Shown here: piece after piece, positions 1-64,000 of the stretch
Numbering within the stretch: position 1 is the stretch's first letter
How the letters are laid out: every line of letters starts with the position of its first letter
DNA from: Eledone cirrhosa
Taxonomy: Eukaryota
NCBI GenBank assembly: GCA_964016885.1
Contig: CAXHJY010001284.1
Coordinates: forward strand, 124,001-188,000
Direction: 5' to 3'
Length of the DNA: 64,000 nucleotides
Program-made: the position numbers and the translations under genes
Notes under the pieces: generated by a model
Told to the model about the DNA's origin: nothing
Databases searched by the model: none
What the model saw: only the letters and a program-made list of their open reading frames with translations

Positions 1-137
1 TATATATATATATACATATATACATATATATATATATAAATATATATATATACATATATATGTATGTATATATATAAATATATATACACATATATATATA
101 TATATATACATACATATATACATATATATATATATAA

Positions 138-235
<98 letters not shown>

Positions 236-305
236 GTGTATATATATATATATATGCACACATATATATATATATATATATACATATATATACATATATA
301 TATAC

Positions 306-362
<57 letters not shown>

Positions 363-410
363 TATATACACACATATATATATATGTATATACATATATA
401 TATATGTATA

Positions 411-480
<70 letters not shown>
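1..480. repeat. (TA)n microsatellite with CA/TG interruptions
   Basis: Direct reading. Similar TA/CA tracts recur throughout 1-27 kb (e.g. 2131-2357, 11060-11310, 20295-20560, 24430-24860, 25270-26690). Confidence 0.98.
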
Positions 481-481
<1 letters not shown>

Positions 482-685
482 GGGGGAAGGGTGAAAATAA
501 GAAAGCACATGTATGTGTGTATGTAGACAGGGAATAACGAAGGGAAGGAAAATATAGAAGTGAAAAGAAAGAAATTAATGATATTATATAAGAAGGAATT
601 AGTGATTTCAGAAACACTGAACAGGCTGGTTGTTGATAGAGAAATATATACATATATATATATACACACACATATATATATATAT

Positions 686-904
686 ATAACGGAGGAATTG
701 TGGTAAGGAACAAGATGGATCATAACCGACGAGAGTACTCAATACTTAGCGTAGTAGAGTGGGTAATAGGAAAAGGTATGACCACAACGGCAGAGCTCAA
801 GGCGTTTCGACGGCTATCTCTGGACTCAGAAAGAGCCGCATATTTCTGAGTCCAGAAATAGCCGTCGAAACGGGTTGAGCTCTGCCGTCGGGGTCATACC
901 TTTT

Positions 905-909
<5 letters not shown>
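686..909. mobile_element. Fold-back element in (TA)n, copy 1 (67-bp arms 766-832 / 843-909)
   Basis: ATAGGAAAAGGTATGACC...GGACTCAGAAA pairs with TTTCTGAGTCC...GGTCATACCTTTTCCTAT. Flanked by TA tracts. A reverse-complement relative lies at 2886-3049. Confidence 0.75.
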
Positions 910-995
<86 letters not shown>

Positions 996-1003
996 GCATA
1001 GAG

Positions 1004-1143
1004 CAGGCAGGGGTAACAATTTTAGAGCAGTGGGCCGCATAGGATAAACTCATAATATGATGGGCCGCACTTCTAAAATATTCGAGAGAATTTTGAAATT
1101 AGGTGTGTCATGTGGCTCGCGGGCCGCTGTTTGCCCATGACTG
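1004..1143. mobile_element. hAT-like MITE remnant
   Basis: Starts CAGG(CAGG)GGTAAC and ends TGTGGCTCGCGGGCCGCTGTTTGCCCATGACTG, with GGGCCGC subterminal motifs typical of hAT/Charlie MITEs. Imperfect 8-bp flanks GCATAGAG / GTATAGTG. Confidence 0.55.
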
Positions 1144-1222
1144 GTATAGTGTTAAAGAGGGGTAAAGGGACAGAACATGCAGAAAGGGAGAGAGAGAGAG
1201 TAGCGAAAAACGAATACACACA

Positions 1223-1298
<76 letters not shown>

Positions 1299-1303
1299 AA
1301 TAT

Positions 1304-1513
1304 ATAAATGTAATTTGAGTTTTTAGAATATTAATAATAATATTCGATTCATTTGCAACTATGCGAACAAGCCTCATTTATAAGTTCTGTTTACATGCCA
1401 AAATAATAGCAAGAATGAGGGGTTCATTCTATTGACATGGCTTTAAAAATGAGCATAATTGAAAATGAATCGAATATTATTATTAATGTTCGAAAATCTC
1501 AGATTACATTTAT
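1304..1513. repeat. Inverted repeat, ~51-bp arms (1304-1354 / 1463-1513), MITE/fold-back-like
   Basis: ATAAATGTAATTTGAG...TATTCGATTCATTT is the near reverse complement of AAATGAATCGAATA...CTCAGATTACATTTAT. Confidence 0.75.
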
Positions 1514-1556
1514 TGTATTCAGCCATGTAGAGCGAAAATTTAATATAAATATATAT

Positions 1557-1628
<72 letters not shown>

Positions 1629-1931
1629 ATATATTCATGGGTGTATAAATATATTTAAGAGAATGACATACAGAGACAGTAAGAGATAAATGGAAACGCA
1701 ATTAACCGAGAGAGGATTAGGTAAAGAAAAAGATTAGATATAGAGAGAAAGTTGGAGAATGACGAGAGACTGAGCTATAGATAAATAATGGTGAGGTGGA
1801 AATAGAGAGGGTGAAAGAGAGATGCAATAAACGTAGATAAGAAAATGTATGAATTGAAACGAAAATGAAACGAGACAGTGAAGATAGACAAATGGGAAAT
1901 GAATGATGGAGATTTGAATATAGGAAACCAG

Positions 1932-1977
<46 letters not shown>

Positions 1978-1981
<4 letters not shown>

Positions 1982-2128
1982 AGTGCATTATAAGGGGTCC
2001 GTCGAGCTGCAGATTACAGAGTCAGGTAAGATCGATACAGATCGAACCTTGAGCTGATCAGTGGCGAAACGCGCGTCACCAACCAATAAATGTAATGAAG
2101 GAGTAACCAATCGTCCTTGTTATATTTT

Positions 2129-2131
<3 letters not shown>
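1978..2131 (+). mobile_element. Short (TA)n-embedded element, Penelope-like terminal remnant
   Basis: Shares AGATCGATACAGATC...GAGCTGATCA...GCGAAACGC(G/A)CGTCAC...AATAAA with 3091-3300. Both are bounded by TA tracts. Confidence 0.5.
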
Positions 2132-2210
<79 letters not shown>

Positions 2211-2227
2211 TTATATATATATATATG

Positions 2228-2278
<51 letters not shown>

Positions 2279-2356
2279 GTATTTATATATATATATATGT
2301 ATTTATATATATATATATATATATATATGTATTTATATATATATATATATATATAT

Positions 2357-2830
2357 ATTGTTATACTTGGGGAGGGCCATATTGTTGTAATAATATTTGT
2401 TTCTAGTTTAGGCACAAGGCCAGCAATTACCCAGTGCATTACTGGTACTTTATTTTATCGACCCCGTAAGGATGAAAGGCAAAGTCAACCTTGGCGGGAT
2501 TTGAACTTAGATCGTAAAGGGACGTAACTATTGTTGTAATAATATTGCCAGAAATAATAGCACAACACATTCACTGTTTGGTTGGTTTTCGCTTCTGTAT
2601 CTTTTATATCCCCATAGTTAATTTATTTGGCAATTGATAGACTATATATATATATTTATATCTGTATTTTTTAACCGTTGGTCAATCAATGATAAACATT
2701 GATTGCCAAATAAATTAACTATGGAGATATAAAAGATACAGAAGCGAAAATCAACCAAACAGTGAATGTGTTGTGCTATTATTTCTGACAATATTATTAC
2801 AACAATATGACCTTCACCAAGTAAACAATA
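2357..2830. mobile_element. Fold-back element (arms ~2357-2634 and 2701-2830), left arm interrupted by a SINE
   Basis: 2529-2634 is the reverse complement of ~2702-2808. The terminus TTGTTATACTTGGGGAGGGCCAT pairs with ATGACCTTCACCAAGTAAACAA. Confidence 0.8.
2398..2528 (-). mobile_element. tRNA-derived SINE (5'-truncated) with 18-bp TSD
   Basis: Matches the family at 29316-29500. TATTGTTGTAATAATATT is duplicated at 2380-2397 and 2529-2546. Confidence 0.88.
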
Positions 2831-2885
2831 TTTGTTTCGACACACGATTCATATCAAAAACCTTGCAAAACAAATTCATATATAT

Positions 2886-3045
2886 ATAGGAAAAAGTATG
2901 ACCTCGACGGCAGAGCTCAAGCCGTCGAAACGGCTTGAGCTCTGCCGTCGGGGTCATACTTTTTCCTATTTCCCACTCTACTACCCTAAGTATTGAGTAC
3001 TCTGGTGCGTTATGGTCTATTTGGTTCCTTACCACAATTCCTTTG

Positions 3046-3049
<4 letters not shown>
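2886..3049. mobile_element. Fold-back element in (TA)n, copy 2 (hairpin 2886-2969)
   Basis: Reverse-complement relative of 686-909, with its own palindrome centred on AAGCCGTCGAAACGGCTT. Confidence 0.75.
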
Positions 3050-3090
<41 letters not shown>

Positions 3091-3095
<5 letters not shown>

Positions 3096-3300
3096 ACGGT
3101 GACATTCACCAGTGTGAGCACTCGATCCGTAGTTTCCAGTAAGTATAGAGGTGTAGTACTAAGCAGAGTGTAAATATAATAATAATCGATTCCAGAGTCG
3201 GGCTAGATCGATACAGATCCAACCCTGAGCTGATCAATAGCGAAACGCACGTCACTACTCAATAAACGTAATGAAGACATAACAAATCATTTTCTTTATT
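3091..3300 (+). mobile_element. Short (TA)n-embedded element, second copy of the 1978-2131 family
   Basis: Shared ~90-bp core at 3188-3277 ending in AATAAA. Confidence 0.5.
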
Positions 3301-3319
3301 ATTATTACTATTATATATA

Positions 3320-3397
<78 letters not shown>

Positions 3398-3399
3398 CA

Positions 3400-3445
<46 letters not shown>

Positions 3446-3494
3446 AGAGAGGGAGAGAAGATAGATAGATAGATAGACAAATTAAATAAATCAC

Positions 3495-3680
3495 ACAGTC
3501 ATATACACTAAATCACACATATACACACAAAATCATATATACACACTAAATCACACACACATATGCACTAAATCACACACACATACATACTAAATCACAC
3601 ACACATACGCACTACATCACACACACATCACACTGCATCACACACACATACACACTGCATCACACACACATTAAATCACA
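3495..3680. repeat. ~22-bp degenerate minisatellite (TACACACTAAATCACACACACA-like)
   Basis: Repeated CACTAAATCACAC / CACTGCATCACAC units. Confidence 0.7.
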
Positions 3681-3944
3681 CTCCAATTTCAAACGCACAT
3701 ACACATACATATACACACACATAGAAATAATAATTAAGTTTAATTAAGATATACAAATTACTTCGAATATATTTAATTGAAAAACTAGTAATTTGTATCC
3801 CAACAACGAGGAAGTGAGTGTATATATGTCTATACGTACATATGTGCTAACCTAAGTATGGTGTGTATGTGTATGTTTGAATACAAGCCAGTGTTTAAAT
3901 GTATGTGTCGTTATATGTACGATTTTAAGAATATATGTGTGCGT

Positions 3945-4200
3945 CTATGTATGTATGTATATTTCTATGTGTTTGTCTCATTTTTCTTAATTTCGTGTTT
4001 ATTTAGATTGGCCACCTTCCCGGTGGCAAAATTGTGAAGAAAAGGAAATTTCCGTCACCCATTGACCAATCGTTCATATTTTGAATCGTATGAACGCGTT
4101 TCAGATTCTAAAGGTTCCAGATATCGTGGCCATTTGTAGATTAGTATGTGAGGAGCTGGGTCCTTTCTCCAAAAATTCGATATCAAGTGTCTGTAGATAT
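3945..4200 (-). mobile_element. 3' end of R4/Dong-like (REL endonuclease) LINE, degraded
   Basis: Reverse complement aligns to ~5830-6020, including CTACAAATGGC, the GCCACC-N5-GGTGGC stem-loop, CGAAATTAAG and a TACA tail. Confidence 0.65.
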
Positions 4201-4724
4201 CCTCATTCTCTTGTGACGTCTTTACGATCTTAACATCGAGTGGAGAGCTTTACATCTTTGAGAAACAGTTAATTTCTACATTTAACATACCAGCTGAAAA
4301 TATAGTTACTAGATTCAGTTGTTTCTCAGCATTGTAAAGAAGTCTAGATGAGTTCTTCAACATCGTCCACAAAAAAAAAGAAATTAATTGGTTACATAGG
4401 TGTCGCTTGCTGCTGTAGGCTCTATGTGGTTCAGAGTTTGATCGATTAAATAAGAAAGTGCCCTTTGCCATAGTTTCACACTCGTATTTGAAAGTTGCTT
4501 TGCATTTCCCCCGCATCAGACTAACGACAGTGTTAACAAAGAAATGGTTGGGAAAACTGTGAAGGATGAAAGACAAAATCTGACCGTGTGGGATTTTGAT
4601 CTTAGACTGTAAAAACCCGGAACAAATTCCTCTAAATATTTTTCCGACCCTCTCATTCTCCCAAATTCAAAGTATTCCGTTATAGTGTATTGAGGCAAAA
4701 CAGTTTTACATTATAGCAGCTATG

Positions 4725-4880
4725 AGGGTGGTGGATTAGAACGTTGGACACCATACTTCGTGGCATAGATCTATGACCCTTTACGTTCTGATTTCAAAAC
4801 CCGCCAAGATTAGCCTTGCTTTTCACCCTTACGGGTTCGATAGAATTAAGTAGCAGTAACACACTTGGGTCGACTTAACC
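4725..4880 (+). mobile_element. Diverged tRNA-derived SINE
   Basis: CCCTTTACGTTCTGATTTCAAAACCCGCC...CTTTTCACCCTTACGGGTTCGATAGAATTAAGTAGCAG matches the family core. Confidence 0.7.
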
Positions 4881-5360
4881 TTCTTTCCTCTCCCTCTGCT
4901 TACATCAGAATGTTTGAATACACAGCCTGTTGATAAATTTGCAGAAAATTATTCATAGCATATTTTCGCAGCGGATCAAGCATACTTCATTAGTGTATAA
5001 TATGCAGATGAGATCTATTAATCCGAAACAAGCCCATAGTTCTCCCTCCTAAACCTTCGAATTGGCTTTGAGTGATTGTCTTCATTTCTTGAAATGAGCT
5101 TCACCTAAAAAGTGACGATATATTTTTTCTTTGTCAGTTAAGAGGACAATTTCGATTAAATTTATACATACATGCATACATACTTATATATACATACATA
5201 TATACATACAAGCATACATAACTATATGCATGCATACATACATACATACATGCATACATACCTATGTACATATATACAAACATACATACATACATATATA
5301 CATAAATACAGTCATATCTACCTACCTACCTACCTACCTACATACATACATACATATTTG

Positions 5361-5595
5361 CATCTAATAACTGCATATACACATGTACAGATACAAAGCA
5401 TATACACATGCACACATACAACTCAAAACATCCACATCCACACATACAATAACATCCATATCTACACATGCATGCATACATACATATCTACCTAGTTGAT
5501 GTTGTGTAAATTCCAATGAGAGAGTCTTGTGTCTATGTTAGAAACCGACACTCTCTCTATTGGTAAAACTTTGTGAAATTATAAAACCAGAAGAA
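5361..5595 (+). repeat. ~235-bp segment duplicated at 7997-8224, ending in a (TACA)n tract
   Basis: Near-identical CATCTAATAACTGC...TATAAAACCAGAAGAAC in both places. Confidence 0.85.
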
Positions 5596-5689
5596 CATAC
5601 ATATATACATACATACATACATACATACATACATACATACATACATACATACATACATACATACATACATACACACATACATACAGAAA

Positions 5690-6017
5690 AATACAGAAAT
5701 AGGACATCTACGGACCATTGATGAGGAGTTTACAAATCCAGTATCCAAGATACACCTTTAGCTTCATACCCATCATTATTGGAGCTACGGGTTATATACC
5801 AACCCGCTTGGACCAACGTATGACTGAACTTTGATTTGCGGACAAAGAGCGCAGCTCCCTAATTCATAGTCTACAAATGGCTGCGATAGCTGGCACCTTC
5901 AAAATTTGCAAAACATTCTTGCGATTCAAGGGATGACAATTTCTTTTCATTTACAACCTTGCCACCAGGAAGGTGGCCGGTCAAAAAAATATACTCGAAA
6001 TTAAGAGAAAGAGATAA
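5690..6017 (+). mobile_element. 3' fragment of R4/Dong-like LINE (REL endonuclease C-terminus plus 3' UTR), inserted in (TACA)n
   Basis: Manual translation DIYGPLMRSLQIQYPRYTFSFIPIIIGATGYIPTRLDQRMTEL*FADKERSSLIHSLQMAAIAGTFKICKTFLRFKG* has the PIIIGAxGxIP and LQxxAxxGT motifs of REL-type non-LTR elements. One in-frame stop. Confidence 0.75.
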
Positions 6018-6034
6018 CATACATACATACATAC

Positions 6035-6290
6035 ATGGTGGCTGCCAACTCGTTTTCGAGTACAGCCAATACTTTATATCCATGTACTTTATATCCATGC
6101 TGAGCCCATGGTATCATGTGACGACAAGTGCAGAGAGGTCTCCAGATATAAAGCAATGCCTGTGCCGTGAAGCTTTTATAGTGAGCAAAGGCACTGCACA
6201 AAGCCAGTCCCACTCTCTTAACCAAGATGATATTTACCAAAAAGAAGAACAAGTCAACATCATTGGATACCATCAGGGTTGCAGGTGTTA
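6035..6290. mobile_element. Dispersed element fragment in (TACA)n, shorter copy of 7305-7652
   Basis: GGCTGCCAACTC...CATGTGACGACAAGTGCAGA...TTGCAGGTGTTAT is shared with the second copy. Confidence 0.7.
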
Positions 6291-6318
6291 TACATACATA
6301 CATACATACATACATACA

Positions 6319-6350
<32 letters not shown>

Positions 6351-7167
6351 AATCTTTACCAACGGATCAAGGTGGCTTGAGCAGACTATACACCTGATGA
6401 GGTTCACAGTTCCGAAACAAAGCCATACTTGTGCCTCACTTGTAAACAAAGATCCGAACTTTCTTTCCTAAGCTTCTAAATCAAGTTTAAGAGATTAATT
6501 ATTAATTTCTGGAAATAATATCTTCGAGACTCGCCTTTAGGTTGTTGTTTTCTTTACTGCACGAGGGAAATTTTAATTAATTAAGATTCCGTTTTTATTT
6601 TTGTTTACAGCGTTCCTTTAGATAGTTTATATACATATATACATACATGTATAGATATATACATATATACATACATGCATAGATATAAAATTACATACAT
6701 GCATAGATATATACATACATACATGCATAGGTATATACATATATACATAGATATATACATACATGCATAGATATATACATACATGCATAGATGTATAATT
6801 ACATGTATGCATACATATATACAAATATACATATATGCATACATATATAATTACATACATGCATTCATATATAATTACGTACATGCATACATATATATAT
6901 ATTCATGCATACATATATACATACATACAGGCATACATAAATGCATAAATACATATATACATACACACACACAAATATATATATACATACATACCTGCAT
7001 ACATACAAAACTACATACATAACTACATACATAACTACATACATACACTCATACAAACATACATACATACATGCATGAATGCGTACATACATACATTCAT
7101 CCATCCATCCATACATACATACATACATAGATACATACATACATACATACATACATACATACATACA

Positions 7168-7203
<36 letters not shown>

Positions 7204-7304
7204 TATATATACAAACAAACATACACACACACATACATACATACATACATACATACATACATACATACATACATACATACATACATACATACATACATAC
7301 ATAC

Positions 7305-7912
7305 ATGGCGGCTGCCAACTCTTTTTCGAGTACGGCCACTACTTCATATCCATGTAGGAGAACCCCTACTGATGCGCTGAACGAGTGTGACTTTTTAGTC
7401 CAGCCAGCGACTTGAAAACTCTGGTACAAACACTGCACTTGTGACAATTATTGACACATAGTGCTGGGCCCATGATACCATGTGACGACAAGTGCAGAAA
7501 GATCTCCAGATATAAAGCAATGCCTGTGCCGTGAAGCTTTTATAGTGAGAAAAGGCACTGCACAAAGCCAGTCCCACTCTCTTAACCAAGATGATATTTA
7601 CCAAAAAGAAGAAGTCAACATCATTGGATACCATCAGGCTTGCAGGTGTTATATCAGAGTTTTCCTTCTCCTAGAATTCTGCCTTGACAAAGGCTGAGGG
7701 TCATCTCTCCCGGTGATTTTGGATGGCCATTGACTCTTAAGAGCTCTTTTGCCCTTTGACAGGTTTTGTTTTTATTCCTGCAGGATGTCCAAAGTCACCC
7801 TCCTCACCAAGAAATGTTGGTGGGGTTGCCAGTTTAGTCGCCAACGACACGACCATGAGACAGGTTGTACTGGGATACATGTTACCAGTAGCACCAACTG
7901 GTGACCTGACAT
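7305..7912 (-). mobile_element. Non-coding retroelement-like insertion between (TACA)n tracts (possibly RTE-type 5' UTR-derived)
   Basis: Longer copy of 6035-6290. The distal part (CTGGTAACATGTATCCCAGTACAACC...GGCGACTAAACTGGCAACCCC on minus) recalls RTE-type 5' regions. Family assignment is tentative. Confidence 0.45.
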
Positions 7913-7943
7913 AAATACATACATACATACATACATACATACA

Positions 7944-7974
<31 letters not shown>

Positions 7975-7996
7975 GTAAAACATTGCAAACATTTTT

Positions 7997-8224
7997 CATC
8001 TAATAACTGCATATACACATGTACAGATACAAAGCATATACACATGCACACATACAACTCAAAACATACACATCCACACATACAATAACATCCATATCTA
8101 CACATGCATACATGCATATCTACCTAGTTGATGTGTAAATTCCAATGAGAGAGGCTTGTGTCTATGTTAGAAACCGACTCTCTCTACTGGGAAAAAATTT
8201 GTGAAATTATAAAACCAGAAGAAC
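7997..8224 (+). repeat. Second copy of 5361-5595
   Basis: Direct sequence match. Confidence 0.85.
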
Positions 8225-8528
8225 CTACATACATACATACATACATACATACATACATACATACAACCAGGCCTATTATAAACAAGGTTGGATAGTAGCC
8301 TTCGGCATTTCTCAGCTTCAGTACATTTCCGTTGATTCCACCCGCGAGATTTCTCCCCAATTCCCATGAGAAGTCGGTCACTAATATACCAACATATATT
8401 TTCCTTATTAATGCTTTAGTTAATCATAAATAAATAAGCATTAACAATATTTTCACACGTCTCTCACACTCATTCCTTGCTTCTATATCCTTAATTATGA
8501 TATGCTGGCACAAACTATCTTCTCCTAC

Positions 8529-8609
<81 letters not shown>

Positions 8610-8644
8610 CGCTCTCCCTCTCTCTTCATCTATCTCTTTCTATC

Positions 8645-8670
8645 TGTCTTATTCCGGCTTTCTCTTGATC

Positions 8671-8720
<50 letters not shown>

Positions 8721-8746
8721 GATCATGAGAAAGCCGGAATAAGACA
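8645..8746. repeat. Palindrome centred on a (TA)n tract
   Basis: TGTCTTATTCCGGCTTTCTCTTGATCACTT-(TA)n-AAGTGATCATGAGAAAGCCGGAATAAGACA, one mismatch in the 30-bp arms. Confidence 0.9.
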
Positions 8747-8889
8747 TATGTATATATATATAATATAAATATTTGTCCCTATATATTCATCTAAATATAC
8801 ATATCTATGCATGCATGTGAGTGTTTGTGCGTATATGGTTTGTGTAATGGTTGCATATATATATAGTTGCATATATATATATACATAGT

Positions 8890-9640
8890 TTTGGTGACAA
8901 ATACAGTGAAGGAGACAAAGGATTTGATGCAGGAGGTTGAGACTGTGTGGATGAGTGTGGGGCTGAGAATGAATTAGACTAAAGCAAAATATCTGGTAGA
9001 GAATGTTGAGAAGCCAGAGGGGTTCACTAATGTAGGCGAGAAGTCGCTAGAATTAGTTGTGGACTTCCTGTATTTGGGAGCAAAGATTGGGAATACGGAA
9101 GATGATGTGGTTGATAGGAAGAGCAAAGCCTGGGCGGCGTGCCACTGCTTGAGATCGGTGTGGAAGTCGGACCTTCGTAAAGACCTGAAAATCCGCCTCT
9201 TCATTGTTGTAGTGGTGTCTGTGCTGCTGTACGGGTCTGAGACTTGCACACAGATCAAGAAACTCACTCAGATGGTGGATGGGTGCTACACGAGAATGCT
9301 GAGGATGGCTCTGAACATTAATCAGTATACACTGAGGATGAAAACCTCAGAGCTGTATGGGAGCCTCCCAAAAGTCAGCTCAAAAGTAACACAGAGGAGA
9401 CAACAACGACTGAGGTTAGCTGGACATGCTCACCGACATCCAGAGTTGACATTGCACTCAGTGCTCCTGTGGGAGCCCCTACATGGACACACTGGAAGAG
9501 GAAAACCAAGGTTAATGTATGTTGCTGCCCTAAGAACACACACTGGTCTGTTGGAGACGCAGGACATGGCAGCTATAATGAGGAACGGAGTCCGCTGGAG
9601 AGAACTCGTCCATAGATCTCGAGAATTTTACCCGCCCTAG
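8890..9640 (+). mobile_element. 5'-truncated RTE-clade LINE, RT C-terminal region
   Basis: ORF 9059-9640 has FLYLG, AWAAC..L..VWKS, LKIRLF, SVLLYGSET, DGCYTRMLRMALNI, RLRLAGH and LLWEP..G..GRGKP, all characteristic of RTE-type ORF2 ends. Confidence 0.88.
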
Positions 9641-9647
9641 AATATAC

Positions 9648-9684
<37 letters not shown>

Positions 9685-10201
9685 AGAAGTTGACGGACCC
9701 AGCATAGGTATCAATGCCAGGACCTGTTGCATCTCAACGTACTCAATAGGTAATGTAAAATACACTCCCAGAGTATACACACAGTTATTCGCTTCAATAC
9801 AACACACGTAAACGGGTACTTATAGTAGTTCCCGAATTCGAGTTTCTGCCACACTTGATGCAGCAGTAGGGTGCACTGCAGCCTCTGTCTGCATATATTA
9901 TGCAACAATGCATAATCGGCGCATGTGGCTTCATCAGCGGCTATCGCCTCATCAATAAGCAATCGATCGACAGAATTCGACTCCAGTCCATACCGGCTAT
10001 GACTGTTTGTGACGGCTGTACAGTAAAGTGATTAACAACTGGGATCTGATACAATTCTGTCCCCCGATCGGCCACGAATTTACGTGATGGCAGGAGATTA
10101 GAAAACAAATATTTCTGTTCCCGTCAAAAGCTCTCAGCTTATGAATTAGGATGTTCACTACAACACAGTTGTATACATTTCACACACATATCGATAGATA
10201 A

Positions 10202-10253
<52 letters not shown>

Positions 10254-10255
<2 letters not shown>

Positions 10256-10443
10256 TTCTTTATTAGCCACAGGGGCACAAAAGAAGGGGACAAATACAAA
10301 GGGGGAAGTTTACATACAATAAAAACGTGTAAAATGTTATCACAAATGCAATTTAAAAAGTTAATCGATTTTCCCCAATAGAGGGAGACAGTTTATATGG
10401 GTAACACATACCCCCGAAAAAAATGTGCAACCCTCATCTCCCG

Positions 10444-10446
<3 letters not shown>
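10254..10446 (-). mobile_element. 3' UTR fragment of L1/Tx1-like LINE within (GATA)n
   Basis: Minus strand ends GCCCCTGTGGCTAATAAAGAAATC, matching GCCCTTGTGGCCAATAAAGAAATC at ~29211-29234. GATA tracts on both sides. Confidence 0.65.
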
Positions 10447-10494
<48 letters not shown>

Positions 10495-10555
10495 GTGTGT
10501 ATGTGTGTATGTGAATGTGTATGTGTGAGTGTATGTATATACATACATACTAATA

Positions 10556-10735
10556 TAACTGTTTCTACTTTTGGCAGAAGGCCAGCAATTACCCAGTGTA
10601 TTACTGGTACTTTATTTTATCGACCCCCGTAAGGATGAAAGGCAAAGTTAACCTCGGCGGGATTTAAACTCAGTCCGTAAAGGGACGTAACTGTGCTGCA
10701 AAGCAAGGCGTCCGACCCTCTACCGATACTGCCAA
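10556..10735 (-). mobile_element. tRNA-derived SINE
   Basis: Near-full match to the reverse complement of 29316-29500. Confidence 0.88.
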
Positions 10736-11058
10736 ACTAATATAACAAAGGATGCTGTGTATTGCTAAATAAACAGAATGGAAGAGGATGAAGGAAATAG
10801 GATAAAGTGAGCAGAGGAAAGTTTGTGGTGATAGAGAGGTAGAGAGAGTCTAGCTAGAATATATGGTAACATAACAAGGGACATTACTTAGGGAATATAC
10901 TTAGTCCTTATCAATAGATACACCTACTTACTCATATGTTGGGGGGCAATTGATACATACTATCACACACAAACACACACTCACTCACACACTCACACTC
11001 ACAGGCACACACTCACACACACACTCACTCACATACACACCCTCACTCACAAACACAC

Positions 11059-11155
<97 letters not shown>

Positions 11156-11194
11156 CGTGTGTGAGTGTGTGTGTGTGTATGTTTATGTGTATAC

Positions 11195-11310
<116 letters not shown>

Positions 11311-11393
11311 GTATGTGTTTGACGGCCGAGAGAAAAGAGTACTCAACATTGAAGTATAGTTTAAATACTCATTTTATATGTATCTCTCTCTCC

Positions 11394-11442
<49 letters not shown>

Positions 11443-11445
<3 letters not shown>

Positions 11446-11830
11446 ATTGAAAATATTAACAAAATAGATATTCTAGTGATCAATTATATCTTATTATACA
11501 TATTTCAGAGGTACTGAGTTAAGTTCAACAGTATGTCCTCATCAGATAAAATAAGATGATGCATGACATACCCTGACATATTAGATGGTTAAGATTCAGT
11601 CATGGTAGTGATTAACTTATGACAAAACTCAATATTTATACCCTAATATTGAGAACCTGCGATAACATAATACAAACAATAGAGAGGGTGCGTGTAATAC
11701 AGCTTAAAAAATACATGGCATCAATATAACAGTTATAAAATTTTTTTTATAAAAACTACTGGAACAGTACCTCTGAAATATGTATAATAAAATATAAGAA
11801 TATCTATTTTGTTAATATTTTGAATTAATA
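11443..11830. mobile_element. Fold-back element (arms ~11443-11515 / 11765-11830) with a degenerate hammerhead core
   Basis: AATATTAACAAAATAGATATTC...TTATTATACATATTTCAGAGGTACTG pairs with CAGTACCTCTGAAATATGTATAATAA...GAATATCTATTTTGTTAATATT. Confidence 0.7.
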
Positions 11831-11926
11831 TTAATAACTCTGGAAAACCTTTGCTGTTGAGTGCTTCCAATCTATTGTAAAACTCATTCTTTTCTTTGAT
11901 GTATTCATTGAACCTTGTTTAACTTT

Positions 11927-11991
<65 letters not shown>

Positions 11992-12339
11992 GCCCGCGCA
12001 AGCCTGTGTGTGTATGTGTATACATAATTTGATACATTTATACACAACGTAAGAAACAATGGAAACCGAGAAGTCATTTGTATTGGCCGAATTTGAGACG
12101 CTCAATTTAAAACTACGATGAACTTTCTGGAAGTTGACTATCGACTAGTGTCTACTAATTGAACTTGTAAATCACATAACCAACCCATATTTCCTACTTT
12201 TCACGATAGTTAACTGTACATTCGTATCTTAAATTACTTCCTTCCCAGTCGATTATCTTACTTTATATGTTGCTGTCATAATGTTGAAGTCATGGAAATC
12301 CCAGTTCAGAATATTGTGTTGTTGGTGTTGCTGTGAGAT

Positions 12340-14121
12340 GATCGTGGTGGTAGTGGTGGTGGTGGTGTGGTGGTGGTGTGGTGGTAGTGGTGGTGGTGGT
12401 GTGGTGGTGGTGTGGTGGTAGTGGTGGTGGTGGTGTGGTGGTAGTGGTGGTGGTGGTGTGGTGGTGGTGTGGTGGTGGTTGTGGTGGAGTGGTGGCAGTG
12501 GTGGTGGTGGTGGTGGTGGCGGTGGTTGTGGTGGTAGTGGTGGTGTTGGTGGTGGTGGTGGTGGTGTTGCTGTTGCTGTTGATGGTGGTGGTGGTGGTGG
12601 TTGCGTGGTGGTGGTGGTAGTGTTGTTGTTGTTGTTGGTGGTGCTGGTGGTGCTGGTGATGTTGGTAGTGGTGGTGGTGTTGATGGTGGTCGTGGTAGTG
12701 GTGGTGGTAGTGGTGGTGGTGGTGGTGGTGGTGGTAGTGGTGGTGGTGGGGGTGGTGTGGGGGGGTGTTGCTGTTGTTGTTGTTGGTGGTGGTGGTGATG
12801 GTGGTGGTGGTGGTGGTGGTGATGGTGGTGTTGGTAGTGATGGTGGTGTTGATGGTGGTGGTGTTGATGGTGGTGGTGGTGGTGGTTGTAGTAATGGTGG
12901 TGGTGGTGGTTTTATTGTTGTTGTTGGTGGTGGTGTAGATGGTGGTGGTGGTGGGTGTGGTAGTGTTGCTGTTGCTGTTGATAGTGGTGGTGGTGGTGTT
13001 GTTGTTGATGTTGTTGTTGTTGGTGGTGGTGGTGGTGGTGCTGGTGGTAGTGGTGATGGTGGTGGTGGTGGTGGTTGTAGTAATGGTGGTGGTGGTGTTG
13101 TTGGTGCTGTTGTTGCTAGTGGTGTTGTTGTTGTTGGTGCTGTTGTTGTTAGTGGTGTTATTAGTGGTGCTGTTGTTGGTGCTGTTGTTGTTAGTGGTGT
13201 TGTTGTTGGTGTTGTTGTTGGTGTTGTTGCTGTTGGTGGTGTTGGTCGTGTTGCTGTTGTTGTTGTTGTTGGTGTTGTTGGTGTTGTTGGTGTTGTTGGT
13301 GTTGTTGGTGTTGTTGGTGTTGGTGGTGGTGGTCGTGTTGCTGTTGTTGTTGTTGTTGGTGTTGTTGGTGTTGTTGGTGTTGTTGGTGTTGTTGTTGGTG
13401 TTGTTGGTGTTGTTGGTGTTGTTGTTGGTGGTGTTGTTGTTGGTGTTGTTGTTGTTGTTGGTGGTGTTGTTGTTGGTGGTGGTGGTCGTGTTGCTGTTGT
13501 TGTTGTTGTTGTTGTTGGTGTTGTTGGTGTTGTTGGTGTTGTTGTTGGTGTTGTTGGTGTTGTTGGTGTTGTTGTTGGTGGTGTTGTTGTTGGTGTTGTT
13601 GTTGTTGTTGGTGGTGTTGTTGTTGGTGCTGTTGTTGTTGGTGTTGTTGTTGTTTGTGCTGTTGTTGTTGGTGTTGTTGTTGTTTGTGCTGTTGTTGGTG
13701 GTGGTGGTGGTGGTGATGGTGTTGTTGGTGTTGTTGTTAGTGGTGTTGTTGGTGTTGTTGTTGTTGTTGGTGTTGTTGTTGTTGTTTGTGCTGTTGTTGT
13801 TGGTGTTGTTGTTAGTGGTGTTGTTGGTGTTGTCGTTGGTGCTGTTGTTGTTGTTTGTGCTGTTGTTGTTGGTGTTGTCGTTAGTGGTGTTGTTGTTGAC
13901 ATTAGTGTTGCTATTGGTGTTACTGTTGTTGTTGTTGGTGGTGGTGGTGGTGGTGGTGGTGGTGATGGTGTTGTTGGTGTTGTTGTTAGTGGTGTTGTTG
14001 GTGTTGTTGTTGTTGGTGTTGTTGTTGTTGTTGTTGGTGCTGTTGTTGTTGTTTGTGCTGTTGTTGTTGGTGTTGTCGTTGGTGGTGTTGTTGTTGTCAT
14101 TAGTGTTGCTATTGGTGTTAC

Positions 14122-14152
<31 letters not shown>

Positions 14153-14815
14153 GATGGTGTTGTTGGTGTTGTTGTTAGTGGTGTTGTTGGTGTTGTTGTT
14201 GTTGGTGCTGTTGTTGTTGGTGCTGTTGTTGTTGGTGTTGTTGTTGGTGTTGTTGTTAGTGGTGTTGTTGGTGTTGTTGTTGTTGGTGTTGTTGTTGTTG
14301 GTGCTGTTGTTGTTGGTGCTGTTGTTGTTGGTGTTGTTGTTAGTGGTGTTGTTGGTGTTGTTGTTGGTGGTGTTGTTGGTGTTGTCGTTGTTGTCGTTGT
14401 TGGTGGTGTTGTTGTTGTTGTTGGTAGTGGTGCTGGTGTTGTTGGTGTTGTCGTTGTTGTCGTTGTTGGTGGTGTTGTTGCTGTTGGTGGTAGTGATGCT
14501 GGTGTTGTTGTTAGTGGTGTTGTTGGTGTTGCTGTTGGTGTTGTTGTTGTTGTTGTTGGTGCTGTTGTTGTTGGAGTTGTTGGTGTTTTTGGTTTTGTTG
14601 TTAGTGGTGTTGTTGGTGTTGGTGTTGTTGTTGTTCGTGTTGTTCGTGTTGTTCGTGTTGTTGTTAGTGGTGTTGTTGGTGTTGGTGTTGTTGTTGGTGG
14701 TGTTGTTCGTGTTGTTGTTAGTGGTGTTGTTGGTGTTGCTGTTGTTGTTGTTGGTGGCGTTGATATTAGTGTTGTTATTGGTGTTTCTGATAACGCTACA
14801 ATTGGTGTTGTTATT
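12340..14815. repeat. Compound GTT/GGT trinucleotide low-complexity tract (Thr/Pro-rich on minus strand)
   Basis: Direct reading. Internal longer repeats, e.g. CATTAGTGTTGCTATTGGTGTTACTGTT near 13900 and 14098. Confidence 0.9.
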
Positions 14816-15116
14816 CTATGAACATTATTTTAATGACATCCCACTAACCAATTTATTTACAGGAACAGGAACAGAGGGGATTCAGTCTTTTGCATATTCA
14901 CGTTTACACACAAATACAAACACAAGCACGCACACACATACACACGTGTATAGGTACACATACATTTGTACACATATTGGCATATATATAAACATATGAA
15001 AATATCCAGCTAGCTAGGTACTTAGATAGACAGTCAAATGAATAGATAGATAGAGCGATAGAAGGGGAGAAATTATGGGAAGCATTCACACACATATTTA
15101 TATACACAAATAAATA

Positions 15117-15271
<155 letters not shown>

Positions 15272-15778
15272 GTGCGCGCGCGTGTGTGTGTGCGTTTGTG
15301 TGTGCGTGTTTAATATATCTCTCACTATATGCTACACAAACACAGAAGGATCTCTGCATGAGGCAAGGTTATTAAGATAATTTAGTCTAGTATAAATTGA
15401 ACAATATACACACAAAATGTCTCTAGTAGATAGCATTATGGCTTTCACGTCTCGAAACGGATGTGGTATCTAGAAACATCATGTTTAATGTCGTCCAACA
15501 AATTTAGACAATTTCAGAATTATGTAAAATGTGCTGAGTCATGTAATGGTAGGATGGTGGTAAGATCTCTGGAATTGCAAGTTGCTACTCTGCAAATCAG
15601 CACTTTGAAAATCATGATATCGTATACTTGTGGTTTAGTATTAATGAATCCAGAACAATGTATCTATCTATCTATCTAATTATATATATATATATATATA
15701 TAAATGAGCGGAACAAGTAATCATCAAACAATCTTTTAAACAAACTAAAAAACGATTTAAATATTCACCTGTTCTATT

Positions 15779-15858
15779 GCCGTTACCAACGGTTTCACTA
15801 ATCAAAAGATTGGAAATTCACAGAATTTCCAATGGAAAGAATTAGATCTTCAGACAGC
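15779..15858 (-). ncRNA. Type-I hammerhead ribozyme motif (inverted copy)
   Basis: Minus strand: GCTGT-CTGAAGA-TCTAAT...ATTAGT-GAAA-CCGTTGG-TA-ACGGC. Confidence 0.6.
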
Positions 15859-16338
15859 TATTTCCATACTATAAGGGTATAAAGCCTCATAGTAAGTTAA
15901 TATTTCTTTTCCTTCCCGTTGCATGCGGTCAAGCCGTTAAAGTGACTTACACACAAAAATAGGCCATGAGTAAAAGCGGGTTATTATAAACTTGTTGACC
16001 ATGCCGCTAAAAATAGCAGCGCGATACAACGTTTTGTTCTCTACATATCGGAGAAAAATTATAAAAGGGTATGGATATTCCGACAGGCACTAAGTACCTA
16101 TAGAAATATGCATGGTGTTTATAATAGTTGTGGTTCGATGGTACTAATTTGAGATTCCAGAACTAAAAAAATGAGCGCTGCTATTTTTAGCGGCATAGTC
16201 AACAAGTTTATAATAACCCGCTTTTACTCATGGCCTATTTTTGTGTGTAAGTCACTTTAACGGCTTGACCGCATGCAACGGACAGGAAGCGAAATATTAA
16301 CTTACTATGAGACTTTATACCCTTATAGTATGGAAATA

Positions 16339-16418
16339 GCTGTCTGAAGATCTAATTCTTTTCATTGGAAATTCTGTGAATTTCCAATCTTTTGATTAGT
16401 GAAACCGTCGGTAACGGC
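16339..16418 (+). ncRNA. Type-I hammerhead ribozyme motif
   Basis: Stem I GCTGT/ACGGC; core CTGAAGA; stem II CTAAT/ATTAG extended by ATTGGAAATTC-TGT-GAATTTCCAAT; GAAA; short stem III ACCG-T-CGGT; GUA cleavage triplet at 16411-16413. Confidence 0.68.
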
Positions 16419-16595
16419 AACAGAACAGGTGAATATTTAAATCGTTTTTTAATTTATTTAAAAGATTGTTTGATGATTACTTGTTCCGCTCATTTTTATA
16501 GTTCTGGTATCTCAAATTAGTACCATCGAACCACAACTATTATAAACACCATGCATATTTCTGTAGGTACTTAGTGCCTGTTGGAATATCCATAC

Positions 16596-16647
<52 letters not shown>

Positions 16648-16687
16648 CAGATTATATATATATATAATGCACATTATATATATATGC

Positions 16688-16718
<31 letters not shown>

Positions 16719-16732
16719 TATAAATATATATA

Positions 16733-16793
<61 letters not shown>

Positions 16794-16854
16794 GTAAACA
16801 GAAATAACAACACAATCGGTACAGTATATGGAAGGGATATATTAGGTTAACGCT

Positions 16855-16913
<59 letters not shown>

Positions 16914-17861
16914 GTATTTGTAGCCGATCACTCAGACTTTACGAAGAGCTGAGAGAATGTGGTTAATATTTAGAATGGTGTGCTCATGCGCGGAGATGCT
17001 ATAAAATAGCTTCTAAAATCGGATGAAGATCCATAAAGGCGGTATCTAGGAGATACGAGGTTCGATACCTCGTAGCGGCCAATGCAAACTTCTTATACTT
17101 CTATATATAGATGCACGTGAAGTAGCCGAAATATATGATGGAATTATATCAATGTATATACACCATAGATGTGACTGAGATTGTGTAAAAGTGTCTATAA
17201 ATTTACATATTTTTAGTATATATAAGATTTCTTTGTAGAACAACCTCACTTCTAAACAATAGCATGATATTTTTCTAGTTTCATATTTTATATTGAATTT
17301 ATGATCATCCACTAAAGTAAATTGTGATAATACCCCGCCCCTCATTATTTTGATAGCCAAATCTATTGTATGACTTCTTTCTAGTGCTCGGGAGAATTTG
17401 GCAACCAAGAACAGAATGCTAGACGTTTACAATCTTTATTAAAAACAGCGCCTTCAGAAGTGTCTGTTTCGATGGTAACAGCATATGCTCTTCTACTTTA
17501 GCCCAGGTGGTCCCCTTAATAACTGTTTTTTAGTCAATGATTGCCGTTACAGCTTTCCCTGGAAGCCAAAACTTAATATTGATTAGAGTTTTTATTCATT
17601 CAGAAGAGTGAAAGATCCACAGGGAATATCGTAGGAACAGACACGCAATACAATATCAAGGCTTGTTTATTAATATGCACAGGCAATTCTTCGAGTGAAA
17701 TTAAACGTGAAGAGTTAGGATCCATTTCATTGTGACTAATTAGACATCTTTCAATACAAAGAGTTTAATTCAAAACTTTACATTTACCCAGTGTTATATT
17801 AGCTTTACGTCAAGGATTAAGAATTTAGATAAATATTTCTGTTTTACAACTTACGCTGACA

Positions 17862-18022
17862 TGGTGGATTGGCAGTATCAGCTTAGTTACGTCCCTTTAC
17901 GGCCTGAGTTCAAATCCCGTCGAGGTTAACTTTGCCTTTCATCCTTACGGGGTCGATAAAATAAAGTACTATTAATACGCAGGGATAATTGCTGGCCTTG
18001 TGCCTAAAGTAGAAACAATTAT
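17862..18022 (+). mobile_element. tRNA-derived SINE
   Basis: TTGGCAGTATC, B-box GAGTTCAAATCC, and family core GCCTTTCATCCTTACGGGGTCGATAAAATAAAGTAC. Confidence 0.88.
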
Positions 18023-19659
18023 TGGAATTCGCGCCTTCCAGCTGGTTTTCACGAATACACGGTTATACATAGTTCATTAGAAACACGTATCAACACTTAC
18101 AAGTCGATATATAAACGCTTGAACTGGAGCAATTGACCGTCTGCTTCGAAAGCGGTAACTACTGTATCATCAGAATGCATCACCTCTCTGCGGTACCCAC
18201 GTAGTTCTACAGTACTAAATACCGTACAAGAAGACGTTTGTTAGCTAAAAGATACCAACTCTCTGAGGTACCCCCTACGTATTTGGCCTGTACTAAACAA
18301 ATTGCAAGATAATATTTGTTAACTAAAAAAAATCTTAGTTGACTAAGTAGTATATGTCTAAGTACGTATATGTATTACTAGTTCTGGCGTAGTTGCCTAC
18401 GAGTCTACTTCTGTTGTTAATGTTTAAGAAATATTTCTTCGTTAAGTTAATTGGTCCGAAAACGTCTTCTAATAAAATCATTTCTGCATCAAATGATTTA
18501 AATTTATAAGACTTCGTAATTACAGGTTTAATATCCTGCAGCATAGAACATTTTGATAGCTGGATTTATTGTTAGCGAAACACCTAAATCAGTGATAAGA
18601 AACTCCCAGAAGAATTAAGCAGCAGAAGGTCTTCAGAGAAGAACCCACCACCCTTATGCAAGTGTTTCAGCCCTTAACGGTTTACACTTTAAATGGGCCG
18701 AGCTGCACTCAGATTATGACATCTGGATGCCCTGCTGCTGACAGTTTTTAGCGATTCGGGTATCGGAGACATCTGTATTTAAACGTATGGAGATTTTGTT
18801 TACAAGATCTAGCTGGAATCCCTCTCCGTTGCCTCCACTAAACTTATATTTGAAAGCAGAGACAATGTTTAACAAATGAGTGATTGATGAGAAAAGAAAT
18901 TCTCAGTATAACATCTGATCAGCTGTCAAATAATACATGGAAAGGTATCTTAAAACATTAGGGTACGTTCATAAAGGTTTGATTGGTTTCGACAGTTAAA
19001 TGGAAGCCATAGATATTATATCACCTATGATGATATAATGGCTTACATCACGCACAACTAATTCAGAAATAAAACTTAGATACTGCCTCTGTCAACGATC
19101 CCTTTTGGAGAAGTTCTGCGAATAGTCAATTCAATGAAGAGTATTTCTTGTTTGTTTTTATGCAAAAAATATATGAGAAAGTGCCTCAGAGAAAATAAGA
19201 GGCTTACTGGTTCTTTCTAGGATTTACAGATCTTTAAAAAGTGACCTTTTAATTATACTTAGAATAAATCGTATCATAGTCTGGGTAATGAGTGCAATCT
19301 TATTGCAGAAGATAACACATATGACGTTTGGCAACTGCACAACTCTTTTGATTTGTTTTATCTTTAAAAAGATTTATCCTGGTCATTTTGACGGAGGTGA
19401 GTGAATTATTTTCTAAGTGTAGAGGAAACTTATAGATTTGAGAAAATAATGGACCGAACTTAATTTACAGTTTAATTTAAGACTAGTGTCCCTGAAGCCT
19501 CAGAAGAAGCTGCCGGTAAAGCATTAATATTTTAGGACTTCATGGTCAATACAGATAATTGTAACTATGAAGGAATTAATTAGTTTCGCTTTGTTTTTTT
19601 TCATCAAATAACGCAAATTTATTTTTTTAAAGATGAAATAAATTACAATTTATCAACGT

Positions 19660-19755
19660 TTGCTCATGGACACAACGTATCACCCGGTTAAAGTATTGAA
19701 CTCACAATCTCCCGATTGTCAGCCCGATGGTCTAACCACTAAGCCATGTGTCTTC
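19660..19755 (-). mobile_element. Fragment of a second tRNA-derived SINE family
   Basis: Minus strand has TGGCTTAGTGGTTAG (A box) and GAGTTCAATAC (B-box-like), followed by GTTGTGTCCATGAGCAA. Confidence 0.65.
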
Positions 19756-20292
19756 GCAATTCAGTTTAAAGTTGGTTTATTAAAAGTTTTCCCGATGTCT
19801 ATGGACAGAACTGCCAGAGAGAGAGAGAAAGAATAGTTTGCCAAGTACAATAACGAGCAACTGCAGAATACCGTGGTGATCCAACCATTTCTATTGATAT
19901 TATTTTAGGAAATTAACAATATATTTTAATACCTATGACTTGGTTTCTTTTCTCATATCAATTCTTTTACATTATATCATATTATAGCCTCACGTTTGAT
20001 GTAATTCCGGATAATATATTCAAATATATGCAGTATTTTGAACAAAAATATATTCTTGTCTTGGCAAAATATTTATTATAATAATATCTGATTCTTTTGG
20101 TGCTTTAAATTCGGAGTTGCAAGAGCTTTCCCCGAAAATTGAACAAAACAATGAGTTTATCTCTTTATTTTAATGTATTTTTATTTAACTATATTTTGAC
20201 TCGGTTTCTGCTAGGTTTCACTTTTGGCTCATATTAATAACCAGAATATGTAAACGAGAAAATTCCACTGATGAATGAAACATATTTATGTA

Positions 20293-20328
<36 letters not shown>

Positions 20329-20346
20329 TATATATATAATATAATA

Positions 20347-20426
<80 letters not shown>

Positions 20427-20647
20427 TATAAGTATATTTATATATATAGTAATAATATATATATAAATATTTATATATATAGTAATAATATATATATAAA
20501 TATATAGTAATAATATATATATAAATATATATAAATATATATTTATATATATAGTAATAATAATAAATGTGAAGACTAAAATCCAAAGAGGGCTCGATAA
20601 GGATAAATATATATCAAATATATAAGAACCCTGGAGCAAATATTTAT

Positions 20648-21155
20648 TAAAATAACAGATTAAAGTTTAAGCAAAGAATTGCTGCTTTCACCCTCAACGG
20701 GATCTTCTGAAACTAAAAAAAAATCAATTTGTGAACGCAGAAGTAAATATTTCGAAAAACGTTGCAACCGAATGAAAACAGGAAGACGATACTTTGGTTC
20801 GTGAAGACGTTCCCTGACAAGGAACGGAAAAAAGTGAAGATAATACGTCGTTATGTGGAACGGAAGAACAATTACACGCAAAGACAAAACCACGTTTATG
20901 GTATAAATGGAGTCATTAGAATAATATTCTATTTAGGAAACCGAATGAGTATTATTACTTTTATGATTTCAACAACCTCTGTCATTTTCGTTCAACCAAC
21001 TCACCTACACTATTCTCTTCCTGTTTTCCCACGGTTGCAACGTTTTTCGAAATATTTACTTCTGCGTTCACAGATTTATTTTTTTTGGTTTCAGAAGAAC
21101 CCGTTAAGGGTGAAAGCAGCGATTCTTTGCTTAAACTTTAATCTGTTATTTTATA
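20648..21155. mobile_element. Fold-back element, ~140-bp arms (20648-20790 / 21012-21155)
   Basis: TAAAATAACAGATTAAAGTTTAAGCAAAGAAT...AAAACAGGAAGA is mirrored by TCTTCCTGTTTT...CTTAAACTTTAATCTGTTATTTTA. Confidence 0.8.
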
Positions 21156-21554
21156 TATATATAACAATTGTTTCACCTAGGTAGTGACAATTATTTCACC
21201 TAGGTGAAACAATTTTTCTCGGTATATACTATACATACATTCATATATACAACGCTATTTCAGAGCACCAACCCTAATACCTAATTGTTACTGGACCAGC
21301 AATCGCTCTGTATAATCAGATCCTGATTATTACTGGAATTCTATAAGAATCCAGCTTCTATAATTTTCGGCGGAAGCAGGGAGTGCGTGGCTCCGATGAT
21401 CACCAAACAGCGTTAAACAGACTATTCGCTTCTCTCCCTTCTTTCGCCGAAGAGAAGTAAGTGACATAGTCACTACTTTAAAACCGATAGCGTATGGTCT
21501 TCAAAATGTTTTTAATTAAACATACGGTATATTGCCAAATATACTATACATACA

Positions 21555-21630
<76 letters not shown>

Positions 21631-22189
21631 GTATAAAATGATAAGTGTGAAGAGCAAATAGACAAAAATATACATAATTTGCGAAGCGTTATGCTGCCAA
21701 TAAAATACACGCACCTGTTGATTTCACTTCTAGTATAATTTACTATTATAAGTTCTCGCTAGTGTACTTTTAAAAGGAAAGCTAGCGAAAATTCCACTAT
21801 GAAAAAGCTCATCAGTATTCTACCGACATCACAGAATGGGTCTTGGGGGCTCACTTTAGATCATTCAGACAAAAATTATATCTACACACAGAAAAGACGC
21901 AATGCTCCAATAGATTATTGAAGTGACAAACATAAACGAACTCCTACAAAAACTAAATAGGAAGCACGAGTGGAATAGCAACAACCTCGCGATGTAGTGA
22001 CTAAGGGCAAGATAAAGAGACTCACAAGAATTACATTTATAAAATAAACCGGACACACACAGACAGAACAAGTAACCAAGAGGTAGAAAAGAGTGAAACT
22101 AAATAAATGAATACATATAAATAAATAAACATATTTTTTTTTAAATACACACAAACTCGAATATAACGCATGCGCAGCCCAAGTACACA

Positions 22190-22392
22190 GCTCACAAAAA
22201 CAAGATGGTGTAAGGCAGAACAAAGGAGAATCACAAAATAACAGCAAATGTAGCCAGTAGGGACGTCACAGAATGTGTGACGAAAGAGCTTTGATGACAA
22301 TCAACAACTAACCAGCATGGAAATTAAGATAATAAATTGAAGTGAAATCTAACAATTGCGTGTGTTCATTATTGGCAGCATGATCCTCCAAA
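22190..22392 (+). mobile_element. Diverged third copy of the 23490-23700 arm
   Basis: CAAGATGGTGTAAGGCAGAACAAAGGAG...GTCACAGAATGTGTGACGAAAGAGCTTTGA...TGCGTGTGTTCATTATTGGCAGCATGA. Confidence 0.65.
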
Positions 22393-22394
22393 CT

Positions 22395-22468
<74 letters not shown>

Positions 22469-22742
22469 ATACTTTGGGAGGGTCATGTTGCCAATAAGAA
22501 GCACACGCACCAGTTGCTTTCAATTCAATTTATTATAAATTAAATTTATAAATTTAGGAATTTATAAATTTCCGGTTGGTTGGTTGGTTCCACAACCAGA
22601 CGATTGTTCATATATTGTCAAAGTTCTTTCGTCACACATTCTGTAACCTCTTCAGTAACTGGGGATTCTTTTCTTTGTTTTTGTGCCTCTCCTTTGTTCA
22701 GAAACGAAATATATATATATATATATATAGTTTGTATATCAA

Positions 22743-22925
22743 ATAATTGTTTCTACTTTTGGCACAAGGTCATCAATTACCCAGTGCATTACTGGTACTT
22801 TATTTTATCGACCTCGTAAGGATGAAAGGTAAAGTTAACCTCGGCGGGATTTGAACTCAGAATGGCAAGGGCCGTAACTCTATGCATCAAAGCATGGTGT
22901 CCGACCCTCTACTGATACTACCAAT
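22743..22925 (-). mobile_element. tRNA-derived SINE
   Basis: Family core match. Confidence 0.88.
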
Positions 22926-23544
22926 AACAAAATTTGATTAAGCTATGTTTTGAGACATCTTAAAATCTGACATTCCTCATCACTTCGACATCAGCCATAC
23001 TCACTAATTCATAACACTCCAATATATTTTCACTTCTCTCACTTTCTGACCATCCATTGTTGGCGCACAAATTACTATGCCTAATCACGTGACTGCCGCT
23101 AACCAATAAAATCGCAAATAGCAATTTTGAGCCACTTTTTGTGGCGCGAAAGCTGCTGTACCTAATCACGTGACTATCATCAACCAACATAATTGAAATT
23201 TAAACAAATAGCAATCTGAGTCACTTATTTTGTATTAAACAGAAATAGTTTTCGAACTCCAGATAGATGTAAGACACACCACAACAGTAACACAAACCCT
23301 TCATCTCAATTTTACTTTTGATAATCATAAGAACTGTGAAACCGGTAAAGTAAATAAATATTCATAAAAGATTTCAGTTGCATTTTCAAATTCTTTTCCT
23401 TATATTTCTAACAGCGTGGGGCATTTAAAAAAAATAATACTTTCTTATATGCCTCTCCTTTGTTCTGTCCTACGCCATCTTGAAAAACAAGATGGCGTAG
23501 GACAGAACAAAGGAGAGGCACAAAAAACAAAGAAAAGAATCCCC

Positions 23545-23589
23545 AGTCACTGAAGAGGTCACAGAATGTGTGACGAAAGAACTTTGACA
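23545..23589 (+). ncRNA. Minimal type-I hammerhead-like motif (mirror copy at ~22617-22661, minus)
   Basis: GTCA-CTGAAGA-G-GTCACA-GAATG-TGTGAC-GAAA-GAAC-TT-TGAC, with stem I GTCA/TGAC, stem II GTCACA/TGTGAC, minimal stem III and a non-optimal CUU triplet. Confidence 0.5.
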
Positions 23590-23691
23590 ATATATGAACA
23601 ACCGTCCGGTTATGGAACCAACCAACCAACTGGAAATTTATAAATTCTGGTGCGTGTGTTTCTTATTGGCAACATGACCCTCCCAAAGCAT

Positions 23692-23762
<71 letters not shown>

Positions 23763-23838
23763 ATCTGTGTATATATATATGTGTGTGTGTAAATATATAT
23801 GTGTCTGTGAATGAATGAAATATTACATACACAATCAA

Positions 23839-23918
<80 letters not shown>

Positions 23919-24227
23919 GGGAGGGGAGGGAGGGAGGGATAGAGAGGGGGGAGAGAGAGAACTGTAACCAAGGTGACGATCATATGTTCAATAAACATGT
24001 TTTTATCGTCACAGTGAATAATATTTCCCGTGATATATATATACATAATATCTAAATATCTATGCATATATTTATATATGTACATATATAATTATATATA
24101 ATTATATATATAATTATATATAGAGAGAGAGATATAGATGAACACGTACAGAATCGTCAAACACATTCGAGGTTAGAGGACGTTAGATAAAAGCATATAC
24201 ATGTACACACATATATACATACAAACA

Positions 24228-24312
<85 letters not shown>

Positions 24313-24451
24313 GTTTATATATGATACGGGCATACAGTCAAAAACCGAATTTCTATCACTTTTTCCTCTCTCTTTTCCTCTCTATTTGCCCATCTATTTA
24401 TCTCTACATCACTCTGCATAGTGTGTGTGTATATATATATATATATTATAT

Positions 24452-24548
<97 letters not shown>

Positions 24549-24760
24549 TGATATATATATGAAATACTGTTGGCTTCTTGCTCACATTAATTTCTCTATT
24601 TTCATTTATATATATAATATATATATATAAGATATATATATATGATATATATATATATATATATATAATATATATATATAAGATATATATATATGATATA
24701 TATATATATATATATATAATATATATATATATATTATCAATCATATATACCTATGTATTT

Positions 24761-24796
<36 letters not shown>

Positions 24797-24819
24797 ACTA
24801 CATAGATATAACTATCTAT

Positions 24820-24866
<47 letters not shown>

Positions 24867-25289
24867 ATGTGTCTGTATGAGTGCATATATATGCGTTAAC
24901 ATAATAGAACTTATATGTAGACAGACACATTGATGCGTAAATTCAAACACGCAGATGCACATACGCACATCCGTCGAATCCCCTTCTTCCTCATTACTCC
25001 CCCACCACACACATACCAATCGACCTTCCCCACTGTCCCAGCTGCAGTGGTATTCGATCACCGACTTATATAGACCTACAAAGACAAAAGACCAAGCGAC
25101 AAACACAAATACATAAATACATACACACCCATATATATAGAATCATGTATATACAGCTTTACACAGCAATATACACAAGCTCACACACCCACCTACATAC
25201 CACCCAACTCACGCTGCGTCTCGCTGGCAGCGCAAGCTTTACGCTCGATAACAAATTTATAGCTGGAGACACATACATTCTTATATATG

Positions 25290-25343
<54 letters not shown>

Positions 25344-25456
25344 CACGTATATACATGTGTGTATGTATATATTATATGTTTATATATATATGTTTATATA
25401 TATATATGCATACGTATATACATGTGGGTATGTATATATTATATGTTTATATATAT

Positions 25457-25520
<64 letters not shown>

Positions 25521-25758
25521 ATACATATGTATATATATATATATACATATATAAATATATACATATATATATATACATATATAGATATATATAGATATAG
25601 ATATATAAACATATATATAAGCATATAATATATACATACCCACATGTATATACGTGTGCATATATATATATACATGAACACTCAGTGCATTAGCTATATA
25701 TATACACACATATACACATATACACATATGTATATATGTGAGTGAGTGTGAGTGCGTT

Positions 25759-25839
<81 letters not shown>

Positions 25840-26199
25840 TGTATGTGTTTATATGTGTGATCATAAACGTACATTCCAGAATCCGTACATATTCTCATAG
25901 AGAAATACATACAGAGATATCGACTGTTAGACATACACATACATATCAGACAGTGTCTCTCACTTGACTACACATATACCCCATAACCAGCGCCACATCA
26001 CCTCGCACCCTTGGCAACACACCACTTGTTTTCGATAACAAGCTTACCACATTACACATACAGAACTCTACACAGCGAGATACACACACATACGAAGATA
26101 CGCACACACGTCCATGCACATATAATGATGCAGACGCCTACGCGCTATCTAAGCAAACATACATATACAAACATACATACACATACATACACATACATA

Positions 26200-26266
<67 letters not shown>

Positions 26267-26333
26267 GTGTATATATATATGTATATATATATATATACAT
26301 ACCTATATATATACAAACACACACATATATATA

Positions 26334-26366
<33 letters not shown>

Positions 26367-26401
26367 CATACGTATATGCATAAGTATGTGCGTATGTAAT
26401 C

Positions 26402-26487
<86 letters not shown>

Positions 26488-27109
26488 GTGTACGGGTGTG
26501 TGGGTGTGTGTTTCCATTCATACATACATAAATATGCATATATGCATAGATCCATCCCTCCTACATACATACGTACATACATACATACACACATACACAC
26601 ATACATACATACATTTATACACACATACATACATACACACATACATACATACACACATACACACATACACACATACATACATACACGTTAGCTCATACCC
26701 ACCATCACCACCTCAATCATCCCTCTGGCAGCACAAGCTTTTCGTTCGATCACAAACTTACGGCTCTACACACCGGATTAACAAGTCAATCGATTTTTCC
26801 GCCATCTTGTTTTTTTTTGCTTTTTTGTTTATTCTTTGTTCGCCATTTTGTTTTCCTTCATTTGTTGTTTATTTATTGTTTATCACATAGTTTTTTGGGG
26901 GTTTTTTTTCTAGTTTATTTATTTTTATTTTTCGATATTTTCATCAATGTTTGCTTCTTGTGTTTTTGTTGTTATTTTTTGTTGTTTTTGTTTTTTTGAT
27001 CATTTGCATATTTACTTTTTACCTTATTTTTATGTCTTTTATTGGGTTTTTTCCCCGTTGCAATATTTTGTATATTCATTTATTCCTTCTTTATATTTTT
27101 TAATTCATT

Positions 27110-27252
27110 TTGCTGCTGCTGCTGCTACTACTACTGGTACTTGTTAGAGTTGTTATTGTTGTTGTTGGTTGTGGTGGTGTTGGTGGTGGTGTTTGCTGGT
27201 GTTGTTGTTGTTGTTGGTTGTTGTTGGTGGTGGTGGTGGTGGTGTTTGCTGG

Positions 27253-27298
<46 letters not shown>

Positions 27299-27311
27299 GG
27301 TGGTGCTGTTT

Positions 27312-27343
<32 letters not shown>

Positions 27344-27402
27344 GGTGTTTGCTGGTGTTGTTGTTGTTGTTGTTGGTTGTGGTGGTGGTGTTGCTGGTGT
27401 TG

Positions 27403-27434
<32 letters not shown>

Positions 27435-27552
27435 GGTGGTGGTAGTGTTGCTGTTTTTGTTTTTGTTGTTGTTGCTGGTGGTGGTGGTGGTGGTGGTGAT
27501 GGTGATGGTGGTGATGGTGGTGGTTTTTGCTGGTGTTGTTTTTGTTGTTGTT

Positions 27553-27584
<32 letters not shown>

Positions 27585-28520
27585 GGTGTTTGCTGGTGTT
27601 GTTGTTTTTGTTGTTGTTTTTGTTGTTGTTGTTGGTGGTGGTGGTGGTGGTGGTGGTAGTGGTGATGGTGGTGGTGCTGTTTCCTGTTGTTTTATGCGTG
27701 GTTGTGGTTGTTGTTGTTGTTGTTGTTTTCACTGGATGTGATGGTGGTGATGGCGATGGTGGTAGTGTTGTTGTTGTTGTTGGTGGTGGTGGTGTTGCTG
27801 GATGTGGCGGTGGTGGTGGTGATGGTCGTAGTGTTGTTGTTGGTGGTGGTAGTGTTGTTGTTGTTTGTGGTGATGGTGGTAGTGGTGGAGCTGGTGATGG
27901 TGATCGTGATAGTGATGTTGTTGGTGGTGGCGGTGATGATGGTGGAGATGGTGCTGGTGGTGATGGTGGTAGTTTTGTTGTTGTTGGTGGTGGTGTTGAT
28001 GATGGTGAAGATGTTTACTGTTGTCTTAAGTGTATGTTGTTGCTGTTGTTGTTGTTTGGTTTGGTTTACTAGTATTAGTATTATTACTAGTATTATTAAA
28101 CCGGCCTTGTAAAGCCACACAACTCGCCATCCGTCGCTCTTCTGGCAAATAAATATATTAATATTATTACTCTTATTATTATCATTATTATTATTCCCAC
28201 CACCACCACCACCATCATCACCACCTCCACCACAACCACTACCACCATTTCTGCCACCACTACTATCACCACCACTACTACCACCACCACTACCAAAATA
28301 AATATCATCATTACCACCACTACCACCAGCACCACCTTCACCAGCACCATCACCACCACCACCATCACCACCACCACCACTACTACCACCACCATCACCA
28401 CCACCACCACTAACATTACCACCACCACCAGCATCACCTCCACCACAACCACCATCACCAACACCACCATCACCAACACCACCATTACCACCACCACCAC
28501 TACCACCACCACCAGCTTAA
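27110..28520. repeat. Compound trinucleotide tracts, (GTT/GGT/GAT)n then (ACC/ATC)n in opposite orientation
   Basis: Direct reading. Strand polarity switches near 28080-28160. Confidence 0.92.
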
Positions 28521-28595
28521 TTTCGTTTTCTTCCATTTTTGTTATTTTTCCCTACTTTTCTTCCCATTTATTATTGATGTTTGTTGCATTGTTGA

Positions 28596-29234
28596 CTTGT
28601 GGAGCTATGTCGAACAGTTGCTGTCGCGTGTAGGACCGATCCGGTTATCGACTGAGTCCATTGTGCAGATGGTCTCGCCGTCTTCCTTCGAGGAGGAAGG
28701 GCAGGCGGTTTTCATCTGCCTGGTGGCCATGGCGAAAGAGATTGTGTGGTGGACAAGGTTGAAAGGGTTAAAGACAGACACTTTCCTCTTCGCCGAATCC
28801 CTAATTAACTTTTTCAAGTTTCACTTGAAGAGGAAAATCAGGGTGGACAGGCAAGTGCTGCCTTCTAGCAAGTTTGTTGAAAGGTGGATGAATGTAGCAA
28901 GAATAGTCCGAGTGAACGGAACCGCTCTGAATATACGTCTGTAGTTTGAGAAATGGAAAAATTAAGAGAGGGCGCTTGCTCTGGTGGTCAGGGTGGCCGT
29001 GGTCTTTTGTGTGGTTTTCGCCACGAGTAACCCTCGGAGGTTTCCCCCCTATTGGGGAATTTTTCATTGTTTCAATTTTCATTTTTATTGTTTATATATA
29101 TATATGTTTCTATGTCTTTTTTTTTTTCTTATATAAATAATAAAATATTTACACGCACAAAATTCACATCGTACCGTCCTGTACCGTCTGTAATGTTTTT
29201 CTTGATGTCAGCCCTTGTGGCCAATAAAGAAATC
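28596..29234 (+). mobile_element. 5'-truncated L1/Tx1-like LINE (ORF2 C-terminus plus 3' UTR)
   Basis: LWSYVEQLL...AMAKEIVWWTRLK...FVERW resembles the post-zinc-finger tail of Tx1/L1 ORF2. T-rich UTR, AATAAA, then (ATT)n. Confidence 0.7.
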
Positions 29235-29272
29235 ATTATTATCATCACTATCATTATTACTATTATTTTTAC

Positions 29273-29303
<31 letters not shown>

Positions 29304-29315
29304 CCTAGTAGTAAA

Positions 29316-29500
29316 GGGCGGTGAATTGGCAGTATCGGTAGAGGGTCGGACATGCTTTCCAGCATAGTTACGTCCCTTTACGATCTGAGTTCAAATCCCG
29401 CCGAGGTTAACTTTGCCTTTCATCCTTACGGGGTCGATAAAATAAAGTACCAGTAATGTACTGGGTAATTGCTGGCCTTGTGCCTAAAATAGAAACAATT
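29316..29500 (+). mobile_element. Near full-length tRNA-derived SINE
   Basis: A-box-like TGGCAGTATCGGTAG, B-box GAGTTCAAATCC, central GCCTTTCATCCTTACGGGGTCGATAAAATAAAGTACCAG (resembles Nin/Deu-type SINE domains, from memory), then a simple-repeat tail. Confidence 0.9.
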
Positions 29501-29611
29501 ACTACTACTACTACGACTACTACTACTACTACTAGTAGTAGTAGTAGTAGTCGTAATTCTATTCTCAAGGAAAACACGACATAACAATTATGATGATGAT
29601 AGTAATAATAA

Positions 29612-30150
29612 TAACTGTTTCTACTGTTGGCACAAGGCCAGCAATTCACCAGTGTATTACTGGTACTTTATTTTATCGACCCCGTAAGGATGAAAGGCAA
29701 AGTTTACCTCGGCGGGATTTGAACTCAGAATGGCAAGGGCCGTAACTCTATGCGTCAATAATAATAACAATAATGGTTTCTGGTTTAGACACAAGAACAG
29801 CAATTTGGGGTGAGGGGGAAAGTCGATTAAATCGACACCAATTCATTACTGGTACTTTATGTTATCGACGCCGGAAGGATGAAAGGTAAGTCTAACCTCG
29901 GAGGGATTTAAACATAGAACATAAAGGGCAGTAACTCTATGCCAATAATACTGCCAATCAACCATCATATTAACGATAATAATTGTTTCTACTTTTGGCA
30001 CAAGGCCTGCAATTACCCCAGTGTATTACTGGTACTTTAGTTTATTGACCCCGTAAGGATGAAAGGCAAAGTTAACCTCGGCGTGGTTTGAACTCATACC
30101 GTAAAGGGTCATAACTCTATGCTGGAAGGCATGGCGTCTGACTCTCCTTT
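29612..30150 (-). mobile_element. Three tandem SINE copies (~29612-29755, 29775-29957, 29980-30150)
   Basis: Each has ACTGGTACTTTA...ATCGAC...AAGGATGAAAGG..AAGT..ACCTCGG. Confidence 0.88.
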
Positions 30151-30239
30151 ATTAGCCAATCGGGGTTTACATTAAGAGAACAATAAAGACGGTACAGTGT
30201 GGCTTTTCTGGTCGAGAATATTAATAATATTACTACAAC

Positions 30240-30629
30240 TACCATCATCATCATCATCATCATCGTCATCATCGTCATCATCATCATCGTCATCATCATC
30301 ATCATCATCATCATCGTCATCATCGTCATCATCATCATCATCATCGTCATCATCATCAACATCGTCATCATCGTCATCATCATCATCATCGTCATCATCG
30401 TCATCATCATCATCATCGTCGTCATCATCGTCATCATCGTCATCATCATCATCATCTTCAACACCATCATCGCCATCATCATCGTCATCATCATCTTCAT
30501 CGTCATCATCATCATCATCGTCGTCATCATCATCATCATCATCACCACCACCATCACCATCATCATCATCATCAACATCACCATCATCATCGTCATCACC
30601 ATCATCATCACCACCACCATAAACATCAC

Positions 30630-30661
<32 letters not shown>

Positions 30662-30683
30662 CCACCACCACCATCATCATCAC

Positions 30684-30715
<32 letters not shown>

Positions 30716-30775
30716 GCATCATCATCATCATCATCACGCTCAGCATCTTCATCCTCATAATCAATCATTTATGAT
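30240..30775. repeat. (CAT)n/(CGT)/(CAC) trinucleotide tract
   Basis: Direct reading. Confidence 0.95.
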
Positions 30776-30849
30776 TTTCTCGTTGTTGCTGTCTTAACGA
30801 CTCTCCTCCCACCAACGACACCACTACCACTCTCACCATTATCATCTCG

Positions 30850-31025
30850 GGCGGGAAGGAGAAAGTAGATTAACTCGACCCAAATGCGTAACTGGTACTT
30901 TATTTTATCGACCCCCCCCCCCCTGTAAGGATGAAAGGACAAAGCTAACCTCGGTGGGATTTAAACTCAGAACTCTATGCCATAAAGCATATTGTCCGAT
31001 GCTCTACTGATACTGCCAATCCACC
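30850..31025 (-). mobile_element. tRNA-derived SINE
   Basis: Family core match. Confidence 0.85.
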
Positions 31026-31044
31026 TAGAACCAGCCTTGTAGCC

Positions 31045-31304
31045 ATAACAACGTGAATTATCTAATGGGAGTCACCATTCCGTTATTGTGTTTGCCTTAC
31101 TCTGACCCCCACTAACAAACTTCATAAATGAAACCCTCATGGTTCACATGCTAATGGATACGATAGAAATCTACATGGTCGACTTAACAAAATACCTATA
31201 AGGAACAGAATATATATAATGTAGAAACCCTATTAAATATGTCTATAGTTTCTACAAAGATATATGGATGATTATGGGATTAGATAAATGTGTGAAAAAC
31301 CACT
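31045..31304 (+). pseudogene. Decayed R4/Dong-like LINE RT, left part
   Basis: Degenerate GDSLSP-like segment (~31067-31115), YMVDL (YMDDL-like, ~31172-31186) and YSFYKDIWMIMGLDKCVK (~31244-31297). Confidence 0.7.
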
Positions 31305-31308
31305 TTAA

Positions 31309-34300
31309 CCCTTTAGCATTTAAGCCGGCCATATCCGGCCAGAACTCTCTCACTTCTTTCTGTTCAAACTGGCTGTAACCAGTCACTCATACTAATATTA
31401 AGGTATTATTCTCAAAATAAATATCATCAAAATCTCATAGATTTGATATTATGTAAGATAATTATGTAAGGTAAAGCCTTTACTGAGAAAATACAATAGT
31501 ATATATAGAGTAATGTAAATGTTATGGAAGGTAAAGCCTTTACTGAGAAAATACAATAGTATATATAGAGTAATGTAAATGTTATGTAAGGTAAAGCCTT
31601 TACTGAGAAAATACAATAGTATATATAGAGTAATGTAAATGTTATGTAAGGTAAAGCCTTTACTGAGAAAATACAATAGTATATATAGAGTAGTGTAAAT
31701 GTTATGTAAGGTAAAGCCTTTACTGAGAAAATACAATAGTATATATAGAGTAATGTAAATGTTATGTAAGGTAAAGCCTTTACTGAGAAAATACAATAGT
31801 ATATATAGAGTAATATAAATGTTATGGAAGGTAAAGCCTTTACTGGGAAAATACAATAATATATATAGAGTAATGTAAATGTTATGTAAGGTAAAGCCTT
31901 TACTGAGAAAATACAATAGTATATATAGAGTAATGTAAATGTTATGTAAGGTAAACCTTTTACTGGGAAAATACAATAGTATATATAGAGTAATATAAAT
32001 GTTATGTAAGGTAAAGCCTTTACTGAGAAAATACAATAGTATATATAGAGTAATATAAATGTTATGGAAGGTAAAGCCTTTACTGGGAAAATACAATAGT
32101 ATATATAGAGAAATGTAAATGTTATGTAAGGTAAAGCCTTTACTGAGAAAATACAATAGTATATATAGAGTAATGTAAATGTTATGTAAGGTAAAGCCTT
32201 TACTGAGAAAATACAATAACATATATAAATTAATCTAAATGTTATGTAAGGTAAAGCCTTTACTTAGAAAATACAATAGTATATATAGAGTAATGTAAAT
32301 GTTATGTAAGGTAAAGCCTTTACTGAGAAAATACAATAGTATATATAGAGTAATGTAAATGTTATGTAAGGTAAAGCCTTTACTGAGAAAATACAATAGT
32401 ATATATAGAGTAATGTAAATGTTATGTAAAGTAAAGCCTTTACTGAGAAAATACAATAGTATATATAGAGTAATGTAAATGTTATGGAAGGTAAAGCCTT
32501 TACTGAGAAGATACAATAGTATATATAGAGTAATGTAAATGTTATGTAAGGTAAAGCCTTTACTGAGAAAATACAATAGTATATATAGAGTAATGTAAAT
32601 GTTATGTAAGGTAAACCTTTTACTGGGAAAATACAATAGTATATATAGAATGATGTAAATGTTATGTAACGTAAAGCCTTTACTGAGAAAATACGATAGT
32701 ATATATAGAGTAATGTAAATGTTATGTAAGGTAAAGCCTTTACTGAGAAAATACAATAGTATATATAGAGTAATGTAAATGTTATGGAAGGTAAAGCCTT
32801 TACTGAGAAAATACAATAGTATATATAGAGTAATGTAAATGTTATGGAAGGTAAAGCCTTTACTGAGAAAATACAATAGTATATATAGAGTAATATAAAT
32901 GTTATGTAAGGTAAAGCCTTTACTGAGAAAATACAATAGTATATATAGAGTAATATAAATGTTATGGAAGGTAAAGCCTTTACTGGGAAAATACAATAAT
33001 ATATATAGAGTAATGTAAATGTTATGTAAGGTAAAGCCTTTACTGAGAAAATACAATAGTATATATAGAGTAATGTAAATGTTATGTAAGGTAAACCTTT
33101 TACTGGGAAAATACAATAGTATATATAGAGTAATATAAATGTTATGTAAGGTAAAGCCTTTACTGAGAAAATACAATAGTATATATAGAGTAATATAAAT
33201 GTTATGGAAGGTAAAGCCTTTACTGGGAAAATACAATAGTATATATAGAGAAATGTAAATGTTATGTAAGGTAAAGCCTTTACTGAGAAAATACAATAGT
33301 ATATATAGAGTAATGTAAATGTTATGTAAGGTAAAGCCTTTACTGAGAAAATACAATAACATATATAAATTAATCTAAATGTTATGTAAGGTAAAGCCTT
33401 TACTTAGAAAATACAATAGTATATATAGAGTAATGTAAATGTTATGTAAGGTAAAGCCTTTACTGAGAAAATACAATAGTATATATAGAGTAATGTAAAT
33501 GTTATGTAAGGTAAAGCCTTTACTGAGAAAATACAATAGTATATATAGAGTAATGTAAATGTTATGTAAAGTAAAGCCTTTACTGAGAAAATACAATAGT
33601 ATATATAGAGTAATGTAAATGTTATGGAAGGTAAAGCCTTTACTGAGAAGATACAATAGTATATATAGAGTAATGTAAATGTTATGTAAGGTAAAGCCTT
33701 TACTGAGAAAATACAATAGTATATATAGAGTAATGTAAATGTTATGTAAGGTAAACCTTTTACTGGGAAAATACAATAGTATATATAGAATGATGTAAAT
33801 GTTATGTAAGGTAAAGCCTTTACTGAGAAAATACGATAGTATATATAGAATAATGTAAATGTTATGTAAGGTAAAGCCTTTACTGAGAAAATACAATAGT
33901 ATATATAGAGTAATGTAAATGTTATGTAAGGTAAAGCCTTTACTGAGAAAATACAATAGTATATATAGAGTAATGTAAATGTTATGTAAGGTAAAGCCTT
34001 TACTGATAAAATACAATAACATATATAAATTAATCTAAATGTTATGTAAGGTAAAGCCTTTACTGATAAAATACAATAGTATATATAGAGTAATGTAAAT
34101 GTTATGTAAGGTAAAGCCTTTACTGAGAAAATACAATAGTATATATAGAGTAATATAAATGTTATGTAAGGTAAAGCCTTTACTGAGAAAATACAATAGT
34201 ATATATAGAGTAATATAAATGTTATGGAAGGTAAATCCTTTACTGGGAAAATACAATAGTATATATAGAGAAATGTAAATGTTATGTAAGGTAAAGCCTT

Positions 34301-37300
34301 TACTGAGAAAATACAATAGTATATATAGAGTAATGTAAATGTTATGTAAGGTAAAGCCTTTACTGAGAAAATACAATAACATATATAAATTAATCTAAAT
34401 GTTATGTAAGGTAAAGCCTTTACTTAGAAAATACAATAGTATATATAGAGTAATGTAAATGTTATGTAAGGTAAAGCCTTTACTGAGAAAATACAATAGT
34501 ATATATAGAGTAATGTAAATGTTATGTAAGGTAAAGCCTTTACTGAGAAAATACAATAGTATATATAGAGTAATGTAAATGTTATGTAAGGTAAAGCCTT
34601 TACTTAGAAAATACAATAGTATATATAGAGTAATGTAAATGTTATGTAAGGTAAACCTTTTACTGGGAAAATACAATAGTATATATAGAATGATGTAAAT
34701 GTTATGGAAGGTAAAGCCTTTACTGAGAAGATACAATAGTATATATAGAGTAATGTAAATGTTATGTAAGGTAAAGCCTTTACTGAGAAAATACAATAGT
34801 ATATATAGAGTAATGTAAATGTTATGTAAGGTAAACCTTTTACTGGGAAAATACAATAGTATATATAGAATGATGTAAATGTTATGTAAGGTAAAGCCTT
34901 TACTAATAAAATACAATAACATATATAAATTAATCTAAATGTTATGTAAGGTAAAGCCTTTACTGATAAAATACAATAGTATATATAGAGTAATGTAAAT
35001 GTTATGTAAGGTAAAGCCTTTACTGAGAAAATACAATAGTATATATAGAGTAATATAAATGTTATGTAAGGTAAAGCCTTTACTGAGAAAATACAATAGT
35101 ATATATAGAGTAATATAAATGTTATGGAAGGTAAAGCCTTTACTGGGAAAATACAATAGTATATATAGAGTAATGTAAATGTTATGTAAGGTAAAGCCTT
35201 TACTGAGAAAATACAATAGTATATATAGAGTAATGTAAATGTTATGGAAGGTAAAGCCTTTACTGAGAAAATACAATAGTATATATAGAGTAATGTAAAA
35301 GTTATGTAAGGTAAACCTTTGACTGGGAAAATACAATAGTATATATAGAGTAATATAAATGTTATGGAAGGTAAAGCCTTTACTGGGAAAATACAATAAT
35401 ATATATAGAGTAATATAAATGTTATGTAAGGTAAAGCCTTTACTGAGAAAATACAATAGTATATATAGAGTAATATAAATGTTATGGAAGGTAAAGCCTT
35501 TACTGGGAAAATACAATAATATATATAGAGTAATGTAAATGTTATGTAAGGTAAAGCCTTTACTGAGAAAATACAATAGTATATATAGAGTAATGTAAAT
35601 ATTATGTAAGGTAAACCTTTTACTGGGAAAATACAATAGTATATATAGAGTAATATAAATGTTATGTAAGGTAAAGCCTTTACTGAGAAAATACAATAGT
35701 ATATATAGAGTAATATAAATGTTATGGAAGGTAAAGCCTTTACTGGGAAAATACATAGTATATATAGAGAAATGTAAATGTTATGTAAGGTAAAGCCTTT
35801 ACTGAGAAAATACAATAGTATATATAGAGTAATGTAAATGTTATGTAAGGTAAAGCCTTTACTGAGAAAATACAATAACATATATAAATTAATCTAAATG
35901 TTATGTAAGGTAAAGCCTTTACTTAGAAAATACAATAGTATATATAGAGTAATGTAAATGTTATGTAAGGTAAAGCCTTTACTGAGAAAATACAATAGTA
36001 TATATAGAGTAATGTAAATGTTATGTAAGGTAAAGCCTTTACTGAGAAAATACAATAGTATATATAGAGTAATATAAATGTTATTTAAGGTAAAGCCTTT
36101 ACTGAGAAAATACAATAGTATATATAGAGTAATATAAATGTTATGGAAGGTAAAGCCTTTACTGGGAAAATACAATAGTATATATAGAGTAATGTAAATG
36201 TTATGTAAGGTAAAGCCTTTACTGAGAAAATACAATAGTATATATAGAGTAATGTAAATGTTATGGAAGGTAAAGCCTTTACTGAGAAAATACAATAGTA
36301 TATATAGAGTAATGTAAATGTTATGTAAGGTAAAGCCTTTACGGAGAAAATACAATAATGTATATAGAGTAATGTAAATGTTATGTAAGGTAAAGCCTTT
36401 ACTGAGAAAATACAATAGTATATATAGAGTAATGTAAATGTTATGTAAGGTAAAGCCTTTACTGGGAAAATACAATAGTATATATAGAGTAATGTAAATG
36501 TTATGTAAGGTAAAGCCTTTACTGAGAAAATACAATAGTATATATAGAGTAATATAAATGTTATGTAAGGTAAAGCCTTTACTGAGAAAATACAATAGTA
36601 TATATAGAGTAATATAAATATTATGGAAGGTAAAGCCTTTACTGGGAAAATACAATAATATATATAGAGTAATGTCAATGTTATGTAAGGTAAAGCCTTT
36701 ACTGAGAAAATACAATAGTATATATAGAGTAATGTAAATGTTATGTAAGGTAAACCTTTTACTGGGAAAATACAATAGTATATATAGAGTAATATAAATG
36801 TTATGTGAGGTAAAGCCTTTACTGAGAAAATACAATAGTATATATAGAGTAATATAAATGTTATGGAAGGTAAAGCCTTTACTGGGAAAATACAATAGTA
36901 TATATAGAGAAATGTAAATGTTATGTAAGGTAAAGCCTTTACTGAGAAAATACAATAGTATATATAGAGTAATGTAAATGTTATGTAAGGTAAAGCCTTT
37001 ACTGAGAAAATACAATAACATATATAAATTAATCTAAATGTTATGTAAGGTAAAGCCTTTACTTAGAAAATACAATAGTATATATAGAGTAATGTAAATG
37101 TTATGTAAGGTAAAGCCTTTACTGAGAAAATACAATAGTATATATAGAGTAATGTAAATGTTATGTAAGGTAAAGCCTTTACTGAGAAAATACAATAGTA
37201 TATATAGAGTAATGTAAATGTTATGGAAGGTAAAGCCTTTACTGGGAAAATACAATAATATATATAGAGTAATATAAATGTTATGTAAGGTAAAGCCTTT

Positions 37301-40300
37301 ACTGAGAAAATACAATAGTATATATAGAGTAATATAAATGTTATGGAAGGTAAAGCCTTTACTGGGAAAATACAATAATATATATAGAGTAATGTAAATG
37401 TTATGTAAGGTAAAGCCTTTACTGAGAAAATACAATAGTATATATAGAGTAATGTAAATGTTATGTAAGGTAAACCTTTTACTGGGAAAATACAATAGTA
37501 TATATAGAGTAATATAAATGTTATGTAAGGTAAAGCCTTTACTGAGAAAATACAATAGTATATATAGAGTAATATAAATGTTATGGAAGGTAAAGCCTTT
37601 ACTGGGAAAATACATAGTATATATAGAGAAATGTAAATGTTATGTAAGGTAAAGCCTTTACTGAGAAAATACAATAGTATATATAGAGTAATGTAAATGT
37701 TATGTAAGGTAAAGCCTTTACTGAGAAAATACAATAACATATATAAATTAATCTAAATGTTATGTAAGGTAAAGCCTTTACTTAGAAAATACAATAGTAT
37801 ATATAGAGTAATGTAAATGTTATGTAAGGTAAAGCCTTTACTGAGAAAATACAATAGTATATATAGAGTAATGTAAATGTTATGTAAGGTAAAGCCTTTA
37901 CTGAGAAAATACAATAGTATATATAGAGTAATATAAATGTTATTTAAGGTAAAGCCTTTACTGAGAAAATACAATAGTATATATAGAGTAATATAAATGT
38001 TATGGAAGGTAAAGCCTTTACTGGGAAAATACAATAGTATATATAGAGTAATGTAAATGTTATGTAAGGTAAAGCCTTTACTGAGAAAATACAATAGTAT
38101 ATATAGAGTAATGTAAATGTTATGGAAGGTAAAGCCTTTACTGAGAAAATACAATAGTATATATAGAGTAATGTAAATGTTATGTAAGGTAAAGCCTTTA
38201 CGGAGAAAATACAATAATGTATATAGAGTAATGTAAATGTTATGTAAGGTAAAGCCTTTACTGAGAAAATACAATAGTATATATAGAGTAATGTAAATGT
38301 TATGTAAGGTAAAGCCTTTACTGGGAAAATACAATAGTATATATAGAGTAATATAAATGTTATGTAAGGTAAAGCCTTTACTGAGAAAATACAATAGTAT
38401 ATATAGAGTAATATAAATATTATGGAAGGTAAAGCCTTTACTGGGAAAATACAATAATATATATAGAGTAATGTCAATGTTATGTAAGGTAAAGCCTTTA
38501 CTGAGAAAATACAATAGTATATATAGAGTAATGTAAATGTTATGTAAGGTAAACCTTTTACTGGGAAAATACAATAGTATATATAGAGTAATATAAATGT
38601 TATGTGAGGTAAAGCCTTTACTGAGAAAATACAATAGTATATATAGAGTAATATAAATGTTATGGAAGGTAAAGCCTTTACTGGGAAAATACAATAGTAT
38701 ATATAGAGAAATGTAAATGTTATGTAAGGTAAAGCCTTTACTGAGAAAATACAATAGTATATATAGAGTAATGTAAATGTTATGTAAGGTAAAGCCTTTA
38801 CTGAGAAAATACAATAACATATATAAATTAATCTAAATGTTATGTAAGGTAAAGCCTTTACTTAGAAAATACAATAGTATATATAGAGTAATGTAAATGT
38901 TATGTAAGGTAAAGCCTTTACTGAGAAAATACAATAGTATATATAGAGTAATGTAAATGTTATGTAAGGTAAAGCCTTTACTGAGAAAATACAATAGTAT
39001 ATATAGAGTAATGTAAATGTTATGGAAGGTAAAGCCTTTACTGAGAAAATACAATAGTATATATAGAGTAATGTAAATGTTATGTAAGGTAAAGCCTTTA
39101 CTGAGAAAATACAATAGTATATATAGAGTAATGTAAATGTTATGTAAGGTAAAAGCCTTTACTGAGAAAATACAATAGTATATATAGAGTAATGTAAATG
39201 TTATGTAAGGTAAAGCCTTTACGGAGAAAATACAATAATATATATAGAGTAATGTAAATGTTATGTAAGGTAAAGCCTTTACTGAGAAAATACAATAGTA
39301 TATATAGAGTAATGTAAATGTTATGTAAAGTAAAGCCTTTACTGAGAAAATACAATAGTATATATAGAGTAATGTAAATGTTATGTAAGGTAAAGCCTTT
39401 ACTGGGAAAATACAATAGTATATATAGAGTAATTTAAATGTTATGTAAGGTAAAGCCTTTACTGAGAAAATACAATAGTATATATAGAGTAATGTAAATG
39501 TTATGTAACGTAAAGCCTTTACTGGGAAAATACAATAGTATATATAGAGTAATGTAAATGTTATGTAAGGTAAAGCCTTTACTGAGAAAATACAATAGTA
39601 TATATAGAGTAATGTAAATGTTATGTAAGGTAAAGCCTTTACTGAGAAAATACAATAACATATATAGAGTAATGTAAATGTTATGTAAGGTAAAGCCTTT
39701 ACTGAGAAAATACAATAGTATATATAGAGTAATATAAATGTTATGGAAGATAAAGCCTTTACTGAGAAAATACAATAGTATATATAGAGTAATGTAAATG
39801 TTATGTAAGGTAAAGCCTTTACTGAGAAAATACAATAGTATATATAGAGTAATATAAATGTTATGTAAGGTAAAGCCTTTACTGAGAAAATACAATAGTA
39901 TATATAGAGTAATATAAATGTTATGGAAGGTAAAGCCTTTACTGGGAAAATACAATAGTATATATAGAGTAATGTAAATGTTATGTAAGGTAAAGCCTTT
40001 ACTGAGAAAATACAATAGTATATATAGAGTAATGTAAATGTTATGTAAGGTAAAGCCTTTACTGAGAAAATACAATAACATATATAGAGTAATGTAAATG
40101 TTATGTAAGGTAAAGCCTTTACTGAGAAAATACAATAGTATATATAGAGTAATATAAATGTTATGGAAGATAAAGCCTTTACTGAGAAAATACAATAGTA
40201 TATATAGAGTAATGTAAATGTTATGTAAGGTAAAGCCTTTACTGAGAAAATACAATAGTATATATAGAGTAATGTAAATGTTATGTAAGGTAAAGCCTTT

Positions 40301-43300
40301 ACTGAGAAAATACAATAGTATATATAGAGTAATGTAAATGTTATGTAAGGTAAAGCCTTTACTGGGAAAATACAATAGTATATATAGAGTAATATAAATG
40401 TTATGTAAGGTAAAGCCTTTACTGAGAAAATACAATAGTATATATAGAGTAATATAAATATTATGGAAGGTAAAGCCTTTACTGGGAAAATACAATAATA
40501 TATATAGAGTAATGTCAATGTTATGTAAGGTAAAGCCTTTACTGAGAAAATACAATAGTATATATAGAGTAATGTAAATGTTATGTAAGGTAAACCTTTT
40601 ACTGGGAAAATACAATAGTATATATAGAGTAATATAAATGTTATGTGAGGTAAAGCCTTTACTGAGAAAATACAATAGTATATATAGAGTAATATAAATG
40701 TTATGGAAGGTAAAGCCTTTACTGGGAAAATACAATAGTATATATAGAGTAATGTAAATGTTATGTAAGGTAAAGCCTTTACTGAGAAAATACAATAGTA
40801 TATATAGAGTAATGTAAATGTTATGTAAAGTAAAGCCTTTACTGAGAAAATACAATAGTATATATAGAGTAATGTAAATGTTATGGAAGGTAAAGCCTTT
40901 ACTGAGAAGATACAATAGTATATATAGAGTAATGTAAATGTTATGTAAGGTAAAGCCTTTACTGAGAAAATACAATAGTATATATAGAGTAATGTAAATG
41001 TTATGTAAGGTAAACCTTTTACTGGGAAAATACAATAGTATATATAGAATGATGTAAATGTTATGTAACGTAAAGCCTTTACTGAGAAAATACGATAGTA
41101 TATATAGAGTAATGTAAATGTTATGTAAGGTAAAGCCTTTACTGAGAAAATACAATAGTATATATAGAGTAATGTAAATGTTATGGAAGGTAAAGCCTTT
41201 ACTGAGAAAATACAATAGTATATATAGAGTAATGTAAATGTTATGGAAGGTAAAGCCTTTACTGAGAAAATACAATAGTATATATAGAGTAATATAAATG
41301 TTATGTAAGGTAAAGCCTTTACTGAGAAAATACAATAGTATATATAGAGTAATATAAATGTTATGGAAGGTAAAGCCTTTACTGGGAAAATACAATAATA
41401 TATATAGAGTAATGTAAATGTTATGTAAGGTAAAGCCTTTACTGAGAAAATACAATAGTATATATAGAGTAATGTAAATGTTATGTAAGGTAAACCTTTT
41501 ACTGGGAAAATACAATAGTATATATAGAGTAATATAAATGTTATGTAAGGTAAAGCCTTTACTGAGAAAATACAATAGTATATATAGAGTAATATAAATG
41601 TTATGGAAGGTAAAGCCTTTACTGGGAAAATACAATAGTATATATAGAGAAATGTAAATGTTATGTAAGGTAAAGCCTTTACTGAGAAAATACAATAGTA
41701 TATATAGAGTAATGTAAATGTTATGTAAGGTAAAGCCTTTACTGAGAAAATACAATAACATATATAAATTAATCTAAATGTTATGTAAGGTAAAGCCTTT
41801 ACTTAGAAAATACAATAGTATATATAGAGTAATGTAAATGTTATGTAAGGTAAAGCCTTTACTGAGAAAATACAATAGTATATATAGAGTAATGTAAATG
41901 TTATGTAAGGTAAAGCCTTTACTGAGAAAATACAATAGTATATATAGAGTAATGTAAATGTTATGTAAAGTAAAGCCTTTACTGAGAAAATACAATAGTA
42001 TATATAGAGTAATGTAAATGTTATGGAAGGTAAAGCCTTTACTGAGAAGATACAATAGTATATATAGAGTAATGTAAATGTTATGTAAGGTAAAGCCTTT
42101 ACTGAGAAAATACAATAGTATATATAGAGTAATGTAAATGTTATGTAAGGTAAACCTTTTACTGGGAAAATACAATAGTATATATAGAATGATGTAAATG
42201 TTATGTAAGGTAAAGCCTTTACTGAGAAAATACGATAGTATATATAGAATAATGTAAATGTTATGTAAGGTAAAGCCTTTACTGAGAAAATACAATAGTA
42301 TATATAGAGTAATGTAAATGTTATGTAAGGTAAAGCCTTTACTGAGAAAATACAATAGTATATATAGAGTAATGTAAATGTTATGTAAGGTAAAGCCTTT
42401 ACTGATAAAATACAATAACATATATAAATTAATCTAAATGTTATGTAAGGTAAAGCCTTTACTGATAAAATACAATAGTATATATAGAGTAATGTAAATG
42501 TTATGTAAGGTAAAGCCTTTACTGAGAAAATACAATAGTATATATAGAGTAATATAAATGTTATGTAAGGTAAAGCCTTTACTGAGAAAATACAATAGTA
42601 TATATAGAGTAATATAAATGTTATGGAAGGTAAATCCTTTACTGGGAAAATACAATAGTATATATAGAGAAATGTAAATGTTATGTAAGGTAAAGCCTTT
42701 ACTGAGAAAATACAATAGTATATATAGAGTAATGTAAATGTTATGTAAGGTAAAGCCTTTACTGAGAAAATACAATAACATATATAAATTAATCTAAATG
42801 TTATGTAAGGTAAAGCCTTTACTTAGAAAATACAATAGTATATATAGAGTAATGTAAATGTTATGTAAGGTAAAGCCTTTACTGAGAAAATACAATAGTA
42901 TATATAGAGTAATGTAAATGTTATGTAAGGTAAAGCCTTTACTGAGAAAATACAATAGTATATATAGAGTAATGTAAATGTTATGTAAGGTAAAGCCTTT
43001 ACTTAGAAAATACAATAGTATATATAGAGTAATGTAAATGTTATGTAAGGTAAACCTTTTACTGGGAAAATACAATAGTATATATAGAATGATGTAAATG
43101 TTATGGAAGGTAAAGCCTTTACTGAGAAGATACAATAGTATATATAGAGTAATGTAAATGTTATGTAAGGTAAAGCCTTTACTGAGAAAATACAATAGTA
43201 TATATAGAGTAATGTAAATGTTATGTAAGGTAAACCTTTTACTGGGAAAATACAATAGTATATATAGAATGATGTAAATGTTATGTAAGGTAAAGCCTTT

Positions 43301-46300
43301 ACTAATAAAATACAATAACATATATAAATTAATCTAAATGTTATGTAAGGTAAAGCCTTTACTGATAAAATACAATAGTATATATAGAGTAATGTAAATG
43401 TTATGTAAGGTAAAGCCTTTACTGAGAAAATACAATAGTATATATAGAGTAATATAAATGTTATGTAAGGTAAAGCCTTTACTGAGAAAATACAATAGTA
43501 TATATAGAGTAATATAAATGTTATGGAAGGTAAAGCCTTTACTGGGAAAATACAATAGTATATATAGAGTAATGTAAATGTTATGTAAGGTAAAGCCTTT
43601 ACTGAGAAAATACAATAGTATATATAGAGTAATGTAAATGTTATGGAAGGTAAAGCCTTTACTGAGAAAATACAATAGTATATATAGAGTAATGTAAAAG
43701 TTATGTAAGGTAAACCTTTGACTGGGAAAATACAATAGTATATATAGAGTAATATAAATGTTATGGAAGGTAAAGCCTTTACTGGGAAAATACAATAATA
43801 TATATAGAGTAATATAAATGTTATGTAAGGTAAAGCCTTTACTGAGAAAATACAATAGTATATATAGAGTAATATAAATGTTATGGAAGGTAAAGCCTTT
43901 ACTGGGAAAATACAATAATATATATAGAGTAATGTAAATGTTATGTAAGGTAAAGCCTTTACTGAGAAAATACAATAGTATATATAGAGTAATGTAAATA
44001 TTATGTAAGGTAAACCTTTTACTGGGAAAATACAATAGTATATATAGAGTAATATAAATGTTATGTAAGGTAAAGCCTTTACTGAGAAAATACAATAGTA
44101 TATATAGAGTAATATAAATGTTATGGAAGGTAAAGCCTTTACTGGGAAAATACATAGTATATATAGAGAAATGTAAATGTTATGTAAGGTAAAGCCTTTA
44201 CTGAGAAAATACAATAGTATATATAGAGTAATGTAAATGTTATGTAAGGTAAAGCCTTTACTGAGAAAATACAATAACATATATAAATTAATCTAAATGT
44301 TATGTAAGGTAAAGCCTTTACTTAGAAAATACAATAGTATATATAGAGTAATGTAAATGTTATGTAAGGTAAAGCCTTTACTGAGAAAATACAATAGTAT
44401 ATATAGAGTAATGTAAATGTTATGTAAGGTAAAGCCTTTACTGAGAAAATACAATAGTATATATAGAGTAATATAAATGTTATTTAAGGTAAAGCCTTTA
44501 CTGAGAAAATACAATAGTATATATAGAGTAATATAAATGTTATGGAAGGTAAAGCCTTTACTGGGAAAATACAATAGTATATATAGAGTAATGTAAATGT
44601 TATGTAAGGTAAAGCCTTTACTGAGAAAATACAATAGTATATATAGAGTAATGTAAATGTTATGGAAGGTAAAGCCTTTACTGAGAAAATACAATAGTAT
44701 ATATAGAGTAATGTAAATGTTATGTAAGGTAAAGCCTTTACGGAGAAAATACAATAATGTATATAGAGTAATGTAAATGTTATGTAAGGTAAAGCCTTTA
44801 CTGAGAAAATACAATAGTATATATAGAGTAATGTAAATGTTATGTAAGGTAAAGCCTTTACTGGGAAAATACAATAGTATATATAGAGTAATGTAAATGT
44901 TATGTAAGGTAAAGCCTTTACTGAGAAAATACAATAGTATATATAGAGTAATATAAATGTTATGTAAGGTAAAGCCTTTACTGAGAAAATACAATAGTAT
45001 ATATAGAGTAATATAAATATTATGGAAGGTAAAGCCTTTACTGGGAAAATACAATAATATATATAGAGTAATGTCAATGTTATGTAAGGTAAAGCCTTTA
45101 CTGAGAAAATACAATAGTATATATAGAGTAATGTAAATGTTATGTAAGGTAAACCTTTTACTGGGAAAATACAATAGTATATATAGAGTAATATAAATGT
45201 TATGTGAGGTAAAGCCTTTACTGAGAAAATACAATAGTATATATAGAGTAATATAAATGTTATGGAAGGTAAAGCCTTTACTGGGAAAATACAATAGTAT
45301 ATATAGAGAAATGTAAATGTTATGTAAGGTAAAGCCTTTACTGAGAAAATACAATAGTATATATAGAGTAATGTAAATGTTATGTAAGGTAAAGCCTTTA
45401 CTGAGAAAATACAATAACATATATAAATTAATCTAAATGTTATGTAAGGTAAAGCCTTTACTTAGAAAATACAATAGTATATATAGAGTAATGTAAATGT
45501 TATGTAAGGTAAAGCCTTTACTGAGAAAATACAATAGTATATATAGAGTAATGTAAATGTTATGTAAGGTAAAGCCTTTACTGAGAAAATACAATAGTAT
45601 ATATAGAGTAATGTAAATGTTATGGAAGGTAAAGCCTTTACTGGGAAAATACAATAATATATATAGAGTAATATAAATGTTATGTAAGGTAAAGCCTTTA
45701 CTGAGAAAATACAATAGTATATATAGAGTAATATAAATGTTATGGAAGGTAAAGCCTTTACTGGGAAAATACAATAATATATATAGAGTAATGTAAATGT
45801 TATGTAAGGTAAAGCCTTTACTGAGAAAATACAATAGTATATATAGAGTAATGTAAATGTTATGTAAGGTAAACCTTTTACTGGGAAAATACAATAGTAT
45901 ATATAGAGTAATATAAATGTTATGTAAGGTAAAGCCTTTACTGAGAAAATACAATAGTATATATAGAGTAATATAAATGTTATGGAAGGTAAAGCCTTTA
46001 CTGGGAAAATACATAGTATATATAGAGAAATGTAAATGTTATGTAAGGTAAAGCCTTTACTGAGAAAATACAATAGTATATATAGAGTAATGTAAATGTT
46101 ATGTAAGGTAAAGCCTTTACTGAGAAAATACAATAACATATATAAATTAATCTAAATGTTATGTAAGGTAAAGCCTTTACTTAGAAAATACAATAGTATA
46201 TATAGAGTAATGTAAATGTTATGTAAGGTAAAGCCTTTACTGAGAAAATACAATAGTATATATAGAGTAATGTAAATGTTATGTAAGGTAAAGCCTTTAC

Positions 46301-49300
46301 TGAGAAAATACAATAGTATATATAGAGTAATATAAATGTTATTTAAGGTAAAGCCTTTACTGAGAAAATACAATAGTATATATAGAGTAATATAAATGTT
46401 ATGGAAGGTAAAGCCTTTACTGGGAAAATACAATAGTATATATAGAGTAATGTAAATGTTATGTAAGGTAAAGCCTTTACTGAGAAAATACAATAGTATA
46501 TATAGAGTAATGTAAATGTTATGGAAGGTAAAGCCTTTACTGAGAAAATACAATAGTATATATAGAGTAATGTAAATGTTATGTAAGGTAAAGCCTTTAC
46601 GGAGAAAATACAATAATGTATATAGAGTAATGTAAATGTTATGTAAGGTAAAGCCTTTACTGAGAAAATACAATAGTATATATAGAGTAATGTAAATGTT
46701 ATGTAAGGTAAAGCCTTTACTGGGAAAATACAATAGTATATATAGAGTAATATAAATGTTATGTAAGGTAAAGCCTTTACTGAGAAAATACAATAGTATA
46801 TATAGAGTAATATAAATATTATGGAAGGTAAAGCCTTTACTGGGAAAATACAATAATATATATAGAGTAATGTCAATGTTATGTAAGGTAAAGCCTTTAC
46901 TGAGAAAATACAATAGTATATATAGAGTAATGTAAATGTTATGTAAGGTAAACCTTTTACTGGGAAAATACAATAGTATATATAGAGTAATATAAATGTT
47001 ATGTGAGGTAAAGCCTTTACTGAGAAAATACAATAGTATATATAGAGTAATATAAATGTTATGGAAGGTAAAGCCTTTACTGGGAAAATACAATAGTATA
47101 TATAGAGAAATGTAAATGTTATGTAAGGTAAAGCCTTTACTGAGAAAATACAATAGTATATATAGAGTAATGTAAATGTTATGTAAGGTAAAGCCTTTAC
47201 TGAGAAAATACAATAACATATATAAATTAATCTAAATGTTATGTAAGGTAAAGCCTTTACTTAGAAAATACAATAGTATATATAGAGTAATGTAAATGTT
47301 ATGTAAGGTAAAGCCTTTACTGAGAAAATACAATAGTATATATAGAGTAATGTAAATGTTATGTAAGGTAAAGCCTTTACTGAGAAAATACAATAGTATA
47401 TATAGAGTAATGTAAATGTTATGGAAGGTAAAGCCTTTACTGAGAAAATACAATAGTATATATAGAGTAATGTAAATGTTATGTAAGGTAAAGCCTTTAC
47501 TGAGAAAATACAATAGTATATATAGAGTAATGTAAATGTTATGTAAGGTAAAAGCCTTTACTGAGAAAATACAATAGTATATATAGAGTAATGTAAATGT
47601 TATGTAAGGTAAAGCCTTTACGGAGAAAATACAATAATATATATAGAGTAATGTAAATGTTATGTAAGGTAAAGCCTTTACTGAGAAAATACAATAGTAT
47701 ATATAGAGTAATGTAAATGTTATGTAAAGTAAAGCCTTTACTGAGAAAATACAATAGTATATATAGAGTAATGTAAATGTTATGTAAGGTAAAGCCTTTA
47801 CTGGGAAAATACAATAGTATATATAGAGTAATTTAAATGTTATGTAAGGTAAAGCCTTTACTGAGAAAATACAATAGTATATATAGAGTAATGTAAATGT
47901 TATGTAACGTAAAGCCTTTACTGGGAAAATACAATAGTATATATAGAGTAATGTAAATGTTATGTAAGGTAAAGCCTTTACTGAGAAAATACAATAGTAT
48001 ATATAGAGTAATGTAAATGTTATGTAAGGTAAAGCCTTTACTGAGAAAATACAATAACATATATAGAGTAATGTAAATGTTATGTAAGGTAAAGCCTTTA
48101 CTGAGAAAATACAATAGTATATATAGAGTAATATAAATGTTATGGAAGATAAAGCCTTTACTGAGAAAATACAATAGTATATATAGAGTAATGTAAATGT
48201 TATGTAAGGTAAAGCCTTTACTGAGAAAATACAATAGTATATATAGAGTAATATAAATGTTATGTAAGGTAAAGCCTTTACTGAGAAAATACAATAGTAT
48301 ATATAGAGTAATATAAATGTTATGGAAGGTAAAGCCTTTACTGGGAAAATACAATAGTATATATAGAGTAATGTAAATGTTATGTAAGGTAAAGCCTTTA
48401 CTGAGAAAATACAATAGTATATATAGAGTAATGTAAATGTTATGTAAGGTAAAGCCTTTACTGAGAAAATACAATAACATATATAGAGTAATGTAAATGT
48501 TATGTAAGGTAAAGCCTTTACTGAGAAAATACAATAGTATATATAGAGTAATATAAATGTTATGGAAGATAAAGCCTTTACTGAGAAAATACAATAGTAT
48601 ATATAGAGTAATGTAAATGTTATGTAAGGTAAAGCCTTTACTGAGAAAATACAATAGTATATATAGAGTAATGTAAATGTTATGTAAGGTAAAGCCTTTA
48701 CTGAGAAAATACAATAACATATATAAATTAATCTAAATGTTATGTAAGGTAAAGCCTTTACTTAGAAAATACAATAGTATATATAGAGTAATGTAAATGT
48801 TATGTAAGGTAAAGCCTTTACTGAGAAAATACAATAGTATATATAGAGTAATGTAAATGTTATGTAAGGTAAAGCCTTTACTGAGAAAATACAATAGTAT
48901 ATATAGAGTAATGTAAATGTTATGGAAGGTAAAGCCTTTACTGAGAAAATACAATAGTATATATAGAGTAATGTAAATGTTATGTAAGGTAAAGCCTTTA
49001 CTGAGAAAATACAATAGTATATATAGAGTAATGTAAATGTTATGTAAGGTAAAAGCCTTTACTGAGAAAATACAATAGTATATATAGAGTAATGTAAATG
49101 TTATGTAAGGTAAAGCCTTTACGGAGAAAATACAATAATATATATAGAGTAATGTAAATGTTATGTAAGGTAAAGCCTTTACTGAGAAAATACAATAGTA
49201 TATATAGAGTAATGTAAATGTTATGTAAAGTAAAGCCTTTACTGAGAAAATACAATAGTATATATAGAGTAATGTAAATGTTATGTAAGGTAAAGCCTTT

Positions 49301-52300
49301 ACTGGGAAAATACAATAGTATATATAGAGTAATTTAAATGTTATGTAAGGTAAAGCCTTTACTGAGAAAATACAATAGTATATATAGAGTAATGTAAATG
49401 TTATGTAACGTAAAGCCTTTACTGGGAAAATACAATAGTATATATAGAGTAATGTAAATGTTATGTAAGGTAAAGCCTTTACTGAGAAAATACAATAGTA
49501 TATATAGAGTAATGTAAATGTTATGTAAGGTAAAGCCTTTACTGAGAAAATACAATAACATATATAGAGTAATGTAAATGTTATGTAAGGTAAAGCCTTT
49601 ACTGAGAAAATACAATAGTATATATAGAGTAATATAAATGTTATGGAAGATAAAGCCTTTACTGAGAAAATACAATAGTATATATAGAGTAATGTAAATG
49701 TTATGTAAGGTAAAGTCTTTACTGAGAAAATACAATAGTATATATAGAGTAATATAAATGTTATGTAAGGTAAAGCCTTTACTGAGAAAATACAATAGTG
49801 TATATAGAGTAATATAAATGTTATGGAAGGTAAAGCCTTTACTGGGAAAATACAATAGTATATATAGAGTAATGTAAATGTTATGTAAGGTAAAGCCTTT
49901 ACTGAGAAAATACAATAGTATATATAGAGTAATGTAAATGTTATGTAAGGTAAAGCCTTTACTGAGAAAATACAATAGTATATATAGAGTAATGTAAATG
50001 TTATGTAAGGTAAAAGCCTTTACTGAGAAAATACAATAGTATATATAGAGTAATGTAAATGTTATGTAAGGTAAAGCCTTTACGGAGAAAATACAATAAT
50101 ATATATAGAGTAATGTAAATGTTATGTAAGGTAAAGCCTTTACTGGGAAAATACAATAGTATATATAGAGTAATTTAAATGTTATGTAAAGTAAAGCCTT
50201 TACTGAGAAAATACAATAGTATATATAGAGTAATGTAAATGTTATGTAACGTAAAGCCTTTACTGGGAAAATACAATAGTATATATAGAGTAATGTAAAT
50301 GTTATGTAAGGTAAAGCCTTTACTGAGAAAATACAATAGTATATATAGAGTAATGTAAATGTTATGGAAGGTAAAGCCTTTACTGAGAAGATACAATAGT
50401 ATATATAGAGTAATGTAAATGTTATGTAAGGTAAAGCCTTTACTGAGAAAATACAATAGTATATATAGAGTAATGTAAATGTTATGTAAGGTAAAGCCTT
50501 TACTGGGAAAATACAATAGTATATATAGAGTAATGTAAATGTTATGTAAGGTAAAGCCTTTACTGAGAAAATACAATAGTATATATAGAGTAATGTAAAT
50601 GTTATGTAAGGTAAAGCCTTTACTGAGAAAATACAATAGTATATATAGAGTAATGTAAATGTTATGTAAGGTAAAGCCTTTACCGAGAAAATACAATAGT
50701 ATATATAGAGTAATGTAAATGTTATGTAAGGTAAAGCCTTTACTGAGAAAATACAATAACATATATAGAGTAATGTAAATGTTATGTAAGGTAAAGCCTT
50801 TACTGAGAAAATACAATAGTATATATAGAGTAATATAAATGTTATGGAAGATAAAGCCTTTACTGAGAAAATACAATAGTATATATAGAGTAATGTAAAT
50901 GTTATGTAAGGTAAAGCCTTTACTGAGAAAATACAATAACATATATAGAGTAATCTAAATGTTATGTAAGGTAAAGCCTTTACTGAGAAAATACAATAGT
51001 ATATATAGAGTAATGTAAATTTTATGTAAGGTAAAGCCTTTACTGAGAAAATACAATAGTATATATAGAGTAATGTAAATGTTATGTAAGGTAAAAGCCT
51101 TTACTGAGAAAATACAATAGTATATATAGAGTAATGTAAATGTTATGTAAGGTAAAGCCTTTACGGAGAAAATACAATAATATATATAGAGTAATGTAAA
51201 TGTTATGTAAGGTAAAGCCTTTACTGAGAAAATACAATAATATATATAGAGTAATGTAAATGTTATGTAAGGTAAAGCCTTTACTGAGAAAATACAATAG
51301 TATATATAGAGTAATGTAAATGTTATGTAAAGTAAAGCCTTTACTGAGAAAATACAATAGTATATATAGAGTAATGTAAATGTTATGTAAGGTAAAGCCT
51401 TTACTGGGAAAATACAATAGTATATATAGAGTAATTTAAATGTTATGTAAGGTAAAGCCTTTACTGAGAAAATACAATAGTATATATAGAGTAATGTAAA
51501 TGTTATGTAACGTAAAGCCTTTACTGGGAAAATACAATAGTATATATAGAGTAATGTAAATGTTATGTAAGGTAAAGCCTTTACTGAGAAAATACAATAG
51601 TATATATAGAGTAATGTAAATGTTATGTAAGGTAAAGCCTTTACTGAGAAAATACAATAGTATATATAGAGTAATGTAAATGTTATGTAAGGTAAAGCCT
51701 TTACTGAGAAAATACAATAGTATATATAGAGTAATGTGAATGTTATGTAAGGTAAAGCCTTTACTGAGAAAATACAATAACATATATAGAGTAATGTAAA
51801 TGTTATGTAAGGTAAAGCCTTTACTGAGAAAATACAATAGTATATATAGAGTAATATAAATGTTATGGAAGATAAAGCCTTTACTGAGAAAATACAATAG
51901 TATATATAGAGTAATGTAAATGTTATGTAAGGTAAAGCCTTTACTGAGAAAATACAATAGTATATATAGAGTAATATAAATGTTATGTAAGGTAAAGCCT
52001 TTACTGAGAAAATACAATAGTATATATAGAGTAATATAAATGTTATGGAAGGTAAAGCCTTTACTGGGAAAATACAATAGTATATATAGAGTAATGTAAA
52101 TGTTATGTAAGGTAAAGCCTTTACTGAGAAAATACAATAACATATATAGAGTAATGTAAATGTTATGTAAGGTAAAGCCTTTACTGAGAAAATACAATAG
52201 TATATATAGAGTAATATAAATGTTATGGAAGATAAAGCCTTTACTGAGAAAATACAATAGTATATATAGAGTAATGTAAATGTTATGTAAGGTAAAGCCT

Positions 52301-55300
52301 TTACTGAGAAAATACAATAGTATATATAGAGTAATATAAATGTTATGTAAGGTAAAGCCTTTACTGAGAAAATACAATAGTATATATAGAGTAATATAAA
52401 TGTTATGGAAGGTAAAGCCTTTACTGGGAAAATACAATAGTATATATAGAGTAATGTAAATGTTATGTAAGGTAAAGCCTTTACTGAGAAAATACAATAG
52501 TATATATAGAGTAATGTAAATGTTATGGAAGGTAAAGCCTTTACTGAGAAAATACAATAGTATATATAGAGTAATGTAAATGTTATGTAAGGTAAAGCCT
52601 TTACTGAGAAAATACAATAGTATATATAGAGTAATGTAAATGTTATGTAAGGTAAAGCCTTTACTGAGAAAATACAATAGTATATATAGAGTAATATAAA
52701 TGTTATGTAAGGTAAAGCCTTTACTGAGAAAATACAATAGTATATATAGAGTAATATAAATGTTATGGAAGGTAAAGCCTTTACTGGGAAAATACAATAG
52801 TATATATAGAGTAATGTAAATGTTATGTAAGGTAAAGCCTTTACTGAGAAAATACAATAGTATATATAGAGTAATGTAAATGTTATGGAAGGTAAAGCCT
52901 TTACTGAGAAAATACAATAGTATATATAGAGTAATGTAAATGTTATGTAAGGTAAAGCCTTTACTGAGAAAATACAATAGTATATATAGAGTAATGTAAA
53001 TGTTATGTAAGGTAAAAGCCTTTACTGAGAAAATACAATAGTATATATAGAGTAATGTAAATGTTATGTAAGGTAAAGCCTTTACGGAGAAAATACAATA
53101 ATATATATAGAGTAATGTAAATATTATGTAAGGTAAAGCCTTTACTGAGAAAATACAATAGTATATATAGAGTAATGTAAATGTTATGTAAAGTAAAGCC
53201 TTTACTGAGAAAATACAATAGTATATATAGAGTAATGTAAATGTTATGTAAGGTAAAGCATTTACTGGGAAAATACAATAGTATATATAGAGTAATTTAA
53301 ATGTTATGTAAGGTAAAGCCTTTACTGAGAAAATACAATAGTATATATAGAGTAATGTAAATGTTATGTAACGTAAAGCCTTTACTGGGAAAATACAATA
53401 GTATATATAGAGTAATGTAAATGTTATGTAAGGTAAAGCCTTTACTGAGAAAATACAATAGTATATATAGAGTAATGTAAATGTTATGGAAGGTAAAGCC
53501 TTTACTGAGAAGATACAATAGTATATATAGAGTAATGTAAATGTTATGTAAGGTAAAGCCTTTACTGAGAAAATACAATAGTATATATAGAGTAATGTAA
53601 ATGTTATGTAAGGTAAAGCCTTTACTGAGAAAATACAATAGTATATATAGAGTAGTGTAAATGTTATGTAAGGTAAAGCCTTTACTGAGAAAATACAATA
53701 GTATATATAGAGTAATGTAAATGTTATGTAAGGTAAAGCCTTTACTGAGAAAATACAATAACATATATAGAGTAATGTAAATGTTATGTAAGGTAAAGCC
53801 TTTACTGAGAAAATACAATAGTATATATAGAGTAATATAAATGTTATGGAAGATAAAGCCTTTACTGAGAAAATACAATAGTATATATAGAGTAATGTAA
53901 ATGTTATGTAAGGTAAAGTCTTTACTGAGAAAATACAATAGTATATATAGAGTAATATAAATGTTATGTAAGGTAAAGCCTTTACTGAGAAAATACAATA
54001 GTGTATATAGAGTAATATAAATGTTATGGAAGGTAAAGCCTTTACTGGGAAAATACAATAGTATATATAGAGTAATGTAAATGTTATGTAAGGTAAAGCC
54101 TTTACTGAGAAAATACAATAGTATATATAGAGTAATGTAAATGTTATGTAAGGTAAAGCCTTTACTGAGAAAATACAATAGTATATATAGAGTAATGTAA
54201 ATGTTATGTAAGGTAAAAGCCTTTACTGAGAAAATACAATAGTATATATAGAGTAATGTAAATGTTATGTAAGGTAAAGCCTTTACGGAGAAAATACAAT
54301 AATATATATAGAGTAATGTAAATGTTATGTAAGGTAAAGCCTTTACTGGGAAAATACAATAGTATATATAGAGTAATTTAAATGTTATGTAAAGTAAAGC
54401 CTTTACTGAGAAAATACAATAGTATATATAGAGTAATGTAAATGTTATGTAACGTAAAGCCTTTACTGGGAAAATACAATAGTATATATAGAGTAATGTA
54501 AATGTTATGTAAGGTAAAGCCTTTACTGAGAAAATACAATAGTATATATAGAGTAATGTAAATGTTATGGAAGGTAAAGCCTTTACTGAGAAGATACAAT
54601 AGTATATATAGAGTAATGTAAATGTTATGTAAGGTAAAGCCTTTACTGAGAAAATACAATAGTATATATAGAGTAATGTAAATGTTATGTAAGGTAAAGC
54701 CTTTACTGGGAAAATACAATAGTATATATAGAGTAATGTAAATGTTATGTAAGGTAAAGCCTTTACTGAGAAAATACAATAGTATATATAGAGTAATGTA
54801 AATGTTATGTAAGGTAAAGCCTTTACTGAGAAAATACAATAGTATATATAGAGTAATGTAAATGTTATGTAAGGTAAAGCCTTTACCGAGAAAATACAAT
54901 AGTATGTATAGAGTAATGTAAATGTTATGTAAGGTAAAGCCTTTACTGAGAAAATACAATAACATATATAGAGTAATGTAAATGTTATGTAAGGTAAAGC
55001 CTTTACTGAGAAAATACAATAGTATATATAGAGTAATATAAATGTTATGGAAGATAAAGCCTTTACTGAGAAAATACAATAGTATATATAGAGTAATGTA
55101 AATGTTATGTAAGGTAAAGCCTTTACTGAGAAAATACAATAACATATATAGAGTAATCTAAATGTTATGTAAGGTAAAGCCTTTACTGAGAAAATACAAT
55201 AGTATATATAGAGTAATGTAAATTTTATGTAAGGTAAAGCCTTTACTGAGAAAATACAATAGTATATATAGAGTAATGTAAATGTTATGTAAGGTAAAGC

Positions 55301-58300
55301 CTTTACTGAGAAAATACAATAGTATATATAGAGTAATATAAATGTTATGGAAGGTAAAGCCTTTACTGAGAAAATACAATAGTATATATAGAGTAATGTA
55401 AATGTTATGGAAGGTAAAGCCTTTACTGAGAAAATACAATAGTATATATAGAGTAATATAAATGTTATGTAAGGTAAAGCCTTTACTGAGAAAATACAAT
55501 AGTATATATAGAGTAATATAAATGTTATGGAAGGTAAAGCCTTTACTGGGAAAATACAATAATATATATAGAGTAATGTAAATGTTATGTAAGGTAAAGC
55601 CTTTACTGAGAAAATACAATAGTATATATAGAGTAATGTAAATGTTATGTAAGGTAAACCTTTTACTGGGAAAATACAATAGTATATATAGAGTAATATA
55701 AATGTTATGTAAGGTAAAGCCTTTACTGAGAAAATACAATAGTATATATAGAGTAATATAAATGTTATGGAAGGTAAAGCCTTTACTGGGAAAATACAAT
55801 AGTATATATAGAGAAATGTAAATGTTATGTAAGGTAAAGCCTTTACTGAGAAAATACAATAGTATATATAGAGTAATGTAAATGTTATGTAAGGTAAAGC
55901 CTTTACTGAGAAAATACAATAACATATATAAATTAATCTAAATGTTATGTAAGGTAAAGCCTTTACTTAGAAAATACAATAGTATATATAGAGTAATGTA
56001 AATGTTATGTAAGGTAAAGCCTTTACTGAGAAAATACAATAGTATATATAGAGTAATGTAAATGTTATGTAAGGTAAAGCCTTTACTGAGAAAATACAAT
56101 AGTATATATAGAGTAATGTAAATGTTATGTAAGGTAAAGCCTTTACTTAGAAAATACAATAGTATATATCGAGTAATGTAAATGTTATGTAAGGTAAACC
56201 TTTTACTGGGAAAATACAATAGTATATATAGAATGATGTAAATGTTATGGAAGGTAAAGCCTTTACTGAGAAGATACAATAGTATATATAGAGTAATGTA
56301 AATGTTATGTAAGGTAAAGCCTTTACTGAGAAAATACAATAGTATATATAGAGTAATGTAAATGTTATGTAAGGTAAACCTTTTACTGGGAAAATACAAT
56401 AGTATATATAGAATGATGTAAATGTTATGTAAGGTAAAGCCTTTACTAATAAAATACAATAACATATATAAATTAATCTAAATGTTATGTAAGGTAAAGC
56501 CTTTACTGAGAAAATACAATAGTATATATAGAGTAATATAAATGTTATGTAAGGTAAAGCCTTTACTGAGAAAATACAATAGTATATATAGAGTAATATA
56601 AATGTTATGGAAGGTAAAGCCTTTACTGGGAAAATACAATAGTATATATAGAGTAATGTAAATGTTATGTAAGGTAAAGCCTTTACTGAGAAAATACAAT
56701 AGTATATATAGAGTAATGTAAATGTTATGGAAGGTAAAGCCTTTACTGAGAAAATACAATAGTATATATAGAGTAATGTAAAAGTTATGTAAGGTAAACC
56801 TTTGACTGGGAAAATACAATAGTATATATAGAGTAATATAAATGTTATGGAAGGTAAAGCCTTTACTGGGAAAATACAATAATATATATAGAGTAATATA
56901 AATGTTATGTAAGGTAAAGCCTTTACTGAGAAAATACAATAGTATATATAGAGTAATATAAATGTTATGGAAGGTAAAGCCTTTACTGGGAAAATACAAT
57001 AATATATATAGAGTAATGTAAATGTTATGTAAGGTAAAGCCTTTACTGAGAAAATACAATAGTATATATAGAGTAATGTAAATGTTATGTAAGGTAAACC
57101 TTTTACTGGGAAAATACAATAGTATATATAGAGTAATATAAATGTTATGTAAGGTAAAGCCTTTACTGAGAAAATACAATAGTATATATAGAGTAATATA
57201 AATGTTATGGAAGGTAAAGCCTTTACTGGGAAAATACATAGTATATATAGAGAAATGTAAATGTTATGTAAGGTAAAGCCTTTACTGAGAAAATACAATA
57301 GTATATATAGAGTAATGTAAATGTTATGTAAGGTAAAGCCTTTACTGAGAAAATACAATAACATATATAAATTAATCTAAATGTTATGTAAGGTAAAGCC
57401 TTTACTTAGAAAATACAATAGTATATATAGAGTAATGTAAATGTTATGTAAGGTAAAGCCTTTACTGAGAAAATACAATAGTATATATAGAGTAATGTAA
57501 ATGTTATGTAAGGTAAAGCCTTTACTGAGAAAATACAATAGTATATATAGAGTAATATAAATGTTATTTAAGGTAAAGCCTTTACTGAGAAAATACAATA
57601 GTATATATAGAGTAATATAAATGTTATGGAAGGTAAAGCCTTTACTGGGAAAATACAATAGTATATATAGAGTAATGTAAATGTTATGTAAGGTAAAGCC
57701 TTTACTGAGAAAATACAATAGTATATATAGAGTAATGTAAATGTTATGGAAGGTAAAGCCTTTACTGAGAAAATACAATAGTATATATAGAGTAATGTAA
57801 ATGTTATGTAAGGTAAAGCCTTTACGGAGAAAATACAATAATGTATATAGAGTAATGTAAATGTTATGTAAGGTAAAGCCTTTACTGAGAAAATACAATA
57901 GTATATATAGAGTAATGTAAATGTTATGTAAGGTAAAGCCTTTACTGGGAAAATACAATAGTATATATAGAGTAATGTAAATGTTATGTAAGGTAAAGCC
58001 TTTACTGAGAAAATACAATAGTATATATAGAGTAATATAAATGTTATGTAAGGTAAAGCCTTTACTGAGAAAATACAATAGTATATATAGAGTAATATAA
58101 ATATTATGGAAGGTAAAGCCTTTACTGGGAAAATACAATAATATATATAGAGTAATGTCAATGTTATGTAAGGTAAAGCCTTTACTGAGAAAATACAATA
58201 GTATATATAGAGTAATGTAAATGTTATGTAAGGTAAACCTTTTACTGGGAAAATACAATAGTATATATAGAGTAATATAAATGTTATGTGAGGTAAAGCC

Positions 58301-61300
58301 TTTACTGAGAAAATACAATAGTATATATAGAGTAATATAAATGTTATGGAAGGTAAAGCCTTTACTGGGAAAATACAATAGTATATATAGAGAAATGTAA
58401 ATGTTATGTAAGGTAAAGCCTTTACTGAGAAAATACAATAGTATATATAGAGTAATGTAAATGTTATGTAAGGTAAAGCCTTTACCGAGAAAATACAATA
58501 GTATATATAGAGTAATGTAAATGTTATGTAAGGTAAAGCCTTTACTGAGAAAATACAATAACATATATAGAGTAATGTAAATGTTATGTAAGGTAAAGCC
58601 TTTACTGAGAAAATACAATAGTATATATAGAGTAATATAAATGTTATGGAAGATAAAGCCTTTACTGAGAAAATACAATAGTATATATAGAGTAATGTAA
58701 ATGTTATGTAAGGTAAAGCCTTTACTGAGAAAATACAATAACATATATAGAGTAATCTAAATGTTATGTAAGGTAAAGCCTTTACTGAGAAAATACAATA
58801 GTATATATAGAGTAATGTAAATGTTATGTAAGGTAAAGCCTTTACTGAGAAAATACAATAGTATATATAGAGTAATGTAAATGTTATGTAAGGTAAAAGC
58901 CTTTACTGAGAAAATACAATAGTATATATAGAGTAATGTAAATGTTATGTAAGGTAAAGCCTTTACGGAGAAAATACAATAATATATATAGAGTAATGTA
59001 AATGTTATGTAAGGTAAAGCCTTTACTGAGAAAATACAATAGTATATATAGAGTAATGTAAATGTTATGTAAAGTAAAGCCTTTACTGAGAAAATACAAT
59101 AGTATATATAGAGTAATGTAAATGTTATGTAAGGTAAAGCCTTTACTGGGAAAATACAATAGTATATATAGAGTAATTTAAATGTTATGTAAGGTAAAGC
59201 CTTTACTGAGAAAATACAATAGTATATATAGAGTAATGTAAATGTTATGTAACGTAAAGCCTTTACTGGGAAAATACAATAGTATATATAGAGTAATGTA
59301 AATGTTATGTAAGGTAAAGCCTTTACTGAGAAAATACAATAGTATATATAGAGTAATGTAAATGTTATGTAAGGTAAAGCCTTTACTGAGAAAATACAAT
59401 AGTATATATAGAGTAATGTAAATGTTATGTAAGGTAAAGCCTTTACTGAGAAAATACAATAGTATATATAGAGTAATGTGAATGTTATGTAAGGTAAAGC
59501 CTTTACTGAGAAAATACAATAACATATATAGAGTAATGTAAATGTTATGTAAGGTAAAGCCTTTACTGAGAAAATACAATAGTATATATAGAGTAATATA
59601 AATGTTATGTAAGGTAAAGCCTTTACTGAGAAAATACAATAGTATATATAGAGTAATATAAATGTTATGGAAGGTAAAGCCTTTACTGGGAAAATACAAT
59701 AGTATATATAGAGTAATGTAAATGTTATGTAAGGTAAAGCCTTTACTGAGAAAATACAATAGTATATATAGAGTAATGTAAATGTTATGGAAGGTAAAGC
59801 CTTTACTGAGAAAATACAATAGTATATATAGAGTAATGTAAATGTTATGTAAGGTAAAGCCTTTACTGAGAAAATACAATAGTATATATAGAGTAATGTA
59901 AATGTTATGTAAGGTAAAGCCTTTACTGAGAAAATACAATAGTATATATAGAGTAATATAAATGTTATGTAAGGTAAAGCCTTTACTGAGAAAATACAAT
60001 AGTATATATAGAGTAATATAAATGTTATGGAAGGTAAAGCCTTTACTGGGAAAATACAATAGTATATATAGAGTAATGTAAATGTTATGTAAGGTAAAGC
60101 CTTTACTGAGAAAATACAATAGTATATATAGAGTAATGTAAATGTTATGGAAGGTAAAGCCTTTACTGAGAAAATACAATAGTATATATAGAGTAATGTA
60201 AATGTTATGTAAGGTAAAGCCTTTACTGAGAAAATACAATAGTATATATAGAGTAATGTAAATGTTATGTAAGGTAAAAGCCTTTACTGAGAAAATACAA
60301 TAGTATATATAGAGTAATGTAAATGTTATGTAACGTAAAGCCTTTACTGGGAAAATACAATAGTATATATAGAGTAATGTAAATGTTATGTAAGGTAAAG
60401 CCTTTACTGAGAAAATACAATAGTATATATAGAGTAATGTAAATGTTATGGAAGGTAAAGCCTTTACTGAGAAGATACAATAGTATATATAGAGTAATGT
60501 AAATGTTATGTAAGGTAAAGCCTTTACTGAGAAAATACAATAGTATATATAGAGTAATGTAAATGTTATGTAAGGTAAAGCCTTTACTGAGAAAATACAA
60601 TAGTATATATAGAGTAGTGTAAATGTTATGTAAGGTAAAGCCTTTACTGAGAAAATACAATAGTATATATAGAGTAATGTAAATGTTATGTAAGGTAAAG
60701 CCTTTACTGAGAAAATACAATAACATATATAGAGTAATGTAAATGTTATGTAAGGTAAAGCCTTTACTGAGAAAATACAATAGTATATATAGAGTAATAT
60801 AAATGTTATGGAAGATAAAGCCTTTACTGAGAAAATACAATAGTATATATAGAGTAATGTAAATGTTATGTAAGGTAAAGTCTTTACTGAGAAAATACAA
60901 TAGTATATATAGAGTAATATAAATGTTATGTAAGGTAAAGCCTTTACTGAGAAAATACAATAGTGTATATAGAGTAATATAAATGTTATGGAAGGTAAAG
61001 CCTTTACTGGGAAAATACAATAGTATATATAGAGTAATGTAAATGTTATGTAAGGTAAAGCCTTTACGGAGAAAATACAATAATATATATAGAGTAATGT
61101 AAATGTTATGTAAGGTAAAGCCTTTACTGAGAAAATACAATAGTATATATAGAGTAATGTAAATGTTATGTAAGGTAAAAGCCTTTACTGAGAAAATACA
61201 ATAGTATATATAGAGTAATGTAAATGTTATGTAAGGTAAAGCCTTTACGGAGAAAATACAATAATATATATAGAGTAATGTAAATGTTATGTAAGGTAAA

Positions 61301-62554
61301 GCCTTTACTGGGAAAATACAATAGTATATATAGAGTAATTTAAATGTTATGTAAAGTAAAGCCTTTACTGAGAAAATACAATAGTATATATAGAGTAATG
61401 TAAATGTTATGTAACGTAAAGCCTTTACTGGGAAAATACAATAGTATATATAGAGTAATGTAAATGTTATGTAAGGTAAAGCCTTTACTGAGAAAATACA
61501 ATAGTATATATAGAGTAATGTAAATGTTATGGAAGGTAAAGCCTTTACTGAGAAGATACAATAGTATATATAGAGTAATGTAAATGTTATGTAAGGTAAA
61601 GCCTTTACTGAGAAAATACAATAGTATATATAGAGTAATGTAAATGTTATGTAAGGTAAAGCCTTTACTGGGAAAATACAATAGTATATATAGAGTAATG
61701 TAAATGTTATGTAAGGTAAAGCCTTTACTGAGAAAATACAATAGTATATATAGAGTAATGTAAATGTTATGTAAGGTAAAGCCTTTACTGAGAAAATACA
61801 ATAGTATATATAGAGTAATGTAAATGTTATGTAAGGTAAAGCCTTTACCGAGAAAATACAATAGTATATATAGAGTAATGTAAATGTTATGTAAGGTAAA
61901 GCCTTTACTGAGAAAATACAATAACATATATAGAGTAATGTAAATGTTATGTAAGGTAAAGCCTTTACTGAGAAAATACAATAGTATATATAGAGTAATA
62001 TAAATGTTATGGAAGATAAAGCCTTTACTGAGAAAATACAATAGTATATATAGAGTAATGTAAATGTTATGTAAGGTAAAGCCTTTACTGAGAAAATACA
62101 ATAACATATATAGAGTAATCTAAATGTTATGTAAGGTAAAGCCTTTACTGAGAAAATACAATAGTATATATAGAGTAATGTAAATTTTATGTAAGGTAAA
62201 GCCTTTACTGAGAAAATACAATAGTATATATAGAGTAATGTAAATGTTATGTAAGGTAAAGCCTTTACTGAGAAAATACAATAGTATATATAGAGTAATA
62301 TAAATGTTATGGAAGGTAAAGCCTTTACTGAGAAAATACAATAGTATATATAGAGTAATGTAAATTTTATGTAAGGTAAAGCCTTTACTGAGAAAATACA
62401 ATAGTATATATAGAGTAATGTAAATGTTATGTAAGGTAAAGCCTTTACTGAGAAAATACAATCGTATATATAGATTAATGTAAATGTTATGTAAGGTAAA
62501 GCCTTTACTGAGAAAATACAATCGTATATATAGATTAATGTAAATGCTAAAGGG
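31309..62554. mobile_element. piggyBac-type MITE enclosing the whole satellite array
   Basis: TTAA (31305-31308) + CCCTTTAGCATTTA ... TAAATGCTAAAGGG + TTAA (62555-62558): perfect 14-bp TIRs with CCC/GGG ends and TTAA on both sides. Confidence 0.88.
31462..62546. repeat. 60-bp satellite array, ~518 units
   Basis: Consensus TTATGTAAGGTAAAGCCTTTACTGAGAAAATACAATAGTATATATAGAGTAATGTAAATG, uninterrupted for ~31.1 kb, with most units within a few substitutions of consensus. Confidence 0.99.
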
Positions 62555-62558
62555 TTAA

Positions 62559-64000
62559 GGAGATTAACTTAACCAGCACTGAGTATGTGACACTAAATAT
62601 GGACACAGAAAATATAGAATGAGATCACAATTACCCAAACAAAATAGTTAGAGACGAAACTAACAAAATACAACAAAAAGAAATGAAAGAGTTACTAGGA
62701 AATAATATACAGAAGTCTTAGACTAATATTACAAAAAGAGCTAATTATTGGATAATGTGCAATGTTGTGAACCATAGTATATCTTCTACAGTTTTGTTGA
62801 CAATGCTAGAAGAAATTATGTAGAAATACAGTCGATATATCAATTATAAATTACAGCTTCAATATAATAACCTGGAAGCTGAGTTGAAATGTTTACATAG
62901 ACAAACCAAGAAACTACTGACAATGTTCCTAAACCACTAGTCTACATCAGACATAGACAGGATAACCTCGCCCGCCCACATGGAGGATGTGGCCTGACGC
63001 TAACAGAAAACTACTATAAACTAACAACAGTTGCATTGAAAAAAACACTTGGATACAAATAGAAGAAAACTGATGAATGTAATAAAGAAACATAAAAAAA
63101 TAATAACCTTTCTCTGCATGTAAGGAGGGTTGGCTGAAAAGTTCATAGGCTGACTATGAAGGAGTGATGCTAGAGCTGTGATATCTTGCATGCATTTTTT
63201 TTTCGGCTCTTCTTGATAATAACTGCATTGTTTCTTTCCAGTGACTATGTTGAAAAATAAACCTCGTGTGGTTATTCAATGAGAGCATCTTAGTCAGCCT
63301 ATGAACCTTTCAACCTATGAAGGACTGATGCTAGAGCTGTGAAATGTTGCATGTATTAATTTCAACTGTTCTTGTTAATAACTAAATTGTTCCTTTCTAG
63401 GGACTATGTTGAAAAATAAACCTCATTTGGTCAATCCATGAGAGTATCTTGGATAGCCTATGAACTTTTCAGTCAACCCTTTGAAAGTCCAAAACTGAAG
63501 CAAAGTACGTTGAGACAGTAAATTTAGATAACAGCACAACAAAAATTGTTAAAGAGGCAAAATACAACATAGAAAATGGAATTATGAAACATACTAAAGA
63601 AAACAAATGAGGAAATCTGCCCCTCGGTCATTGCCCCGTCAGGTTAAACAGAAGAAGAAGCCGCAGTGAAAATCAATAATGGCTGAAGAGCTAATTAAAT
63701 GCAGAAACGGAATGACAAATGTTCGTGACAAAATACCATCGTTTGGCTACAAAGAATTATAAGAACAAAGTACTGAAAACTGACCCTAATGTCAAATGCA
63801 TATTTAACAACCAGCACAATGAGACGGATGACCATATCATCTTCGACTGCCCAGTCTTTTCCAAATCTGAATATATACATAGATATGATCGAGTTGGCAG
63901 CTATATCTACTCGGCAATATGCCAACACTTCGATATGAAAACGAACAAAATGTGGAGTAAACACGTGCCAAACACGCTACATGACAGGAACCTGACTAGA
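62559..64000 (+). pseudogene. Decayed R4/Dong-like LINE, right part (post-RT region and zinc knuckle/REL start), running off the window
   Basis: LEAELKCLHRQTKKLLTMFLNH*STSDIDRI / LARPHGGCGL (62872-62997) and LATKNYKNKVLKTDPNVKCIFNNQHNETDDHIIFDCPVFSKSEYIHRYDRVGSYIYSAICQHFDMKTNKMWSKHVP (from 63743), i.e. degenerate CxxC...ETxxHIxxxC...RHD. Confidence 0.8.
63126..63480. mobile_element. Tc1/mariner-like MITE with internal tandem duplication, nested in the LINE
   Basis: TIRs AGGGTTGGCTGAAAAGTTCATAGGCT (63126-63151) and AGCCTATGAACTTTTCAGTCAACCCT (63455-63480), 25/26 match. The internal ~160 bp occurs twice. Confidence 0.75.

Follow-up and report, generated by a model that had tools for sequence, protein, structure and literature searches.

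The window, by which we mean the whole 64,000-nt stretch of Eledone cirrhosa DNA analysed here, contains a 31-kb satellite array held between the two ends of a single piggyBac-type MITE, and the best explanation, to which we give a probability of roughly 65%, is that this array grew inside one old MITE copy, long after that copy had inserted, by out-of-register recombination between units. The array lies at positions 31462 to 62546 on the forward strand, where TRF finds 518.0 copies of a 60-bp monomer with 95% matches, in agreement with the ~518-fold amplification given in the preliminary description; splitting it yields 518 units (503 of 60 bp, 10 of 61 bp and 5 of 59 bp). These form 31,085 bp of homogeneous, head-to-tail sequence, as expected of satellite DNA; the whole MITE copy, ends included, amounts to 31.25 kb, in a window without any N. 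There are 51 distinct sequences among the 518 units, and 150 units are exactly the commonest one, to which unit 1 is also identical; divergence averages 2.5% from this commonest unit and 4.4% between pairs of units.

Both ends of the element are preserved. At the left, a TTAA (31305 to 31308) is followed by a 14-bp TIR (31309 to 31322, forward strand; 12 of its 14 positions agree with the left end of L063, a copy of the autonomous piggyBac), which opens a non-repeated MITE head of 153 bp (31309 to 31461, forward strand) ahead of unit 1. At the right, the second 14-bp TIR (62541 to 62554, reverse strand) is followed by the other TTAA (62555 to 62558), and its inner 6 bp are also the last 6 bp of unit 518. 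The two TIRs match perfectly and begin with CC and end with GG, as piggyBac-type termini do; 17 of the terminal 18 bases at the right match the right end of the autonomous piggyBac described below, and no further TIR end with two or fewer mismatches was found in the window besides the two that bracket the array.

On either side of the MITE lie the two collinear halves of a single decayed LINE, which the insertion split. The left flank (31091 to 31304, forward strand) has 70% identity to the paralogous repeat copy L033 right up to the TTAA, and the right flank (62559 to 63106, forward strand) resumes the same alignment within 1 nt of the left flank's end, at 71-74% identity. The reading frame of this old LINE-like repeat, which we presume from its motifs to be of R4/Dong type, contains stops. 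Where the window has two TTAA, paralogs L033, L037 and L049 have one at the empty site (L035, L036 and L038 are diverged at this point), and because these empty sites hold a single TTAA, that of the window is a true target duplication. The preliminary description, which had the array bracketed by TTAA and intact TIRs at one locus, with ~150 bp of unique element sequence before unit 1 and a last unit running into the right TIR, is borne out on each of these points.

Collapsed to one unit, the element is 221 bp long, or 229 bp with both TTAA, and this is the commonest length among dispersed MITE copies; the ~220-bp MITE that had been predicted from the window is thereby rebuilt, and the dispersed one-monomer copies that were to be looked for exist. 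Counted by exact right ends, there are at least 11,729 copies genome-wide, of a family that is short, carries TIRs and a TSD and reaches the very high copy number expected of a MITE. Its autonomous relative is a 2,575-bp piggyBac whose 558-aa ORF encodes a piggyBac transposase (PF13843, E=1e-83) with a C-terminal cysteine-rich domain (PF13842, E=1e-7); copies of this element are 97-98.5% identical, the full ORF being present in six. Together with the TTAA TSD and the CC/GG TIRs, this transposase-bearing relative with shared ends upholds the assignment to the piggyBac superfamily. A Kolobok-type origin of the TTAA ends was set aside on the finding of the piggyBac with matching ends.

An alignment of the MITE head plus unit 1 with the autonomous piggyBac takes in about the first 203 nt of the latter and has 137 of 190 columns identical (72%), at a score of 125.5 against at most 68 in 300 shuffles (0/300 as high). 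This element is a relative of the MITE and not its direct parent, and beyond the homology itself it is likely that the MITE was derived from piggyBac ends: some 200 bp of a left end would have been joined to ~18 bp of a right tip. The MITE then spread to more than 11,000 TTAA sites and, here, into a decayed LINE, as its present distribution and flanks show. Judged by these alignments, the 60-bp monomer likely derives mostly from the piggyBac left end, plus 6 bp of TIR; the earlier view of it as the 3′ segment of the MITE is right as to position and needs correcting as to origin. Descent of the monomer from the autonomous right end was rejected, since that alignment scored no higher than shuffles (20/300 as high).

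The array carries a private monomer variant: of the 186 places in the genome that match a 44-mer across the window's unit junction, all 186 lie in the window. The array therefore most likely grew in place, and of the two possibilities raised in the preliminary description, in situ expansion and a mobile satellite, the former is preferred. Its growth is younger than the insertion, because the units are 2.5% from their commonest sequence as against 8.6% between the head and the family majority sequence (first 140 columns). Growth would have begun with a short array, one in which the family-wide junction was likely already present, and a minority of MITE copies do hold at least two units at one fixed junction. 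Tandem units likely then expand and homogenise locally via unequal exchange and conversion; such exchange probably left the nested block duplications, not mentioned in the preliminary description, that are seen within the array at lags of 6, 18, 19, 25, 31, 70, 116 and 140 units. These are irregular, and a check for higher-order repeats gave a single 140-unit duplication as the only strong period: an exact 7,991-bp repeat (32327 to 40317 and 40726 to 48716, both forward strand) at a shift of 8,399 bp, which is either a very recent event or an assembly error. The 31-kb array is likely stuck in place and without host function.

The growth of arrays within this MITE is not confined to the window, and the one-off record of satellite birth that was first envisaged did not stand. 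An identical unit junction was counted 37,112 times genome-wide, and array sizes at other MITE copies span 2 to 343 units. Among 80 MITE copies picked by their right end, nine (~1 in 9) hold 2-36 units; arrays of 70, ~81 and 114 units without a LINE are present in other copies, and composites of 31-39 kb with LINEs inside in yet others. This continuum of sizes is an observation in favour of growth in place. The window array is the longest uninterrupted array seen among the candidates scored (40 of 3,506 and 38 of 4,089 in the giant-array searches; longer arrays may exist). The best other arrays among those listed are 92-93% identical to it, in the search that scored 38 of 4,089 candidates; as the window's own array was missing from its list, that search was not exhaustive.

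Estimates for arrays versus single copies rest on the fetched loci. Head divergence is similar in array-bearing and single copies (9.6% vs 9.0%, p=0.33, n=31 and 62), and a tree of heads gave 31 label changes against 34.6±2.2 when shuffled (36/500 shuffles as low), although the tree comprises 140 columns of a star-like family and the absence of clustering is therefore weak. A distinct array-bearing MITE subfamily was rejected: over the first 140 columns not one site was diagnostic at p<0.003, and the heads did not clearly cluster. The units themselves do differ: the lead motif of standard units is found in 0/74 singles and in 20/26 arrays not picked via the LINE, and one CpG-decay state in 14/73 singles and 17/26 arrays (p=4e-5), two loci being split and counted twice in both comparisons. 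In a comparison made to see whether extra units are younger than first units, array majorities stood at 1.8% divergence as against 3.25% in singles, with p=0.03 over all 34 arrays, p=0.06 when the 18 chosen independently of the LINE are taken alone, and p=0.81 for the six least biased; for unit 2 the figures are 2.0% vs 3.25% (p=0.18). Extra units at unrelated loci often share a standard form that is missing in singles, which speaks against generic recombination alone, as does the match of this form to a LINE 5′ end, which recombination leaves unexplained. The standard form requires either a multi-unit master or a donor in trans, between which the divergence of unit 2 does not discriminate.

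The LINE in question, which the preliminary description did not mention, is young and site-specific, and it may help monomer arrays to start or to grow. Its insertion is sequence-specific: one particular 8-nt stretch of the monomer immediately precedes 259 of 264 exact 3′ ends, and all 30 ends that were inspected sit within monomer sequence. Of 40 LINE 3′ ends just one lies in a single-unit MITE copy, and that one is a 43-bp fragment. ORF1 (~580 aa) has no Pfam match; ORF2 (1,145 aa; PF03372, PF00078 and PF13966), which is kept open at 15/40 LINE loci, comprises an APE endonuclease, an RT and a C-terminal zinc motif, an architecture from which we take the LINE to be a putative member of the Tx1 clade. 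Truncated copies show 9-, 6- and 2-bp duplications, and a search of the 5′ end for a ribozyme returned three Rfam matches only, all at E>=1.6 and far under gathering scores. For this LINE, which colonised other arrays and not this one, the window array is a series of potential insertion sites: a 14-nt core around the insertion point is intact in 332/518 units, and neither a LINE, nor its end motif, nor the standard 72-bp unit is present in the array.

An alternative that keeps growth in place and changes its trigger is that this LINE drives the arrays, which we regard as possible but rather doubtful. A nick made by its endonuclease at one base of every unit would be repaired from an out-of-register sister, expanding the array; an RNA leader that comprises the junction together with a whole unit or a portion of one would also be copied into MITEs, seeding and homogenising arrays, the LINE body being later lost through recombination. 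The fixed insertion base, the near-absence of 3′ ends from single-unit copies, the open ORF2 and the counts of standard lead and CpG-decay state given above all favour such a drive. So do the first 23 nt after the LINE 5′ end, which are identical in 36/36 full-length copies and match the junction's first 23 nt, a sequence found at 254/605 ordinary junctions of LINE-bearing loci; at four LINE loci no host junction has these 23 nt and the LINE 5′ end does, and at L219 and L240 the unit after the LINE is entirely standard despite non-standard host units before it. R2 breaks in Drosophila rDNA provide a precedent (PMC10266012).

Against this, the window array lacks both the LINE end motif and the standard unit, and its units copy its own unit 1. 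Seeding would be expected to leave a full-length LINE in a single-unit MITE that has gained one unit, a state seen in 0/36; recombination between the units that flank a LINE restores the prior state and makes no junction; and 264 LINE ends are far fewer than 37,112 junctions. A multi-unit master or ectopic conversion also accounts for the shared unit form, the divergence tests are weak (p=0.03 to 0.81 by subset), and the enrichment of LINEs in arrays may merely reflect more targets and 5′ homology. The fullest version, in which the LINE farms its own landing sites, with the junction on its RNA, standard monomers written into MITEs and nicking that turns these into satellites of up to 31 kb, is likewise a tentative idea that we think improbable.

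It is distinctly unlikely that the array is in part an artefact, either of a falsely duplicated 8.4-kb block or of two loci mis-joined via the repeat. An assembly error may underlie the exact 7,991-bp duplication; the array lies on an unplaced contig of 192,749 bp, and the read evidence consists of short-read contigs. A mis-join of two loci was nevertheless rejected by flank collinearity, as it would not yield consecutive parts of one LINE-like repeat around a site with one TTAA. At each of the two junctions, short-read contigs agree with the flank and a further 25-26 bp of element, at 0-1 differences; these overlaps fall below a 31-bp bridging rule and possibly come from the assembled sample itself (reads X3-X5 are one sample, possibly that from which the assembly was made). 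One 31-mer occurs 311 times in the genome, 227 of them in the window, and is in contigs at a depth of 1,719-1,771, or 5.5-5.7 per copy, as against 4.7-7.8 for the unique flanks; this word depth fits hundreds of units. With one block removed 378 units remain, a number that depth does not distinguish from 518. The short-read contigs showed no second allele, X1 being without the left unique flank and X2 without the right.

That the 31-kb unit was cargo moved, or still moved, by a piggyBac transposase between TTAA sites, a mobility that had been thought possible in principle, is very improbable, and past movement is, on comparison of the copies, largely refuted: both TIRs and TTAA are intact, a piggyBac with related ends, near-identical copies and six full ORFs is at hand, and T. 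ni piggyBac is reported to carry 100 kb in mouse cells (PMC3239208), but the monomer variant is confined to the window, no array more than 93% identical (and no second copy) was among those listed from the 38 of 4,089 candidates scored, the MITE left end is just 72% identical to the young piggyBac, and the closest sampled pair of MITE heads is 95.3% identical, so that even the short 221-bp copies show no recent movement.

That a satellite grows inside a MITE is known as a way in which satellite DNA arises, and this is an extreme case of it; earlier documented cases are usually short arrays or arrays that lost their element ends. Here one assembly holds the whole series, from an autonomous piggyBac through thousands of one-unit copies and short arrays to an array of 518 units that still has its two TIRs and its TSD and whose empty site can be reconstructed, and with such a series the rates and steps of array growth become measurable across individuals. 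In the literature searched, neither this MITE nor the array or the LINE was found described (Repbase, Dfam and most subscription papers lay outside it, and the repeat library of PMC13282606 may list both families).

A close likeness is seen in Xenopus tropicalis miDNA4 (Scalvenzi and Pollet 2014; PMC12628747, PMC9659126), a Tc1/mariner MITE with an internal monomer that is single or in variable-length arrays and is proposed to become satellite DNA. It is said to have captured a pre-existing repeat, whereas our monomer would be the piggyBac's own left end plus 6 bp of TIR; here, moreover, the 518 units lie between two surviving ends, and the monomer is the target of a LINE. Tetris/TIR-220 of Drosophila virilis is a foldback element in which tandem repeats from its own terminal sequence were amplified within the element, with long arrays flanked by element ends in fibre-FISH (PMC4079207). 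Its repeats lie in long TIRs, with at most 66 copies in the assembly and no autonomous partner found, whereas ours are 518 base-resolved units in a TTAA piggyBac MITE with an identified autonomous relative. Xstir/Xmix of Xenopus laevis (Hikosaka and Kawahara 2004; PMC12628747, PMC9659126) likewise has MITE, tandem and composite forms of one internal sequence, but the mechanism proposed for it needs two neighbouring elements, and here one head and one tail hold the array. Among molluscs, DTC84 of Donax trunculus is a MITE with a few internal repeats (PMC3879986).

The coupling to a LINE makes it testable whether site-specific retrotransposons exploit tandem targets or create them. Tx1D of Xenopus laevis has internal tandem repeats. 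This family consists of non-autonomous piggyBac elements, into which Tx1L, an APE-type non-LTR retrotransposon, inserts; it and Tx1-Mar in the crocodilian Mariner-N4 are fixed-site LINEs in DNA transposons (PMC4494074, PMC6719617, PMC1950540). In our case the target lies within the amplified monomer, so that array growth multiplies targets, and the 5′ end of the LINE, which occurs outside the window, carries the tandem junction. R2 of Drosophila is also a site-specific retrotransposon with a tandem-array target, and breaks by its endonuclease start the expansion of the rDNA array (PMC10266012); that magnification was shown genetically, at an essential locus and for an RLE-type element, whereas the present evidence is a correlation only, the target is selfish and the element is of APE type. 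If the LINE is merely a passenger, the MITE and its array are a clean, extreme example of two known phenomena. If it does drive the arrays, a target derived from a transposon would be undergoing R2-like magnification at thousands of loci, and dispersed minisatellites would have a retrotransposon-based route to concerted evolution.

The tandem array runs without interruption from 31462 to 62546 of the window (period 60, 518.0 copies), on an unplaced contig of 192,749 bp in a 3.0-Gb assembly. Unit length is 60 bp in 503 cases, 61 bp in 10 and 59 bp in 5, and there are 51 distinct sequences; units differ from the commonest one by a mean of 2.5% and pairwise by 4.4%. TTAA bounds it at 31305-31308 and 62555-62558, and the 14-bp TIR is perfect at both ends, its right copy overlapping unit 518 by 6 bp. 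Internally, the structure is one of nested block duplications, the biggest being an exact 7,991-bp repeat at a shift of 140 units. The array is real, well resolved and extreme in size. The window also holds degenerate GTG/GTT/CCA/CAT trinucleotide tracts of up to 2.4 kb (12344-14785, 27149-28514 and 30243-30768), about 90 microsatellite rows and two repeats resembling tandem short interspersed elements: a 189-bp repeat in 2.8 copies (29608-30122) and, within the right-flank LINE, a 159-bp repeat in 2 copies (63154-63471).

The preliminary description had placed the array inside a ~220-bp MITE and named dispersed copies containing one monomer as the support to look for; such a family exists: an exact 28-nt pattern of the MITE right end has 11,729 matches in the genome, and a query of the head (the non-repeated 5′ part) plus unit 1 found copies 90-94% identical on many chromosomes, among the best 39 of 4,562 candidates. 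In the first 80 right-end matches on chromosome C1, 67 copies have one unit, 4 have none scored (diverged or truncated) and 9 have 2, 3, 3, 5, 9, 12, 28, 29 and 36 units; one further C1 locus (L092) belongs to an interrupted array. Single-unit copies are mostly 216-229 bp including both TTAA; the window element, collapsed, is 229 bp. Larger arrays elsewhere reach 70, about 81 and 114 units free of the LINE (a young, Tx1-like, site-specific retrotransposon that targets the monomer), and 343 units with 2 LINEs make up a stretch of 34 kb or longer. Six full-length LINEs, of three sequence groups, divide the 77 units of a 39.4-kb element that has one head and one tail (G000:C1:4,221,048-4,260,507; L171-L175) into 7 blocks, and a 30.7-kb MITE, also with one head and one tail (G000:C10:40,722,894-40,753,600; L271-L274), holds 5 LINEs, three of its gaps each consisting of a single perfect 65-nt standard unit and nothing else. 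Among the arrays scored (the best 40 of 3,506 and 38 of 4,089 candidates), no uninterrupted one is longer than that of the window. Satellite birth from this MITE is thus not special to the window: arrays are family-wide and the junction between units is identical everywhere (37,112 exact matches).

Other arrangements of MITE sequence were seen. At G000:C27:17,321,000-17,367,000 (L258-L263), MITE tail arrays with 7-18 units recur 13 times at a spacing of ~3 kb, all ending in one variant TIR; here a larger tandem repeat captured an array of copy-to-copy varying length. A short element with a terminal hairpin, presumably a Helitron 3′ end, adjoins monomer sequence at two loci (L126, L210/L232). 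In short-read contigs under another organism label (X1), the MITE segment at window 31489-31780 is repeated in tandem through a shorter junction unlike the one described above, which hints that a relative has evolved its own type of array.

A PF13843 profile search of the genome gave 125 matches, and 18 of the top 30 loci carry a 2,524-2,576-bp autonomous piggyBac with TTAA ends; copies are mostly 97-98.5% identical and six retain an intact 558-aa ORF (domains PF13843 and PF13842). The window head plus unit 1 aligns with its first ~203 nt over 137/190 columns (score 125.5, against at most 68 in 300 shuffles), and the monomer alone scores against this left end as no shuffle did (0/300). Derivation of the monomer from the right end was rejected, 20/300 shuffles scoring as high; the right tip is matched only by the last ~18 bp of the window element (17/18). 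By these alignments the monomer is mostly piggyBac left-end sequence, situated some 40-100 bp ahead of the ATG of the transposase. By position it lies at the 3′ end of the MITE, as first described, but its sequence comes mostly from the opposite end of piggyBac. The young autonomous element is a relative and not the direct parent. Heads of the MITE have diverged by about 9%, mainly at CpG-type site pairs, and since no sampled head pair exceeds 95.3% identity there is no sign of recent MITE movement. At least two young autonomous families with differing TIRs occur among L061-L090: one shares the MITE's ends, and the second (L071/L074/L076/L078) has ends like another abundant short element. L061 has a distinct 589-aa ORF without either family's ends.

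The LINE (5,650 bp; two ORFs of about 580 and 1,145 aa, with APE, RT and a zinc motif) splits several arrays, in opposite orientation to them. Its 3′ end follows the same 8 nt of monomer at 259 of 264 exact ends, and all 30 inspected 3′ ends lie in monomer sequence; among 40 fetched loci, 36 are full length and 15 have an open ORF2. Truncated copies are flanked by 9-, 6- or 2-bp duplications, as expected of independent retrotransposition. Beyond the 5′ end come 23 nt, the junction's last three bases followed by part of a standard 72-bp unit, that are the same in 36/36 LINE copies versus 254/605 ordinary junctions at these loci, so they travel with the LINE. Between tandem LINEs one perfect unit apart there are either 30 or 2-6 substitutions, so some were inserted separately and others were duplicated or copied locally. 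A slightly different LINE variant (downstream ends of L223 and L225) has a second 3′ junction, shifted 3 nt onward in the monomer; at L243 only the 3′ 1,777 bp remain with the standard junction lead still adjoining, other truncated copies ending in a short duplication. A (CAT)n-headed short repeat has inserted recurrently at almost one point of the monomer, ~12 nt before the LINE site (L018, L218, L233, L239, L257). In the window array the insertion-point core is kept in 332/518 units, and the LINE end motif is absent.

We propose, with a probability of roughly 0.65, that a short seed array at the window locus grew in place, unequal exchange and conversion between units driving its growth. The window head differs by 8.6% from the majority sequence of the family, and the units by 2.5% from the commonest unit, so growth came well after MITE insertion. 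In situ expansion is also favoured over a mobile satellite, the choice left by the preliminary description, because all 186 genome matches of a junction-spanning 44-mer fall in the window and other arrays are at most 93% identical to this one (best 38 of 4,089 candidates).

As to how arrays start, heads of array-bearing MITEs are as old as those of singles (9.6% versus 9.0%, p=0.33) and form no clear subfamily (31 label changes in the tree versus 34.6±2.2 shuffled; 36 of 500 as low), which makes it unlikely that a multi-unit master spread later in a burst of its own. Yet extra units of unrelated loci frequently take the standard form: its lead motif occurs in 0/74 singles versus 20/26 arrays chosen independently of the LINE, and 14/73 singles versus 17/26 arrays show one CpG-decay state, two loci being counted twice and some picked by likeness to the window. 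This shared form reflects either a multi-unit master that moved along with the singles in one old burst, or a trans-acting donor (LINE leader or ectopic conversion). The main rival to growth in place by exchange is that the LINE seeds or expands arrays, for which R2 in rDNA magnification offers a precedent (PMC10266012); the constant 23 nt at its 5′ end speak for this. Against seeding, none of 36 full-length LINEs lies in a MITE of one unit plus a single extra one, junctions outnumber LINE ends 140-fold, and window units copy their own locus's unit 1, only the junction being common to the family. We regard LINE-driven seeding or expansion as possible but considerably less likely than growth by exchange.

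That misassembly produced the array is improbable. In L033, a paralog of the flanks, the left-flank alignment extends to the TTAA and that of the right flank takes over within 1 nt, the two flanks being consecutive parts of one old LINE-like repeat; a single TTAA marks the insertion point in L033, L037 and L049, three other paralogs having diverged there, and the assembly has no second close copy of the right flank. Both TIR ends thus belong to one locus, as first proposed. Short-read contigs from one sample, which may be the assembly's own source, match both junctions, reaching 25-26 bp into the element (bridging rule 31 bp). Their depth per assembled copy of an array 31-mer is 5.5-5.7 versus 4.7-7.8 for the flanks, which fits hundreds of units, the 378 left by removing one 140-unit block and the assembled 518 not being separable by depth. 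The suggestion that a piggyBac transposase could move the 31-kb unit fares worst: size alone is no bar, since 100 kb is within the capacity of T. ni piggyBac (PMC3239208), but nothing shows such movement, the 44-mer variant is private to the window and no heads pair more closely than noted, so mobile cargo is highly improbable.

Satellite growth inside a MITE or TIR element is likewise described for miDNA4 and Xstir (PMC12628747, PMC9659126, PMC6947457; reviews), with array growth in the TIR element Tetris (PMC4079207) and DTC84 as another case. Tx1L in Tx1D is likewise a LINE targeting a non-autonomous piggyBac (PMC4494074, PMC6719617, PMC1950540). Our literature search found no paper on the MITE/array/LINE system; an Octopus vulgaris repeat annotation includes young piggyBac and L1-Tx1 families, its main text being silent on satellites and nesting (PMC13282606). 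That the LINE builds its own target satellites is a tentative idea. In size the window array marks the extreme end of a minisatellite found across the family, and it combines these two known phenomena.
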